This document shows positions 1-58,870 of a stretch of 58,870 bases of DNA, in pieces; the first letter of the stretch is position 1, and the number at the start of each line of letters is the position of its first letter. The translations under genes and the position numbers were made by a program. The notes beneath the pieces are model-generated. The model was not told the origin of the DNA and did not search any database. It saw only the letters and a list, made by a program, of their open reading frames with translations. The stretch covers positions 1 through 58,870 of the forward strand of contig CAVISR010000001.1 in the NCBI GenBank assembly GCA_963645405.1. The letters run 5' to 3'. Source of the DNA: Acutalibacteraceae bacterium. GTDB lineage: Bacteria; Bacteroidota; Bacteroidia; Bacteroidales; Bacteroidaceae.

Positions 1-550
1 CGTGGGACCATACCTGTTGTCCGTCCCACGAATCGAGGCTCTAGCAATCGCCTATCACAGTTGAACAGACAACGTCAGAGCCCACGCCGATATGAAAATA
101 CAATCCATATGGCATTTGTATGCAACCAGACATTGCATCCAAAAGAATACAATGATGGCTTACACGAAACCATACGGGAATGATAATCACACCCGGGGCA
201 TCTACCGTTGCTAAGTTCATGACTACAATTTGGTAATTTGCTAGATTTCCGATTCGTCAAGAACAGAGCGTCAAGTAAACGCCTTCATTATGTTGTGCCT
301 CGTTACCCGCCCATCTCCTTGTCGCGGAGCTTGTACTCCACTAAAGGCTCGGCGTGAGCTGAGGCATGGACTGTTTGCGCATCTACAGAATGGGTTGTGA
401 CACCCGAACTGATTGACTTGCTCGCAATCCGATTGCAAATATACAAACTTTTTTATCAATGCAATGCTTGATGAGCCAGATTTTTTGAAAAATTGTTGCA
501 GGTAGCGTGGAAATGATTGGAAGAAAGGGGCGTTTTGTGTTAGCCGGATG

Positions 551-799
551 GTAGGAGCCAGCGCTCTCCGAGCGCGTCGGCGATGACACTCGAGCGTCAG
601 CTCGCTATATTTACAGCCCACATTCCCGCGCTCGCTTTAACGCTCTCGGAGAGAGCTAGCTCCTATTGCGATTGCGCTCGAGCGCAATTCGCAAATATCA
701 TCGTTCGAACTTCGCTCGCTATGTAGGAGCCAGTGCTCGCTATGTAGGAGTCAGCTTTCTCCGAAAGCGTGTACGATGACACTCGAGCGTTAGCTCGCT
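551..799. repeat. Mosaic of direct and inverted copies of a ~57-bp element (GTAGGAGCCAGCGCTCTCCGAGCG...CTCGAGCG..GCTCGCT) plus an 18-bp perfect palindrome
   Basis: Copies at 551-607 and 744-799 align over about 56 nt. There is a short copy at 723-743 and an inverted partial copy at 641-666. ATTGCGCTCGAGCGCAAT at 671-688 is a perfect palindrome. Confidence 0.7.
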
Positions 800-940
800 G
801 TGATAGTAGTAGTGTTTGTGACAAATGTGACCAGTAAGTTTTATGTGTCGGATTGCATTTGACTTTGAATATGGCGTTATTAGTCTGTGAATATGACGGA
901 TTCCTTTCGTGTAACTATGTGTGTTTGTTGTTTTGCACCT

Positions 941-1017
941 CTGAACCTACGTTCAAAGCCTTTGAACGTAGGTTCAAAAGTTTTGAACGCAGGTTCAAAG
1001 GCTTTGAATATAGGATG
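941..1017. repeat. Four tandem 21-bp units, each carrying a GAAC-N4-GTTC dyad (the last unit is degenerate)
   Basis: GAAC starts at 943, 964, 985 and 1006, an exact 21-bp phasing. TTTGAACGTAGGTTCAAA at 961-978 has 7-bp palindromic arms. Confidence 0.8.
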
Positions 1018-1128
1018 TGACTAGTCTGCTTTTAGACGGTGCCTAACGCAACATCAAGTTCTCCAATGTTGTGCCGTTCTCCAATTTTATCAGGTCCACA
1101 TCCTCATCTATGCCATTCACATGACTTT

Positions 1129-1179
1129 GCTCGGAGGAGTATTCTACTGCAACTTCGCTCGGAGGAGTATTCTACTGCA
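1129..1179. repeat. Direct duplication of a 23-nt core (GCTCGGAGGAGTATTCTACTGCA) with a 28-bp period, overlapping the gldH stop codon
   Basis: Identical 23-mers lie at 1129-1151 and 1157-1179. The gldH stop (CTA on the plus strand, 1172-1174) lies inside copy 2. Confidence 0.8.
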
Positions 1180-1723
1180 CTTCCAACTTGAGCCCGACGC
1201 TGTTGATTCCCTTGATGGTACTGGGTTTCATTATGTGGCAGATTCTGTAAGTGTATGTGAGTCCTGAGTCTACGTGGATTGCCGGTGCGTCCTTCGTGAC
1301 GGTGGCGTAGGGGAATCCTTTGCCGTTGTTGTTGCCGTCGGTATCGTAGATGCTGATTTTCAGTGTGTCGTAGCTTATTTCTTCGTCTTCGCACATGAGG
1401 ACGGCTGTCACGTAAAGGTCTTTGTATTCGTAGTCGTCGGTTGACCTTATGCCTATTCTGACATTGAGGTCTGCGCTGCTTGTGGTCTTTGGCAGGTCGA
1501 AGGTCACGGTATCGGCTGATGTCCAACCGCTTGTCTTCACATCTTTGAACTCGTTGAGTATCGTGCCGTTATGGCATGATGTGAGGGCTGCAAGGAGAAG
1601 AACCGACAGGAATGCAACTGCATTGTGTCTGGTGGACTTCCTGTCGGTACAAGTGTGTTCCTCGCTGATTGGGTTCTTGCTAGTGGACTTCCTGTTAATG
1701 GTTTTCTTGCTGCTTCTGACCAT
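1172..1723 (-). CDS. gldH: Gliding-motility-type lipoprotein GldH
   Basis: 183-aa ORF with a lipobox (LLLAALTSC). ILNEFKDVKTSGWTSADTVTFDLP and GINSVGLKLE resemble Flavobacterium GldH as I recall it. It lies directly downstream of a PSP1 gene, as is usual in Bacteroidota. Confidence 0.75.
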   Translation of the reverse strand: MVRSSKKTINRKSTSKNPISEEHTCTDRKSTRHNAVAFLSVLLLAALTSCHNGTILNEFKDVKTSGWTSADTVTFDLPKTTSSADLNVRIGIRSTDDYEYKDLYVTAVLMCEDEEISYDTLKISIYDTDGNNNGKGFPYATVTKDAPAIHVDSGLTYTYRICHIMKPSTIKGINSVGLKLEVQ

Positions 1724-2813
1724 TGTTTCCCTTGTGTTTCTTCTTGCGCTTCCTCTTGGAATTGTCGAAACGGTTGATGTTGTCTTGGCTGAGCAGGTCG
1801 ATTGTGTGGTCGTCCTTCACTTCCTCCACATCGCTCAATGTCGCAGGTTTCTTTCCTTCCTTGTTCATGCTGATGATTTCGAACGCGCGTTTTGCCGGGA
1901 TGGTCACTTCTCTCACGAGCATTCGCTTGTCGGTGGAGTAGGTGATTTCCTTGGCGAGGATGTCGGACTTGAAGTAATAGTAGTCGCAGTCTTTGGTCTG
2001 CAGCACGATTTCGCGTGACGGCAGGTCTTTCAGTGCTTCCACATACTGGTCGACTTCGTAGTTCATGCAGCACTTCAGTTTGGCGCATTGACCGGCCAGT
2101 TTCTGTGGGTTGAGCGAGATGTCCTGGAAGCGTGCTGCGCTGGTTGACACACTGACGAACCGTGTCATCCATGTGGCGCAGCAGAGTTCGCGTCCGCATG
2201 GTCCGATTCCGCCGATGCGTCCTGCTTCCTGGCGTGCGCCAATCTGCTTCATCTCGATACGTACTCTGAACCGCTCTGCAAGTACTTTTATCAGTTGCCG
2301 GAAGTCTACTCGGTCGTCGGCAATGTAGTAGAATATTGCCTTGTTGCCGTCGCCCTGATACTCCACGTCTCCGATTTTCATCTGCAGTCCCAGGTTCTTG
2401 GCAATCTGACGTGACTCAATCATGGTGTCGTGTTCGCATGACTTTGCCTCGTTGTATTTGTCCATGTCCACTGGGCGTGCCTTCCTGTATATCCTCTTGA
2501 ACTCGGTGCCGGGACGCAGGTTCGCCTTCTTTATCTGGAGTGCGACGAGTCTGCCCGTCATGGTGACCGTTCCTATGTCGTGTCCGGGATTTGCCTCCAC
2601 TGCCACGATGTCGCCTTTCTCGAGTTGCAGGTTGTTTGAGTTTATGAAATAGCCTTTGCGTGGGGGCTTGAATTGCACCTCCACCAGGTTGGTTGCCTTG
2701 TCGTTGTCGGGCAGGTCAGCCAGCCAGTCATATGTGTTTAGTTTGTCGGTGTGCTTGTTGCAGCCTTTCTGGCAAAGTCCGCAGCAGCCGTTGCCTACTT
2801 TGAATTCGTTCAT
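1695..2813 (-). CDS. PSP1 C-terminal domain protein (RicT/YaaT-like)
   Basis: 372-aa ORF with Cys-rich motifs (CCGLCQKGC, GPCGRELCCATW, QCAKLKCCMNYE) typical of PSP1/YaaT. It has a basic C-terminal tail and overlaps gldH by 29 nt. Confidence 0.85.
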   Translation of the reverse strand: MNEFKVGNGCCGLCQKGCNKHTDKLNTYDWLADLPDNDKATNLVEVQFKPPRKGYFINSNNLQLEKGDIVAVEANPGHDIGTVTMTGRLVALQIKKANLRPGTEFKRIYRKARPVDMDKYNEAKSCEHDTMIESRQIAKNLGLQMKIGDVEYQGDGNKAIFYYIADDRVDFRQLIKVLAERFRVRIEMKQIGARQEAGRIGGIGPCGRELCCATWMTRFVSVSTSAARFQDISLNPQKLAGQCAKLKCCMNYEVDQYVEALKDLPSREIVLQTKDCDYYYFKSDILAKEITYSTDKRMLVREVTIPAKRAFEIISMNKEGKKPATLSDVEEVKDDHTIDLLSQDNINRFDNSKRKRKKKHKGNNGQKQQENH

Positions 2814-2843
2814 ACGCTTATGTGCATATTATGCTTTGAAATG

Positions 2844-2851
2844 CAAAGTTA
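2844..2851 (-). promoter_or_regulatory. Bacteroidota sigma-A -7 box TAACTTTG (minus strand) for the PSP1-gldH operon
   Basis: Plus-strand CAAAGTTA at 2844-2851, 31 nt upstream of the ATG at 2813. It matches the TAnnTTTG consensus. Confidence 0.5.
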
Positions 2852-2978
2852 CGGCAAAAAAACGAGATATAAAAATTGTTCGTTACAAATTTGCAGAACA
2901 AGCCTAAAGACTGTGCTTGGTCATGCCTGTACGGTGCTTTCATCTGGTCTGTGTTTTCACCTGCTTGTATGGCAAAAG

Positions 2979-3110
2979 TTCTCTGGTCAGGGAAATTTTG
3001 TTCCCTGGTCAGAGAAAAAGTTTTTCCTGGTCAGCGAGCAAAAATTCTCTAGTCAGCGGACTCGAGTTCTCTGGTCAGCGGACTGGAGTTCTCTGGTCGG
3101 AGGACTCGAG
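2979..3110. repeat. Six tandem copies of a 21-23-bp unit (TTCTCTGGTCAGCGGACTCGAG)
   Basis: Units at 2979-3000, 3001-3023, 3024-3044, 3045-3066, 3067-3088 and 3089-3110. The array sits in the divergent PSP1 / dsbD intergenic region. Confidence 0.85.
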
Positions 3111-3342
3111 TCCTGCACTAAGGAAATTTGTATTCATGACTGAAGGCTTTAACTTGCTTGACGAGCGGGTTTTATGCGAATGAACGCAGGCTGATGCTTT
3201 TGTCTGCAATTCGAATGGATGGATTAGAGGGAATGCTTGACTCAAGACAACGAAACCTTTGACTTTGAGCGTCTGATAAGTCGGTCCATGATGGATTTTG
3301 AGGTTAAATTTGCCTTAAATGACGGATTGGTTCTTTGAACGT

Positions 3343-3373
3343 TTTGCCGTATCGGGATTTTGTAGTAAATTTG
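3343..3373 (+). promoter_or_regulatory. Promoter: -33 TTTG, 19-nt spacer, -7 TAAATTTG
   Basis: TTTG at 3343-3346 and TAAATTTG at 3366-3373, 28 nt upstream of the dsbD ATG. Confidence 0.55.
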
Positions 3374-3400
3374 TGGTCTGAAATTAACTGACAGAATATT

Positions 3401-5440
3401 ATGAACAAACTAAAACTTATTCTTACCTTGGCTTTGTTCACCATCGTGGGGCTTGTGAATGCTCAGATGCCGACTCCAGTCCAGGTAAAGACTCAGTTCA
3501 AGGAAATCTCTGCCACTGAAGCGGAGATTATTTTCTCGGCTTCGATTCAGTCGGGCTGGCACATGTATTCAACGAATGTAGTTGAGTACGGACCTACTCC
3601 AACGACGATTACCGTCGAGAAGATCAGTGGCGCAAAGCTGGACGGGGCTTTGGCTCCGAAGACATCGCCTATAAAGAAATATGAGGAGATGTTCGAAGCC
3701 GACGTGTATTACTTTGAGAATTCAGCCACTTTCATTCAGAAGGTAAAACTCGAGGGCGGCAAGTATCATGTCGAGGGCTACCTTGAATATGGTGCATGCA
3801 ACGACAAGAACTGCACTCCTCCAACGAAAGTGGATTTTGCTTTCGACGGTGAGGCAAAGGCTGCTGCCAAAGATAAAAAAAAAGATGAGGAACCTGTAGC
3901 GGAAGAGAATGTTGAGACTGAAAAGGCAGAGGAAACTGCTGAGGTTCCCGACTCTTCGGCTGTTGTTGCCGACACGGCTTCTGTAGCCGAGATTGTTGGA
4001 GGCGACGGCGATTTGTGGACTCCGGTTGTAGACCAGCTCAAGGCTTTTGAGAACAAGGCGGCAGAGAACAATACTCTGTGGCACATCTTCGTGCTCGGAC
4101 TTCTGGGCGGACTCGTTGCTTTGGTCACTCCGTGCGTGTGGCCAATCATACCGATGACAGTGAGTTTCTTCCTGAAACGCTCGGGCGACAAGCGCCAGGG
4201 CATCCGCGATGCAGTCATCTACGGACTGTCCATCGTGGTGATTTATCTTGCTCTCGGACTTATCGTAACTGCACTGTTCGGCGCGAGTGCGCTCAATGCA
4301 TTGTCTACCAATGCGATATTCAACATCTTCTTCTTCCTGATGTTGGTGGTGTTTGCCGCTTCGTTCTTCGGAGCATTTGAATTGCAACTGCCGTCTTCAT
4401 GGAGCAATGCAGTCGACAGCAAGGCGGAAAAGACCGGTGGACTGCTTGGCATTTTCCTTATGGCATTCACCCTTACGCTTGTCAGCTTCTCATGCACCGG
4501 TCCAATCATTGGTTTCCTGCTCGTGGAAGTTTCGACTTCTGGCGACATCCTTTCGCCTGCAGTCGGAATGTTCGGCTTTGCCATTGCACTGGCGCTGCCG
4601 TTCACCATCTTTGCCATCTTCCCAAGCTGGCTCAAGTCGATGCCAAAGAGCGGAGGCTGGATGAACACGGTGAAAGTGGTGCTCGGATTCATCGAGCTGG
4701 CTTTCGCATTGAAGTTCCTCTCAGTTGCCGACCTCGCCTACGGATGGCATTTGCTCGACCGCGAGACCTTCCTCGCTTTGTGGATTGGACTTGCAGTGTG
4801 CCTTGCCCTTTATCTCTTCGGGCTGATAAAGTTCCCTCATGATGATGCCGACGAACGCAACATCAGTGTTACCCGTTTCTTTCTTGGACTCATCTCGCTG
4901 GCATTCGCCATTTACATGGTTCCTGGTTTGTGGGGCGCTCCGCTGAAGGCAGTCAGCGCATTCTCTCCTCCAATGTCAACCCAGGATTTCAATCTCCAGT
5001 CATCAGAAGTGAAAGTGAGGGCAAACGACTATGAAGCCGGAATGCAGATTGCGAAGGCTGAAGGCAAACCGGTAATCATCGACTTCACCGGTTTCGGTTG
5101 TGTGAACTGCAGAAAGATGGAAGCTGCCGTGTGGACTGATGCTGAAGTGTCCGACATCCTGTCGAACGGTTATGTACTCATCCAACTTTTCGTCGACGAC
5201 AAGACTCCGCTTCCAAGCACACAGATTGTGAAAGTGAACGGACAAGACCAGAAACTGCGTACCGTAGGCGACAAGTGGAGCTACCTGCAGAGCAGTAAGT
5301 TCGGAGCCAATGCCCAGCCTTTCTATGTTCTGCTCGACAACGAAGGCAATCCGCTTGCAGCAAGCTACTCGTTCGACGACAATGTGGAACACTACAAAAC
5401 ATTCCTCAAATCGGGGCTTGATGCTTACAGAAACAAATAA
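3401..5440 (+). CDS. dsbD: Thiol:disulfide interchange / protein-disulfide reductase, DsbD family
   Basis: 679 aa. It has a signal peptide, an N-terminal periplasmic domain, an acidic linker, a polytopic membrane core (LVTPCVWPIIP, SFSCTGPIIG) and a C-terminal thioredoxin fold (FTGFGCVNCRKME). Confidence 0.85.
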   Translation: MNKLKLILTLALFTIVGLVNAQMPTPVQVKTQFKEISATEAEIIFSASIQSGWHMYSTNVVEYGPTPTTITVEKISGAKLDGALAPKTSPIKKYEEMFEADVYYFENSATFIQKVKLEGGKYHVEGYLEYGACNDKNCTPPTKVDFAFDGEAKAAAKDKKKDEEPVAEENVETEKAEETAEVPDSSAVVADTASVAEIVGGDGDLWTPVVDQLKAFENKAAENNTLWHIFVLGLLGGLVALVTPCVWPIIPMTVSFFLKRSGDKRQGIRDAVIYGLSIVVIYLALGLIVTALFGASALNALSTNAIFNIFFFLMLVVFAASFFGAFELQLPSSWSNAVDSKAEKTGGLLGIFLMAFTLTLVSFSCTGPIIGFLLVEVSTSGDILSPAVGMFGFAIALALPFTIFAIFPSWLKSMPKSGGWMNTVKVVLGFIELAFALKFLSVADLAYGWHLLDRETFLALWIGLAVCLALYLFGLIKFPHDDADERNISVTRFFLGLISLAFAIYMVPGLWGAPLKAVSAFSPPMSTQDFNLQSSEVKVRANDYEAGMQIAKAEGKPVIIDFTGFGCVNCRKMEAAVWTDAEVSDILSNGYVLIQLFVDDKTPLPSTQIVKVNGQDQKLRTVGDKWSYLQSSKFGANAQPFYVLLDNEGNPLAASYSFDDNVEHYKTFLKSGLDAYRNK

Positions 5441-5502
5441 AAACTGGAGCTCGATACACCTTATTATATATACGCGCGCGAGGACTCATTAAACAATAAA
5501 AT

Positions 5503-5823
5503 ATGGACAACGAAAACAAGAACAACGACGGCCAGATCCAATTGGAGCTGAAGCCGGAAACAGCAGAGGGCAAGTATGCCAACTTTGCGATTGTAGCCAG
5601 TGCAACTTCGGAATTCGTCATTGATTTCGCATCATTGCTTCCTGGCATGCCAAAGGCATCGGTACTTTCACGAATCATCATGGCTCCAGAGCATGCAAAG
5701 CGTTTGCTTTTTGCCCTGCAGCAAAGAGTGGAAGACTATGAAAACCTGTATGGAAAGATTGAACTGAAGAAGCCTGCTCAGCGCGGCTCGACAATCGCAC
5801 CATTCGGAACAGGTGAGGCATAA
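5503..5823 (+). CDS. Small conserved protein, DUF3467-like
   Basis: 106-aa ORF (IQLELKPETAEGKYANFAIVASATSEFVIDF...HAKRLLFALQQRVEDYE). The family name is recalled from Bacteroidales annotations and has not been searched. Confidence 0.6.
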   Translation: MDNENKNNDGQIQLELKPETAEGKYANFAIVASATSEFVIDFASLLPGMPKASVLSRIIMAPEHAKRLLFALQQRVEDYENLYGKIELKKPAQRGSTIAPFGTGEA

Positions 5824-5861
5824 GGCGAAAGCCCAAACCAATGCTGAACGCTGAAAACGCG

Positions 5862-5899
5862 GAAGCCGGACAAGTCAGAATGTGGCTCAGTCCGGCTTC
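5862..5899 (+). terminator. Perfect 10-bp stem hairpin downstream of the DUF3467-like gene, with no U-tract
   Basis: GAAGCCGGAC at 5862-5871 pairs with GTCCGGCTTC at 5890-5899 around an 18-nt loop. Confidence 0.35.
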
Positions 5900-6044
5900 A
5901 GTGTCCTTCCCGATGGCACTTGTTGCGGTCCGTTTTTCATGCAAATAGGGCAGATAAAATGAAAATGCAGGTAGTAAACAACGAAAATCAGTGCTTTAAC
6001 TGATAAAAAGTGAGAAAGATAGGTGCTGTCTAAAAGAATTTTAC

Positions 6045-6052
6045 TAACTTTG
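6045..6052 (+). promoter_or_regulatory. -7 box TAACTTTG upstream of rpsL
   Basis: Matches TAnnTTTG, about 128 nt upstream of the rpsL ATG. No clear -33 TTTG is present. Confidence 0.45.
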
Positions 6053-6179
6053 CACCGCTTTTTGGACTATTGTGCCCGGACTTCAGCACGTTCGGCACGG
6101 GTCTTAGGCGTGTCTGGACGGAAGGACAGACGAAAGACAGTATATAACAAAACAAATAATATAATAAAATTAAAACGAA

Positions 6180-6560
6180 ATGCCTACTATTCAACAACTA
6201 GTAAGAAAAGGTAGAAGAGTGTTGGTTGACAAGAGCAAGTCACCGGCTTTGGACTCATGTCCACAGCGCCGTGGTGTTTGCGTACGTGTCTACACAACAA
6301 CTCCGAAGAAACCTAACTCAGCGATGCGTAAAGTAGCACGTGTTCGCTTGACAAACAAGAAGGAAGTTAACTCCTACATTCCAGGAGAAGGTCACAATCT
6401 GCAGGAACACTCAATCGTTCTTGTTCGTGGTGGTCGTGTAAAGGACCTCCCAGGTGTACGTTACCACATCATCCGTGGTGCACTCGATACAGCTGGAGTT
6501 GAAAGCCGTACACAGCGCCGTTCTAAGTATGGAGCAAAGCGTCCAAAGGCTAAGAAGTAA
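6180..6560 (+). CDS. rpsL: 30S ribosomal protein S12 (uS12)
   Basis: 126 aa, [13 protein letters not shown]...[16 protein letters not shown]... Confidence 0.98.
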
Positions 6561-6681
6561 AACAAAGGAAATTCAAATCAGTTGGTTTGATGGACGCTAA
6601 GAAGGTTGAGTAAATGTTCAAGTGAGAACATTGAAGTAACACAATTTGCAACCTCAGACTAAAATTCAAACAAACAAAGCA

Positions 6682-7158
6682 ATGAGAAAAGCTAAACCAA
6701 AGAAACGCGTTATTCTGCCAGATCCAGTGTATGGAGACGTAAAGGTGACAAAGTTTGTGAACCACCTTATGTATGACGGAAAGAAAAGTATCGCATATTC
6801 AATCTTCTACAATGCCCTCTCAATCGTAGAGAACAAGATGAAGGATGGAGAGAACACTCCAATCGAAGTATGGAAGAAGGCTCTTGACAATATCACTCCA
6901 CAGGTGGAGGTGAAGTCACGCCGTATCGGTGGTGCCACATTCCAGGTTCCTACAGAAATCCGTCCCGACAGAAAAGAGGCAATCTCAATGAAGAACATGA
7001 TTTCTTTCGCACGCAAGCGTTCAGGCAAGAACATGGCAGAGAAACTCTCTGCAGAAATCATGGATGCATTCAACGAGCAGGGTGGCGCATTCAAGCGTAA
7101 GGAAGACATGCACCGCATGGCTGAGGCTAACCGCGCATTCGCGCATTTCAGATTCTGA
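6682..7158 (+). CDS. rpsG: 30S ribosomal protein S7 (uS7)
   Basis: The start is taken at the ATG at 6682 ([19 protein letters not shown]...). The 12-codon extension in the ORF track is unlikely to be translated. Confidence 0.95.
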
Positions 7159-7203
7159 TATTAGATATAAAGGTAAAAAGGTTATTAGGAAAAGAGAAGA
7201 TTT

Positions 7204-9321
7204 ATGGCTAAACGTGATTTGCATTTGACGCGTAATATCGGTATCATGGCGCACATCGATGCGGGCAAGACAACCACTTCTGAGCGTATCCTTTACTACA
7301 CTGGATTGACCCACAAGATTGGTGAGGTTCATGACGGTGCTGCAACAATGGACTGGATGGCACAGGAGCAGGAGCGCGGTATCACTATCACTTCTGCAGC
7401 AACTACTACGTTCTGGAACTGGAACGACAACAAGTACAAGATTAACTTGATTGACACTCCGGGACACGTTGACTTCACTGCAGAGGTTGAACGTTCACTC
7501 CGTGTGCTCGACGGTGCCGTTGCTGCATACTGTGCAGTAGGTGGTGTTGAACCGCAGTCTGAGACTGTATGGCGTCAGGCAGACAAATATAATGTACCCC
7601 GTATCGGATACGTGAACAAGATGGACCGTTCAGGTGCAGACTTCTTCGAGGTGGTTCGCCAGATGAAGGAAGTGCTCGGCGCAAGACCTTGTCCAATCGT
7701 AATCCCAATCGGTGCAGAGGAAACATTCAAGGGAGTTGTCGACCTTATCAAGATGAAGGCAATCCTTTGGCATGACGAGACAATGGGCGCTGAATATGAG
7801 GTAGACGATATCCCGGCAGATTTGCAGGCAGAGGCTGACGAATGGAGAGACAAGCTCCTCGAACTCGCTTCAGAGTTTGACGAGGCTCTCATGGAGAAGT
7901 ACTTCGATGACCCTTCAACAATCACTGAAGAAGAAATCATCGCTGCAATCCGCAAGGGAACAGTCAGCATGGAAATCACTCCAATGCTTTGCGGTTCTTC
8001 ATTCAAGAACAAGGGAGTCCAGACATTGCTCGACTATGTCTGCGCATTCCTTCCTTCACCACTCGACACTCCAAACGTTGTAGGTACAAACCCATCAACC
8101 AAGGAAGAGGAAGACCGTAAGCCAGACGAGGCAGAAAAGACTTCTGCTCTTGCATTCAAGATTGCAACTGACCCATACGTCGGTCGTTTGACTTTCGTCC
8201 GTGTTTATTCAGGTAAGATTGAAGCAGGTTCATATATCTACAACAGCCGCTCAGGCAAGAAGGAACGTATCTCGCGTCTGTTCCAGATGCACTCAAACCA
8301 CCAGAACCCAGTTGACGTAATTTCAGCCGGAGACATAGGTGCAGTAGTGGGTTTGAAGGATATCCACACTGGTGATACTCTCTGCGACGAGGATGCACCA
8401 ATCGTATTGGAGTCAATGGACTTCCCAGAACCGGTTATCGGTATTGCAGTTGAGCCAAAGACTCAGAAAGACCTCGACAAGCTTTCAGTAGGTCTTGCAA
8501 AACTCGCAGAAGAAGACCCGACATTCACAGTTCGTACCGACGAGCAGAGCGGACAGACAGTCATCTCAGGTATGGGTGAGCTTCACCTCGATATCATCAT
8601 CGACCGTCTGAAGCGTGAGTTCAAAGTTGAGTGTAACCAGGGTAAGCCGCAGGTTAACTACAAGGAAGCAATCACCAAGAGCGTCAACCTCCGTGAGGTC
8701 TACAAGAAGCAGTCCGGTGGTCGTGGTAAGTTTGCCGATATCATCGTTGAGGTTGGACCAGTTGACGAAGACTTCAAGGAAGGCGGACTTCAGTTCATCG
8801 ACGAAGTCAAGGGAGGTAACATTCCTAAGGAATTCATCCCGTCAGTACAGAAAGGATTCGCCAATGCAATGGCAAACGGTATTCTTGGCGGATTCCCAAT
8901 GGATTCACTGAAGGTCCGTCTGATTGACGGTTCATTCCACCCGGTAGACTCCGACCAGCTCTCATTCGAAATCTGTGCATTGCAGGCTTACAAGAATGCA
9001 TGTGCTCAGGCTAAGCCAGTTTTGATGGAGCCTATCATGAAGCTGGAAGTAGTAACTCCAGAAGAGAACATGGGTGATGTCATCGGTGACTTGAACAAGC
9101 GCCGTGGACAGGTTGAAGGAATGGACACAAGCCGTTCGGGTGCAAGAATCGTGAAGGCAATGGTTCCACTGTCAGAGATGTTCGGATACGTAACAGCTTT
9201 GCGTACCATCACTTCAGGCCGTGCAACATCAACAATGTCTTATGACCACCATGCTCCAGTATCAAGTTCTGTTGCAAAGGCAGTTCTTCAGGAGTGCGGA
9301 GGTAGAGCAGACCTCGTTTAA
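7204..9321 (+). CDS. fusA: Elongation factor G
   Basis: 705 aa, with the G domain motifs [17 protein letters not shown] and NKMD. Confidence 0.98.
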
Positions 9322-9338
9322 TCAACAATAAAAAAAAG

Positions 9339-9370
9339 GTGCGGGCTAGCAAACGACTCTTAGCCCGCAC
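9339..9370. other. Perfect 10-bp hairpin in the fusA-rpsJ spacer, preceded by an A tract
   Basis: GTGCGGGCTA at 9339-9348 pairs with TAGCCCGCAC at 9361-9370. A7 precedes it at 9331-9337 and there is no downstream T tract on the plus strand. Confidence 0.6.
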
Positions 9371-9408
9371 ATTATCATAAACAGTCAATAAAAAAAACAA
9401 ACAAAACA

Positions 9409-9714
9409 ATGAGTCAGAAGATTAGAATCAAGCTGAAATCCTACGACCACAACTTGGTGGACAAGTCAGCCGAGAAGATCGTAAAGACAGTAAAGGCAAC
9501 AGACGCTACAGTCAGTGGTCCTATTCCATTGCCAACTCGCAAGCGTATTTTCACAGTCAACAGAAGTACATTCGTAAACAAGAAGTCTCGTGAGCAGTTC
9601 GAGCTCAACACATACAAGAGACTTATTGACATCTACGATGCAACTCCTAAAACAGTGGATTCACTTATGAAGCTGGAATTGCCAAGCGGTGTAGAAGTAG
9701 AGATTAAGGTATAG
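9409..9714 (+). CDS. rpsJ: 30S ribosomal protein S10
   Basis: 101 aa, [18 protein letters not shown]... Confidence 0.98.
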
Positions 9715-9744
9715 TATTCAGAGAACAATTAAACAAATTAAGAA

Positions 9745-10359
9745 ATGCCAGGATTATTAGGAAAGAAAATCGGAATGACATCCGTTTTCAGTGCTGATGG
9801 TAAGAATCTTCCATGCACTGTTATCGAAGTAGGTCCTTGTGTTGTAACCCAGGTTAAGACCGTAGAGAAAGACGGTTATGCGGCTGTTCAGCTCGGCTTC
9901 CAGGAAGCAAAGGAGAAGAACACCTCAAAGCCAATGATGGGTCATTTCCAGAAAGCAGGTACAACACCAAAGAGACACTTGGCCGAGTTCGCATTTGATG
10001 AGGAACACAACCTTGGAGATGTAATTACGGTAGAACTCTTCAATGATGCCACTTATGTAGATGTTGTTGGAACATCAAAGGGTAAGGGCTTCCAGGGAGT
10101 TGTAAAGCGCCACGGATTCGGTGGTGTAGGTCAGGCTACTCATGGTCAGGACGACCGTTTGCGCAAGCCAGGTTCAATCGGTGCTTGTGCCACTCCGTCT
10201 CGTGTGTTCAAGAACTTGAGAATGGGTGGTCAGATGGGTAATGTGCAGGTAACTACACACAACCTTCAGGTGATTAAAGTTATTCCAGAACACAACCTTC
10301 TTCTTTTGAAGGGCTCAGTTCCAGGATGTAAAGGTTCAATCGTAACAATCAAGAAGTAA
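9745..10359 (+). CDS. rplC: 50S ribosomal protein L3
   Basis: 204 aa, [15 protein letters not shown]... Confidence 0.98.
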
Positions 10360-10988
10360 TGGAAGTTTCAGTTTTAAACATTAAAGGTCAAGAGACTGGT
10401 AAGAAGGTTGAATTGAATGACGCTATCTTCGGAATTGAACCTAACGACCATGTTATCTATCTTGCAGTTAATCAGTATTTGGCTGCACAGCGTCAGGGCA
10501 CACACAAGTCAAAGGAAAGAAGTGAGATTACAGGCTCAACTCGCAAGCTCATCCGTCAGAAGGGCGGCGGCGGTGCACGTCGTGGTGACATCAAGTCTCC
10601 AGTGCTGAGAGGCGGTGGTCGCGTGTTCGGTCCAAGACCACGTGACTATTGGTTCAAGCTCAACAAGAAAGTCAAGAATCTTGCTCGTAAAAGTGCTTTG
10701 ACATACAAGGCTCAGCAGAACGCAATCATTGTAGTGGAAGACTTCGATTTCGAAGCTCCAAAGACAAAATCCTTCGTTGAATTGCAGAAAAATCTTAATG
10801 TAGAAGGAAAAAAATTGCTTCTCGTTTTGCCAAGTAATAATAAAAACGTATATTTGTCGGCTCGTAATATTCAGCGTGTTGAAATCGCGACTGCCAGTGC
10901 ACTCAATACATACAATGTGATGAATGCAAATGTGCTCGTTGTGACAGAAAATGCACTGAAGTTGGTTGACGAAACTTTTAACAAGTAA
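10359..10988 (+). CDS. rplD: 50S ribosomal protein L4
   Basis: 209 aa. There is a TAATG stop/start overlap with rplC. Confidence 0.97.
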
Positions 10989-10999
10989 GGAGGTACAAT

Positions 11000-11293
11000 A
11001 TGGCATACATTATTAAACCATTGGTAACAGAGAAGATGACAACTGTATCAGAGAAGCAGAACAACAAGTTCGGCTTCATTGTGCATCCTAAGGCCAATAA
11101 GATCGAGATTCAAAAAGAAGTAGAAGCAAAGTATAATGTAAATGTAGTTTCAGTTAACACCATCAAGTACGCTGGCAAGCGTAAGAGCCGTTACACACGT
11201 GCGGGTGTTATCAAGGGTCAGGCAGATGCTTTCAAGAAAGCCATTGTCACCCTTAAGGAAGGTGAGACTATCGATTTCTTTAGTAACATTTAA
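11000..11293 (+). CDS. rplW: 50S ribosomal protein L23
   Basis: 97 aa, identified by operon position. AAGGAGG lies 6 nt upstream. Confidence 0.96.
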   Translation: MAYIIKPLVTEKMTTVSEKQNNKFGFIVHPKANKIEIQKEVEAKYNVNVVSVNTIKYAGKRKSRYTRAGVIKGQADAFKKAIVTLKEGETIDFFSNI

Positions 11294-11300
11294 TTGAAAA

Positions 11301-12125
11301 ATGGGTATTCGTAAATTTAGACCAACTACTCCAGGTCAAAGACACAAAGCTATTGGTACTTTTGATGATGTTACTACATCAGTACCAGAAAAGTCTCTTG
11401 TATTCGGTAAGAGAAGTACAGGTGGACGTAACAACTACGGAAAGATGACTGTTCGTTACAGAGGCGGCGGTCACAAGAAACTTGTTCGTATTATCGACTT
11501 CAAGAGAGACAAAGATGGAATCCCAGCTGTTGTAAAGACAATCGAGTATGATCCAAACAGGTCAGCTCGTATTGCACTTCTATTCTATGCAGATGGTGAA
11601 AAACGTTACATCGTTGCTCCAAATGGATTACAGGTAGGCTCTACTCTGATGTCTGGCGACAATGCAGCTCCAGACCTCGGAAACACCCTCCCTCTCCAGA
11701 ACATCCCAGTCGGTACTGTCATCCACAATATCGAGATTCGTCCTGGACAGGGTGCCAAGATGGTTAGATCCGCTGGTAATTTTGCTCAGTTGACTTCACG
11801 CGAAGGACGCTATTGCGTAATCAAGTTGCCTTCAGGTGAAATTAGAAAAATTCTTTCAGTATGTCGTGCTACAATCGGTAGTGTAAGCAACTCTGACCAC
11901 GCACTTGAGTCTTCAGGTAAGGCAGGTCGCTCACGCTGGTTGGGACGTCGTCCTCACAACCGCGGTGTTGTTATGAACCCACACGATCACCCAATGGGTG
12001 GTGGTGAAGGCCGTCAGTCAGGTGGTCACCCACGTTCACGCAACGGCTTGTACTCTAAGGGACTCAAGACACGTGCTCCTAAGAAGGGCTCAAACAAGTA
12101 CATTATTGAAAGACGTAAGAAGTAA
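11301..12125 (+). CDS. rplB: 50S ribosomal protein L2
   Basis: 274 aa, ...[15 protein letters not shown]... Confidence 0.98.
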
Positions 12126-12145
12126 TAAAGTTAACTAAGTAGAAT

Positions 12146-12415
12146 ATGAGTCGATCATTAAAAAAAGGTCCATATATTAACGTCAAGCTCGAAAAGAAAG
12201 TTCTCGCAATGAACGAGAGCGGCAAGAAAAGCGTTATTAAATCTTGGGCAAGAGCTTCAATGATTTCCCCTGATTTCGTGGGTCATACTATTGCAGTTCA
12301 TAACGGTAACAAATTCATCCCTGTTTACATTACTGAGAATATGGTAGGTCACAAACTTGGAGAGTTTGCACTTACACGTACTTTCCGCGGTCACGCAGGT
12401 AACAGAAAGAAGTAA
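12146..12415 (+). CDS. rpsS: 30S ribosomal protein S19
   Basis: 89 aa, [11 protein letters not shown]... Confidence 0.98.
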
Positions 12416-12445
12416 ACAGTTATTTGAAATAAAGAAAATTATATA

Positions 12446-12850
12446 ATGGGATCAAGAAAGAAAATAATGGCCAATAAACAAAAGGAGGCCAGAAAGACTA
12501 CCTACTTTGCTAGGCTTTGCAACGTTCCTTCATCTCCTCGCAAGATGCGCTATGTGGCAGATCTCGTGAGAGGCATGGAAGTTGGAAAGGCTTTGGCTAC
12601 TCTTAAATTCTGCTCAAAGGATGCTTCAAATGATCTCGAGAAGTTGGTACGCTCTGCAATTGCCAACTGGGAGCAGAAGAATGAAAGAAAAGCTGAGAAT
12701 GGCGAATTGTTTATCACACGAATCTTCGTTGATGAAGGCGCAACTCTCAAACGCATGAGACCTGCTCCACAGGGACGTGGATACAGAATTCGTAAGCGCT
12801 CTAATCATGTTACAGTATTTGTGGACACTAAAACTAATGGAGAGAATTAA
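12446..12850 (+). CDS. rplV: 50S ribosomal protein L22
   Basis: 134 aa, ...[21 protein letters not shown]... Confidence 0.96.
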
Positions 12851-12852
12851 TT

Positions 12853-13572
12853 ATGGGACAGAAATGTAATCCAATAAGTAACCGTCTCGGAATTGTCAGA
12901 GGCTGGGATTCAAACTGGTTTGGAGGTAAGAATTTCGGTGACAATATCCTTGAGGATAGTAAGATCCGCAAATATCTCAACGCACGTCTTGCTAAGGCAA
13001 GCGTTTCAAAAATAGTAATTGAGCGTACACTCAAGCTTGTTACAATCACCGTTTGCACTGCCAGACCGGGTATCATCATCGGTAAGGGCGGTCAGGAAGT
13101 TGACAAGCTCAAGGAAGAACTCAAGAAATTGACTGACAAAGACGTTCAGATCAATATTTTTGAAGTAAAGCGCCCGGAACTTGACGCAGTAATCGTAGCA
13201 AACAACATCGCACGTCAGATTGAAGGCAAGATTGCCTATCGCCGTGCAATCAAGACTGCTATCACCAATACAATGCGTTCAGGTGCAGAAGGTATCAAAG
13301 TCCAGATTTCTGGCCGTTTGAATGGTGCGGAAATGTCTCGTTCAGAAATGTATAAGGAAGGAAGAACTCCACTCCATACACTTCGTGCGGATATCGACTA
13401 TTGTCTTGCAGAAGCTCTGACCAAGGTCGGTCTGCTTGGCATCAAAGTGTGGATATGCCGTGGTGAGGTATTTGGCAAGAAAGACTTGTCACCTAACTTC
13501 ACTCAGACAAAAGAGGCAGGACGTAACAACAACGGAGGAAGAAAGTTCAGAAACAAGAAGTCTAACCGTTAA
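12853..13572 (+). CDS. rpsC: 30S ribosomal protein S3
   Basis: 239 aa, [13 protein letters not shown]... with a KH domain. Confidence 0.98.
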
Positions 13573-13583
13573 ATTCGTGGAAC

Positions 13584-14015
13584 ATGTTACAGCCTAAAAG
13601 ACAGAAATATAGAAGACCGCAAAAAGGCCGCGGTCGTTTGAAAGGCGTTTCTCACAGAGGAACAGAGCTTTCATTTGGAAGTTTTGGAATTAAAGCGCTA
13701 CAGACACGTTGGATTTCAGCTCAACAGATTGAAGCTGCCCGTGTTGCAATAACTCGTTATATGCAGCGTCAGGGACAAGTTTGGATTCGAATCTTCCCTG
13801 ATAAACCAATCACAAAGAAACCGGCAGACGTCCGAATGGGTAAAGGAAAGGGAGACCCATACAAGTATGTGTTCCCAGCTAAGCCAGGACGCATCCTCTT
13901 CGAGGTCGAAGGTGTTTCTTATGAGATAGCAAAGGAGGCTCTTCGCCTTGGTGCGCAGAAACTCCCGACTACAACTAAGTTTATTGTAAGACGTGATTAC
14001 GACAAAAACGCTTGA
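13584..14015 (+). CDS. rplP: 50S ribosomal protein L16
   Basis: 143 aa, [16 protein letters not shown]... Confidence 0.98.
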
Positions 14016-14020
14016 GAATT

Positions 14021-14215
14021 ATGAAAATTGCAGAGATAAGAGAATTGACAACTGCCGAACTTACAGAACGTATTGAGGCAGAGGTAGCGAACTACACAAA
14101 CTTGAAGTTCAACCACCATATTTCTCCTGTAGAGGATCATTCACAGATTAAGAAGCTTCGTCGTGATATAGCTCGCATGAAAGGCGAGCTCCGTCAGAGA
14201 GAACTTAACAAATAA
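14021..14215 (+). CDS. rpmC: 50S ribosomal protein L29
   Basis: The ATG at 14021 (MKIAEIRELTTAEL...) is preferred over the TTG at 14012 used by the ORF track. Confidence 0.93.
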   Translation: MKIAEIRELTTAELTERIEAEVANYTNLKFNHHISPVEDHSQIKKLRRDIARMKGELRQRELNK

Positions 14216-14227
14216 AATTGTATCTAC

Positions 14228-14485
14228 ATGGAAGATAGAAATTTAAGAAAGCAAAGAACGGGTGTTGTGATTAGCAACAAGATGGACAAGACAATCGTCG
14301 TTGCCGCTAAGTTCAAGGAGAAGCACCCTATTTATGGTAAGTTTGTCAGCAAGACGAAGAAGTACCATGCTCACGACGAGAAGAATGAGTGCAATGTAGG
14401 CGATACAGTACTGATAATGGAAACTCGTCCTTTGAGCAAAACAAAGAGATGGAGATTAGTTAATATCGTAGAAAGAGCTAAGTAA
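14228..14485 (+). CDS. rpsQ: 30S ribosomal protein S17
   Basis: 85 aa, identified by operon position and sequence. Confidence 0.96.
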
Positions 14486-14487
14486 TT

Positions 14488-14853
14488 ATGATACAGGTAG
14501 AATCAAAATTGACAGTTGCTGACAACAGTGGTGCACGTGAGGTACTCTGTATTCGTGTGCTTGGTGGTACTCGCCGTCGTTATGCTTCTGTTGGCGACGT
14601 GATTGTTGTCGCAGTGAAGAACGTGATTCCTTCAAGCGAGATTAAGAAGGGTGCTGTTTCAAAGGCACTCATCGTCCGTACAAAGAAGGAAATACGTCGT
14701 GCAGACGGATCTTATATCCGCTTTGATGATAATGCATGTGTTCTTCTGAGTAATACTGGTGAAATGAGAGGTAGCCGTATCTTCGGCCCTGTTGCTCGTG
14801 AACTCCGTGCTGCTAACATGAAGGTAGTTTCTTTGGCTACAGAGGTTCTTTAA
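14488..14853 (+). CDS. rplN: 50S ribosomal protein L14
   Basis: 121 aa, [19 protein letters not shown]... Confidence 0.98.
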
Positions 14854-14871
14854 TTTTAGAATTAAACAGTA

Positions 14872-15189
14872 ATGAGTAAATTACATATTAAGAAAGGTGA
14901 CACGGTTATCGTTAATGCCGGCAACTCAAAAGGACAGACCGGAAAGGTCCTCTCTGTCCTGATTGACAAGCAGCGTGCCGTTGTCGAGGGTGTAAACATT
15001 GTATCCAAGAGTACAAAGCCAAGCGCAGCACACCCACAAGGAGGTATTGTTAAGCAAGAGGCCCCAATACACATTTCTAATCTTAATGTAGTTGATCCAA
15101 AATCAGGCAAGGCTACACGCATAGGTAGAAAAATCGGGGCTAACGGCAAGTTAGTTCGTTATGCTAAAAAATCAGGGGAGGAGATTTAA
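14872..15189 (+). CDS. rplX: 50S ribosomal protein L24
   Basis: 105 aa, with a KOW motif ([16 protein letters not shown]). Confidence 0.97.
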
Positions 15190-15746
15190 TGAGTACAACT
15201 GCAGGTCTTAAAAATGTATATGCAGAGCAGATTGCTCCTGCGTTGATGAAACAGTTCAACTACTCTTCTCCTATGCAGATTCCTGTACTTAAGAAGATTG
15301 TAGTTAATCAGGGTCTTGGTATGGCCACTGCTGACAAGAAGGTAATTGAGGTAGCAATGCAAGAGATTGCACAGATCACAGGTCAGAAGCCTGTCGCTAC
15401 AATGTCTAAGAAAGATATCTCAAACTTCCACCTTCGTAAGAAAATGCCAATTGGCGTTATGGTAACTTTGCGTCATCAGAGAATGTATGAGTTCCTTGAG
15501 AAACTCATCCGCGTTTCTCTTCCTCGTATCCGTGACTTCAAGGGTATCGACAGCAAGTTCGACGGTCGTGGCAATTATACTTTGGGTATTCAGGAGCAGA
15601 TTATCTTCCCGGAAATCAACATCGACCAGGTCGACAAGATTATGGGTATGAACATCACGTTCGTAACATCTGCTAAAACCGATGAAGAGGGCTATGCTCT
15701 TCTCAAGGCATTTGGTTTACCATTTAAGGATGCTAATAATAAATAG
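15189..15746 (+). CDS. rplE: 50S ribosomal protein L5
   Basis: 185 aa. There is a TAATG overlap with rplX. Confidence 0.97.
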
Positions 15747-15751
15747 TTGAT

Positions 15752-16051
15752 ATGGCAAAAGAATCAATGAAAGCACGTGAGGTAAAACGTGCAAAGCTTG
15801 TCGCTAAGTATGCTGCAAAGCGTGCAGCTCTGAAAAAAATCGTAGCTACAGGAGAACCGGTTGAGGCATATGAGGCAGCTCGCAAACTGCAGGCTATCCC
15901 TGCTAACGCGAACCCAATCCGTCTTCACAACCGTTGCAAGATTACTGGACGTCCAAGAGGTTATATCCGTCAGTTCGGTATTTCCCGTATCCAGTTCCGT
16001 GAGATGGCTTCTGCAGGCTTGATTCCAGGAGTGAAGAAAGCAAGCTGGTAA
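15752..16051 (+). CDS. rpsN: 30S ribosomal protein S14 (long form, no zinc-ribbon Cys motif)
   Basis: 99 aa, [20 protein letters not shown]... and it ends in ...KKASW. Confidence 0.96.
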
Positions 16052-16105
16052 TAGAAAATTATTCATTTTAAATATTGTCGGGGTGTCCCGATTAATTTAA
16101 GTATT

Positions 16106-16501
16106 ATGACAGATCCAATAGCAGATTATCTAACGAGAGTAAGGAACGCAATCATGGCTAAGCACAAGATTGTGGAGATTCCTGCCTCAAATTTGAAAAA
16201 AGAAATCACTAAGATTCTTTTTGACAAGGGCTATGTACTTAATTACAAGTTCGTCGACGAGGGTCCTCAGGGTACCATCAAGATTGCGCTCAAGTACAAT
16301 GCCGAAACTAAGGCAAGTGCTATTCAGAGCTTGCAGCGTGTGTCTAAACCAGGTCTTCGCAAGTACACTGGTTACAAAGACATGCCAAGTGTTATTAACG
16401 GATTGGGTATAGCAATTATATCTACATCCAGAGGTGTAATGACAGACAAGGAAGCCTCAGAGTTGAAAGTCGGCGGTGAGGTGCTTTGTTATGTATATTA
16501 A
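16106..16501 (+). CDS. rpsH: 30S ribosomal protein S8
   Basis: 131 aa, MTDPIADYLTRVRNA... Confidence 0.98.
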   Translation: MTDPIADYLTRVRNAIMAKHKIVEIPASNLKKEITKILFDKGYVLNYKFVDEGPQGTIKIALKYNAETKASAIQSLQRVSKPGLRKYTGYKDMPSVINGLGIAIISTSRGVMTDKEASELKVGGEVLCYVY

Positions 16502-16518
16502 TAATAGGAGGGTATATA

Positions 16519-17088
16519 ATGTCTAGAATTGGTAAGTTACCTATTATTATTCCTGCAGGAGTTCAGATTACTCATAAGGATGACATTGTAACAGTGAAGG
16601 GTCCTAAAGGAGAACTTTCACAGTATGTCAACCCTGCAATCTCAGTTGCAGTGGAAGACGGAAAGATTGTTTTGGAGGAAAAGACAGACGTGATGCTTGA
16701 CAATACAAAGCAGCGTCATGCTTATCACGGTCTGTATCGTGCACTCCTTCACAATATGGTTGTTGGTGTGTCTGAGGGCTATAAGAAGACACTTCAGTTA
16801 GTGGGTGTCGGTTACCGCGTGTCAAACGCAGGTAACGTCCTCGAGTTCGCACTGGGTTATTCTCACTCTATCTTGTTCGCTCTTCCTAAGGAAGTGAAAG
16901 TCGAGACTAAGTCTGAGAGAAACCAAGATCCTCTTATTTTCCTTGAATCATGCGACAAACAGTTGCTTGGTCAAATTTGTGCTAAGATTCGTTCTCTGCG
17001 TGCTCCTGAACCATACAAGGGTAAGGGTATCCGCTTCCAGGGCGAAGTTATTAGAAGAAAGTCTGGTAAGTCAGCAAGTGCTAAATAA
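16519..17088 (+). CDS. rplF: 50S ribosomal protein L6
   Basis: The ATG at 16519 ([12 protein letters not shown]...) is preceded by AGGAGGG. The extension in the ORF track overlaps rpsH. Confidence 0.95.
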
Positions 17089-17105
17089 TTTTTAATTGTA
17101 CGGAT

Positions 17106-17447
17106 ATGATAACAAAGATTGAAAGACGTATCAAAATCAAATATAGAGTACGTAATAAAATTTCTGGTACTGCTGCACGTCCACGTATGTCTGTATTCAG
17201 AAGCAATAAGCAGATTTACGTACAGGTAATCAATGATGAAGAGGCAAAGACTCTTGTCGCTGCATCTTCACTTGGACTTGAGAAATGTAGTAAGAGTGAA
17301 CAGGCTGCCAAGGTTGGCGAGATGATTGCGAAGAAGGCTCTCGAAGCTGGAATCACAACTGTCGTGTTCGACCGTAACGGTTACTTGTATCATGGTAGAG
17401 TTAAAGAAGTGGCAGACGCTGCCAGAAACGCAGGACTTAAATTTTAA
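17106..17447 (+). CDS. rplR: 50S ribosomal protein L18
   Basis: 113 aa, identified by operon position and sequence. Confidence 0.97.
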
Positions 17448-17455
17448 TTAGGATT

Positions 17456-17965
17456 ATGGTTAATAGAGTGAAAATAGGAAACGACGTCGAGCTTAAAGAT
17501 CGATTGGTGGCTATTAATCGTGTTACTAAGGTTACAAAGGGTGGTAGAACTTTCACATTTGCTGCCATTGTAGTTGTTGGTAACGGTAATGGTGTAATTG
17601 GATGCGGTCTTGGTAAGGCAGGTGAAGTTACAGCTGCAATCGCAAAAGGTGTAGAGGCTGCAAAGAAGAACCTGGTAAAGGTACCGGTTCTTGGCGGCAC
17701 TATCCCTCACGAGGCTTATTCTAAGTTCGGTGGAGCACGCGTATTGATTATGCCTGCTTCAGAAGGTACTGGAGTCGTAGCTGGTGGTGCGATGCGTGCA
17801 GTTCTTGAAAGTGTTGGTATTACAGATGTCCTTGCAAAGTCAAAAGGCTCTTCAAACCCACACAATCTTGTAAAGGCTACAATCGCTGCCCTTACTAGTC
17901 TTCGTGATCCAAAGGCTGTTGCAGCCGACCGTGGTGTTAGTTTAACAAAGGTGTTTAGAGGATAA
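17456..17965 (+). CDS. rpsE: 30S ribosomal protein S5
   Basis: 169 aa, ...[24 protein letters not shown]... Confidence 0.98.
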
Positions 17966-17977
17966 GGAGATTATATC

Positions 17978-18154
17978 ATGGCAACAATAAAGATTAAGCA
18001 GATTAAAAGTCGTGCTAACCAACCTGAAGATCAGAAACGTACATTGACTTCTCTTGGTCTCTCCAAGATGAATAAGGTGGTTGAACATGAGGATACTCCT
18101 TCTGTACGAGGCATGATAAACAAGGTAAAGCACCTTGTTGAGGTTGTAGACTAA
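17978..18154 (+). CDS. rpmD: 50S ribosomal protein L30
   Basis: Translated by hand because its 58 aa fall below the track cutoff: MATIKIKQIKSRANQPEDQKRTLTSLGLSKMNKVVEHEDTPSVRGMINKVKHLVEVVD. It lies between rpsE and rplO. Confidence 0.93.
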   Translation: MATIKIKQIKSRANQPEDQKRTLTSLGLSKMNKVVEHEDTPSVRGMINKVKHLVEVVD

Positions 18155-18181
18155 AGTTATTTACTTCAAAAAATTGAAACA

Positions 18182-18628
18182 ATGGAATTACATAATTTAA
18201 AACCAGCGGAAGGCTCTATACACAACAGCAAACGTGTTGGACGTGGTTATGGCTCTGGTAAGGGTCGTACTTCTACACGCGGACACAAAGGTGCTAAGGC
18301 TAGATCTGGTTACAAGAAGAAGATTGGTTTCGAAGGAGGTCAGATGCCTCTTCAGCGTCGTGTGCCAAAGTTCGGTTTCAAAAACATCAATCGCGTAGAG
18401 TACAAGGCAATCAACTTGTCTGCTCTGCAGAAGCTTGTTGATGACAAGAACCTTACAAAGATCGGTATTGCTGAACTTATCGAAGCTGGTTTCGTAAACT
18501 CTAAACAGTTAGTCAAGATTCTTGCAAAGGGTGAACTCACAGCAAAGGTTGATGTTGAGGCACATTCTTTCTCAAAGAAGGCAGAAGCTATTATAACTGA
18601 AAAAGGTGGCAATGTTGTAAAACTCTAG
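18182..18628 (+). CDS. rplO: 50S ribosomal protein L15
   Basis: 148 aa, MELHNLKPAEGS...GRGYGSGKGRTS... Confidence 0.97.
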   Translation: MELHNLKPAEGSIHNSKRVGRGYGSGKGRTSTRGHKGAKARSGYKKKIGFEGGQMPLQRRVPKFGFKNINRVEYKAINLSALQKLVDDKNLTKIGIAELIEAGFVNSKQLVKILAKGELTAKVDVEAHSFSKKAEAIITEKGGNVVKL

Positions 18629-18632
18629 ACAA

Positions 18633-19982
18633 ATGGGAAAAGCAATCGACAAACTTAAGAATGTCAAGTTTATAAAGACAATCTCAAACATCTGCAAGAT
18701 AGAGGATCTGCGTACACGTATCCTGATTACAATCGGGTTTATTGCAGTTTACAGATTCGGATCATTCATCGTGCTTCCTGGTATCAATACCGATGCACTT
18801 CAGAAACTGTCTGAGCAGACTGAGGGAGGTTTGATGTCTTTGCTTGATATGTTCTCGGGTGGAGCATTTTCCAAGGCATCTATCTTTGCTCTTGGAATCA
18901 TGCCATACATCTCGGCATCAATTGTCATGCAATTGTTGGGTATTGCTGTTCCTTATTTCCAGAAGATGCAACGTGAGGGTGAAAGTGGAAGAAGAAAGAT
19001 GAATCAGTACACTCGTTACTTGACAGTCTTGATTCTTATCTTCCAAGGACCTATGTACCTCGTAAATCTTAACCTGACTACACAAGGTGCGGCAATTTAC
19101 CAGAGCCTTGATTGGGCGATGTTCTACATCACTTCTACAATCATCCTCGCTGCTGGTAGTATGTTCATCTTGTGGTTGGGTGAAAGAATTACCGACAAAG
19201 GTATTGGTCAGGGTGTATCGCTTATCATCATGATTGGTATTATCGCAAGATTCCCAAATGCGCTTGTCCAGGAATTCATCGCCCGTTTCACAACACAGGG
19301 CGGTCTGGTAGGCTTCTTGTTGGAAATCGTCGTTTTGCTTGCTGTGACTGCAGCTGCTATACTCTTGGTTCAGGGAGTTCGCAGAGTGCCGGTTCAGTAC
19401 GCTAAGCGTGTTGTCGGTAACCGCCAGTATGGTGGTGCTCGCCAGTATATCCCTTTGAAACCTTATGCTGCCAACGTGATGCCAATCATTTTTGCACAGG
19501 CAATAATGTTCATCCCTATTACGGTTGCTGGTTATTTGGGAGCAAATCAGAGTGGAACTATGATGCAGTTGATGGATAACACAAGTGTATTGTACAATGT
19601 GATATTCGCAGCCCTCATCATTATCTTCACATATTTGTATACAGCTATTACAATCAACCCTACTCAGATGGCTGAGGACATGAAGCGCAACAACGGTTTC
19701 ATTCCTGGTGTCAAGCCAGGCAAGAGCACCGCTGACTATCTCGACAGAATAATGTCACACATTACTCTTCCGGGTTCATTGTTCCTTGCTTTCATTGCAA
19801 TCATGCCTGCTTTCTCAAGCATATTCAATGTTCAGAAGGAATTTGCGCAGTTCTTTGGTGGAACCTCGTTGCTGATTCTCGTGGGTGTTGTACTTGATAC
19901 GCTCCAGCATATTGAAAGCCATCTTTTGATGAGGCACTATGACGGACTGCTTGATTCAGGACGTATCAGAGGTGCTCATTAA
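18633..19982 (+). CDS. secY: Preprotein translocase subunit SecY
   Basis: 449 aa, polytopic, at the usual position in the spc operon. Confidence 0.97.
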   Translation: MGKAIDKLKNVKFIKTISNICKIEDLRTRILITIGFIAVYRFGSFIVLPGINTDALQKLSEQTEGGLMSLLDMFSGGAFSKASIFALGIMPYISASIVMQLLGIAVPYFQKMQREGESGRRKMNQYTRYLTVLILIFQGPMYLVNLNLTTQGAAIYQSLDWAMFYITSTIILAAGSMFILWLGERITDKGIGQGVSLIIMIGIIARFPNALVQEFIARFTTQGGLVGFLLEIVVLLAVTAAAILLVQGVRRVPVQYAKRVVGNRQYGGARQYIPLKPYAANVMPIIFAQAIMFIPITVAGYLGANQSGTMMQLMDNTSVLYNVIFAALIIIFTYLYTAITINPTQMAEDMKRNNGFIPGVKPGKSTADYLDRIMSHITLPGSLFLAFIAIMPAFSSIFNVQKEFAQFFGGTSLLILVGVVLDTLQHIESHLLMRHYDGLLDSGRIRGAH

Positions 19983-20004
19983 GTAGGTGCTAAAAGATAT
20001 TTCG

Positions 20005-20793
20005 ATGATTTATCTTAAGACTGATGACGAAGTGGAACTTCTGCGGGAGGCAAACCTGTTGGTAGGCAAGACTCTCGCAGAAATTGCCAAGATAATAAAA
20101 CCCGGTGTGACTACTCGTCAACTGGATACGCTGGCAGACACTTTTATAAGGGACAATGGGGCAATACCTACCTTCAAGGGATTTCCGAATCCTTATGGTG
20201 GTCCGTTCCCTGCGAGTATCTGCACTTCGGTGAACGAGCAGGTTGTACACGGCATTCCTGACGACCGTCCACTTGTGGATGGTGATATCGTGTCCGTAGA
20301 TTGCGGAACCAAACTGAACGGCTATTGTGGTGACTCTTGCTACACCTTTGCTGTCGGTGAAGTTGCTCCTGAAATCAAGGAGTTTCTTAAGGTCACGAAG
20401 GAATCGTTGTATAAGGGAATTGAACAGGCTGTGGTAGGTCACCGGTTGGGTGATGTTTCCTATGCAGTACAATCTCATTGTGAAAGTCATGGTTATGGCG
20501 TTGTACGTGAGTTTGTGGGTCATGGAATTGGTCGTGAGATGCATGAGGATCCGCAGGTCCCCAATTATGGCAGACGTGGAAACGGCATGCTGTTGAAAGA
20601 CGGACTGTGCATAGCAATCGAACCTATGATAACGCTCGGCACAAGGGAAGTCTACATGCTGCCCGACAAGTGGGGGATAATAACCCGCGACAAGAAGGCA
20701 GCAGCCCATTTTGAGCACTCTATATGTGTGCGGAAGGGTAATGCAGATATTTTGTCATCGTTTGAAGAAATAGAAAAGGTAATTCAAGAATAA
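20005..20793 (+). CDS. map: Type I methionine aminopeptidase
   Basis: The ATG at 20005 (MIYLKTDDEVELLREAN...) is preferred over the GTG at 19987. Metal-ligand context is present (DIVSVDCG, HGIGREMHE). Confidence 0.95.
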   Translation: MIYLKTDDEVELLREANLLVGKTLAEIAKIIKPGVTTRQLDTLADTFIRDNGAIPTFKGFPNPYGGPFPASICTSVNEQVVHGIPDDRPLVDGDIVSVDCGTKLNGYCGDSCYTFAVGEVAPEIKEFLKVTKESLYKGIEQAVVGHRLGDVSYAVQSHCESHGYGVVREFVGHGIGREMHEDPQVPNYGRRGNGMLLKDGLCIAIEPMITLGTREVYMLPDKWGIITRDKKAAAHFEHSICVRKGNADILSSFEEIEKVIQE

Positions 20794-20803
20794 TCATTAG
20801 AGT

Positions 20804-21022
20804 ATGGCTAAACAGTCAGCAATAGAGCAGGACGGTACAATAGTAGAGGCATTGTCGAATGCAATGTTTCGTGTGGAACTGGAAAATGGTCATGAGATAA
20901 TAGCTCATATATCCGGAAAGATGAGGATGCACTACATCAAGATTCTTCCTGGAGATAAGATACGGGTTGAGATGTCTCCATACGACCTTTCAAAAGGAAG
21001 AATAGTTTTTAGATACAAATAA
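20804..21022 (+). CDS. infA: Translation initiation factor IF-1
   Basis: 72 aa, [31 protein letters not shown]... Confidence 0.98.
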
Positions 21023-21035
21023 ACATTCAACATAT

Positions 21036-21152
21036 ATGAAAACAAAAGCATCTTTAAAGAAACGTACTCCTGATTGTGTCATCGTAAGACGTAAGGGTCG
21101 TCTGTTTGTAATAAATAAGAAGAACCCTAAGTACAAGATGCGTCAGGGATAA
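21036..21152 (+). CDS. rpmJ: 50S ribosomal protein L36 (single Cys, non-zinc-ribbon form)
   Basis: Translated by hand (38 aa): [38 protein letters not shown]. It lies between infA and rpsM. Confidence 0.92.
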
Positions 21153-21186
21153 TTCAAGCCAAGTAGATAATAAATAGATTTAAGAT

Positions 21187-21567
21187 ATGGCAATAAGAAT
21201 TGTTGGTGTAGACCTCCCACAGAATAAGAGAGGCGAGATAGCGTTGACATACATTTTTGGTATAGGACGCAGTAGTTCAGCTAAGATATTGGAGAAGGCT
21301 GGAGTAGACAAGGATTTGAAAGTAAAGGACTGGACAGATGACCAGGCTGCCAAAATCCGTGAGATTATAGGCGCAGAGTTTAAGGTAGAGGGTGATTTGC
21401 GTTCAGAAATCCAGCTTAACATCAAGCGATTGATGGATATCGGATGCTATCGTGGAATCCGCCATCGTATTGGTCTTCCTGTACGTGGTCAGAGTACAAA
21501 GAACAATGCACGTACTCGTAAGGGAAAGAAGAAGACAGTTGCAAACAAGAAGAAAGCTACTAAATAA
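21187..21567 (+). CDS. rpsM: 30S ribosomal protein S13
   Basis: 126 aa, [15 protein letters not shown]... Confidence 0.98.
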
Positions 21568-21576
21568 TAATCAGAT

Positions 21577-21966
21577 ATGGCAAAGAAAACAACTACTGCT
21601 AGAAAGAGAAATGTCAAGGTTGGTGCTCAGGGACAGCTTCATGTTCACTCATCATTCAATAACATCATTGTTACTTTGGCAAACAGTGAAGGTCAGGTCA
21701 TCTCATGGTCTTCAGCAGGAAAAATGGGATTCAGAGGCTCAAAGAAGAACACGCCATATGCTGCTCAGATGGCAGCACAGGATTGTGCAAAAGTTGCGTA
21801 TGATCTCGGTCTGAGAAAAGTAACCGCTTATGTGAAAGGACCGGGCAATGGTCGTGAATCAGCTATCCGTGGTTGCTATGGTGCTGGAATTGAAGTGGTA
21901 GAAATCATCGATGTTACTCCACTTCCACACAATGGTTGTCGTCCTCCAAAAAGGAGAAGAGTTTAA
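21577..21966 (+). CDS. rpsK: 30S ribosomal protein S11
   Basis: 129 aa, ...[16 protein letters not shown]. Confidence 0.98.
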
Positions 21967-22062
21967 TGAGTAAATAACTGCATGACGGAGTGTATTAAGG
22001 TGACATCTTTCCTTTCTGTCACTGCTGCTGCACACAATGTCAATGCGTAAATCAGATTTAAT

Positions 22063-22668
22063 ATGGCAAGATATATTGGCCCTAAATCAAGAATCTCTCG
22101 TCGTTTCGGAGAGGCAATTTTTGGACCTGACAAAGTTCTTTCAAAGAGGAATTATCCTGCAGGTCAGCATGGTAACAATCGTCGCAAGAAGTCTTCAGAA
22201 TATGGACTCATGCTTGCTGAAAAGCAGAAAGCAAAGTACACTTATGGAGTTCTTGAGCGTCAGTTCCGTAATTTGTTCGAGAAGGCAGCTTCTGCAAGCG
22301 GTGTGACTGGTGAAGTCCTCCTTCAGCTTCTTGAAGCTCGTCTTGATAATGTGGTATACCGTTTGGGTATAGCTCCTACTCGTGCAGCTGCTCGCCAGCT
22401 TGTAAGCCACAAGCACATTACTGTAGATGGTGCTGTTGTCAACATCCCATCTTATTCAGTTAAGCCTGGACAACTGGTAGCAGTTCGTGAAAAATCAAAG
22501 TCTCTCGAGGTTATCGCTGCTTCATTGGCAGGCTTCAACCATAGCAAGTATCCTTGGACCGAATGGGATGAGGAAGCTAAAGGCGGTAAGCTTTTGCACT
22601 TGCCAGAACGTGCAGATATTCCAGAGAACATTAAGGAGCAGATGATAGTCGAGTTATACTCTAAATAA
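22063..22668 (+). CDS. rpsD: 30S ribosomal protein S4
   Basis: 201 aa, [17 protein letters not shown]... Confidence 0.98.
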
Positions 22669-22678
22669 TAAATAAACA

Positions 22679-23671
22679 ATGGCGGTATTAGCATTTCAAA
22701 AACCAGAAAAAGTAATAATGTTGGAAGCGGACGACAGGTTCGGAAAGTTTGAGTTCCGTCCTCTGGAGTCAGGTTTCGGAATTACCATAGGTAACTCCCT
22801 TCGTCGTATACTTCTCTCTTCATTGGAGGGTTTTGCGATCAATACAATTCGCATAGCCGGTGTTGAACATGAGTTCTCCACTGTTCCGGGGGTGAAGGAA
22901 GACGTAACCAACATTATCTTGAATCTCAAGCAAGTGAGATTTAAGCAACTAGTCGATGATGTGGAGACTGAAAGGGTTTCTATTTCAATCGCAAATTCCA
23001 CTGAGTTTAAGGCCGGGGATATAAGCAAATATCTGAATGGATTTGGAGTGTTAAATCCTGAATTGGTAATTTGTCATTTAGATTCTCAAGCAACACTGGA
23101 TATTGAATTGAATATCAACAAAGGTCGTGGTTATGTCTCTTCCGAAGAGAACCGGCAGTATTGCAGGGAAATCAACGAGCTCGCAATCGATTCAATATAT
23201 ACACCGATACGTAACGTGAAATTCTCTGTTGAACCTTATCGTGTGCAGCAGAAGACCGACTACGACAAGTTGATCCTCGAAATCACTACAGACGGATCCG
23301 TTCATCCGAAGGAAGCTTTGAAAGAAGCTGCAAAGATCTTGATTTACCACTTCATGCTCTTCTCCGACGAGAAGATTACATTGGACAACAATGACATGGA
23401 TGGTGCAGAAGAGTTCGATGAAGAGGTTTTGCGTATGCGTCAGTTGCTTAAGACTAAACTCACTGATATGAATCTTTCTGTTCGCGCCCTTAACTGTTTG
23501 AAGGCCGCAGAGGTGGAAACTTTAGGTGATTTGGTGAAATACCAAAAGAACGATTTGCTGAAGTTCCGTAATTTCGGTAAGAAGTCTCTGACCGAACTTG
23601 ATGACTTGCTCGACCAGTACGGCTTGTCATTTGGAACTGACACTTCTAAGTATAAATTGGATAAAGATTAA
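22679..23671 (+). CDS. rpoA: DNA-directed RNA polymerase alpha subunit
   Basis: 330 aa, with the alpha-CTD motif [20 protein letters not shown]. Confidence 0.98.
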
Positions 23672-23677
23672 TCAACG

Positions 23678-24187
23678 ATGAGACACAATAAGAAATTTAA
23701 TCATCTGAGTCGTAAGTCTGCACACAGAGCTGCAATGTTGTCTAATATGGCAACCTCTTTGATTCTTCACAAGAGAATTACTACGACTCTTCAGAAAGCG
23801 AAAGCTCTTCGTGTATATGTAGAGCCACTGATTACAAAGTCAAAGGAAGATACAACTGCTTCACGCCGTGTTGTATTCAGCTACTTGCAGAACAAGTATG
23901 CAATTACTGAACTGTTCGGTACTGTTGCAACAAAGATTGGTAACCGTCCGGGTGGATACACTCGTATCATCAAGCTTGGAAAGCGCCCTTCTGATGATGC
24001 AGATATGGCTTTCATTGAGTTGGTGGACTTCGACGAGAACATGGCAAAGGGCGAGAAGAAGACAACTCGTACACGCCGTTCCAAGAAATCTGCAGCTAAG
24101 ACTGAAGCTCCTGCTGCAGAAGAAGCTCCTGCTACTGAAGCACCAGTTGCTGAGGCATCTGAAGCTGAAGAGAAGACTGCTGAATAA
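23678..24187 (+). CDS. rplQ: 50S ribosomal protein L17, with an Ala/Glu-rich C-terminal tail
   Basis: 169 aa, [21 protein letters not shown]... Confidence 0.97.
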
Positions 24188-24215
24188 ATCATTTGTTACA
24201 ATAACTCCATTAATG

Positions 24216-24246
24216 GCCGTATGTTCTTGCATACGGCTATTTTTTT
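24216..24246 (+). terminator. Rho-independent terminator ending the ribosomal superoperon
   Basis: GCCGTATG at 24216-24223 pairs with CATACGGC at 24230-24237 around a 6-nt loop. TATTTTTTT follows. Confidence 0.8.
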
Positions 24247-24329
24247 GCCTTATGCAGAGTCGGTCATAAGTCATGAGGGCTTTTCCGTAAACCGTTTGTT
24301 GTCGCGGGTTATGGTATACCGTGTCTCGT

Positions 24330-24620
24330 CATCAGATGAGCGTTTTTCCATCGCCCGACGAGCGTTTGTCCATCGCCCGACGAGCGTTTGTCCATCGCCC
24401 GACGAGCGTTTGTCCATTGCCCGACGAACGTTTGTCCATCGCCCGACGAGCGTATGGCTCATTGCCCGATGAGCGTATGGCTCATTGCCCGATGAGCGTA
24501 TGGCTCATTGCCCGATGAGCGTATGGCTCATTGCCCGATGAGCGTATGGCTCATTGCCCGATGAGCGTATGGCTCATTGCCCGATGAGCGTATGGCTCGT
24601 TGTCGATTGAGCGTATGGCT
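24330..24620. repeat. 13-unit head-to-tail tandem array made of two related units (22-mer CATCGCCCGACGAGCGTTTGTC and 23-mer CATTGCCCGATGAGCGTATGGCT)
   Basis: Four 22-mers span 24349-24436, a hybrid unit is at 24437-24459, and six identical 23-mers span 24460-24597. The end units at 24330-24348 and 24598-24620 are degenerate. Confidence 0.95.
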
Positions 24621-24748
24621 CTTCTCAAATCAATCCTTTGTGTTACTTTGCGGACCTACTTTCATGAACGAGTCTGACTGCAGATTGGAGGTCTTGATTT
24701 CGAATGTTCGGGGAAGTGGTTGATGAAATTGAAACTTCATCGTTGTTT

Positions 24749-24783
24749 CATCCGTAGGATGATGATGCTTCATCCGTAGGATG
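24749..24783. promoter_or_regulatory. Two copies of the palindrome CATCCGTAGGATG spaced 22 bp apart (operator-like)
   Basis: Copies at 24749-24761 and 24771-24783, about 170-200 bp upstream of the first gene of the SusC/SusD locus. Confidence 0.4.
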
Positions 24784-24834
24784 ACAATGCCGCGTTTGTT
24801 TGCCCCTAATACTGCAAATCCTACCCGTTTCCCC

Positions 24835-24877
24835 AAAAAATAGAGCCTTCAAGCGATTTTTTTGTTAAAAGGCTCTA
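24835..24877 (-). terminator. Hairpin with terminator geometry on the minus strand (orphan)
   Basis: TAGAGCCTT at 24841-24849 pairs with AAGGCTCTA at 24869-24877. The plus-strand A6 at 24835-24840 becomes a U tract after the hairpin on the minus strand. No minus-strand gene lies upstream. Confidence 0.3.
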
Positions 24878-24896
24878 CTGACAAGAAAAAAATAAC

Positions 24897-24904
24897 TATG
24901 TTTG
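24897..24904 (+). promoter_or_regulatory. Possible -7 box TATGTTTG for the SusC/SusD locus
   Basis: Matches TAnnTTTG, 52 nt upstream of the ATG at 24956. There is no properly spaced -33 TTTG. Confidence 0.35.
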
Positions 24905-24955
24905 TAATGTATTTGAAATACTCTCATATACCAATAACGTTATAACGAACGATTG

Positions 24956-27046
24956 ATGAAACTTGCAAGCAAAATATTAACACTTATGACCGCCGCCAGC
25001 GTGGTCCAACCTGCTATTGCACAAAATTGGTATAGGGTTAGTGTGAATCGTGAATCCGACTGCGACTATGAATGGAGCTTCCCTTATGCGGTAGACCAAT
25101 TCTCTTACTTCGATTTCTCTTCAAAAGACGGTGAGATTCGTGCTCATCGTGTTGATGAAGAGGAAGGTACTACTACTTATGTGCCTTTCTCTGTGGATTA
25201 TATTGACAGCATTACGTTTGTCAATGATTTGGCAGAGGAAGAGCAAACTCACAACAAGTATCAAGTCTATACACTCAACATCACTACCAATGGCTCGGTA
25301 GGCGTCACTTCCAAGGAAGATTACGTTGATTGCTATATATCCCTCGACGGAAAGGACGGCTACAACAGCTATTCTGGTTCAGGACGTATCCGTGGACGTG
25401 GTAACTCCACTTGGGCTTGGTATGACAAGAAACCTTATCGCATCAAGCTCGACAAGAAGAACAAGATGCTTGGTGTTGGCAAAAGCAAGGATTGGGTCCT
25501 TCTTGCAAACTATCGTGATGTTACAGACTTGATGAATGCGTTCATGTTTGAAACAGCTCGTTGGATGGGTATGGCTTATGTCAATCACACTCGCTTCGTC
25601 GAACTCTTCCTCGATGGTGACTACAAGGGCGTTTATCTGTTGACAGAACAGGTGGAGCAGGGTAAGAACCGCGTGGAAGTTGCTGATAACGGCGGTATCC
25701 TTCTTGCGATGGATTATGACGACGGACCGAATGGAGATACTCGTTCAGATGCCAGCTTCGCATCTTCAGTATTTGAGATGCCAATGTGTGTGAAGTATCC
25801 GAAGGATGCTACTTCAAGTCAGGTTGATTCAATCAAGGGACTTCTTGCTACACTGGAAACAACAATTGAGAATGCCGATTATGAAGCACTTGACGAGATA
25901 ATGGACATGAAGTCGTTCATGACAATGGCAATGCTTCAGGAGTATGCAGAGAATGTTGAGGTTTGTGCTCCTCGCAGCGTGTACATGTACAAGGATGCAG
26001 ACGGCAAATGGTTTATGGGACCTTTCTGGGACTGGGACGCAGGCTTTGATTTCGACTGGAGCGACATGACCACAGGACACACTTACTTCCAGAACTACAA
26101 GGAACTCGTTCTTGGAACAGACCCTGCCAATCGTGTCGGAATGTATGGTGCTACTCCACGTTTCTTCACTGACATGTTCAAGTCTGAAACATACACTCAG
26201 GCTTATCAGGATCTTTGGAACTCAGTCAAGGACTCGATCTTCACTCGCAACTGGGCAGAGATGGAGAAATACGTTGCTGAGTTGAACAAGGGTGCATACG
26301 ACCGTGACATCAAACGTTGGCCTTTGACAAATTCTTGGGGAGAGAAGTTCAGGGTGTCTGAAGAAATCTCAAAGATGAAGACTTGGCTTCAGAACCGTAC
26401 AGCTTATCTCGACAAGGTTATCAATGCATATTCAAAGAACGGGACATCAGAGTATACAGTTTCAGGCAATGTGATGACAATAAATGTTGAGCTTGATTAT
26501 GAAGCAGGCTATACGCAGAGTGTTGGCGTCGTAGTTGACCACGCTAAAATAGCAGAGATGCTTGGCATATCAGAAAGTGCACTGGCGTCATCAGCTGTCA
26601 AGTGCGTTCCTCTCAATGCAGATGGTTCTGTCGGACGTAATACTGCAGGCAAGACATACGGCGCTTGGTTCGGTAAAACCGGCAACACTGTAGATTGGGG
26701 CGATGGTCATGTCTACCTCGAATCAGATGCCATGTTCAACTTCTCTTGCGGATGTCATCCTTGGAATTGTAGTTATGGCGATACACATACTGTCAGGGTG
26801 CAGTATTCAATAAAAGTCAATGGAACGACAAAGACTGCAATTGTCAGGGTCAACTTTGGCATCAATACTGACCCGGAGGATGATGGAACAGATGTTTCAT
26901 GCAATTGTCGCCAATCAGATGCGAACGACTTCATCGGTATCGATGAAATCAAGTCAGGCAAGAGCGAGATTCGTGTAGACGATGAAATCGCGACACGGGC
27001 TTACAGCTTGAGTAACACGGAAATAATCAGAGAGAACAAAATATAA
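24956..27046 (+). CDS. Secreted CotH-family (atypical kinase fold) protein with an extra C-terminal domain of about 190 aa
   Basis: The ATG at 24956 begins MKLASKILTLMTAASVVQPAIAQ, a signal peptide. CotH-like motifs are present: GRIRGRGNSTWAWYDKKPYRIKLDKK, DWVLLANYRD, LFLDGDYKGVYLLTEQVE and FWDWDAGFDFDW. Confidence 0.75.
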   Translation: MKLASKILTLMTAASVVQPAIAQNWYRVSVNRESDCDYEWSFPYAVDQFSYFDFSSKDGEIRAHRVDEEEGTTTYVPFSVDYIDSITFVNDLAEEEQTHNKYQVYTLNITTNGSVGVTSKEDYVDCYISLDGKDGYNSYSGSGRIRGRGNSTWAWYDKKPYRIKLDKKNKMLGVGKSKDWVLLANYRDVTDLMNAFMFETARWMGMAYVNHTRFVELFLDGDYKGVYLLTEQVEQGKNRVEVADNGGILLAMDYDDGPNGDTRSDASFASSVFEMPMCVKYPKDATSSQVDSIKGLLATLETTIENADYEALDEIMDMKSFMTMAMLQEYAENVEVCAPRSVYMYKDADGKWFMGPFWDWDAGFDFDWSDMTTGHTYFQNYKELVLGTDPANRVGMYGATPRFFTDMFKSETYTQAYQDLWNSVKDSIFTRNWAEMEKYVAELNKGAYDRDIKRWPLTNSWGEKFRVSEEISKMKTWLQNRTAYLDKVINAYSKNGTSEYTVSGNVMTINVELDYEAGYTQSVGVVVDHAKIAEMLGISESALASSAVKCVPLNADGSVGRNTAGKTYGAWFGKTGNTVDWGDGHVYLESDAMFNFSCGCHPWNCSYGDTHTVRVQYSIKVNGTTKTAIVRVNFGINTDPEDDGTDVSCNCRQSDANDFIGIDEIKSGKSEIRVDDEIATRAYSLSNTEIIRENKI

Positions 27047-27062
27047 ATATTCAAATTAATTA

Positions 27063-29813
27063 ATGATTCAAAAAATTATGTTGTTAAACTTTCAGAGTAA
27101 CAAATTATGCAGACATCTCCTGATGGGAGGTGCTCTGTATGCTGCCGCTCTAGGTTTCAATGCATGTACGCCGGATTATAATCTGGATGAAGATCAGCCT
27201 ACAGGGTTGAACACCATCTACGGTTATATGGCTGATGCAGGAAACTATAAGAATTTCTTGCAGCTAATTGACGACCTGGGCGAGACTGAGACATTGTCGA
27301 AGACAGGTAGTAAGACTCTGTTCATTGCAGACGATGATGCTTTCGCAGAATTCTATGCAAACAATGAATGGGGCGTTAAGAGTTATGATCAGTTGTCAGA
27401 AGCACAGAAGAAGGTAATTCTTCGTTCTGCAATGATTGACAACCCTTATTCAATCAGCTTGATGTCAAGTGTCAAGGGACCTATTGAAGGTGAGTGTATG
27501 CGTCGTACTGCTTCACTTCAGGTGTATGACACAGTGTCAGTAATCCCAATGAACTCTCCTGAGATTCCAAACACATCTTACTGGAAAGTTCTTGCACAGA
27601 CACACGACACTATCTACATGGTTAAGGATGCTTCCGGTGCAGCACCTATGATTCATTTCCTTCCTCGTTTCTTGGAACAGAACATGATTATAGGTACTGA
27701 TGTTGACTTCCTTTACAATGATCCAGCAGGAACACATGTATCTGATGATGCTTATGTCAACAGCTGTAAGGTCGTAGAAGCAAACATCTTCTGTAAGAAC
27801 GGATTCTTGCACAAGGTAAATAAGGTTATGCTTCCTCTCGACAACATGGCAGAAATCATTCGCAAGCAACCTAATGCCACTCAGTACAGTGCTTTGGTTG
27901 AGCGTTTTGCTGCTCCAATCAGTTCTGGTATCACAAACACATTCAATCAAATCAATAACTTGGATGTTGATACCGTTTACCAGAAATCTTATTTCGCTAC
28001 ACGTGGTAGCGCTAGCTCTGGTATTACTTCAACTGAACGTAGTACAGACAAGGACGGTAATTCCATTGAGGCACTTCTTAAGTACGATCCAGGATGGAAC
28101 CGTTACTGCCCGGGAAGTATCAGCGACAATGCCCGTGATGAAGTGATGGAGGATATGGGTTGTATGCTTGTTCCTACCGACGCAGCACTTCAGAACTGGT
28201 GGGACAATGAAGGCGGTAAGGTTCTTAAAGACAACTATGGTACATGGGAGAATGTTCCTAACAAGGTTGTCAGAGAGCTTATCAAGAACAACCAGCTTGT
28301 GTCATTCGTTTCTTCTGTTCCTTCAAAGTTCAACACCATTCTCAATGATGCTGCAATGGAAATGGGAATTGAGACAACTGACGTAGACAGCGTCATCCTT
28401 GGATGTAACGGTGCCGTCTACCTTACTAATAAGGTGTTCGCTCCTACAAGCTATTCTTCAGTTCTCTTCCCTGCATTGGTTACAGAGGCAATGAGCGTAA
28501 TCTACAATGCAATCAGCGTTCTGCAGTTCGATGCATATCTGAACTCAATGGTATCAACTTATAGTTTCTTCATTCCATTGAATGATGGTCTGCTCACATA
28601 TATTGATCCAGTTTCTCTCGGACAGAACGAAACTCACATGTGGAAATTCCGTTATGACCCAGAGGGCGCTAATCAGTATGCACGTATCAGAGCTTCTGTC
28701 TTTAAGGCAACAAAAGCTGAAGACGGAACTTGGGTTCAGGGCGACTCCCTTAAAGTAATCGTTGGTTCATCCAAGACCGACCAGGTTTACGACCGACTTG
28801 AGGATATCCTTGACAACATCATCGTAATCGGTGCTATCGAGCAAGGCCAGTCTTATTACAAGACCAAAGGTAACAACTTCGTAAAGGTTGGCGGACAGGT
28901 TAATGTTGTCGGTTCTATGACAGCAGCCGGTGGATGGCAAATCGACAATGATGCTCCACTGCCAGTTCAGCAGATATATGATATGGAGAATGGTAAGTCT
29001 TATGTTGTTGAGTCTCCGCTTTACACAAGCCACAATGCTTGTAGCGATGTCCTCAGCTCAAACGATGACTTCTCGGAATTCTATTCTATACTTGTAGCTT
29101 GCGGCGCTTTGTCAACAAGTACAAGCTCAAAGATCAACTGGTCATCAGTATCAAAGAAAGGTAACTTGATTTACATCCCTGAAAATTCAAGCGAGAGTGT
29201 CAACTACCTTTTGAACACTTATCATTACACCATCTACGCACCTACAAACGAGGCAATGGAAGAAGCATATGCAATGGGACTTCCAACTATTGAGATGCTT
29301 GATGAGGCAATGGCAATTGACAACGATGACTCAACTGAGATCTATAAGGAAATCGAAGACTCAGCTGCACACCTCAGAAAGGTTATGCTTGACTTTATCA
29401 AATATCATATCCAGGATAACTCAATCTACATTGATAATGGCTATGAGTCTGGAAACTATGAAACTGCCAAGACAAATACAAACACAGGCCGTTCATTCAA
29501 AATCACAGTTGAGGTTGATGCAAACGACATGTATGTCTCAGGTGTATGTTCAGAACGCCAGAAGATAAACAAGGACAAGATGTACAATGTGACAGCCCGT
29601 GAATTCTGGCTTAACAACTACAAGGCAGAAAGTGCTACATTGATTGAAACTTCTTCAAGTGTTGTACTTCATGCAGTTGATCACCCACTCTTGTACAAGT
29701 ATAAGTCAGGTCCTGGTGTCGATATGTCCTTGCCTGAAAATAACCAGTTCATCTATTCTCCTAATGATGTATATACGGAAGAGGAAGAAGAGGCAGTAAA
29801 AACGCGTAAATAA
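27063..29813 (+). CDS. Large lipoprotein with multiple fasciclin (FAS1)-like domains
   Basis: 916 aa with a lipobox (LGFNAC). FAS1 H1-type motifs are TLFIADDDAF, MLVPTDAALQNWW, YSFFIPLNDGL and YTIYAPTNEAM. The exact start (ATG at 27063 or a downstream Met) is uncertain. Confidence 0.75.
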   Translation: MIQKIMLLNFQSNKLCRHLLMGGALYAAALGFNACTPDYNLDEDQPTGLNTIYGYMADAGNYKNFLQLIDDLGETETLSKTGSKTLFIADDDAFAEFYANNEWGVKSYDQLSEAQKKVILRSAMIDNPYSISLMSSVKGPIEGECMRRTASLQVYDTVSVIPMNSPEIPNTSYWKVLAQTHDTIYMVKDASGAAPMIHFLPRFLEQNMIIGTDVDFLYNDPAGTHVSDDAYVNSCKVVEANIFCKNGFLHKVNKVMLPLDNMAEIIRKQPNATQYSALVERFAAPISSGITNTFNQINNLDVDTVYQKSYFATRGSASSGITSTERSTDKDGNSIEALLKYDPGWNRYCPGSISDNARDEVMEDMGCMLVPTDAALQNWWDNEGGKVLKDNYGTWENVPNKVVRELIKNNQLVSFVSSVPSKFNTILNDAAMEMGIETTDVDSVILGCNGAVYLTNKVFAPTSYSSVLFPALVTEAMSVIYNAISVLQFDAYLNSMVSTYSFFIPLNDGLLTYIDPVSLGQNETHMWKFRYDPEGANQYARIRASVFKATKAEDGTWVQGDSLKVIVGSSKTDQVYDRLEDILDNIIVIGAIEQGQSYYKTKGNNFVKVGGQVNVVGSMTAAGGWQIDNDAPLPVQQIYDMENGKSYVVESPLYTSHNACSDVLSSNDDFSEFYSILVACGALSTSTSSKINWSSVSKKGNLIYIPENSSESVNYLLNTYHYTIYAPTNEAMEEAYAMGLPTIEMLDEAMAIDNDDSTEIYKEIEDSAAHLRKVMLDFIKYHIQDNSIYIDNGYESGNYETAKTNTNTGRSFKITVEVDANDMYVSGVCSERQKINKDKMYNVTAREFWLNNYKAESATLIETSSSVVLHAVDHPLLYKYKSGPGVDMSLPENNQFIYSPNDVYTEEEEEAVKTRK

Positions 29814-29815
29814 AA

Positions 29816-32800
29816 ATGAGTATGAAAAAGATATTATCAATGCTAATGCTTTTGACCTGTTTCTGTACATTGGCTCAGGCACAGGTGAAGGCAGGCGACG
29901 TAATCTCGGGTACTGTCTCAGATGATATTGAACCGCTGATGATGGTAAACGTTGTTGAGGTCGATAACAACAACCGTATCGTTGCACATGGAGTTACAGA
30001 TATCAATGGTAACTTCTCTTTCCGTTGTGTGAATCCTAAGGACCACATCCAGGTTTCATATATCGGATATCAAAAACAAACCCTCCCTATTAATAAAAAG
30101 GTGTTCAAGATTGTTTTGAAGAGCAATACTCAGATTCAGACAGTCGAGGTCAAGGCAGTGCGTAAGACACAGAGCTCTGGACTTTCAATTCCTGTGACTG
30201 AGATTTCAACTGCCCAGCAGACAATCGATATGAAAGAGTTCGAAGGTCTTGCACTTACTTCTGTTGACGAAGCTCTTCAGGGACGTATCGCCGGACTTGA
30301 TATCGTGATGAACTCAGGTAGCCTTGGTGCCGGTACTACAATGCGTCTTCGTGGTGTAAGTACTATCACTGGTAACGCTGAGCCTCTGATCGTTGTCAAC
30401 GGCAATATCTGGGAAGAGGATGTGTCAGACGACTTCGACTATAGCTCTGCAACAGAAGAGCGATTCGCAGAACTCTTGCAGGTCAACCCAGAGGATATTG
30501 AGAGCATCACAGTGTTGAAGGATGCATCTGCAACTGCCATCTGGGGTGCCCATGGTGCAAACGGTGTTATCGAAATCAAGACAAAGCGTGGTCAGAAGGG
30601 TAACACTCGCGTGAACTACTCTTATCGTTTCACTGGTACATGGCAGCCTGAAGGAATGAAGGTGCTCAATGGTGACGACTATACAATGTTCTTGAAGGAA
30701 GCTTACTTCAACCCGACTTTGAACAGCTCGATCGCCGACAATACTTCAAGTTCTTATATTCGTGAAATCAACTACGACAAGAACTATTCTCAGTACAACA
30801 TGTTCAACAACAATACAAACTGGGAAAAGGAAGTAAAACAGTTCGGACAATATCATCAGCACTATGTTTCAATCACTGGTGGTGGTGAGAAAGCCCGCTT
30901 CCGTGTTTCTGGTGGTTACGATACTCAGAAGGGTGCTGCCATCAATGAGAGACTTAACCGTTTCACTACTCGTGTAGCCCTCGACTACTACATCTCAAGC
31001 CGTATCACAGTTCAGACTAACTTCAGTTTGTCTTATACAGACAAGAAGGATTGCGATAAGGGTCTGCTCGGTATTGCATACAAGAAGATGCCAAACGTAG
31101 CCGTTTATGAAGAGGATGAGAATGATGTACCTTCAGATAATTACTATATCATGCAGAAGGAATATACTTCATCTCAGCTTAGTGACCAACTTGGTATTGC
31201 CAACCCAGTTGCTAAAGCTTATTTGCAGAAGACACGTTACAACCAGTTGAATTTGTCTCCTGAATTCATCTTCAGATATGATATCTTGGGTACTACAGGC
31301 GATTCACACCGACTCACTTATCAGGGCCAGGTCAACTTCAATGTGTCAAACTCAGACAATAAGTCATTCAGCCCTTCTGAACTTCAGACCAGCGGTTGGA
31401 CAGGCGGAGAATCAAACCTTGCTTCAACAAGTCAGAGCAAGAGCAACAGTTTCACAACCCGTCACAGTTTGACTTATGTTCCATATTTCCACAACAGAGA
31501 CCATGCGATGCAGATCCTTCTTCGTGGTGAGTATGGTTCAGGCAACAGCTCTTCACAGTCTCTTTCACGTAAGTGGATTGCAACTGGTGACATCACTTCA
31601 GCTCTTGCCGGTGGTGTGACTTCAAGCTTCGGTTCTGGTTATGGCCGTTCAAAGTCAGAGAACTTTGCATTCCAGACTCACTATGCTTACCGTGGTAAAT
31701 ATGTATTCGACTTCACTGCACGTTTTGATAAGTCAAACGGAAACCCAAAGAACTGGGGTGCTTACTATGGTATATCAGGACGTTGGAACATCTCTGATGA
31801 GAAATTCATGGAGAAGCTTGATTGGATTGACATGTTGTCACTCTCTGTAGGTTGGGGCCGCTCAGGTCGTCCAACCGGAGGTTCAACATCTATGTATAGT
31901 ACATACAGCTCAACCGGTTCTTACATGGGAGTTACAGCAGTTGCTCCTCAGCAGATCCGTCTGTCAGTCATCCGTCCTGCAAACCAGGATACTTGGAACA
32001 TCGGTTCATACTTCGGTTTCTTGAATGACAAGATCACCGGTGACGTTCAGGTTTATACAAACAAGTCTGAGCAGGTGGCTTCTTACCCAATACCTTATTC
32101 TTCAGGTTTCGCAAACATCCCTGCAAGACTTACCGGTAAGGTCCGCAATACAGGTTGGGAGTTCAACATCAATGGTAACCGTATCATCAAGAGAGGTAAC
32201 TTCTCAATGGACTTCAACATGTCATTCTCTAACAACCGCAACCGTATCCTTGAGATGAATTCAATCATCCTTGATGGATACAACTCAGAGTTCAACTACT
32301 CAAACGGTCAGTACTTGTCACGTGTACAAATCAACAACCCAATCGGTTCTATCTATGGTTTCCGCTATAAGGGTGTGTATGCATACAGCGAGTATAGTGC
32401 AGAAGAAGTTCCTGGAGTAAGTGGACCAGATGCACCTGTAGCACGTAATGCTGAAGGTGAGGTTATCCTCAACCAAAGCGGTAATACCAAAGATATGGTA
32501 TTCAATTACAGTGGTGTAAACTACCAGTTCAAGGGTGGTGATGCCAAGTACGAAGATGTAAACCACGATGGTGAAATCAATGAGCTTGATATTGTCTACC
32601 TCGGTTCTTCACTTCCAAAACTGAATGGTGGTTTCGGATTCAAATTCAAGTATAAGGACTTTGGTGTTAATGTTCAGTTCGTTTACCGTCTCGGTCAGAA
32701 GGTTGTCAACTCTGCGCGTATGAATGCCGAGAACATGTACAACAACAACAACCAGTCACGTGCAGTCAACTGGCGTTGGCACAATGAAGGTGATGTAACT

Positions 32801-33103
32801 GAAATACCAAGAGCATTGTACAACTACGGTTACAACTGGCTCGCATCCGACCGTTTCATTGAAGATGCATCATATCTGCGTTGCAACTACGTAAGTTTCT
32901 CATATAACTTCAAACCAAGCTTCTTGAAGCAGTTTGGTATCAGAAGTTTGGCAGCTTACCTCAACTTGAACAACCTGTTCATTCTGACAAAGTACTCAGG
33001 TGCTGATCCTGAAATCTCTCAGAGTGGTTACTCAGCAGCAACAGACTCAGGACGTACTCCACGCGCGAAGTCATTCACTCTTAATTTAAATGTTGGATTC
33101 TAA
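29816..33103 (+). CDS. SusC/RagA-family TonB-dependent outer-membrane transporter (pair 1)
   Basis: 1095 aa. It has a signal peptide, a carboxypeptidase-regulatory-like domain (VISGTVSDD...DINGNFSF) and a plug (ITVLKDASATAIWGAHGANGVIEIKTKRG). The barrel ends in ...NLNVGF. Confidence 0.92.
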   Translation: MSMKKILSMLMLLTCFCTLAQAQVKAGDVISGTVSDDIEPLMMVNVVEVDNNNRIVAHGVTDINGNFSFRCVNPKDHIQVSYIGYQKQTLPINKKVFKIVLKSNTQIQTVEVKAVRKTQSSGLSIPVTEISTAQQTIDMKEFEGLALTSVDEALQGRIAGLDIVMNSGSLGAGTTMRLRGVSTITGNAEPLIVVNGNIWEEDVSDDFDYSSATEERFAELLQVNPEDIESITVLKDASATAIWGAHGANGVIEIKTKRGQKGNTRVNYSYRFTGTWQPEGMKVLNGDDYTMFLKEAYFNPTLNSSIADNTSSSYIREINYDKNYSQYNMFNNNTNWEKEVKQFGQYHQHYVSITGGGEKARFRVSGGYDTQKGAAINERLNRFTTRVALDYYISSRITVQTNFSLSYTDKKDCDKGLLGIAYKKMPNVAVYEEDENDVPSDNYYIMQKEYTSSQLSDQLGIANPVAKAYLQKTRYNQLNLSPEFIFRYDILGTTGDSHRLTYQGQVNFNVSNSDNKSFSPSELQTSGWTGGESNLASTSQSKSNSFTTRHSLTYVPYFHNRDHAMQILLRGEYGSGNSSSQSLSRKWIATGDITSALAGGVTSSFGSGYGRSKSENFAFQTHYAYRGKYVFDFTARFDKSNGNPKNWGAYYGISGRWNISDEKFMEKLDWIDMLSLSVGWGRSGRPTGGSTSMYSTYSSTGSYMGVTAVAPQQIRLSVIRPANQDTWNIGSYFGFLNDKITGDVQVYTNKSEQVASYPIPYSSGFANIPARLTGKVRNTGWEFNINGNRIIKRGNFSMDFNMSFSNNRNRILEMNSIILDGYNSEFNYSNGQYLSRVQINNPIGSIYGFRYKGVYAYSEYSAEEVPGVSGPDAPVARNAEGEVILNQSGNTKDMVFNYSGVNYQFKGGDAKYEDVNHDGEINELDIVYLGSSLPKLNGGFGFKFKYKDFGVNVQFVYRLGQKVVNSARMNAENMYNNNNQSRAVNWRWHNEGDVTEIPRALYNYGYNWLASDRFIEDASYLRCNYVSFSYNFKPSFLKQFGIRSLAAYLNLNNLFILTKYSGADPEISQSGYSAATDSGRTPRAKSFTLNLNVGF

Positions 33104-33116
33104 TAAATCAAAGACA

Positions 33117-34985
33117 ATGAAATTATATAAAAATATAAGGGCAATAGGATTGGCAGCATGTGCAAGTATGGCATTGGTCTCTTGCGATGTGGAACTGCTC
33201 CCATTGGATACGATTATCCTTGAAAACTATTGGACTAATAAGGATGATGTCAGCAGTGTTGTCACTTCCTGCTATCAGGGTTTGACTTCAAGCGACATCG
33301 TGAACCGTATGATTGTATGGGGAGAGTGCCGTTCTGATAACATTAAGGAGGGAAAGAGAATTGCCAGTGCAGGCAACGACCTGAAATATATCCTTAATGG
33401 AAATACACTTGAGACCAACTCATACTGTAACTGGGCATCCTTCTATACTATAATAAATAGGTGTAACACCGTGGAGAAGTATGCTCCGATTGTACAGGAG
33501 CGTGACCCGAACTTTACTGAGTCCGATCTCAAGCAGTCGTTGGCAGAGGTGAAGACAATACGCGCTCTTTGCTATTTCTATCTGATACGTACATTTGGTG
33601 ATGTACCGTTCTCTACTGAGGCATCCATTGAAGATGACCAGAATTATGTTATCCCTGCTACAGACGATGGACTGATTCTTGACACATTGATTATGGACCT
33701 TGAACAGAATGGTGTATATGCACCTAAGAGATACGTGGCAGAGGATGAAAACTCTGGAAAGATAACTCGTAATGCGGTTTATGCTCTGTTGGCAGATATG
33801 TATCTGTGGAGAGCTTCCGATGCGGAACTTGATCCTGCACAGCGCAACTCACTTTATCTCAAGTGTGTTGAATATTGCGACAAGGTTATTCAGGCAAAGG
33901 TTGAGGAGTATAAGGAAGACCGTTATGGTACACTGAGACGTCAGATTGACCCGGAAATCTATTCAGAGTATGGCTACCCTCTTATTCAGGAGTGGTCGTC
34001 GTCCGACCAGGCTTCGGGTCAGGGAACCACAGCCAAGGCTTATAATCTGATATTTGGAACCGGACATTCATTCGAAAGTATCTTTGAATTGTCATTTTCT
34101 TCAAATGAGGCAGCTCAGGGTACAACGAACTCTGCTGTAGCAAACATGTACGGTAATAGCGATACAGGTTTCGATAATGGTGCTTATCTGGCAGGAAACG
34201 AAAATATGCTTTCTTCAGAGGCTACCGGAACCTATGATTATGATAATGCCAAGGCATTCACCTCTTACGATTTCCGTAGTCAGGAATACTTCAAGTGGGA
34301 TGAGTCATCTTCATTCTCTATCGCAAAGTATGTTTGTAAACAGATGGCTGTAAATGTCGGTTCTGCTACTGTTTGGACTAATGGATATAAGACTACTACT
34401 TATACTCCGAGAACACAGAATTATGCAAACTGGATTATTTACCGTCTGACAGACATCATGCTCATGAAGGCAGAGGCTGAAGTGCAGCTCGCTGACTACA
34501 TTGACAACTACGTAGCAGAAACAGATACTACTAGCGAAGAAGCAAATCCAGCCAAGACCCGTGCTGCTTATGGAAATGCATATTCAACTTCAGTTGAGTA
34601 CTATGATGATGCATTCGACATCGTCGAAGCCATTTACCTGCGTTCTGCTCCTAACGCCACAGCTGATGCACGTCCAAAGAAAGCATCCTTGCTGAATAAG
34701 ACAATGTATGACAATCTTGTCGGTGATGAGCGCCGCCGTGAACTCTTGTTCGAAGGCAAGCGTTTCTACGACTTGCTCCGTCGTGCACGTCGTGAGGGCA
34801 ATACAACTTATGTTTCTGGTAAGATAAGCAGTAAGTACACTTCAAACTCAGCTGCGATGGGAATCAAGATGGCAATGATAGAGTTCCTCTATATGCCATA
34901 CTTCCATGATGAGTTGGAGCGTAATCCTCTCCTCATTCAGAACCCAGCTTATGATAAGGAAAAGAAAAACGAAAGAAATATTTAA
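33117..34985 (+). CDS. SusD/RagB-family lipoprotein (pair 1)
   Basis: The ATG at 33117 begins MKLYKNIRAIGLAACASMALVSC, with a lipobox. SusD-like motifs are present (ALLADMYLWR, ERRRELLFEGKRFYDLLR). Confidence 0.9.
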   Translation: MKLYKNIRAIGLAACASMALVSCDVELLPLDTIILENYWTNKDDVSSVVTSCYQGLTSSDIVNRMIVWGECRSDNIKEGKRIASAGNDLKYILNGNTLETNSYCNWASFYTIINRCNTVEKYAPIVQERDPNFTESDLKQSLAEVKTIRALCYFYLIRTFGDVPFSTEASIEDDQNYVIPATDDGLILDTLIMDLEQNGVYAPKRYVAEDENSGKITRNAVYALLADMYLWRASDAELDPAQRNSLYLKCVEYCDKVIQAKVEEYKEDRYGTLRRQIDPEIYSEYGYPLIQEWSSSDQASGQGTTAKAYNLIFGTGHSFESIFELSFSSNEAAQGTTNSAVANMYGNSDTGFDNGAYLAGNENMLSSEATGTYDYDNAKAFTSYDFRSQEYFKWDESSSFSIAKYVCKQMAVNVGSATVWTNGYKTTTYTPRTQNYANWIIYRLTDIMLMKAEAEVQLADYIDNYVAETDTTSEEANPAKTRAAYGNAYSTSVEYYDDAFDIVEAIYLRSAPNATADARPKKASLLNKTMYDNLVGDERRRELLFEGKRFYDLLRRARREGNTTYVSGKISSKYTSNSAAMGIKMAMIEFLYMPYFHDELERNPLLIQNPAYDKEKKNERNI

Positions 34986-34987
34986 TT

Positions 34988-37048
34988 ATGAAATCAGTAA
35001 TGTTTAAAAACAAATATATTGCGGTTGTAGTGATGGCAGTTGTTGCTTTGTTCGCAAGCTGTTCTGATGATCCGGGTGTGGAGAACTACTACACTGCAAA
35101 GGGAGATATGGCAAACACCTATCTCACCAACGACCCTGATACGTATAGCGAGTTCGTGTCAATCATTCAGAAATCCAACTTGGTTAGTTTCGACCTTCTT
35201 GGTACATACGGCTCATATACAGTGTTCGCTCCTACAAACAATGCAATCAACAAGTACCTTGCAGGTAGGGGACTGACTTCTGTGGATGAACTCTCCGTAG
35301 AGGATTGCGATACAATCGCTGCAACCCACATCATTGAGAATGCTTCTTACTTCACAACAGAATTCTCAAATGCCACTCTGCCTAACATGAATATGTTGGA
35401 CCGTTATCTTACTATAACTTGTGACTCTGACTCCATATCTGAGCCAGGTAAGATCCAGATTGCATATTTCATTAATAAGAGCGCACAGATTATTCTTGCA
35501 GACGACTCTGTAGAGAATGGAGTTGTACATACTGTCGACATGGTCATTGATGCAACAACTGAGATGCTTCCTGACCTGTTGGCTAAGGACTCTACAATCT
35601 CTCTCTTCTATCAGGCTTACCTGTTGACTCATATGAACGACTCAATGATGAACTACATTGATGAGAGTTATCATTGTGATGATTATGACTCTACCGAGGT
35701 CGGACATACTTTTTCAACAGCGACTGAGTATGACAACGTCCGCTACATGAAGAAACGTTATTATGGATATACCGGTTTTATAGAGACAAATGATGTATTT
35801 GCCCAGCATGGTATATACACTATTGATGACCTCAGAGCTCATGCAAAGGAAGTTTATGATGAAATGTATCCGGATGATGCAGACGTGACAGATGAGACAG
35901 ACCGTCGCAACTCCTTGAACCGTTTCATCTCTTACCACTTCCTCGATCGTCTTGCAACCTACAACAAGCTGACAGTCGACAATCTTGCACTGAACTGCTT
36001 CGACCGTCGTCACTGGGACGTTGCAGATTGGTATGAGACAATGATGCCTTACTCACTCATGAAGGTTTCTTATCCTTCTGGGTCACAGGCTGGACGTTAT
36101 GTGAACCGTCGTGGTGTACAGAACCGTAAGGATTCACGTGGCGTATTCGTAGCCGGTGCCAAGATTCTTTCTCCTAGTGAAGCCTCAGTCAATCAGACTG
36201 CAGTCAATGGTGTTTACCACTATATTACAGATATGATTGATTATGGAAGAAACACTCAGGAAGTAGTGCTCAATGAACGCCTTCGTATGGATGCTTCAAC
36301 TCTTTCTCCTGACTTCATGACAAGCGGTGCCCGTGGTCACTCTGTAAAAGGTACAGGTGGTGCATCAAGCCGTCCTGGTGAATATGGAGTATGGTCAGCA
36401 GATACCAACCCAAAGACAAATATCAACACTTGTCTTGGATTCAAGGCAGGCACTGCAAAGTACTTCACATATTCAGACGTTACAACTCACCTTCATGTAC
36501 GTCCTCGCTACTTGAGCTTCTGGTCATACCAGGGCGACGAGGTCACTATCTGCGGTATGTATGATATCACATTCAAGTTGCCTCCAGTGCCAGAGGGTGA
36601 TTATGAGTTCCGTTTGGCTACTTGCATCAACTTCTCTAACCGTGGTATTGTACAGGCTTACCTCGATGGCGCTCCTTGTGGTATTCCACTTGATATGCGT
36701 ATCTCCGGAACAAGTGCCACCGTCGGTTGGAAGAGTGATAACGACCTTGGTGATGACGAAGCTATCGCAGCATACGACAAGGCTATGCACAACCGTGGCT
36801 GGATGAAGGGCCCTGCAAGTTACGGTAATATCGGTGCCGACGGAACAGGCTCTCCTGGCTACTTCCGTACTTACAGCAATACTCTGCGCCATGTGTTCGC
36901 CACATTCCACTCGGACGGCAAGACCGAACACTATGTACGTATTCAGCAGAAGCTTGAATCAACAAACGGTACACTTGCATTCGACTATATTGAACTCTGT
37001 CCTAGAAGTGTATACAACAATGAACTCTATCCAGAGGACAAGTATTAA
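34988..37048 (+). CDS. Fasciclin (FAS1) domain lipoprotein with a large C-terminal beta-sandwich-like region
   Basis: 686 aa with a lipobox (LFASC) and the FAS1 motif YTVFAPTNNAINKYL. It ends in ...LAFDYIELCPRSVY... Confidence 0.75.
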   Translation: MKSVMFKNKYIAVVVMAVVALFASCSDDPGVENYYTAKGDMANTYLTNDPDTYSEFVSIIQKSNLVSFDLLGTYGSYTVFAPTNNAINKYLAGRGLTSVDELSVEDCDTIAATHIIENASYFTTEFSNATLPNMNMLDRYLTITCDSDSISEPGKIQIAYFINKSAQIILADDSVENGVVHTVDMVIDATTEMLPDLLAKDSTISLFYQAYLLTHMNDSMMNYIDESYHCDDYDSTEVGHTFSTATEYDNVRYMKKRYYGYTGFIETNDVFAQHGIYTIDDLRAHAKEVYDEMYPDDADVTDETDRRNSLNRFISYHFLDRLATYNKLTVDNLALNCFDRRHWDVADWYETMMPYSLMKVSYPSGSQAGRYVNRRGVQNRKDSRGVFVAGAKILSPSEASVNQTAVNGVYHYITDMIDYGRNTQEVVLNERLRMDASTLSPDFMTSGARGHSVKGTGGASSRPGEYGVWSADTNPKTNINTCLGFKAGTAKYFTYSDVTTHLHVRPRYLSFWSYQGDEVTICGMYDITFKLPPVPEGDYEFRLATCINFSNRGIVQAYLDGAPCGIPLDMRISGTSATVGWKSDNDLGDDEAIAAYDKAMHNRGWMKGPASYGNIGADGTGSPGYFRTYSNTLRHVFATFHSDGKTEHYVRIQQKLESTNGTLAFDYIELCPRSVYNNELYPEDKY

Positions 37049-37070
37049 TCGTCAAATATAATTTTCGTTT

Positions 37071-38786
37071 ATGAGAAAGAATATAAAATTATCAATCCGC
37101 ACAGGAGTTGTAGCAATGGCAAGTGTTCTTGCCTGCTACTCCTGTTCTGATACATGGGACGACCACTATAACTCCACTATCGATGGTAATAAAGTGGATG
37201 CAACCATTTATGAACAGTTGAAGTCGGATTCCAGACTGAGTGATTTCGTCCAAATCATCGATGCAACTGGTTATGACGCTCTGCTTGATGAAAGCCAGAT
37301 AATAACTGTATTTGCCCCTGTCAATGACTCATTCAACAAGGACAGCTTGTTGAATGAAATCAATATAGGTCACAAGGACAATGTTATTACCCGTTTCGTT
37401 AAGAACCACGTGGCACGTTTCAATTACTCTTCAACGATACATGAGCAGACTGTTCCTCTCTTGAACAAGAAGAACATTACACTCCAGAGAGGAGTTGTAA
37501 GTGCTGACTCAGTAAAAACATTGGAGACTGAAACTGTTTGCAACAATGGTATTCTCTATAAGTTGAATGGCGAACTTCCGTTCCATCCAAATATATATGA
37601 GGAGATGGCTGTGACTGCAGGCATGGATTCAATCTATGGAATGCTCTCATATTACGACAAAGACTCTTTGGATGTCGGCCGTAGTGTTTACCGTGGTGTT
37701 GACGAAGATGGAAACCGCATTTATGTGGACTCTGTCGTTATCAACAGCAACAAGTTGATGCAGCGTTTGGATGCCTACATCTTGCGTGAGGACTCCAACT
37801 ATATGGCAATCATCCCAAACAATGATGCATATACAAACCGCTTGAATCTCGTCAAGAAGTACTTCAATTATAACATACATGAGGACGGTAGGGATTCTTT
37901 GCAGAATTTCTATGCAAACTACTACACACTGAATACTCTGTTCTATAATATGAATACCAACATGCATGATGAGGACTCATTGGTTGCAACTACTTACAGC
38001 AAGTACAACCCTGACCATTATGTGTTCTACGACCCATATAAGGAGGACGGTATTCTTGCTCCAGGCTCATACAATGACAAGATCAGTTGCAGTAACGGTA
38101 TTATCTACACTGTAGATTCAATCCCGACTTCTATCTACGATGCATTCTTCCATGATATCGAGTTGGAAGCAGAAGCAACAGGTAATATCAACACAGATGA
38201 GAATGCACAAGGCAACGCTCTCTACACTAAGACTTGTACATACAGTGTGGTTTCTGCCAACGACTCAATTCTGAAGGTTTCTGAGAAGGCTTATCTTGAT
38301 GTCAAGCCATCTTCAAGTTCTGCCCAGCCATACATTACATTCAATGTTCCTGGAACTCTTGCCGGTACATATGACATGTACCTCGTGACTGTACCTTTGA
38401 AATATGGAAATGATGTTGCAGAAACAGATTCACTGAAGCCTTATCAGTTCCGTGTCAATATGTTCTATCGTACAAACAGAGCAACTGATACCAGCTCTTC
38501 ACTGCCAACCTCAAAGAGTGAGACATTGAAGGATCCTATCAAGGGCGGTCAGAACTTCGTGAGCGATCCAAACCAGGTGGATACCATCTATCTTGGAACA
38601 AAGACATTCACTGAGTGCTACAAGAATGCATCCAACGTAGGAGTCCTGCTTCAGATTCAGGCTTATGTATCTTCTTCTCAGACAAAGAACTACTCTCGTC
38701 GTATGCTCCTCGACCGTATTCTCTTCCGTCCAAGCGGAATGCCTGATGACGAGTACCAGGTGTACAAGACTGCAAAAGACGAATAG
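37071..38786 (+). CDS. Fasciclin (FAS1) domain lipoprotein
   Basis: 571 aa with a lipobox (LACYSC). FAS1 motifs are ITVFAPVNDSFNK and MAIIPNNDAYTNRL. It ends in ...LLDRILFRPSG... Confidence 0.75.
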   Translation: MRKNIKLSIRTGVVAMASVLACYSCSDTWDDHYNSTIDGNKVDATIYEQLKSDSRLSDFVQIIDATGYDALLDESQIITVFAPVNDSFNKDSLLNEINIGHKDNVITRFVKNHVARFNYSSTIHEQTVPLLNKKNITLQRGVVSADSVKTLETETVCNNGILYKLNGELPFHPNIYEEMAVTAGMDSIYGMLSYYDKDSLDVGRSVYRGVDEDGNRIYVDSVVINSNKLMQRLDAYILREDSNYMAIIPNNDAYTNRLNLVKKYFNYNIHEDGRDSLQNFYANYYTLNTLFYNMNTNMHDEDSLVATTYSKYNPDHYVFYDPYKEDGILAPGSYNDKISCSNGIIYTVDSIPTSIYDAFFHDIELEAEATGNINTDENAQGNALYTKTCTYSVVSANDSILKVSEKAYLDVKPSSSSAQPYITFNVPGTLAGTYDMYLVTVPLKYGNDVAETDSLKPYQFRVNMFYRTNRATDTSSSLPTSKSETLKDPIKGGQNFVSDPNQVDTIYLGTKTFTECYKNASNVGVLLQIQAYVSSSQTKNYSRRMLLDRILFRPSGMPDDEYQVYKTAKDE

Positions 38787-38812
38787 TGTTTAACTCCTAA
38801 AGATTGAATTAT

Positions 38813-41800
38813 ATGAAAACATATTTTAATAACAATATGCTGCGTTTCTGCAAAGCAGGAATTGCTACTATGATATTCTGCGTAGGAGTTCTTCCAATGT
38901 CTGCGCAAGATGAAGAGGAAACCCAGGCCATCGAAGAGGCTCCTGTGAAAAAGAAAGTAAAGAAACCAATCAAGAAATATCCGATGATGGAGATTTCCGG
39001 TAAGATTGTCGACGCATCAACTGGCGAACCTTTGGCAGGTGTGAAAGTCAAGTCTTACAACAACAGTTTCTATACTGCCATGACAGACGAAGAGGGAAAC
39101 TACAAGATTAGTGTTCCTACTTTCGTAACCTCATTGTCTGCTACACTTGAAGGCTACAATCTTGGTCAGGTTGCTATCAACGACCGCTCTCAGGGCGTGG
39201 ACTTCAAGCTCTACACAGACAGATATCTTGGAATCTATACAGACAAGACCAGTGCTTCAAAGGTTGTCAGTACATCTGGATTCGGTGAAGACGGAGCTTT
39301 CACTGCAGACCAGGAAATCCAGAACCGTTTGGGCGGAGATGTTCATACAGCTTCCCGTTCAGGAATCATTGGAAATGGTGTCAACATGTTCATTGATGGT
39401 TTCCACTCTATCAATGCATCTTCTCAACCGTTGGTTGTGATTGATGGTGTAATCCATGACCAGTTGTACAACTCAACAATGATGCACAACGGTTACTTCA
39501 ACAACCAGTTGACTTCACTCAGTATGGACGACATTGCAGATATCAAGATTATGAAGAACGGTACTGCAATCTATGGCTCTCAGGCAGCCAATGGCGTTAT
39601 CCTTATCACTACCAAGCGTAACACTACGATGAAGACAACCATCGATGTGAATATCAGCGGCGGTTTCGAATTCGTTCCTTCTACGCCTGACATGATGAAT
39701 GCTGACGAGTATAGGTCTTATGCATCTGCGCTCTTGAAGAATACCAACAGCAAGTTGGAGAACTTCAAGTTCTTGCAGACAGACCCTAACTACTATTATT
39801 ATAATATGTATCACAACAACACAGATTGGAAAGATGTTGTCTACAGAGAAGCTTTCTCGCAGAACTATGGAATCAACATCCAGGGTGGTGACGAAGTTGC
39901 CAACTACAACCTTTCTGTGGGATACATGTCAGCAAAGTCAACACTTAAGCGTAATGATATCGACCGTTTCCACATCCGATTCAACTCTGACATCATCTTG
40001 AGCGACAAGTTGACTACACGCTTCGACGTTTCTTATTCAAACCTCAAGCGCGACTTGAGAGATGACGGTCTGACCAGCACATTCCAGGCCAATGCCGTTT
40101 CTTCTCCAAATGTACTTGCACTTCTCAAGTCTCCGTTCGTTGCTCCTTATGACTTTGCGACAAACGGTGTGATGTCACACTTCGTTTCCGATGCAGACGA
40201 TTACCTTGATGAGGCAGTCGGAAGTTCGGCTTCTCTTGCCAACCCACTTGGTTTGCTCGAGAATGCAGAGGCTCTTAACAAGAACCGTACGGACAATACC
40301 AACGTGAATATAGCGATCACTCCAGTATGGCATATCAAGACCAACATGACATTGCAGGAGCGTTTCAGCTATACTACCAACAGTTTCGATGAGAACTACT
40401 ACACTTCAATTGTCGGTATGCCAAGATACTACATCCAGGATATCGGAGTTGTGGAAAATGAAGTAGGTTCAAACTTCTCAACACATAAGGCGTTGATGAG
40501 TGACACCCGTTTCGACTGGGCAATTCCACTCGGCAAGCACCGTCTTGATGCATTTGCAGGTGTACGCTATATGAGCGACAACTACAAGGCTTCAAACCTC
40601 TATGCTTACAGTACTGGTAACGACAAGACTCCTTCGCTCGGCAATGCAACAGGCAAGCGCCGTGTCGTTGGTACCGATGAAACATGGAAGTCACTCTCTT
40701 GGTATGGTAACCTCGATTACAACTATCGTGAGAAGTATTACCTCCAGGGTTCATTCGCACTTCAGTCTTCTTCCCGTTTCGGTGACGAGGCTGATGCCGG
40801 TGTCAAGATGTTTGGTGTCAGATGGGGATTCTTCCCTTCTATCCAGGGAACATGGGTAATCAGCAATGAGAAGTGGTTTAACTCAAGCAAGCTCGTGAAC
40901 ATGTTGAAGGTGAATGCCGGATTCGAGTCAGTCGGTAACGACTCTTACGACAACAATGCAGCATACACTTACATGAGCAGTAATGCATTCCTCTTGAATA
41001 AGGTTGTAGGTATCGGTATCACAAATATCGGTAATGCCAAGTTGCGTTGGGAAACTACCAACCGCTTCAATGCAGGACTTGAAGGAAACTTCTTCAACAA
41101 CCGTTTGAACGCCAAACTCAACTACTTCTATGCAAAGACAAACAATCTTGTAACACTTGGAACCATTGCTTATGTTTCAGGACAGAAGCAGTATTGGACC
41201 AATGACGGTGCAATGAAGAACCAAGGTTTCGACGTAGCTTTGACTGGTAAGGTCGTAGACGAGAAGAACTTCAAGTTCGAGCTTGCTGCAAGCCTCGGTC
41301 ATTACAAGAATGAGGTAACTCAGTTGCCTGAGAATGTCGGCTCAATGGAGTCCGAATACTATAACGCTACACTCCTTACAAAGGTAGGAAGTCCGCTCTC
41401 AGTATTCTATGGCTACAAGACAAACGGTGTGTTCTCAACAACAGAGCAGGCTGAAGCAGCAGACCTCGGCATACTTGATGATGCAGGAAACAAGGTTAAC
41501 TTCAAGGCAGGCGACATGATTTTCGTTGACAAGAATGGCGACAAGATTATTGACGAGAACGACCGCTATATCATTGGTGATCCTAATCCGGACATCTATG
41601 GAAATATCCGTGCTACCTTCATGTTCGGAAAGAACTGGACATTGGGCGTCAACTTCAACTACAGCGTTGGAAATGACGTTTACAACTACCAGCGTTCAAT
41701 CCTCGAAGGAGGAAATGCTTTCCTGAACCAGACAACTGCAATGAACCGCCGTTGGATTGCTGAAGGTCAGTCAACAGATATTCCACAGGCAGTCTACAAC

Positions 41801-42079
41801 GACGAGATGGGCAACTCGCGTTTCTCAGACCGTTGGATTGAGAACGGCTCATACTTGAAGTTGAAGAATGTAACCCTTAGCTATAAGCTCCCAGTATCCA
41901 ACACATACATCCAGGGACTTACCATTTGGGCAGCAGGAAACAACTTGCTTACATTCACTAAGTACTTGGGCTCAGACCCAGAAGTGTCTTGTGGCAATTC
42001 ATCATTGGTTCAGGGAATCGATGCAGGCTACACTCCTTTTGGTCGCAGTATAACTCTCGGTGTTAAGATTAACTTGTAA
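38813..42079 (+). CDS. SusC/RagA-family TonB-dependent outer-membrane transporter (pair 2)
   Basis: The ATG at 38813 is preferred over the TTG at 38804. It has a signal peptide, a Lys/Glu-rich linker, a carboxypeptidase-regulatory-like domain (ISGKIVDASTGEPLAGVKV) and a plug (IKIMKNGTAIYGSQAANGVILITTKR). It ends in ...GVKINL. Confidence 0.92.
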   Translation: MKTYFNNNMLRFCKAGIATMIFCVGVLPMSAQDEEETQAIEEAPVKKKVKKPIKKYPMMEISGKIVDASTGEPLAGVKVKSYNNSFYTAMTDEEGNYKISVPTFVTSLSATLEGYNLGQVAINDRSQGVDFKLYTDRYLGIYTDKTSASKVVSTSGFGEDGAFTADQEIQNRLGGDVHTASRSGIIGNGVNMFIDGFHSINASSQPLVVIDGVIHDQLYNSTMMHNGYFNNQLTSLSMDDIADIKIMKNGTAIYGSQAANGVILITTKRNTTMKTTIDVNISGGFEFVPSTPDMMNADEYRSYASALLKNTNSKLENFKFLQTDPNYYYYNMYHNNTDWKDVVYREAFSQNYGINIQGGDEVANYNLSVGYMSAKSTLKRNDIDRFHIRFNSDIILSDKLTTRFDVSYSNLKRDLRDDGLTSTFQANAVSSPNVLALLKSPFVAPYDFATNGVMSHFVSDADDYLDEAVGSSASLANPLGLLENAEALNKNRTDNTNVNIAITPVWHIKTNMTLQERFSYTTNSFDENYYTSIVGMPRYYIQDIGVVENEVGSNFSTHKALMSDTRFDWAIPLGKHRLDAFAGVRYMSDNYKASNLYAYSTGNDKTPSLGNATGKRRVVGTDETWKSLSWYGNLDYNYREKYYLQGSFALQSSSRFGDEADAGVKMFGVRWGFFPSIQGTWVISNEKWFNSSKLVNMLKVNAGFESVGNDSYDNNAAYTYMSSNAFLLNKVVGIGITNIGNAKLRWETTNRFNAGLEGNFFNNRLNAKLNYFYAKTNNLVTLGTIAYVSGQKQYWTNDGAMKNQGFDVALTGKVVDEKNFKFELAASLGHYKNEVTQLPENVGSMESEYYNATLLTKVGSPLSVFYGYKTNGVFSTTEQAEAADLGILDDAGNKVNFKAGDMIFVDKNGDKIIDENDRYIIGDPNPDIYGNIRATFMFGKNWTLGVNFNYSVGNDVYNYQRSILEGGNAFLNQTTAMNRRWIAEGQSTDIPQAVYNDEMGNSRFSDRWIENGSYLKLKNVTLSYKLPVSNTYIQGLTIWAAGNNLLTFTKYLGSDPEVSCGNSSLVQGIDAGYTPFGRSITLGVKINL

Positions 42080-42094
42080 ACAATCTCAAATTGT

Positions 42095-42116
42095 CCCTCC
42101 TCTTTCGGGAGGAGGG
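42095..42116 (+). other. GC-rich hairpin capped by a UUCG tetraloop in the susC2-susD2 spacer
   Basis: CCCTCCTCT at 42095-42103 pairs with GGGAGGAGGG at 42107-42116 (8 Watson-Crick pairs plus 1 G-U) around the loop TTCG at 42104-42107. No U tract follows. Confidence 0.6.
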
Positions 42117-42138
42117 CATGATAACAAAACAAATATAT

Positions 42139-44196
42139 ATGAAAACAAAATCAATCATATTGTCAGGCTTGCTCCTTGCGTCACTTGGAGCTGCCACTAC
42201 TTCATGCGATGATATGCTTAATGTTGACGACGAGTTGCATACAACCAATCTTGCACCTCAGGATACAGTATATCAGGTGATGGGTATTCTCAATCGCATG
42301 CAGAGTCTGGTTGACCGTACTGTGTTGCTTGGTGAACTTCGTGCTGACCTCGTTGACCTCAACGAGGCTGTTGCGAGTACATCACTCCAGGAAATCATGG
42401 ATAACAATATATCAACCGACAACGAATACAACTCTATCTCTGACTACTATTCAGTGATAAATGCTTGTAACGTTTACCTTGCATACGTTGACTCAAACTA
42501 TGTTGAGCACAACAGAAAGAAGTATGAGAAGGAAATCCAGGCAGTGAAGACCTATAGAGCTTGGACATATCTTGAAATGGCAAAGGTCTACGGACGTGTT
42601 CCTTTCGTTACTGAGCCGGTACTTACTTCTGTAGAGGCAGACAAGATTGTAGCTTCAACTACCAATCGTGCCGACATGAATGAAATCTGTACTTATTTCA
42701 TCAACGAACTGCTCCCTTATGTGCAGAAGTCTAGTCCTGTTAGTGTACCAAACTATGGCGTAGATGGTTATCGCAGCCAGACTTTCTTCATTCCTGTTCG
42801 TCTGATGGTAGCAGAGCTCTATCTTTGGAGAGGTAACTATACTCATAATACATCCGATTTCACAAATGCCTGCACGTATTATTTTGACTATATAAATACA
42901 GTCAATAACGTTGTTACAACAGGAACAGCGAGCGTAAAGTGGAATAATAACACTATGCGTCATTCTTCAGACTCTTACTCGACGAATTTCACAACTGCAG
43001 ACACCATCACTATCATCCCAATGGATACATGTGCGTATGATGGAACATGGAGTCAACTCTATGCAATGTTCAATTCACAGTATGAGAACAATTACTATGT
43101 GCCTATCGTTCCGTCACAGCGTATCCGTGAAATCTCTGGTGCGCAGATCAACTGTGTTTATTCAGAGATAAACAATCAGCGTGATACAACGTATAGCACA
43201 TCAAAGATTGAATGGGAAGACTCAATGAAGATGGGTGACCTTCGTCTTGATGCTATCTACAACCGTTCAGCTGTGAGCAACATGTATACTTCTCAGTACA
43301 GTCAGGACCGTCAGCACATCATGAAGTACGCAAAAAGTTCTTCAAACTATGGCTCTGACCAGAAGCTGAAGTCTTACACAGTATATCGTAAGAATATTGT
43401 TTGGCTGCACTTTGCAGAGGCACTTAACCGTGCTGGTTTCCCTCAGACAGCATTCGCTATTCTGAAGTATGGCTTGACCCAGGAAAACATGTCTAATTAT
43501 GTGTCAGAAGCCGAACGTACCAATCTCAGAAAGATTCCTTCTTATATAAAAGGAAATATCTCAAGTTGGGATTATGATGATTTTGTAACAATACATTCAT
43601 CCAATTACGACAGAACGAGCAAACTTGCCAATACTATTGGTATACACTCACGTGGATCCGGTGATTCTGAATACAACAAGTACTATGCATTGTCAAACGA
43701 TACAGCTGTATGGAATCCTGTAGAACGACTTGAGTATGTAAAGGATTCCTTGGCAGACCTTGCAACTCTTGCACGTTCTGAAGGTGTGTACACTGAGGAT
43801 ACAACTTATGTAGTGTATGATAGCTTGGGCAATGCCATGACAGTATCCTCTTACCATTATGAATTTGAATCGGATTCATTGCGTGAGGCTTACATAGAAG
43901 CAAATATTGCTGCAGTTAACGCCGAGACTGCTTGGAAAGAAGCAGATATCGCAGCTTATCAGTCGTGCCTTCCAGGATGGCAGGAAGAAGTTGCCCAGAA
44001 GATTCTTGACGAGGAAGCTCTTGAAGGTGCGTTTGAGGGACAGCGTTTCTACGACCTGATGCGTTTCGCAATGTACACAGGCGATGCCGACTATATTGCA
44101 AAGCAGGTTATCAAGCGCAAGGGCTCAGACACAACTGACCCTCGTGGTGAAACTCTCCGTGGAGGTAACTGGTATCTGCCACTGCCTACTAAGTAA
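42139..44196 (+). CDS. SusD/RagB-family lipoprotein (pair 2)
   Basis: The ATG at 42139 begins MKTKSIILSGLLLASLGAATTSC, with a lipobox. The C-terminal motif EEALEGAFEGQRFYDLMRFA is SusD-like. Confidence 0.88.
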   Translation: MKTKSIILSGLLLASLGAATTSCDDMLNVDDELHTTNLAPQDTVYQVMGILNRMQSLVDRTVLLGELRADLVDLNEAVASTSLQEIMDNNISTDNEYNSISDYYSVINACNVYLAYVDSNYVEHNRKKYEKEIQAVKTYRAWTYLEMAKVYGRVPFVTEPVLTSVEADKIVASTTNRADMNEICTYFINELLPYVQKSSPVSVPNYGVDGYRSQTFFIPVRLMVAELYLWRGNYTHNTSDFTNACTYYFDYINTVNNVVTTGTASVKWNNNTMRHSSDSYSTNFTTADTITIIPMDTCAYDGTWSQLYAMFNSQYENNYYVPIVPSQRIREISGAQINCVYSEINNQRDTTYSTSKIEWEDSMKMGDLRLDAIYNRSAVSNMYTSQYSQDRQHIMKYAKSSSNYGSDQKLKSYTVYRKNIVWLHFAEALNRAGFPQTAFAILKYGLTQENMSNYVSEAERTNLRKIPSYIKGNISSWDYDDFVTIHSSNYDRTSKLANTIGIHSRGSGDSEYNKYYALSNDTAVWNPVERLEYVKDSLADLATLARSEGVYTEDTTYVVYDSLGNAMTVSSYHYEFESDSLREAYIEANIAAVNAETAWKEADIAAYQSCLPGWQEEVAQKILDEEALEGAFEGQRFYDLMRFAMYTGDADYIAKQVIKRKGSDTTDPRGETLRGGNWYLPLPTK

Positions 44197-44227
44197 GGAT
44201 TGGGTGATACTGATTATCTGACTGTAT

Positions 44228-44265
44228 GGGAGAGGGGCGCTTGTCGTCCCTCTCTTTCTGTTTTA
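44228..44265 (+). terminator. Rho-independent terminator after susD2
   Basis: GGGAGAGGG at 44228-44236 pairs with CCCTCTCTT at 44248-44256, with inner pairs C38-G46 and G39-C45. TCTGTTTT follows. Confidence 0.6.
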
Positions 44266-44368
44266 TGGCCGGTTCTTCAGAAATTCGTCATGTGTGCAAT
44301 CCCGTGTATTGCAAACGAAGGTTTCTCCTTCAAAAAGGCATCCGCCATTTATTTTCTTAGCTATTTAT

Positions 44369-44399
44369 TTTGTCAACTGAATGAAATGATGTAATTTTG
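44369..44399 (+). promoter_or_regulatory. Promoter of the leu operon: -33 TTTG, 19-nt spacer, -7 TAATTTTG
   Basis: TTTG at 44369-44372 and TAATTTTG at 44392-44399. Confidence 0.6.
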
Positions 44400-44426
44400 C
44401 AGTCGATATCATAGAGGGTATATATT

Positions 44427-44501
44427 ATGAAGTCTATTGGCATTATCAACATTATTCTATCACTACGACTTAGTAAGCTCGGGGTGAGAGAGGCTGTGTG
44501 A
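44427..44501 (+). CDS. Candidate leu-operon leader peptide (24 aa, 5 Ile and 4 Leu)
   Basis: Translated by hand: MKSIGIINIILSLRLSKLGVREAV. GAGGG lies 8 nt upstream of the ATG. The ORF sits between the promoter and the attenuator terminator. Confidence 0.45.
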   Translation: MKSIGIINIILSLRLSKLGVREAV

Positions 44502-44545
44502 TAAATTGAGATGTTTTCAAGACATTCATGTAGAGATAAATTAAG

Positions 44546-44583
44546 CCTTTCTTGCTCCGAGCGAGAGAGGTTTTTGTTTTTTG
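44546..44583 (+). terminator. Intrinsic terminator (attenuator) in the leu leader
   Basis: CCTTTCTTGC at 44546-44555 pairs with GCGAGAGAGG at 44561-44570 (10 bp, 2 G-U) around a 5-nt loop. TTTTTGTTTTTTG follows. It lies about 175 nt before the leuA ATG. Confidence 0.65.
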
Positions 44584-44757
44584 TATGGCAATGTTTCGAG
44601 TGTTGTGTATAAGGACTCCGGGCGCTGCGTATAAGGACATTGAACGGACGATTGTTGGATTGATTATAAGAAGGCAATTGCTGGATACATTATTATAATA
44701 CGATTGGATAGAACATTGGAATACGATAGGTTAGATTATTAAAATACGAAATATACG

Positions 44758-46257
44758 ATGGAACGATTATTTATTTTTGACACTACATTGAGGGACGGTG
44801 AACAAGTTCCCGGATGCCAGTTGAACACTATTGAGAAGATTCAGGTGGCAAAGCAGCTTGAGTTGCTCGGTGTAGATGTTATTGAGGCTGGATTCCCGAT
44901 ATCAAGCCCGGGTGATTACAACTCTGTCATTGAAATCTCAAAGGCAGTTACGTGGCCTACCATCTGTGCGCTGACACGTGCAGTGGAGAAGGATATCGAT
45001 GTGGCAGTGGAGTCACTCCAATATGCAAAGAGAAAGAGAATCCACACAGGAATCGGTACGAGTGATTACCATATCAAGTACAAGTTCAACAGCAATAGAG
45101 AGGAGATTATCGAACGTGCTGTGGCTGCAGTTAAGTACGCCCGTCGTTTCGTGGACGACGTTGAGTTCTATGCCGAGGATGCAGGACGTACCGACAATGA
45201 GTACCTTGCCCGCGTGATTGAGGCTGTTACAAAAGCAGGAGCCACAGTGTGCAACATCCCCGACACCACAGGCTTCCGCATACCTGAGGAGTATCAGGAG
45301 AAGATAAAGTACTTGTACGACCATGTCGATGCATTTGCTGCAGGCAAGTCAATCCTGTCCACCCACTGTCATAATGACCTCGGAATGGCGACAGCCAATA
45401 CTGTTGCTGGAGTGATGGGCGGTGCACGCCAAGTGGAAGTCACCATCAACGGAATTGGCGAGCGTGCCGGAAACACTTCCCTTGAGGAGATTGCCATGAT
45501 ATTCAAGACCCATCCCGACCTTGGAATCGAGACAAACATCAATACGACCAAGATATTCCCTACGAGCCGCATGGTGTCAAGCCTCATGAACATGCCTGTC
45601 CAGCCCAATAAGGCGATTGTCGGTCGCAATGCCTTTGCCCATTCATCGGGAATCCATCAGGATGGCGTGCTGAAGAATGCGTCAACCTATGAAATCATGG
45701 ACCCGAAGGATGTGGGAATCGATGATGCATCAATCGTGCTCACTGCGCGCTCAGGCCGTGCTGCATTGAAGTACAGACTCCATATCAATGGCGTGGATGT
45801 GAGCGATGAGAAACTCGACAAGGTATATCAGGACTTCTTGGTTCTTGCCGACAAGAAGAAAGAGGTTACGGATGACGACATCCTTGTACTTGCAGGCGCC
45901 GACCGTTCTGCTGCCCATAACATCCAGCTCGATTACCTCCAGGTGACAACAGGCAAGGGCGTCCGCTCAGTGGCAAGCATCGGTTTGCAGATTGCAAAGG
46001 AACACTTCGAGGCAGCTGCATCAGGCAACGGACCTGTCGATGCTGCTATCAAGGCATTGAAGAGCATTGTCAAGCGTGAGATGACCCTGAGGGAATTCAC
46101 CATACAGGCAATATCCAAAGGCTCCGACGACCTTGGCAAGGTACACATGCAGGTTGAGTACAATGGACATGTATACTATGGATTCGGTGCAAACACCGAT
46201 ATAGTGACAGCTTCCGTTGAGGCATATATCGACTGTATCAATAAGTTCAAGGACTAA
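44758..46257 (+). CDS. leuA: 2-isopropylmalate synthase
   Basis: 499 aa, [22 protein letters not shown]...[13 protein letters not shown]..., with a C-terminal LeuA-dimer-type domain. Confidence 0.93.
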
Positions 46258-46261
46258 GCTG

Positions 46262-46348
46262 CAGTGGCGCGACAGAGATTACAACAGCAACAGTGACGCA
46301 ACAGAGTGCACAACAGCAACAGTGGCTCGACAGAGAATAAGTATAGAA
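46262..46348. repeat. Three tandem 29-bp units in the leuA-leuC spacer
   Basis: CAGTGGCGCGACAGAGATTACAACAGCAA at 46262-46290, CAGTGACGCAACAGAGTGCACAACAGCAA at 46291-46319, and a degenerate third unit at 46320-46348. Confidence 0.8.
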
Positions 46349-46369
46349 ACAACATTATAGGTAAGACAG

Positions 46370-47758
46370 ATGAATACATTATTTGATAAGATTTGGGACG
46401 CACACGTAGTGCAGAAGGTGGAAGATGGCCCCACCCAATTATATATAGACCGCCTGTATGCCCATGAGGTAACCAGTCCCCAGGCATTCGACACATTGCG
46501 CGACAAGGGACTGAAAGTCTTTCGTCCCGACCATGTCGTGGCAATGCCCGACCACAACACACCAAGCGACCAGCAGGACCATATCGATGACCCGATAGGA
46601 CGCAAGCAGGTGGAAACTTTGAAGAAGAACTGCGAAGAGTTCGGCATCAAGCACTTTGCCATGGGAACCAAGGACAACGGCATCATCCATGTTGTCGGAC
46701 CCGAGAAGGCATTGTCATTGCCGGGCATGACCATCGTGTGTGGTGATTCCCACACAAGCACCCACGGAGCAGTCGGAGCAATCGCAATGGGTATCGGTAC
46801 GTCCGAGGTTGCCGAGGTATTGGCAAGCCAGTGCATCCTGCAGTCCAAGCCAAAGACCATGAGGATAAATATCGAAGGCAAGCTCCATCCTGGAGTCACT
46901 GCCAAGGACGTGGCACTCTACATCATGTCGCAGATGACCACCTCAGGCGCTACTGGCTATGCAGTGGAATATGCAGGTAGTGTGGTCCGTGACATGAGCA
47001 TGGAAGGACGTCTCACACTTTCCAACCTCTCCATTGAGATGGGAAGCCGGGCTGGTATAATCGCTCCCGACGAGACCACCTTTGCTTACCTCAAGGGCCG
47101 TGAATATGCACCTAAGGGTGCTGACTGGGACAAGGCAGTGGAGGAATGGAAGAAGTTGAAGAGCGACGACGATGCCGTGTTCGACAAGGAAGTGACTTAC
47201 AGCGCTGACGACATAGCTCCACGCATCACCTACGGAACCAATCCTGGAGCAGGAATTGCCATCGACGGTTGCATCCCTGCACTTGAGGATATCCCGGAGG
47301 CAAAGCGTCCGCAGTTCCTCGGAATGCTTGAATACATGCAGTTCACTCCCGGGCAGAAACTGGAGGGGACACCTGTCGACTATTGCTTCCTTGGTGCATG
47401 CACCAACGGACGTATCGAGGACTTCCGTGCCTTTGCCAGTGTGGTCAAGGGCAAGAAGAAAGCCGACAATGTGGTTGCATGGATAGTTCCGGGCAGTTGG
47501 CTCGTTCGCCAGCAGATTATCGACGAGGGAATCGACAAGATTCTTGAGGAGGCTGGCTTCGAACTGCGTTTGCCTTCATGCTCGTCTTGTCTTGCAATGA
47601 ACCCCGACAAGGTGCCGGCAGGCAAACTGAGCATATCCACGAGCAACCGTAACTTCGTGGGACGTCAGGGACCGGGTGCACGCACCGTACTGGCTTCACC
47701 GTTGGTTGTGGCAGCCAGTGCCATCACAGGTAAGATAACAGATCCAAGAAAACTCTAA
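46370..47758 (+). CDS. leuC: 3-isopropylmalate dehydratase large subunit
   Basis: 462 aa, aconitase family ([12 protein letters not shown]..., [18 protein letters not shown]). Confidence 0.95.
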
Positions 47759-47768
47759 TTCAAAAGAC

Positions 47769-48398
47769 ATGGCTAAGCAGAAATTCAATATAATTCAGTC
47801 GACTTGTATTCCCATAGCGATTGACAATTGCAATACAGATTTGATTATTCCGGCAAGATACCTTGCCAGTACAACCCGCGACCCCAAGTTCTTTGGCGAT
47901 GCGTTCATGCACGACCTCCGTTATGACGCCCAGGGAAACAAGGTCGGGGACTTCGTGATGAACAAGCCCGAATACAGTGAGGCACCCCGTCTTGGCGTGC
48001 ACGAAATCATTGTGGGCGGACAGAACTGGGGCTCAGGCTCGAGCCGTGAACATGCGGCATGGGCTATTGCCGGCTACGGAGTGCGCGTGGTCATTTCGTC
48101 CAGCTTTGCCGACATCCACCGCAACAACTTGCTCAATTGCTTCGTGCTTCCAGTGGTAGTCAGCCCGGAGTTCCAGAAAGAACTCTTTGCCAGCATCGCG
48201 GCAAATCCACAGGCAGAAGTCAAGGTAGATGTGCCCAACCAGACAGTGACCAACCTGGCTACCGGACACAGCGAGACATTCGAGATAAACTCCTACAAGA
48301 AGTATTGTCTGATGAATGCGTTTGATGATATCGACTTCTTGCTGGAGAATAAAGACAAGATAGAGGCTTACGAACAGAAGCAATGTCAGAAAAGATAA
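47769..48398 (+). CDS. leuD: 3-isopropylmalate dehydratase small subunit
   Basis: 209 aa (GGQNWGSGSSREHAAWAI), directly after leuC. Confidence 0.93.
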   Translation: MAKQKFNIIQSTCIPIAIDNCNTDLIIPARYLASTTRDPKFFGDAFMHDLRYDAQGNKVGDFVMNKPEYSEAPRLGVHEIIVGGQNWGSGSSREHAAWAIAGYGVRVVISSSFADIHRNNLLNCFVLPVVVSPEFQKELFASIAANPQAEVKVDVPNQTVTNLATGHSETFEINSYKKYCLMNAFDDIDFLLENKDKIEAYEQKQCQKR

Positions 48399-49909
48399 TT
48401 GAAATAATGGATACGACACTCCGCGACGGTGAACAGACCAACGGAGTGTCTTTCGTACCCCACGAGAAACTCATTGTGGCACGCATGCTGCTTCAGGACC
48501 TGAAAGTCGACCGCATTGAAGTGGCATCTGCACGCGTGTCGGATGGCGAGAAGGAAGCTGTCACCAGTATATGCAAGTGGGCACTCTCGGCAGGATTGCT
48601 CGACCGGGTGGAAGTCCTTGGCTTCGTCGACGGCAAGCTGTCGCTCGACTGGATAAACGACTGCGGATGCAAGGTCATCAACCTGCTTTGCAAGGGAAGC
48701 GAGAAACATTGCACCTACCAGCTGAAGAAGACACTCGACCAGCATCTCTCCGACATCAAGCACTCCATCGAGTATGCCCATCAGCTTGGCATAGGAGTCA
48801 ACGTGTATCTCGAGGACTGGAGCAACGGCATGAAGGACAGTCCCGACTATGTGTTCAAGTTCGTTGACGCACTGAAGGACTGTGGCATCCGCCGGTTCAT
48901 GCTGCCCGACACCTTGGGTGTGCTCAATCCGTTGACCACCCAGAAGTACATGCACCAGATGCTTGAATGGTTTCCGTCCCTCCACTTCGACTTCCATGCA
49001 CACAACGACTATGACTTGGCAACAGCCAATGTGATGTATGCAGTGCTTGAAGGATGTACGGGTGTACACACGTCAATCAACGGACTTGGTGAGCGTGCAG
49101 GCAACGCACCGTTGAGCAGCGTGCAGGCAATATTGGCAGACCAGCTTGGCATTGCCACCAACATACAGGAGGAGAAGCTCAATGAGGCAGGCAGGCTTAT
49201 CGAGAGCTACTCAGGCATTGCCGTTCCGTCGAACATGCCAATCATCGGCGAGAATGTGTTCACCCAGGTTGCAGGCGTTCATGCCGACGGCGACAACAAG
49301 AACAATCTCTACTGCAACGGACTCATCCCCGAACGGTTCGGACGCAAACGCGAATATGCGTTGGGCAAGAACAGCGGCAAGGCAAACATACTTCAGAACC
49401 TGAAGGAACTCGGACTCGAACTGACACCCGAGCAGACACGACGTGTCACCGACCGCATCATCGAGCTTGGCGACAAGAAACAGCTCGTGACCCAGGAGGA
49501 ACTTCCTTACATAGTGAATGATGTGCTGAAGCACACAACGCTCGACGAGAAGATAAAGCTGCTCAGCTACATGGTCAGCACAGCCTATGGACTGAAGCCT
49601 ATGGCAAGTGTGAAGCTCGAAGTCAATGGCGAGGTCTACGAGGAATCGGCAATGGGCGACGGTATGTACGATGCGTTTGTACGTTCCGTCCGTCACATCT
49701 ATCGCGACAAGCTCCACCGCAAGTTCCCTTGGCTCACCAACTATGTGGTACGCATACCGCCAGGCGGACGCACCGATGCCTTGGTACAGACCACCATCTC
49801 GTGGATCTACAACGACAAGACTTACCGTACCCATGCGCTTGATGCAGACCAGACAGATGCGGCCATCAAGGCAACCATCAAGATGCTCAACCTCATAAAT
49901 GAGGAGTAA
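48383..49909 (+). CDS. Second isopropylmalate/citramalate synthase family enzyme, probably (R)-citramalate synthase
   Basis: 508 aa, [17 protein letters not shown]...HAHNDYDLATAN..., with a C-terminal regulatory domain. It overlaps leuD by 16 nt. The CimA assignment is an inference. Confidence 0.8.
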   Translation: MSEKIIEIMDTTLRDGEQTNGVSFVPHEKLIVARMLLQDLKVDRIEVASARVSDGEKEAVTSICKWALSAGLLDRVEVLGFVDGKLSLDWINDCGCKVINLLCKGSEKHCTYQLKKTLDQHLSDIKHSIEYAHQLGIGVNVYLEDWSNGMKDSPDYVFKFVDALKDCGIRRFMLPDTLGVLNPLTTQKYMHQMLEWFPSLHFDFHAHNDYDLATANVMYAVLEGCTGVHTSINGLGERAGNAPLSSVQAILADQLGIATNIQEEKLNEAGRLIESYSGIAVPSNMPIIGENVFTQVAGVHADGDNKNNLYCNGLIPERFGRKREYALGKNSGKANILQNLKELGLELTPEQTRRVTDRIIELGDKKQLVTQEELPYIVNDVLKHTTLDEKIKLLSYMVSTAYGLKPMASVKLEVNGEVYEESAMGDGMYDAFVRSVRHIYRDKLHRKFPWLTNYVVRIPPGGRTDALVQTTISWIYNDKTYRTHALDADQTDAAIKATIKMLNLINEE

Positions 49910-49984
49910 GCGTGCAGTTGCCGGCAGACAATGAGAATAAGAACAACGAAAGGACAAAGAACATATTAAAAACAAAACACAGAT

Positions 49985-51046
49985 ATGAAACTGAAAATAG
50001 CAGTTCTGGCAGGTGACGGTATCGGGCCAGAAATCATGGAACAGGGCGTCAATGTGATGAATGCCGTGTGCGAGAAGTTCGGACATGAGGTGACCTACAA
50101 GGAAGCATTGTGCGGAGCACATGCCATCGATGAAGTGGGCGACCCGTTCCCGGAAGAGACATTCCAGACATGTATGGATGCTGATGCAGTGCTTTTCGCA
50201 TCAGTCGGCGACCCTAAGTTCGACAACAATCCCAATGCAAAGGTGCGTCCCGAGCAGGGCTTGCTTGCCATGCGCAAGAAACTCGGACTCTACGCCAACA
50301 TACGTCCGGTAGAGACCTTCGATTGCCTCGTCCACAAGTCTCCGTTGAAAGACGAACTTGTGCGTGGCGCAGACTTCATCTGCATCCGCGAGTTGACAGG
50401 CGGTATGTATTTCGGCGAGAAGTACGAAGACGACGAGAAGGCTTACGACACCGACTACTACACACGTCCTGAGATTGAACGAATCTTGCGCGTGGGCTAC
50501 AGCTATGCAATGCGTCGCAACAAGCACCTCACAGTGGTCGACAAGGCAAATGTACTTGCATCAAGCCGTTTGTGGCGCAAGGTTGCCCAGGCAATTGCAC
50601 CCGAATATCCGGAAGTGAAGACCGATTTCATGTATGTCGACAATGCAGCCATGCGAATGATTCAGGAACCAAAGTTCTTCGATGTGATGGTTACAGAGAA
50701 CACCTTCGGCGACATCCTTACCGACGAGGGCAGCTGCATCACCGGCTCGATGGGACTTCTCCCGTCAGCAAGTACAGGCGAACATACACCGGTGTTCGAG
50801 CCGATTCACGGTTCTTGGCCACAGGCAAAGGGTTTGAACATCGCCAACCCATTGGCTCAGATTTTGTCAGTAGCCATGTTGTTTGAGTACTTCGACCTCA
50901 AGGATGAGGGCAGTCTCATTCGCAAGGCAGTCAATGCAAGCCTCGATGCCAACGTACGCACACCCGAGATCCAGGTTGAAGGTGGCGCAAAGTACGGCAC
51001 CAAGGAAGTAGGACAATGGATTGTTGATTACATCAAGAAAGCATAG
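49985..51046 (+). CDS. leuB: 3-isopropylmalate dehydrogenase
   Basis: 353 aa, [17 protein letters not shown]...[25 protein letters not shown]... Confidence 0.95.
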
Positions 51047-51108
51047 TCACTTGTTGCATGGTTGTGAATGCATAATGCAACCAGTTGCGACTACACAATA
51101 AGCACAAG

Positions 51109-51136
51109 AACCTCCTTTATGGGAGGTTTTTTGTGT
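51109..51136 (+). terminator. Rho-independent terminator after leuB
   Basis: AACCTCC at 51109-51115 pairs with GGAGGTT at 51122-51128. TTTTGTGTTT follows. Confidence 0.7.
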
Positions 51137-51184
51137 TTATGTAAGTTAAAAGCAATGCTTGTGAGAGATTATGCGGTAAAAAGT

Positions 51185-51215
51185 TTTGTCAGTCCAATTA
51201 TAATATGTAATTTTG
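51185..51215 (+). promoter_or_regulatory. Orphan consensus promoter: TTTG, 19-nt spacer, TAATTTTG
   Basis: TTTG at 51185-51188 and TAATTTTG at 51208-51215. The architecture is the same as the leu promoter. No plus-strand CDS follows for about 5 kb. Confidence 0.5.
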
Positions 51216-51221
51216 CAACGG

Positions 51222-51326
51222 ATTCAAAAGAAGCACTTAGTTTTTTATCACTCATGAAAGTGATTAAATAGTGTAAATTAGTAGGAGAGAGACAGGTCTG
51301 TTGATAGATATGTCTCTTGTTTTTTT
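51222..51326 (+). ncRNA. Candidate small RNA of about 105 nt (promoter-to-terminator unit)
   Basis: An internal hairpin ATCACT/AGTGAT lies at 51246-51263. The terminal hairpin AGAGACA (51288-51294) / TGTCTCT (51311-51317) is followed by TGTTTTTTT. The only embedded ORF is 5 codons long. Confidence 0.35.
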
Positions 51327-51386
51327 GTGTGACAAGCAGTGCTTCGATATGAAACCATCAGTCCTTCGTTCTGTATCCTTCAGTCG

Positions 51387-51650
51387 GTACTGCAGTCCTC
51401 ACTGGTCAGTACTGGAGTCCTCCCTTGACGGTACTGCAGTCCCGAACTGACGATACTCATCATCCGATTATTGGACAATCATGGCTTATGTGTACCCGTT
51501 CGCGTCGCAGTACGTTGCGCATGAATACTCGAGTACGTTGTGGAACGTACTGCGGTACGTTGAGGAACGTACTGCAGTCAAGTCGTACAGCGTACTGCAG
51601 TCAAGTCGTACAGCGTACTGCAGTCAAGTCGTACAGCGTACTGACCTCAT
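51387..51650. repeat. Composite tandem arrays of GTAC-containing 22-23-bp units
   Basis: GTACTGCAGTCCTCACTGGTCA-type units lie at 51387-51452. GTACGTTGNGGAACGTACTGCN occurs twice from 51533. GTACTGCAGTCAAGTCGTACAGC occurs three times, identically, at 51569-51637. Confidence 0.85.
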
Positions 51651-51695
51651 AGCAGCACGTCATGTGGTGTCTGCCGTATCAGCTGCATTCTGATG

Positions 51696-51744
51696 TAAAA
51701 ACAAAATGCACATCCTTCAGTAGACTCTACTGCGGGACGTGCAT
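51696..51744 (-). terminator. Probable terminator of the minus-strand operon
   Basis: ATGCAC at 51706-51711 pairs with GTGCAT at 51739-51744. An inner stem is CAGTAGA/TCTACTG. The plus-strand A-rich run at 51696-51705 gives a U tract on the minus strand. Confidence 0.5.
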
Positions 51745-51771
51745 TGTTTGTTGATGAAATGTGATGCCGGA

Positions 51772-52962
51772 TTACTTCAGTCGTGCCAATACGTCCTTGA
51801 TGCGTTTCATTGCTTCGATGATGTTCTCGTCGCTTGTGGCGTAGCTCATTCTGAAGCATTCGGGGCTGCCGAAGGCATCTCCGCCTACTGTTGCCACATG
51901 GCCTACTTCAAGCAGATACATGGCGAAGTCGGTGGAGTTGTTGATGGTGCGTTCGCCGTCGGTCTTGCCGAAGAATGACGAGCACTTGGGGAAGAGATAG
52001 AATGCTCCTTCGGGGTTGCGCACTTCGAGTCCCGGGATGTCTTTGGCAAGGTCGTAGATGAGGTTCTTTCTGCGCTCGAATGCCTGGCGCATGTCTTCCA
52101 CACATTGCTGGTCGCCGGTGTATGCGGCTTCGGCTGCTTTCTGGCTGACGCTGCATGGTCCGCTGGTGTACTGTCCCTGGAGTTTGTTTACGCCTTTCAC
52201 TATCCACTCGGGTGCGGCTACGAATCCGATGCGCCATCCGGTCATTGCGTATGCTTTGCTCACTCCGTTGATGATGACTACGCGGTCTTTGATGTCGGGG
52301 AAGGATGCCATTGAGGCGTGCTCGCCTACGTAGTTGATGTGTTCGTAGATTTCATCGGCAATCACGATGACTTCCTTGTGGTTCAACAGTACGTTCTTGA
52401 GTCCTTCGAGTTCCTTCTTGCTGTACACGGCTCCGGTTGGGTTGCTCGGTGTGCAGAGGATGATGGCTTTTGTCTTTGGAGTGATGGCTGCTTCGAGTTG
52501 TTCGGGCGTGATTTTGAAGTTCTGCTCGATTGTTGCCTCCACGAACACTGGTGTGCCTTCTGCCAGCAGCACCATCTGCGGGTAGCTTACCCAATAGGGG
52601 GCTGGGATGATTACTTCGTCGCCTGCGCCTACAATTGCCATGATGACATTGCACACAGACTGCTTGGCTCCATTGGAACAGAGAATCTCGGAGGGCTTGT
52701 AGTCAAGTCCGTTCTCGTTCTTCAGTTTGTTGACAATGGCTTGTTTCAATGCAGGATAACCTGGAACGGGACTGTAGTAAGTGTAGTTGTCGTCGATGGC
52801 TTTCTTTGCAGCTTCCTTGATGTGGTCGGGGGTGTGAAAGTCGGGTTCTCCTACGCTCATGTTAATTACATCGACACCTTGTGCCTTTAATTCGCTACTT
52901 CTCTGCGACATTGCGAGTGTCGCTGACGGTTGAAGTCTCTGAAGTCTGTCTGCTAAATTCAT
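51772..52962 (-). CDS. PLP-dependent class I aminotransferase (aspartate aminotransferase-like)
   Basis: 396 aa, ...LCTPSNPTGAVY..., GVSKAYAMTGWRIG (the PLP lysine motif). Confidence 0.9.
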   Translation of the reverse strand: MNLADRLQRLQPSATLAMSQRSSELKAQGVDVINMSVGEPDFHTPDHIKEAAKKAIDDNYTYYSPVPGYPALKQAIVNKLKNENGLDYKPSEILCSNGAKQSVCNVIMAIVGAGDEVIIPAPYWVSYPQMVLLAEGTPVFVEATIEQNFKITPEQLEAAITPKTKAIILCTPSNPTGAVYSKKELEGLKNVLLNHKEVIVIADEIYEHINYVGEHASMASFPDIKDRVVIINGVSKAYAMTGWRIGFVAAPEWIVKGVNKLQGQYTSGPCSVSQKAAEAAYTGDQQCVEDMRQAFERRKNLIYDLAKDIPGLEVRNPEGAFYLFPKCSSFFGKTDGERTINNSTDFAMYLLEVGHVATVGGDAFGSPECFRMSYATSDENIIEAMKRIKDVLARLK

Positions 52963-53008
52963 TTATTTGATAATTTAAAAGTTGAGTCTGTTTTGTTCAT
53001 GCGGGTCG

Positions 53009-54223
53009 TCACATGCTGATGTGGAGCATGTGGCCCATGCGTTCTTTCTTTGTTTTCAAGTAATACTTGTTGTACTCGTTGGGCACAATCTCGATGGGCA
53101 CGTTCTCCACTACTTCAAGTCCGTAGCCTTCGAGTCCCACGCGCTTCACGGGGTTGTTGGTTATCAGGCGTACTTTGCCGATGCCGAGGTCGCGCAGGAT
53201 TTGTGCTCCTACTCCGTAGTCGCGCAGGTCGGGGTCGAACCCGAGGTGGATGTTGGCATCCACTGTGTCTAGCCCTTGCTCCTGGAGCTTGTAGGCTGCA
53301 ATCTTGTTCATCAGTCCTATGCCACGTCCTTCCTGGAGGAGATAGACGATGCATCCCTTTCCTGCTTTGTCAATCATCTGCATGGAGCGGTGGAGCTGTT
53401 CTCCGCAGTCGCAACGCTTGCTTCCGAAGATGTCGCCGGTGGCGCATGAGGAGTGCATCCTCACGAGCACTGGCTCGTCTTTGGTCCATGTGCCTTTGAT
53501 GAGTGCCACATGCTCGAGTCCGTTGCTTTTCTGACGGAAGGGTATGATGCGGAAGTGTCCGTAGTCGGTGGGCAGGTCGGCTTCCACTCCTTGTTCCACG
53601 AGTGTCTCCCTCTGTATGCGGTAGGCAATGAGGTCTTTTATCTGTATGAGTTTCAGTCCCAGTTGCTTGGCTTTCTCCTGCAGCTGTGGCATGCGTGCCA
53701 TGGTTCCGTCGGGATTGAGTATCTCGATGAGTGCGGCTGCGGGATTGAGTCCTGCCAGGCGTGCCAGGTCGATGGCTGCTTCGGTGTGTCCTGCCCTGCG
53801 CAACACTCCGTTGTCCTGGGCATAGAGTGGATTGATGTGTCCCGGACGTCCGAATGTCTCGGGTGTTGACGTGGGGTCTGCCAGTGCGCGTATGGTTGCA
53901 GCGCGGTCGGCTGCGGACACTCCGGTGGTGCATCCTTCCAGCTTGTCAACGGTGATAGTGAATGGAGTGCCGAGCATTGAGGTGTTGTGCTCTACCTGGT
54001 GGGGAAGTCCGAGTTCACGGGCGCGGGAAATGGTGATGGGTGCGCAGAGCACGCCTCTTCCCTCGCGCAACATGAAGTTTATCTTCTCGGGGGTAATCAT
54101 TTCAGCGGGAGTGATGAAGTCTCCTTCGTTTTCTCTGTCTTCATCGTCGACCACAATCACGAATTTCCCTTGCCGGAAATCCTTGATTGCTTCCTCAATG
54201 GTGCTGAATTCTATTTTCTCCAT
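53009..54223 (-). CDS. ribBA: Bifunctional 3,4-dihydroxy-2-butanone-4-phosphate synthase / GTP cyclohydrolase II
   Basis: 404 aa, with a RibB half ([13 protein letters not shown]) and a RibA half ([23 protein letters not shown]). Confidence 0.95.
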
Positions 54224-54226
54224 AGT

Positions 54227-56059
54227 CTATAATGTCTTTTTGTTTATGAATTCTATTATGTGTCGGCATGCACTTATGGTGGCACGCAGGTCTTTCTTCA
54301 GTCGGTTGTGATGGCGCGGTTCGCGGCTGATGACTGGCATGAGGTTCAGATAGTGGAACACCTCACGGTCTTTGGAGTTCGACAGCTCTTCCACGCAGTC
54401 GTCCATCTCCTGGCAAATGAGGGCGAGGCTTGGGTCTTGCCTGTTCCTTATTATATATATAAGGAGTTGGTGGGGCAACATGTGGCGGTAGGTGCTGAGG
54501 TAATCGCTGCAGTTGTCTGCGAGTGTCTGCAGCCGGTCACGGACTGAAGGATAGTCGGGGTCGTTGATGATGACTTCCTTCTTGTAGATGTTGCGCTTGG
54601 TGCGCACTCCAAGGATTCGGCGCACGACTGACTTGTAGGAATCGATGTTGAACACCACTGAGTCGTTGTTTGACTTGATGGTGAGGAAGAGGGCAAGTGG
54701 CACGAGTACGAACATGCTTGCCCATGACCCGAGCCACACGGGTATGGTGTCTTCGAGTGCCATGTTGGTGGAGCCGGTGTCGAGGATGTAGTAGATGATG
54801 AATATCACTACGGACACGACGACTGGTGCTCCGAGTCCGCCCTTGCGTATGATGGCTCCCAGCGGTGCACCGATGAAGAAGAAGAGCAGGCAGGTGAGTG
54901 CCATGGTGATTTTCTGCCAGTATTTTATCCAGTGCTTGCGTATGTTCTTGTCCTGGCTCTGTATCCAACTGGAGACGTAAACGTCGAGGCTCATCTGCAT
55001 CTGCTGTATCCTGCTCAAGGCTCCCCGCGTGATGTTCTGCTGTTCCACCACTCCTACACGGGCAAACAGTGTGTCGATGTTGGGGGTGGGCATCTTTGCC
55101 AGTTTGTCCTGGTACTTCAGTCGCTCGATGGAGTCGGTGATGTTGTCGATGGGGTTGCTTATGTACATGGGACCGCGCATCATGTCGTCGTACACTGCGT
55201 GGCTCATGCTGTCGAGCTGCACTTGCATTGAGTCGATGTCGTGTATGAGTTGCACCATGTTCTTGGTCTTGGCATTGCTGGCTCCGGCATCGGAGTCCTC
55301 CATGTTGAGGTTCATGTCGAAGTCTATGATGAAGTTCTTCTCGACGAATGTCTCGCGGCGGTAGGGCGAGAACTGGGTCCGCAGCATTCCGCCCTGCAGA
55401 TTCTCGAACTGCTCTCCGCTGTACAGGTGCAGGACAAGAAACCGCTTGTCGGCACTTGTCTCCAGCTTGGCGGAGTCGGAAAGGAGAATGTGTGCGTCCT
55501 GAATGCCGTCGCGCAGGTTGTAGATGACCACATCGTAGAGCATGCCGGTGTCTGCGTTTTTCTTCTTTACATAGAGGTTGATGCCGTCGATGCCGTCATA
55601 GAATGCGCCCTCGGGTATGTCGAGCTCGGGCGACTTCTTCATCATGGATATGCGGTACTGTATGATTTTGGCTTCAGCCCTTGGCCCCACAACATTCTGG
55701 AAATACAATGACACGAGCGACACCATCACGATGAACAGGGCAATCGGCATCATTGTGCGGATGAGACTGATGCCTGCTGCCTTTATCGCAAGCAGCTCCA
55801 GCCGTTCTCCCAGGTTTCCGAAGGAGATGAGCGATGCCAACAGCACTGCAAGAGGCAGCGCCAACGGGACGAGAGACTCTGCTGCATAGAAGAAGAACTT
55901 GGCAATGACATCCACTCCAAGTCCCTTGCCTACCAGCTCGTCGACGTATTTCCACAGGAACTGCATCATGACGGCAAAGAGGCTGATGCAGAATGTGCCT
56001 GCAAACAGTACTATGAAGTTCTTTAGGACGTATTGGTCCAGTCTCTTTATGATGCGCAT
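54227..56059 (-). CDS. LptF/LptG (YjgP/YjgQ) family permease, long Bacteroidota form
   Basis: 610 aa. An N-terminal cluster of TM segments is followed by a large periplasmic insert, C-terminal TM segments and a cytoplasmic tail of about 130 aa. Confidence 0.8.
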   Translation of the reverse strand: MRIIKRLDQYVLKNFIVLFAGTFCISLFAVMMQFLWKYVDELVGKGLGVDVIAKFFFYAAESLVPLALPLAVLLASLISFGNLGERLELLAIKAAGISLIRTMMPIALFIVMVSLVSLYFQNVVGPRAEAKIIQYRISMMKKSPELDIPEGAFYDGIDGINLYVKKKNADTGMLYDVVIYNLRDGIQDAHILLSDSAKLETSADKRFLVLHLYSGEQFENLQGGMLRTQFSPYRRETFVEKNFIIDFDMNLNMEDSDAGASNAKTKNMVQLIHDIDSMQVQLDSMSHAVYDDMMRGPMYISNPIDNITDSIERLKYQDKLAKMPTPNIDTLFARVGVVEQQNITRGALSRIQQMQMSLDVYVSSWIQSQDKNIRKHWIKYWQKITMALTCLLFFFIGAPLGAIIRKGGLGAPVVVSVVIFIIYYILDTGSTNMALEDTIPVWLGSWASMFVLVPLALFLTIKSNNDSVVFNIDSYKSVVRRILGVRTKRNIYKKEVIINDPDYPSVRDRLQTLADNCSDYLSTYRHMLPHQLLIYIIRNRQDPSLALICQEMDDCVEELSNSKDREVFHYLNLMPVISREPRHHNRLKKDLRATISACRHIIEFINKKTL

Positions 56060-56095
56060 TGTCTACTTACAAGTCTATTGTGTACAATATGGGTG

Positions 56096-56103
56096 CAAAG
56101 TTA
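56096..56103 (-). promoter_or_regulatory. -7 box TAACTTTG (minus strand) for the lptFG-like / ribBA / aminotransferase operon
   Basis: Plus-strand CAAAGTTA at 56096-56103, 37 nt upstream of the ATG at 56059. Confidence 0.5.
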
Positions 56104-56187
56104 CGAAAAAAGGAGGAATGATGACTGCATACGCCCATAAATGCGTGTTTTTTTCTGCTTCAGAGGGCGTGACAGAATTTATTTAGC

Positions 56188-56195
56188 TAACTTTG
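56188..56195 (+). promoter_or_regulatory. -7 box TAACTTTG for the SpmA/B-like gene
   Basis: It lies 22 nt upstream of the ATG at 56217 and is divergent from the promoter at 56096. Confidence 0.5.
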
Positions 56196-56216
56196 TGGTT
56201 GCTAAACTTTACAACG

Positions 56217-57449
56217 ATGGCATTAAACTACATTTGGATAGCATTTTTCTTCATAGCATTTGTCATTTCGCTCATCCGGCTTGTGTTCATGGGCGACACA
56301 GAGGTATTCTCCAGTTTGGTCAACTCCACATTCGATGCATCGAAGACCGGTTTCGAGGTGTCGCTCGGAATGGTGGGTGTGTTGTCGCTCTGGATGGGGA
56401 TAATGAAAGTGGGGGAGCAAGGAGGATTGATAGGACTCTTTGCACGCTGGTTCTCTCCAGTACTCACGAAGATATTCCCCGACATACCGAAGGGACATCC
56501 GGTGATGGGAACTATGGTGATGAACATATCGGCGAACTTGCTGGGACTGGACAATGCTGCGACCCCTATGGGACTGAAGGCGATGGAACAGCTGCAGGAA
56601 CTGAACCCGAAGAAGGACACGGCATCGAACCCGATGATAATGTTTCTTGTGCTGAATACTTCGGGACTGACCCTCATACCGGTCAGTGTGCTTGTGTTCC
56701 GCACTCAGTTGGGCGCGGCTCAACCTACGGATGTGTTCATCCCTATCCTGCTTGCCACCTTTGCCAGTACGCTGGTGGGACTGCTTGTGACATGTGCTGT
56801 ACAGAGGATAAACCTGTTCAACCGAACCTTGCTGCTTTTCCTCGGAGTGCTGTGTCTGTTGGTTGCGGCTGTAGTGTGGACGTTCTCGCAAATGTCCACG
56901 GAAACAATGAATACTGTGTCGACGCTCGTTGCCAATGTCTTGTTGTTCACTATTATAGTCATCTTTATCCTGTCGGGAGTCATAAAGCGGCTCAATGTCT
57001 ATGATGCTTTTATTGAGGGGGCAAAGGACGGCTTCATGACTGCAGTGAAGATTATTCCTTTCCTGATTGCCATTCTTGTGGGTGTGGCAGTGTTCCGTGC
57101 TTCGGGAGCGATGGATTTCCTTATTGACGGCATTGCATGGCTCGTGGGAATCTGCGGGCTCGACAGCGATTTCGTTGCCGCTTTGCCTACTGCAATCATG
57201 AAACCGCTGAGTGGAAGTGGGGCGCGAGGCATGATGGTGGATGCGATGACGACATACGGACCGGACTCTTTTGTCGGACACCTTTCGTGCGTGTTCCAAG
57301 GATGTACGGACACCACATTCTACATACTGGCAGTCTACTTCGGCAGTGTGGCAATACGCAAGACCCGACATGCGGTTGCATGCGGCTTGTTGGCTGATTT
57401 GGGAGGCATAATAGCAGCCATTTTCGTCAGTTATATGTTCTTTCACTAA
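56217..57449 (+). CDS. Nucleoside-recognition (Gate) domain membrane protein, SpmA/SpmB-like fusion
   Basis: The ATG at 56217 (MALNYIWIAFFFIAF...) is preferred over the TTG at 56193. The protein is polytopic and carries NISANLLGLDNAATPMGLKAM. Confidence 0.8.
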   Translation: MALNYIWIAFFFIAFVISLIRLVFMGDTEVFSSLVNSTFDASKTGFEVSLGMVGVLSLWMGIMKVGEQGGLIGLFARWFSPVLTKIFPDIPKGHPVMGTMVMNISANLLGLDNAATPMGLKAMEQLQELNPKKDTASNPMIMFLVLNTSGLTLIPVSVLVFRTQLGAAQPTDVFIPILLATFASTLVGLLVTCAVQRINLFNRTLLLFLGVLCLLVAAVVWTFSQMSTETMNTVSTLVANVLLFTIIVIFILSGVIKRLNVYDAFIEGAKDGFMTAVKIIPFLIAILVGVAVFRASGAMDFLIDGIAWLVGICGLDSDFVAALPTAIMKPLSGSGARGMMVDAMTTYGPDSFVGHLSCVFQGCTDTTFYILAVYFGSVAIRKTRHAVACGLLADLGGIIAAIFVSYMFFH

Positions 57450-57501
57450 GAAAAAAACAAAAAAAGATGGGTCATCGCATTGTCGGTTGCGAATTATTTG
57501 C

Positions 57502-57509
57502 TAACTTTG
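57502..57509 (+). promoter_or_regulatory. -7 box TAACTTTG upstream of the tRNA
   Basis: It lies 22 nt upstream of tRNA position 1. Confidence 0.5.
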
Positions 57510-57530
57510 CAGCCGCAAACGAGAAATGAT

Positions 57531-57604
57531 GGCGAGATAGCTCAGCTGGTTAGAGCGTCGGATTCATAATCCGGAGGTCGTGGGATCATACCCCACTCTC
57601 GCTA
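57531..57604 (+). tRNA. tRNA with a CAU anticodon (tRNA-Met, or lysidine-type tRNA-Ile2 cannot be excluded)
   Basis: The cloverleaf was folded by hand. Acceptor stem GGCGAGA/TCTCGCT has a G1-U72 pair. The D arm is TAGCTCAGCTGGTTAGAGC. The anticodon arm is TCGGA-TTCATAA-TCCGG. The T arm is GTGGG-ATCATAC-CCCAC. The discriminator is A and no CCA is encoded. Confidence 0.9.
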
Positions 57605-57650
57605 CAACAAAGAGCCGTCGGTAAGAGTACTGGCGGCTCTTGTTGTATTT
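57605..57650 (+). terminator. Hairpin terminator after the tRNA
   Basis: CAACAAAGAGCCG at 57605-57617 pairs with CGGCTCTTGTTG at 57634-57645, with one bulged A. A604-T646 adds a further pair, giving 13 bp. ATTTGT follows. Confidence 0.55.
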
Positions 57651-57808
57651 GTATGCACTTGTTGTAAGTTGTATGCACTTGCTGTGCTTGTTGTTTATGT
57701 GTGACTGCTCGTTTATTCCTCTTGTGTATTCTTGGTTGTTACTCTTCTGATGTTCTCCTTGCTTCCTCTTGTGATGTTTTCCTTGCATTCTCAATTGCGG
57801 TACATTTA

Positions 57809-58870
57809 CTATTCCCCTCTGATGATGTCGTATAGTTCGAGGATGTCCTGTGTGTCGAGCATAGTGTCTTTGTTTATGTCTTGCTCTTCGGGGATGAGGT
57901 ACTTGGTTTCCATCGTGCGCATGGTTTCGTAAAGGGTGAGTACGTCTTGTGTGTCGACGTTGCCGTCGTGGTTCGCGTCGCCTACTTTGTTTGTCTCTCC
58001 GTCGATTGCCACTATCTCCTTGAATCTGCACCATGGCTCCTGCTTCTTGTATTCGTCAATCAGTGATGCCGGGACATGTAGCGTTGCCTCGTCTATGTAT
58101 TCATATTTTGGCGAAGCCTCGTAGGTGTAAGTAGTGTTTCCGTTGGTGTCAAAGGTCTCTTTTACGTTCCTTGTGACTGAGAATGCCATTGGGTGGGCTT
58201 GGACGACTTCTTTCCCATAACAATAGACATCGGTGACGGCAGTGTCTACGGCGAATGCTTCTGATGAAATGCTGGTATTGCTTCCCCTCAGATGTATTTC
58301 CTCTACTGATGAACAGCTGCGAAACGCGCGATTTTTAATCTCTTCAATGTTGGTGGGGATGTCAATTGAAGTCAGACTTGTGCATTCAAAAAATGTTTCT
58401 GATTCGATGACTTGTAGCGACCGCGGTATGTCTATGTAATTAAGAAAATTACATTTAGCAAAAGCTGCGGCGCCAATACTGGTGACTTCATCGTACATTT
58501 TGATGCTATGCAACTTATGTGCATGGAACGCTCCCACTTCGATTGTCTTGACGCTGTGGGGTAGAACGACTTCATGCAGTTGATCGTCACATCCATGAAA
58601 TGCACTTTGCCCTATTGTGGTAATTCCTTCGGGTATGGACACATATTTCAGGTTGGTGCATCCTGAACAACAACTATTTGGTATTTTCCTAACGCTGGCA
58701 GGAAAATATATGGTGTGGAGACCTGTGCAACCGGCGAAAGCATAGTCATCCAACGTTTCTACATTCTCGGGAATCGTCGCAACATGTAAATTGTATTTGC
58801 AGTCTGCGAATGCAGAGTTGCCAATCAGTTTCAAGGAAGATGGAATGGTTGGAAAATACAACTCGATACA
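57809..58870 (-). CDS. BspA-type leucine-rich-repeat protein with a C-terminal dockerin type I module (N-terminus lies outside the window)
   Basis: LRR_5-like repeats are present (IGNSAFADC, LDDYAFAGCTGL, IGQSAFHGC, IGAAAFAKC, IESETFFECTSL, IKNRAFRSCSS). The C-terminus carries GDANHDGNVDTQDVLTLYE...DINKDTMLDTQDILELYD. The frame stays open to 58870, and the track start at 58861 is a TTG. Confidence 0.8.
   Translation of the reverse strand, partial: CIELYFPTIPSSLKLIGNSAFADCKYNLHVATIPENVETLDDYAFAGCTGLHTIYFPASVRKIPNSCCSGCTNLKYVSIPEGITTIGQSAFHGCDDQLHEVVLPHSVKTIEVGAFHAHKLHSIKMYDEVTSIGAAAFAKCNFLNYIDIPRSLQVIESETFFECTSLTSIDIPTNIEEIKNRAFRSCSSVEEIHLRGSNTSISSEAFAVDTAVTDVYCYGKEVVQAHPMAFSVTRNVKETFDTNGNTTYTYEASPKYEYIDEATLHVPASLIDEYKKQEPWCRFKEIVAIDGETNKVGDANHDGNVDTQDVLTLYETMRTMETKYLIPEEQDINKDTMLDTQDILELYDIIRGE

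Follow-up and report, generated by a model that had tools for sequence, protein, structure and literature searches.

The Ara-PUL of B. thetaiotaomicron combines two SusC/SusD pairs with a surface glycan-binding protein (SGBP) and surface GH43 arabinanases (PMC8002723) and is one example of an established arrangement, two SusC/SusD pairs in a single polysaccharide utilization locus (PUL). Similar to the Ara-PUL (BT0348–BT0369), the locus described here, found in a stretch of 58,870 nucleotides (the window), carries two SusC/SusD pairs and dedicated, putative surface glycan-binding lipoproteins, and orthologous modules lie beside genes for GH43 endo-1,5-arabinanase, GH43 arabinofuranosidase and GH127 (related to GH146). 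Unlike the Ara-PUL, the window has no GH, HTCS or arabinose-catabolism gene, the arabinanase being present in relatives only (L047). Furthermore, the putative binding proteins are based on FAS1 domains, and the gene order is FAS1-C-D-FAS1-FAS1-C-D with a CotH-fold protein at the head. The xylan core xusA-E of Prevotella and Bacteroides, known from rumen and gut Prevotellaceae, consists of two SusC/SusD pairs in tandem, after which comes a hypothetical lipoprotein SGBP. Here, unlike in the xylan core, FAS1 genes are interleaved between the pairs, while a GH115-GH95-GH43 set like that of complex xylan PULs stands beside solitary paralogues of one of them, Fas686. The locus resembles SGBPs of the SusE/SusF type and of utilisomes in having multi-domain lipoproteins directly after SusD and a distal CBM-like β-sandwich, with a putative role in binding, but the stalk consists of FAS1 rather than Ig-like or DUF-type domains and no sequence relationship was detected.

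ORF calling finds eight plus-strand genes running in one direction from 24956 to 44196, which encode a CotH+DUF4859 protein, a four-unit FAS1 lipoprotein, a SusC, a SusD, two further FAS1 lipoproteins, a second SusC and a second SusD. The spacers between the longest ORFs are −14 to 22 nt, and the 2–59 nt given in the preliminary description are reproduced with the likelier ATG starts (33117, 38813 and 42139). The gene identities proposed there are all upheld by Pfam/NCBIfam profile searches, and its placement of the locus in the core genome is correct: the 5′ flank is the ribosomal superoperon, ending in rpoA-rplQ, and the 3′ flank carries leuA, leuC and further leu genes. A predicted intrinsic-terminator-like hairpin 3′ of rplQ (24212–24241, + strand; a 13-pair stem followed by TTTTT) sets the locus apart from the ribosomal operon. 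TAnnTTTG, the Bacteroidota −7 motif, is the Bacteroides promoter consensus. Its sole match in the 765-nt intergenic region (regex scan) is TATGTTTG (24897–24904, + strand), 52 nt 5′ of the CotH ATG, which is a candidate promoter of the operon. The terminator reported after SusD2 corresponds to an intrinsic-terminator-like hairpin at 44228–44256 (+ strand; a 12-pair stem with seven GC pairs). The window does have a tRNA gene, at 57531–57604, which lies 13 kb away from the locus. Lipoboxes, read directly, are NAC in gene 2, VSC in gene 4, ASC in gene 5, YSC in gene 6 and TSC in gene 8.

SusC1 (29816–33103, + strand, 1095 aa) and SusC2 (38804–42079, likely ATG 38813, + strand, 1091 aa) are TonB-dependent transporters that match the SusC/RagA family TIGR04056 over their full length with 623 and 575 bits, respectively (cut-off 368), SusC1 also having SusC homologues in the PDB. 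In Pfam, both have an N-terminal CarboxypepD_reg-like domain and a Plug, and neither matches STN, which agrees with what had been read from the translations. The two are only 25% identical. SusD1 (33090–34985, likely start 33117, + strand, 631 aa), which has SusD homologues in the PDB, matches SusD_RagB PF07980 (6.7e-18, 65.8 bits) and PF14322 (1.2e-10). SusD2 (42091–44196, likely ATG 42139, + strand, 701 aa) is a divergent SusD-like lipoprotein with a PF07980 match that is weak but above threshold (27.4 bits, cut-off 23.1) and a PF14322 score of 26.9 bits against a cut-off of 27; it shares 28% identity with SusD1 across 189 aa and is invariably located 3′ of SusC2 in related loci. The adjacent susC-like/susD-like pair by which a PUL is recognized is thus present twice.

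All three FAS1 lipoproteins match Fasciclin (PF02469) above the Pfam threshold: Fas916 (27063–29813, + strand, 916 aa) with 1e-16, Fas686 (34988–37048, + strand, 686 aa) with 2e-15 and Fas571 (37071–38786, + strand, 571 aa), which also has FAS1 matches in the PDB, with 7e-10. A motif scan locates the H1/YH/H2 motifs of FAS1 in these proteins, which are mutually undetectable by BLAST. Fas916 had been credited with about four FAS1 motifs. Its first unit (ending at residue 258) and its last (residues ~714–837) are covered by the Pfam family, and the two middle units are marked by H1/H2-like motifs with weak hhalign support. Fas571 is made up of a FAS1 domain, a second FAS1-like unit and an unassigned C-terminal domain, which hhalign did not link to its counterpart in Fas686 (probability 9.6%). 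Fas916 is a putative surface binding protein and Fas571 a putative second one.

The AlphaFold2 (AF2) model of Fas686 (pLDDT 87.3, pTM 0.82) contains a FAS1 domain (residues ~40–190), a FAS1 domain with insertions (~195–440) and a C-terminal CBM6/35-like β-sandwich (~470–686). In Foldseek, the model aligns with tandem-FAS1 structures at 1e-13 over ~390 columns, the best matches being periostin, TGFBIp and fasciclin I. The C-terminal domain is similar to a xylan-binding module, CBM6, CBM35 and Cry domain III at modest E-values of 1e-4 to 4e-3 (7EHG 1e-4, 4QAW 8e-4, 8J3X 4e-3), which are matches at the level of fold only, and no Pfam CBM matches it. The family of this domain comprises 487 clusters, in all of which it is C-terminal, and Fasciclin is present in 28 of the 40 members sampled. 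The modelled layout of Fas686 is that expected of a surface glycan-binding protein, a role that is putative here. CBM-like folds are also present in proteins that do not bind glycans, which counts against this assignment.

The head gene (24956–27046, + strand; longest ORF from 24953) encodes a secreted, non-lipoprotein CotH-fold protein of 697 aa. It matches Pfam CotH over the whole HMM (1.2e-43, 150 bits, cut-off 23.8) and, in addition, DUF4859 (6.7e-13). Its AF2 model (pLDDT 83.5) consists of an N-terminal β-sandwich (residues ~25–131), the CotH domain (146–486), a DUF4859 β-sandwich (~500–636) and a disordered tail (650–696). A sequence search of the PDB gives no match, and identity to Bacillus CotH is below 15%; Foldseek matches the model to B. 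cereus CotH 5JDA/5JD9 (E 6e-12, TM 0.72, probability 1.0). The signal peptide (...AIAQ|N) has no Cys, and neither a lipobox nor a T9SS C-terminal domain is present. The protein may thus reside in the periplasm, a compartment in which no ATP would be expected. Similar to Bacillus CotH, with which it shares the Pfam family and the fold, it retains the catalytic-loop Asn, the WDxD metal (Mg)-binding Asp and the Lys residues of the KK-x-Y motif: N333 (aligned by hhalign with N228), D359 (with D246; D251 in Bsu) and K158/K159 (with KKSY) are invariant in 56 sequences. Unlike Bacillus CotH, it carries the two flanking β-sandwich domains, has no sporulation context and aligns Q328 with the catalytic Asp (Bsu D228), a position that is Gln in 41 and His in 15 of the 56 sequences and is followed by an invariant E329. 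The profile alignment behind this mapping has a probability of only 44%, so a shift by one residue at the catalytic Asp is possible. The kinase fold ascribed to the head protein is borne out by Pfam and Foldseek. The label 'kinase' is uncertain, since conservation does not appear to extend to the catalytic Asp. CotH-dockerin proteins recur in bacterial and fungal cellulosomes, and this counts in favour of a link to glycans. The present protein shares with cellulosomal CotH (e.g. C. thermocellum CseP, Cthe_0044) its export and a link, putative here, to the machinery that breaks down plant cell walls, but it has no dockerin.

Of 84 fetched loci, each limited to 10 kb, 49 preserve the order Fas916-SusC1-SusD1-Fas686-Fas571-SusC2-SusD2; these 49 core loci come from ~45 species-level genomes. 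Almost all of the hosts are Prevotellaceae MAGs from rumen, horse, deer or other guts, several with two or three copies. Although the paralogues are ancient and the identity of Fas686 among loci falls to about 44–50%, both SusC/SusD pairs and the three FAS1 genes are always retained. Judged from this synteny, the seven genes 3′ of CotH are an old, fixed module. The head gene is variable: it is CotH in 16 loci and a GH43/LamG-type protein in most others, with Laminin_G_3 in 16, aBig_2 in 10, GH43_C in five and GH43 in three of 24 non-CotH head genes.

The Pfam/NCBIfam scan of the eight proteins and the other large ORFs of the window found no CAZyme (GH, PL, CE or CBM) and no HTCS, ECF-sigma/anti-sigma, SusR or GntR regulator, as the preliminary description had stated, and no peptidase domain either. 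It had named in advance, as a refutation, a catalytic domain of a CAZyme or a peptidase in any of the four proteins other than SusC and SusD; there is none, nor did the literature searched yield a paper tying this gene set to a substrate. Its further statements, that the locus has no obvious degradative function and an open substrate, are too strong in view of the relatives. In L047, the strand that carries SusD2 has a GH43 gene 132 nt further 3′, with a match of 1e-104 to endo-1,5-alpha-L-arabinanase 4KCB. In L079, a GH127 beta-L-arabinofuranosidase is encoded 50 nt downstream, the head gene of L059 is related to AXH-type GH43 3C7E (5.5e-63), and L032 and L037 have GH43+GH43_C head genes. A linked CAZyme, another mark of characterised PULs, is found in these five orthologous loci. 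The CotH+DUF4859 protein has a homologue (46% identical) that adjoins GH127 in L001, which also favours a glycan. No GH10, GH5 or GH30 xylanase adjoins any of the 49 core loci.

On balance, the block is probably a single operon, the products of which would form the core for capture and import at the outer membrane in a plant cell-wall glycan PUL, most likely one for arabinan or another L-arabinofuranose-rich polymer. The GH43 and GH127 genes beside the module, the CBM-like domain of Fas686 and the precedent of PULs with two SusC/SusD pairs point to an uptake and binding core with its enzymes and sensor elsewhere. The substrate is assigned by association, from three well-resolved cases and from head genes that are incomplete because the loci end at 10 kb. 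The lack of any CAZyme, sugar-metabolism gene or sensor on the 58.9-kb contig counts against this reading, as do the possible periplasmic location of CotH, the failure to link the C-terminal domains of Fas571 and Fas686, and the peptidases near some related loci (L065 with S41/PDZ, L034 with a Zn peptidase and L001 with C10). Some solitary Fas686 paralogues lie beside GH115-GH95-GH43 genes and HTCS sensors, the only places where HTCS genes were seen, but the neighbours of solitary paralogues are in most cases housekeeping genes, which again speaks against a glycan PUL.

Those peptidases would fit the import of plant hydroxyproline-rich glycoproteins (extensins, arabinogalactan proteins) or glycopeptides, with FAS1 binding a protein or glycan surface, GH127 cutting off Hyp-linked beta-L-arabinofuranosides, and CotH acting as a protein kinase on a Ser-rich polypeptide, as Bacillus CotH does on CotB/CotG. 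RagAB is an importer of peptides. SusC1 matched RagAB in the PDB search, which accords with peptide import by SusC/D-type systems, and GH127 adjoins both the module (L079) and the CotH+DUF4859 homologue (L001). Proteins with Ser-rich repeats are phosphorylated by Bacillus CotH (PMC7821199), but the present protein does not appear to have kept the catalytic Asp, ATP has no source beyond the cytoplasm and the window has no peptidase, while the endo-arabinanase and the AXH-type GH43 indicate a polysaccharide. We consider a glycoprotein substrate unlikely, if not strikingly so.

The matches of Fas686 to periostin, TGFBIp and fasciclin I raise another alternative, since FAS1 is a classical adhesion domain. 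The locus would then serve adhesion or surface architecture rather than nutrition, its FAS1 proteins attaching to plant particles, host matrix or other cells, a function known from FAS1 proteins of eukaryotes, and its SusC/SusD pairs acting as anchors or as importers of an unrelated small ligand. Enzymes and a sensor are absent from the window, and a locus placed directly behind the ribosomal operon might be expressed constitutively. The FAS1 genes have been strictly conserved together with two complete pairs of TonB-dependent transporter and SusD across deep divergence, which is an argument for uptake, arabinose-directed GH genes recur beside the module and Fas686 carries a CBM-like domain, which together make adhesion quite improbable. 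It is most improbable that the ligand of the FAS1 proteins is a hydrophobic metabolite of plants, e.g. a carotenoid as in algal AstaP, which SusC/D would then import. The herbivore-gut distribution would suit this, and the first FAS1 domain is weakly similar in sequence and structure to astaxanthin-binding fasciclin proteins (8C18, 22IY), but such matches reflect the FAS1 fold in general and fall behind those to TGFBIp and periostin, lipid-metabolism genes are absent nearby, and the CBM-like domain and neighbouring GH43/GH127 genes would be left unexplained.

In the preferred reading of a plant cell-wall glycan PUL, the mechanism, inferred in all but the domain assignments, would be as follows. 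The three FAS1 lipoproteins would be displayed on the cell surface as glycan-binding proteins, in which Fas686, and perhaps Fas571, would hold out a CBM-like C-terminal β-sandwich on a two-FAS1 stalk. They would hand glycan fragments to the two SusC/SusD pairs, which are only ~25% identical and may take up, by TonB-dependent transport, oligosaccharides of two classes that differ in size or decoration. The sensor and glycoside hydrolases such as GH43 and GH127 would be encoded elsewhere in the genome, and CotH+DUF4859, with its nucleotide-binding kinase fold and β-sandwich, would be an exported accessory factor for the same substrate class. The locus, a probable nutrient-uptake cluster, is widely conserved among Prevotella-like bacteria of the gut and is carried by dozens of uncultured Prevotellaceae species of the herbivore and human gut.

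The locus comprises eight ORFs on the + strand between positions 24953 and 44196 (ORF calling of the window), and the Pfam and NCBIfam scans uphold the inventory of CotH, FAS1, SusC and SusD proteins given in the preliminary description. Gene 1 matches the full-length CotH HMM (PF08757, 1.2e-43) and DUF4859 (6.7e-13). Genes 2, 5 and 6 match Fasciclin (1e-16, 2e-15 and 7e-10, respectively) and are called here, by their length in residues, Fas916, Fas686 and Fas571. Genes 3 and 7 are SusC/RagA proteins (SusC1 and SusC2; TIGR04056, 623 and 575 bits, cut-off 368 bits) with CarboxypepD_reg-like and Plug domains; as claimed from the translations, the domain scan gives no STN domain in either. Gene 4 (SusD1) is a clear SusD, and gene 8 (SusD2) is a divergent one (PF07980, 27.4 bits vs a cut-off of 23.1). 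NCBIfam has no match for the CotH or FAS1 proteins. Gene 1 carries a signal peptide without a lipobox cysteine, and lipoboxes are present on genes 2, 4, 5, 6 and 8. The gaps between the longest ORFs are –14 to 22 nt; the spacers of 2–59 nt reported earlier are obtained with the likelier ATG starts at 24956, 33117, 38813 and 42139. In neither the eight proteins nor the contig's other large ORFs do the scans detect a CAZyme, peptidase or regulator domain, so the lack of recognisable CAZymes and regulators, first judged by eye, stands.

The core-genome setting described before is also borne out: the locus follows the ribosomal superoperon and precedes the leu operon. Terminator-like hairpins lie after rplQ (24212–24241) and, where a terminator had been proposed, after SusD2 (44228–44256). 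TAnnTTTG, the –7 promoter consensus of Bacteroidota, occurs once in the 765-nt leader (position 24897, 52 nt ahead of the CotH ATG), and an Rfam search of the leader finds no known RNA. The operon would probably be transcribed from a promoter near 24897, ending at 44256. The leader between rplQ and CotH also holds a 23-nt tandem repeat (24335–24621; 12.7 copies, 94% matches) in two sub-variants, first CATCGCCCGACGAGCGTTTGTC-type and then GATGAGCGTATGGCTCATTGCCC-type, with a short palindrome, TGAGC-N5-GCTCA, inside every unit. This array is not found in any of the 84 homologous loci fetched from other genomes, and in one of them (L004) the counterpart of the rplQ–CotH intergenic region is only ~230 nt long. 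Between the array and the candidate promoter there is a direct repeat of 22 nt x 2 (TTCATCCGTAGGATGA..., 24747–24790). Beyond the locus, a further terminator-like hairpin (44543–44573; a 14-pair stem and a T-run, ~185 nt upstream of leuA) has no Rfam match and could be a leu leader or attenuator. The leu operon holds two LeuA-like genes (HMGL-like and LeuA_dimer; 44758–46257 and 48383–49909), the second of which probably encodes a paralogue of the citramalate or homocitrate synthase type. The contig ends with a tRNA gene (57531–57604) and a BspA-type leucine-rich-repeat surface protein (57809–58861, – strand); an LRR_5 protein is also found directly upstream of CotH in one related locus (L003).

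Genes 2–8 form a conserved module. A Fas686 alignment scanned against one genome per GTDB species yields 181 relatives, of which the best 80 loci were taken with 10-kb flanks, and gene order in the fetched loci was established by ORF calling followed by BLAST against the eight window proteins. The sources of the best 80 are nearly all uncultured Prevotellaceae of rumen, horse, deer and other guts, which GTDB places in Bacteroidaceae. The succession Fas916–SusC1–SusD1–Fas686–Fas571–SusC2–SusD2 is kept in order and strand in 49 of the 84 fetched loci, with identities falling to minima of 44–50% for Fas686 and ~35% for SusD2. Within the window, SusC1 and SusC2 are 25% identical, SusD1 and SusD2 are 28% identical across part of their length, and none of the three FAS1 proteins finds another by BLAST. 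Because the order is kept at low identity and the paralogues are old, the module is ancient and all seven of its parts are held by selection. A recent duplication is rejected, as SusC1 and SusC2 are just 25% identical. A mobile island is rejected as well: the position after rplQ is common to the locus and its relatives (L17 is the upstream gene in two distant loci too), leuA is also retained downstream in close relatives, and the GC content is unremarkable. Two contigs whose loci are 89–90% identical to that of the window, L006 and L029, are labelled ‘Candidatus Methanomethylophilaceae archaeon’ and ‘Alistipes ihumii’ and are probably mis-binned or mislabelled MAG contigs. A nearer relative with the locus, L005, is 96% identical.

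The AlphaFold2 model of Fas686, built from a 121-sequence alignment, is reliable (pLDDT 87.3, pTM 0.82). In Foldseek, ~390 columns align with the tandem-FAS1 proteins periostin, TGFBIp and fasciclin I (1e-13), and the C-terminal β-sandwich (residues 470–686) matches jelly rolls of the carbohydrate-binding type, namely the xylan-binding module 7EHG (1e-4), CBM35 of Xyn30D, CBM6E, the C-terminal domains of GH115 and GH2 enzymes, and Cry toxin domain III. The classical FAS1 motifs TxFAPTN (H1), SYH (the YH dyad) and NGVxHxID (H2, twice) are invariant across the 121 homologues, as are many residues of the C-terminal domain. The family of this domain comprises 487 clusters at 50% identity (E<=1e-3, among 1.84 billion representatives); the domain is invariably C-terminal, in proteins mostly of ~520–760 residues, and Pfam Fasciclin is present in 28 of 40 sampled members. 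Fas571 has a similar motif outline (FAS1, a FAS1-like unit and a C-terminal domain), and hhalign gives no link between the two C-terminal domains (probability 9.6%). For Fas916, the earlier count of about four FAS1 units holds for both end units, which are Pfam-significant; the two middle units are seen at the motif level, with weak hhalign matches. Pfam searches at E<=5 of Fas686 190–686, Fas571 190–571 and Fas916 260–700 find no further domain. Since these lipoproteins are encoded around SusC/D and combine stalk-like repeats with a distal CBM-like module, they have, we infer, the layout of surface glycan-binding proteins (SGBPs) and may act as such. No functional paper on the FAS1-plus-β-sandwich family was found in the literature.

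The kinase-fold identity of gene 1, suggested in the preliminary description, is corroborated by its AF2 model (pLDDT 83.5), which matches the Bacillus cereus CotH kinase 5JDA/5JD9 with a Foldseek probability of 1.0 and a TM of 0.72. A PDB sequence search with the protein and with a 56-sequence profile retrieves no CotH structure; the relation to known structures is seen through the fold search only. The protein consists of an N-terminal β-sandwich, in which Pfam at E<=5 finds no further domain, a kinase-fold core (residues 146–486), a DUF4859 β-sandwich (~500–636) and a disordered tail; a T9SS C-terminal domain and a lipobox are both absent. For residue mapping, the 5JD9 sequence was obtained by a query with a Bacillus CotH sequence, and a Bacillus CotH profile was built, which matches the window CotH profile with a probability of 44%, making the mapping tentative. 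In this alignment the invariant K158-K159-x-Y161 pairs with the KKSY motif, and N333 with the catalytic-loop Asn; the metal-binding Asp (B. subtilis D251) has its counterpart in D359, part of an invariant WDWD. Opposite the catalytic Asp (B. subtilis D228) stands position 328, occupied by Gln in 41 of the 56 homologues and by His in the other 15; the residue right after it, Glu329, is invariant. The D228Q mutant of B. subtilis CotH is inactive (PMC7821199). Binding of nucleotide and metal is probably retained, and the protein may be a kinase with a Glu base, another kind of transferase or a pseudokinase.

The CotH+DUF4859 combination is common in Bacteroidales (>3,900 matches at E<=1e-3 among the candidates scored). 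In L001 a protein of this type, 46% identical, has a GH127 on one side and a DUF6055+DUF4859 protein on the other, with a C10 peptidase nearby. The full order there (7107–17522; also in L002) is GH127, a small Por_Secre_tail protein, CotH+DUF4859, DUF6055+DUF4859 and peptidase C10 with Inhibitor_I69, so that DUF4859 recurs paired with different catalytic-looking partners. L028 (7563–17214), in which two divergent CotH-like proteins flank a solitary Fas686 paralogue, is an independent CotH–FAS1 association; the pair is 23–29% identical to the window CotH and DUF4859-positive in an aggregated scan. Cellulosomes of clostridia and of fungi are known to contain CotH–dockerin proteins, and together with the PUL (polysaccharide utilization locus) context this means that CotH turns up repeatedly, in systems unrelated to one another, alongside machinery for plant cell walls.

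CotH+DUF4859 heads 16 of the 49 loci with the complete module; in the distant ones CotH is 40–47% identical and separated from the module by 360–1066 nt. A different gene stands at the head of 24 loci, mostly incomplete at the edge of the 10-kb flank; among these 24 head genes Pfam finds Laminin_G_3 in 16, aBig_2 in 10, GH43_C in five, GH43 in three and Dockerin in two. Wherever a module neighbour is better resolved, it is an enzyme directed at arabinose: in L059 the head gene matches the B. subtilis AXH-type GH43 (3C7E, 5.5e-63), in L047 a gene that begins 132 nt downstream from SusD2 matches endo-1,5-α-L-arabinanases (1e-104 to 4KCB), and in L079, a locus from a complete chromosome, a GH127 β-L-arabinofuranosidase lies 50 nt downstream of SusD2. 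The CAZyme-free window is therefore one variant of a module that elsewhere adjoins enzymes for L-arabinofuranosyl-containing plant glycans, a link to substrate by association, not proof. In four loci a third SusC-like gene continues the module. Some Prevotellaceae proteins encoded beside the module or beside paralogues of it (L067 2–1486, L041 16898–20191) carry dockerin type I, in a GH43_C–aBig_2–LamG–dockerin architecture; to our knowledge, dockerins are unusual in Bacteroidota. Solitary Fas686 paralogues occur in 28 loci, with two to three copies in several genomes, in heterogeneous contexts mostly without a functional clue. One recurring setting is GH115–GH95–unknown–GH43–Fas686 with a divergent HTCS. 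In L041, L042 and L046 (~1300–16400) the unknown is a 687-residue protein, the GH43 carries GH43_C2, and a dockerin-bearing 1098-residue protein is also present; no SusC/D lies within 10 kb of these solitary Fas686 genes, and the cluster resembles a complex set of enzymes of the xylan or arabinogalactan type.

It is slightly more likely than not that the locus is a plant-glycan uptake core with FAS1-type SGBPs. The FAS1 lipoproteins would seize plant glycan at the cell surface, the two distinct SusC/D pairs would bring in different fragment classes, and GH43-, GH127- and GH51-type enzymes and a sensor would work in trans. An arabinan or arabinose-rich substrate in particular is a more tentative proposition, with chances somewhat below even. 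Tandem SusC/D pairs are known from xylan PULs too. For SusC1 and SusD1, the matches in the PDB are of a generic kind that does not hint at a substrate. The rival readings are that the locus takes up hydroxyproline-rich glycoproteins, with CotH acting on the polypeptide, that it is purely adhesive, or that a hydrophobic ligand is taken up. The broad function is probably conventional plant-glycan foraging, and the nearest functional precedent for such an uptake core is the Ara-PUL of Bacteroides thetaiotaomicron, where two SusC/D pairs are combined with an SGBP and with GH43 endo-arabinanases at the surface (PMC8002723). A bolder and rather unlikely proposal is that CotH+DUF4859 is a PUL-encoded exported kinase-fold enzyme, which through Glu329, Asn333 and Asp359 would phosphorylate or nucleotidylate imported oligosaccharides or else a glycan or glycoprotein of the plant cell wall, an activity that the CotH modules of bacterial and fungal cellulosomes would share, and that the FAS1+CBM-like lipoproteins are an unrecognised SGBP class in Prevotellaceae utilisomes.

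Among predicted PULs neither a double SusC/D arrangement nor the absence of linked CAZymes is unusual. What is new is a class of putative surface glycan-binding proteins, conserved and of FAS1+CBM-like make-up, the fixed arrangement of the seven genes and the recurrent tie to a CotH-fold protein whose catalytic Asp, in the tentative alignment, appears replaced. The literature search found nothing on any of the three, nor anything relevant joining fasciclin, CotH or DUF4859 to SusC/SusD, PULs or Prevotella, the mentions of ‘fasciclin’ being incidental. The locus itself is genuine and conserved and lends itself to testing.

Prevotellaceae are the dominant group in the rumen and in human guts on plant-rich diets, and most of their predicted PULs are, as far as we know, uncharacterised. 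The gene order of the module is fixed over dozens of species, and the FAS1-plus-β-sandwich family spans several hundred 50%-identity clusters. If glycan binding holds true, these proteins would be a new structural class of SGBP, and a common CAZyme-less PUL would be assigned a substrate. CotH-fold proteins accompany the machinery for plant cell walls in Bacteroidota PULs as well as in clostridial and in fungal cellulosomes, three settings with no relation to one another, and the operon is therefore a tractable place to probe what CotH does outside the cytoplasm.

Follow-up and report, generated by a model that had tools for sequence, protein, structure and literature searches.

A predicted isoleucine- and leucine-sensing leader-peptide attenuator before the leuA-leuC-leuD-cimA-leuB operon of a Prevotella-like bacterium, with relatives across Bacteroidales

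In enterobacteria, the codon CUA has a regulatory role in the leu leader of Salmonella, and the leader of the E. coli ilvGMEDA operon (ilvL) senses several amino acids through mixed codons matching the products of the operon. Bacteroidota, for their part, seldom use Shine-Dalgarno pairing. Attenuators are said to have been predicted in Bacteroidetes by Vitreschak et al. in FEMS Microbiol Lett in 2004 and, reportedly, also by Lopatovskaya et al. in Mol Biol in 2010. The Bacteroid-trp motif (RF01692) is presumably of the leader-peptide type and holds an ORF with Trp codons and a terminator.

Weinberg et al. (2010, PMC2864571) present this motif among the cis-regulatory ones of Bacteroidetes. In Flavobacterium psychrophilum, leader-peptide attenuation elements of ilvE and hisG are listed along with RNA-seq-mapped transcripts (Guerin et al. 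2021, PMC9723704, Table S7). The ilvE case combines a sequence prediction with a transcript map, and the mechanism proposed there is identical to the one proposed below (PMC9723704). In B. thetaiotaomicron, only short ORFs "reminiscent of leader peptides" have been described (Ryan et al. 2020, PMC7366714). A literature search returned no experimental study of the leu leader element considered here and none at the bench in Bacteroidales. The novelty that a sequence-only reading of this locus had claimed is nevertheless overstated, as leader-peptide attenuators had already been predicted in Bacteroidota, namely Bacteroid-trp and the ilvE and hisG elements of F. psychrophilum. That the leu leader element is real, widespread in Bacteroidales, uncatalogued and already anticipated for the phylum is well supported.

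The window, i.e. the whole stretch of 58,870 nucleotides that was analysed, comes from a Prevotella-like rumen bacterium and carries the leader together with a leuA-leuCD-cimA-leuB operon on the + strand (44758 to 51046). The genes, assigned from NCBIfam matches, are leuA (44758-46257), leuC (46370-47758), leuD (47769-48398), a cimA-like gene (48383-49909) and leuB (49985-51046). The best model for the cimA-like gene is (R)-citramalate synthase, with an E value of 4.9e-189 and a score below the equivalog cut-off. Upstream of the leader lies a SusC/SusD pair ending with its own terminator at 44228-44256, so the leader opens a separate transcription unit. A promoter of the Bacteroidetes type is directly readable at 44369-44399 (+ strand), with a -33 TTTG at 44369-44372, a 19-nt spacer and the -7 box TAATTTTG at 44392-44399. 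Transcription probably starts near 44405, about 5-8 nt past the TAATTTTG box, and the leader ATG is found 27 nt downstream of the -7 box. Among 37 related leaders, 34 likewise have a TAnnTTTG box 10-44 nt (median 24) 5' of their ATG, as compared with 3.6% of random 70-nt windows containing such a box. The promoter, the leader ORF and the terminator ahead of leuA are thus all present where the sequence-only reading had placed them, and the leuA start at 44758 agrees with its distance of about 175 nt past the terminator. This terminator-to-leuA spacer (44584-44757), counted as 182 nt for comparison with other loci, is longer than the 14-127 nt found in 36 relatives, the closest relative (L001) having 62 nt. 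AATACGA repeats sit in the extra spacer sequence.

The leader ORF (44427 to 44501, + strand) consists of 24 codons from the ATG at 44427 and a TGA at 44499-44501, and encodes the peptide MKSIGIINIILSLRLSKLGVREAV. It contains five Ile codons (four ATT and one ATC) and four Leu codons (two CTA, one CTT and one CTC). The count of eight Ile or Leu residues among codons 4-15 proposed earlier is correct, with five Ile and three Leu. CUA accounts for 1.8% of Leu codons genome-wide (773 long ORFs) and for none of the 155 Leu codons in the genes of the leu operon, as against two of the four in the leader, whereas AUU represents four of the five leader Ile codons versus 24% genome-wide; the leader Arg codon is the rare CGA. 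These rare codons overlap a segment engaged in RNA pairing (region 1, below), which could partly account for the codon choice.

The leader RNA is organized in segments able to pair in mutually exclusive ways, all on the + strand. Region 1 (44455-44471), delineated from minimum-free-energy folds, spans codons 10-15 (..U CUA UCA CUA CGA CUU) and acts in these folds as an anti-antiterminator. Region 2 (44475-44494, GCUCGGGGUGAGAGAGGC) is the 5' strand of the antiterminator and ends 4 nt 5' of the leader stop. Region 3 (44545-44562, GCCUUUCUUGCUCCGAGC) comprises the 5' arm and loop of the terminator and is common to antiterminator and terminator. The intrinsic terminator itself (44543-44583), identified both by a terminator scan and by the RNAalifold consensus, is a hairpin of 14 pairs (44543-44573) with a loop of 3 followed by the U tract TTTTTGTTTTTTG. 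The reported repeat is exact, GTGAGAGAGG at 44484-44493 being a 9/10 copy of GCGAGAGAGG at 44561-44570. From this repeat an antiterminator had been deduced, which does form in the folds and uses the terminator 5' arm, but extends over 18-19 bp instead of 10. For this helix (44476-44494 with 44545-44562) the duplex energy is -28.6 kcal/mol, versus -22.7 for the terminator. An additional 1:2 hairpin, absent from the earlier account, pairs 44455-44471 with 44475-44492 (duplex energy -13.7 kcal/mol) and makes the classical four-region layout complete. The 201-nt leader region folds with a z-score of -2.9 relative to shuffles, and this value, together with the recurrence of the arrangement in dozens of other genomes, places the leader RNA beyond chance.

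These features are best explained by a classical ribosome-mediated transcription attenuator controlling leuA-leuC-leuD-cimA-leuB, a reading to which a probability of roughly 85% is assigned. As initially proposed from the letters of the locus, an Ile/Leu attenuator of this kind is backed by masked folds, covariation, ORF conservation and leader composition. The rare leader codons, the recurrent promoter and a further attenuator of like design in the genome (below) also speak for it. This mechanism presumes that the leader is translated, that the ribosome is coupled to RNA polymerase and that the operon actually responds to Ile and Leu. A ribosome would translate the 24-codon leader while RNA polymerase advances toward the terminator. 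With ample charged tRNA-Ile and tRNA-Leu, it would reach the UGA at 44499-44501 and cover region 2, leaving regions 3 and 4 to pair as a terminator, and transcription would end at the U tract before leuA. If Ile or Leu were short, the ribosome would be expected to stall on codons 6-15 (AUU AUC .. AUU AUU CUA .. CUA .. CUU) and to occupy region 1. Region 2 would then be free and, with region 4 still to be made, would form some 18 bp with region 3. This 2:3 helix would prevent formation of the terminator and let the operon be read through. Sensing of two amino acids fits the gene content, as LeuA starts leucine synthesis, the CimA-like enzyme leads to isoleucine via citramalate, and LeuCD and LeuB serve in both.

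The two alternative folds called for by the earlier proposal were modelled with the ribosome represented as a plain footprint mask on the RNA before folding. A mask on the Ile/Leu codons makes the antiterminator the minimum-free-energy structure, whereas a mask at the stop codon covers region 2 and yields the terminator. The point at which the choice is made was imitated by an RNA ending short of region 4. Under the stall mask, 13 of 14 nt of region 3 are then paired with the 3' part of the leader, as against 0 nt when the ribosome is placed at the stop. The ribosome-free RNA folds into two hairpins, 1:2 and the terminator (3:4), whereas the equilibrium fold of a slightly shorter ribosome-free RNA is the antiterminator, i.e. 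read-through. As the antiterminator is stronger than either the terminator or the 1:2 hairpin and the ribosome-free folds disagree, the default state in the absence of translation is uncertain.

The same modelling was extended to 37 relatives. Under the stall mask, with the RNA ending before region 4, the 2:3 helix forms in 34 of the 37. The ribosome at the stop fully blocks this helix in 22, region 2 being incompletely covered in the 15 others. Folding of the full RNA with the ribosome in this position leaves the terminator intact in 35 of 37. For the full RNA under the stall mask, the equilibrium fold is the antiterminator in 19 of 37, whereas the terminator stays the minimum in 18, in which the switch must therefore be kinetic; equilibrium folding was judged to be the wrong test of a stall. 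On average, the 2:3 duplex energy is -18.8 kcal/mol, compared with -11.5 when region 2 is shuffled.

The distribution of the element was assessed on 80 loci of close LeuA relatives (82-93% identity) from rumen and gut Prevotellaceae and Bacteroidaceae. A conserved U-U mismatch hid most terminators of the relatives from a strict terminator scan, and an alignment and a covariance model (R1) were used instead. Full-length R1 matches lie before leuA at 41 of the 80 loci, four of which (L002, L039, L067 and L073) are outside its training set; a 42nd locus at 36 bits (L069) was left out of the count. The window scores 76.2 bits (E 1.9e-17) as one of the training sequences of the model, and the independent members are these four loci and the order-level loci L086-L134. 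Across the order, 149 genera from 148 family-level groups were sampled; R1 matches occur in 45 of these genera, and many genomes contain two. Conversely, 38 of the 80 LeuA loci are leaderless (e.g. L007, L010, L013, L014, L019 and L021). In these, a TAnnTTTG promoter stands 30-50 nt before leuA. The idea that leuA belongs there to a longer operon with a leader farther upstream was discarded, given this promoter distance and the unrelated upstream genes (e.g. DnaB). As about half of the nearest LeuA relatives lack a leader, this control is dispensable, and the pattern suggests that closely related species have repeatedly gained or lost the attenuator.

This patchy occurrence in about half of the close relatives, along with the terminator-leuA distance in the window exceeding that of its relatives, would suit a hairpin serving as an unregulated, leaky terminator or as an RNA-stabilising structure, perhaps at the end of a small RNA transcribed from the leader promoter, with an alternative pairing devoid of regulatory meaning. 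Such a role is nevertheless highly improbable, as the antiterminator and the terminator arm covary and are specifically complementary, and as the element, whether before leuA or ilvD, stands directly before branched-chain amino-acid biosynthesis genes in every case. Covariation was evaluated in an alignment of 30 leaders (A1) forming three sequence subgroups, among which regions 2, 3 and 4 vary jointly. Over the 30 sequences, the antiterminator helix is paired at 84.2% and its slid controls at 43-49%, and 7 of its pairs have undergone compensatory changes on both sides. The terminator is paired at 89.5% and its slid controls at 38-67%, with 6 pairs so changed. These controls do not fully remove the effect of shared ancestry. 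Column 157 of the alignment covaries with columns 101 and 194, its two partners, as fits a strand common to both helices. The covariation in relatives suggested earlier as a check is therefore found for terminator and antiterminator alike.

Homologous Ile/Leu-rich ORFs occupy the same place in at least 37 relatives. They measure 17-35 codons and keep the ATG and a stop near region 2, while their codons and the remainder of the peptide vary, freely so in the N-terminal half. Examples are MKSLNLLNGLIIIRLHGAGGSDLGAYIS, MKRSILHILSLNISLILLAMSGGGECRA in Phocaeicola coprophilus and MAIETLNISSIIIRLRLQYVGGSDEVCV in Segatella hominis. The conservation of the leader ORF, also put forward earlier as a check, is thus observed at the level of its Ile/Leu-rich character despite the variation of its codons. 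Towards its C-terminus (..GGS..C) the peptide is fairly conserved, and the trans-acting trp leader products reported for Sinorhizobium (PMC7298713) offer a precedent for a 24-residue hydrophobic peptide or a terminated leader RNA acting in trans, besides or instead of in cis. However, the conserved C-terminal residues coincide with region 2, whose nucleotides are constrained by pairing, and the window peptide differs at this place (LGVREAV) yet the RNA pairing is kept, the N-terminal half being free to change. A function in trans is accordingly considered very unlikely.

The composition of the leaders was compared with the operons that follow them, by counting residues in the best 10-residue window of each leader. 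The close-relative leaders, all before leuA (n=37), contain on average 3.2 Ile, 3.5 Leu and 0.1 Val. Across the order, leaders before leuA (n=24) contain 3.6 Ile, 4.0 Leu and 0.1 Val, versus 2.6 Ile, 2.9 Leu and 3.3 Val for homologous leaders before ilvD (n=22); the Mann-Whitney p value of 7.6e-9 overstates independence since the genomes are related, although each comes from a different family-level group. Among the order-level leuA leaders, 19 of 20 precede leuA-leuC-leuD-cimA, usually followed by leuB. The remaining one, with a lone leuA (L172 / L114, G115:C1:963854-972000) carries a Leu-only leader, MMYNSLLLDVLFLELLQSNE, with no Ile, a single and hence anecdotal case. The ilvD leaders matched by R1 are found at L094, L103-L107, L112, L113, L115-L127, L131 and L134, with MKNLISILVLIVVVVLLDTTR and MKLKLHTLITVVVVVVIASRMQ as examples. 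The suggestion that joint sensing of Ile and Leu suits an operon with leuA and a citramalate-synthase-like gene agrees with this tracking of operon content by leader composition. In addition, no IlvA regulatory domain of a biosynthetic threonine dehydratase was detected in the genome, which is 93% complete, a search that was likewise silent for the B. thetaiotaomicron control; this result fits a route to isoleucine via citramalate.

The sorting of composition by operon is the strongest argument for a signal read by a ribosome. It also bears on whether a protein, an uncharged tRNA or a metabolite could work the RNA switch, the ORF being incidental. From genus to genus, terminator and antiterminator show an unusual degree of sequence conservation (GCCUUUCUCACUUCC...GUGUGAAAGGC), which could mark a binding site. 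This strong conservation of the core can, however, be attributed to the fact that one segment must pair with two partners and overlaps the coding frame. A switch made of RNA only does not predict a Val content tracking ilvD versus leuA, nor an ORF that keeps its ATG, its Ile/Leu richness and the position of its stop while its codons vary. Furthermore, no T-box, riboswitch or other Rfam family was recognized: cmscan of 43500-45500 with E up to 10 gave five chance-level matches to unrelated families and none to RF00512 (Leu_leader), RF01743 (leu-phe leader) or RF00230 (T-box). An ORF-independent switch is therefore left with very little credence.

Taken across genomes, these leaders may form a single evolvable family of attenuators, a view somewhat favoured here. 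Its terminator/antiterminator core would be fixed in Bacteroidales and probably more widely in Bacteroidota, and its codon run would be rewritten for each operon (Ile+Leu for leuA-leuCD-cimA, Ile+Leu+Val for ilvD, Leu for a lone leuA), with free gain and loss between close species. In a phylum-wide sample, the weaker R1 matches are mostly driven by the terminator, yet they reveal other leaders. At the phylum-level loci L136, L149, L139 and L146, candidate leaders with runs such as ..YYWWWFS.. and ..NWWWWNS.. occur before trpE. An Ile-only candidate, MIKSNNIIIAIISIIAIQQ, precedes an IlvA-like gene, and ..YTYYYYLL.. stands before a phenylalanine hydroxylase-like gene. Ile runs were also noticed before ilvN-like genes in this sample.

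A weak R1 match also led to a second attenuator of the same design in the genome of the window (locus L082, contig C53:4406-4565, - strand). Its leader, MNSSFATYFYFYFYFGNE, alternates Phe and Tyr and is directly followed after the stop by GAGCGGGUAUU, a copy of the 3' arm of the terminator AAUCCCGCUCAGGAACGAGCGGGAUUUUUUU. The genes after it are a prephenate-dehydratase-like gene (pheA) and an aminotransferase. The ilvD gene of this genome (L135, C4:3993-5729, - strand) has no leader before it, its ATG being preceded at about 30 nt by a TTTG/TAATTTTG promoter alone, and the Bacteroid-trp motif was not found in the genome. A crude genome-wide scan for leaders returned only the leu and phe leaders, the other candidates having proved to be the ends of ordinary genes. 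With no leader before ilvD, leader-peptide control in this genome is seen at the leu and phe operons only.

Prevotella and Bacteroides, in which gene regulation is poorly charted, dominate the gut and the rumen, and the leu leader gives a testable rule for how they control the synthesis of leucine and isoleucine. It lends support to the idea that the operon, through its cimA-like gene, is a pathway to two products. The leader also offers a compact natural switch responsive to amino acids and usable for genetic tools in Bacteroidales, and a case in which the coupling of ribosome and polymerase can be tested in a phylum whose translation initiation is unusual. If the leaders do form one family with a rewritable codon run, they would be the first ribosome-sensing attenuators open to experiment in a phylum largely devoid of Shine-Dalgarno-led initiation, and would give direct access to the coupling of transcription and translation in gut Bacteroidales. 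The family could enter RNA-family databases, so that the short leader ORF would no longer be missed or mis-called. As the mechanism is a textbook one, the gain is in coverage and not in a new principle.

Among known systems, the enterobacterial leuL (RF00512) shares with the leu leader a short ORF, a run of regulatory codons, the rare CUA Leu codons, the 1:2, 2:3 and 3:4 layout, an intrinsic terminator before leuA and a ribosome that, at the stop, blocks the antiterminator (predicted in the present case). In contrast to leuL, with its four consecutive Leu codons, the leader described here mixes Ile and Leu codons and gives no RF00512 match. It is also preceded by a Bacteroidetes sigma-A promoter (TTTG / TAnnTTTG), and the operon includes a citramalate synthase, so that two pathways would be controlled. 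With respect to ilvL, the Val codons are absent (0.1 per 10-residue window), and the Val-containing ilvD leaders of Bacteroidales are the closer functional analogue. Bacteroid-trp and the leu leader are both cis-regulatory elements before amino-acid biosynthesis genes, whereas the amino acid and the sequence differ. The ilvE element of F. psychrophilum belongs to the same phylum and likewise has an Ile-rich ORF (..AUU AUU AUU CGC..) followed by branched-chain genes. Its terminators (AAGCCUUUCUCA...UGAGAAAGGCUUUUUU; PMC9723704) resemble those found here, with a common GCCUUUCUCA...UGAGAAAGGC look, whereas the order, the gene and the presence of tandem leader copies set it apart. Thus, the leu leader fits no curated family by its sequence, and its mechanism is that of the enterobacterial leu and ilv leaders.
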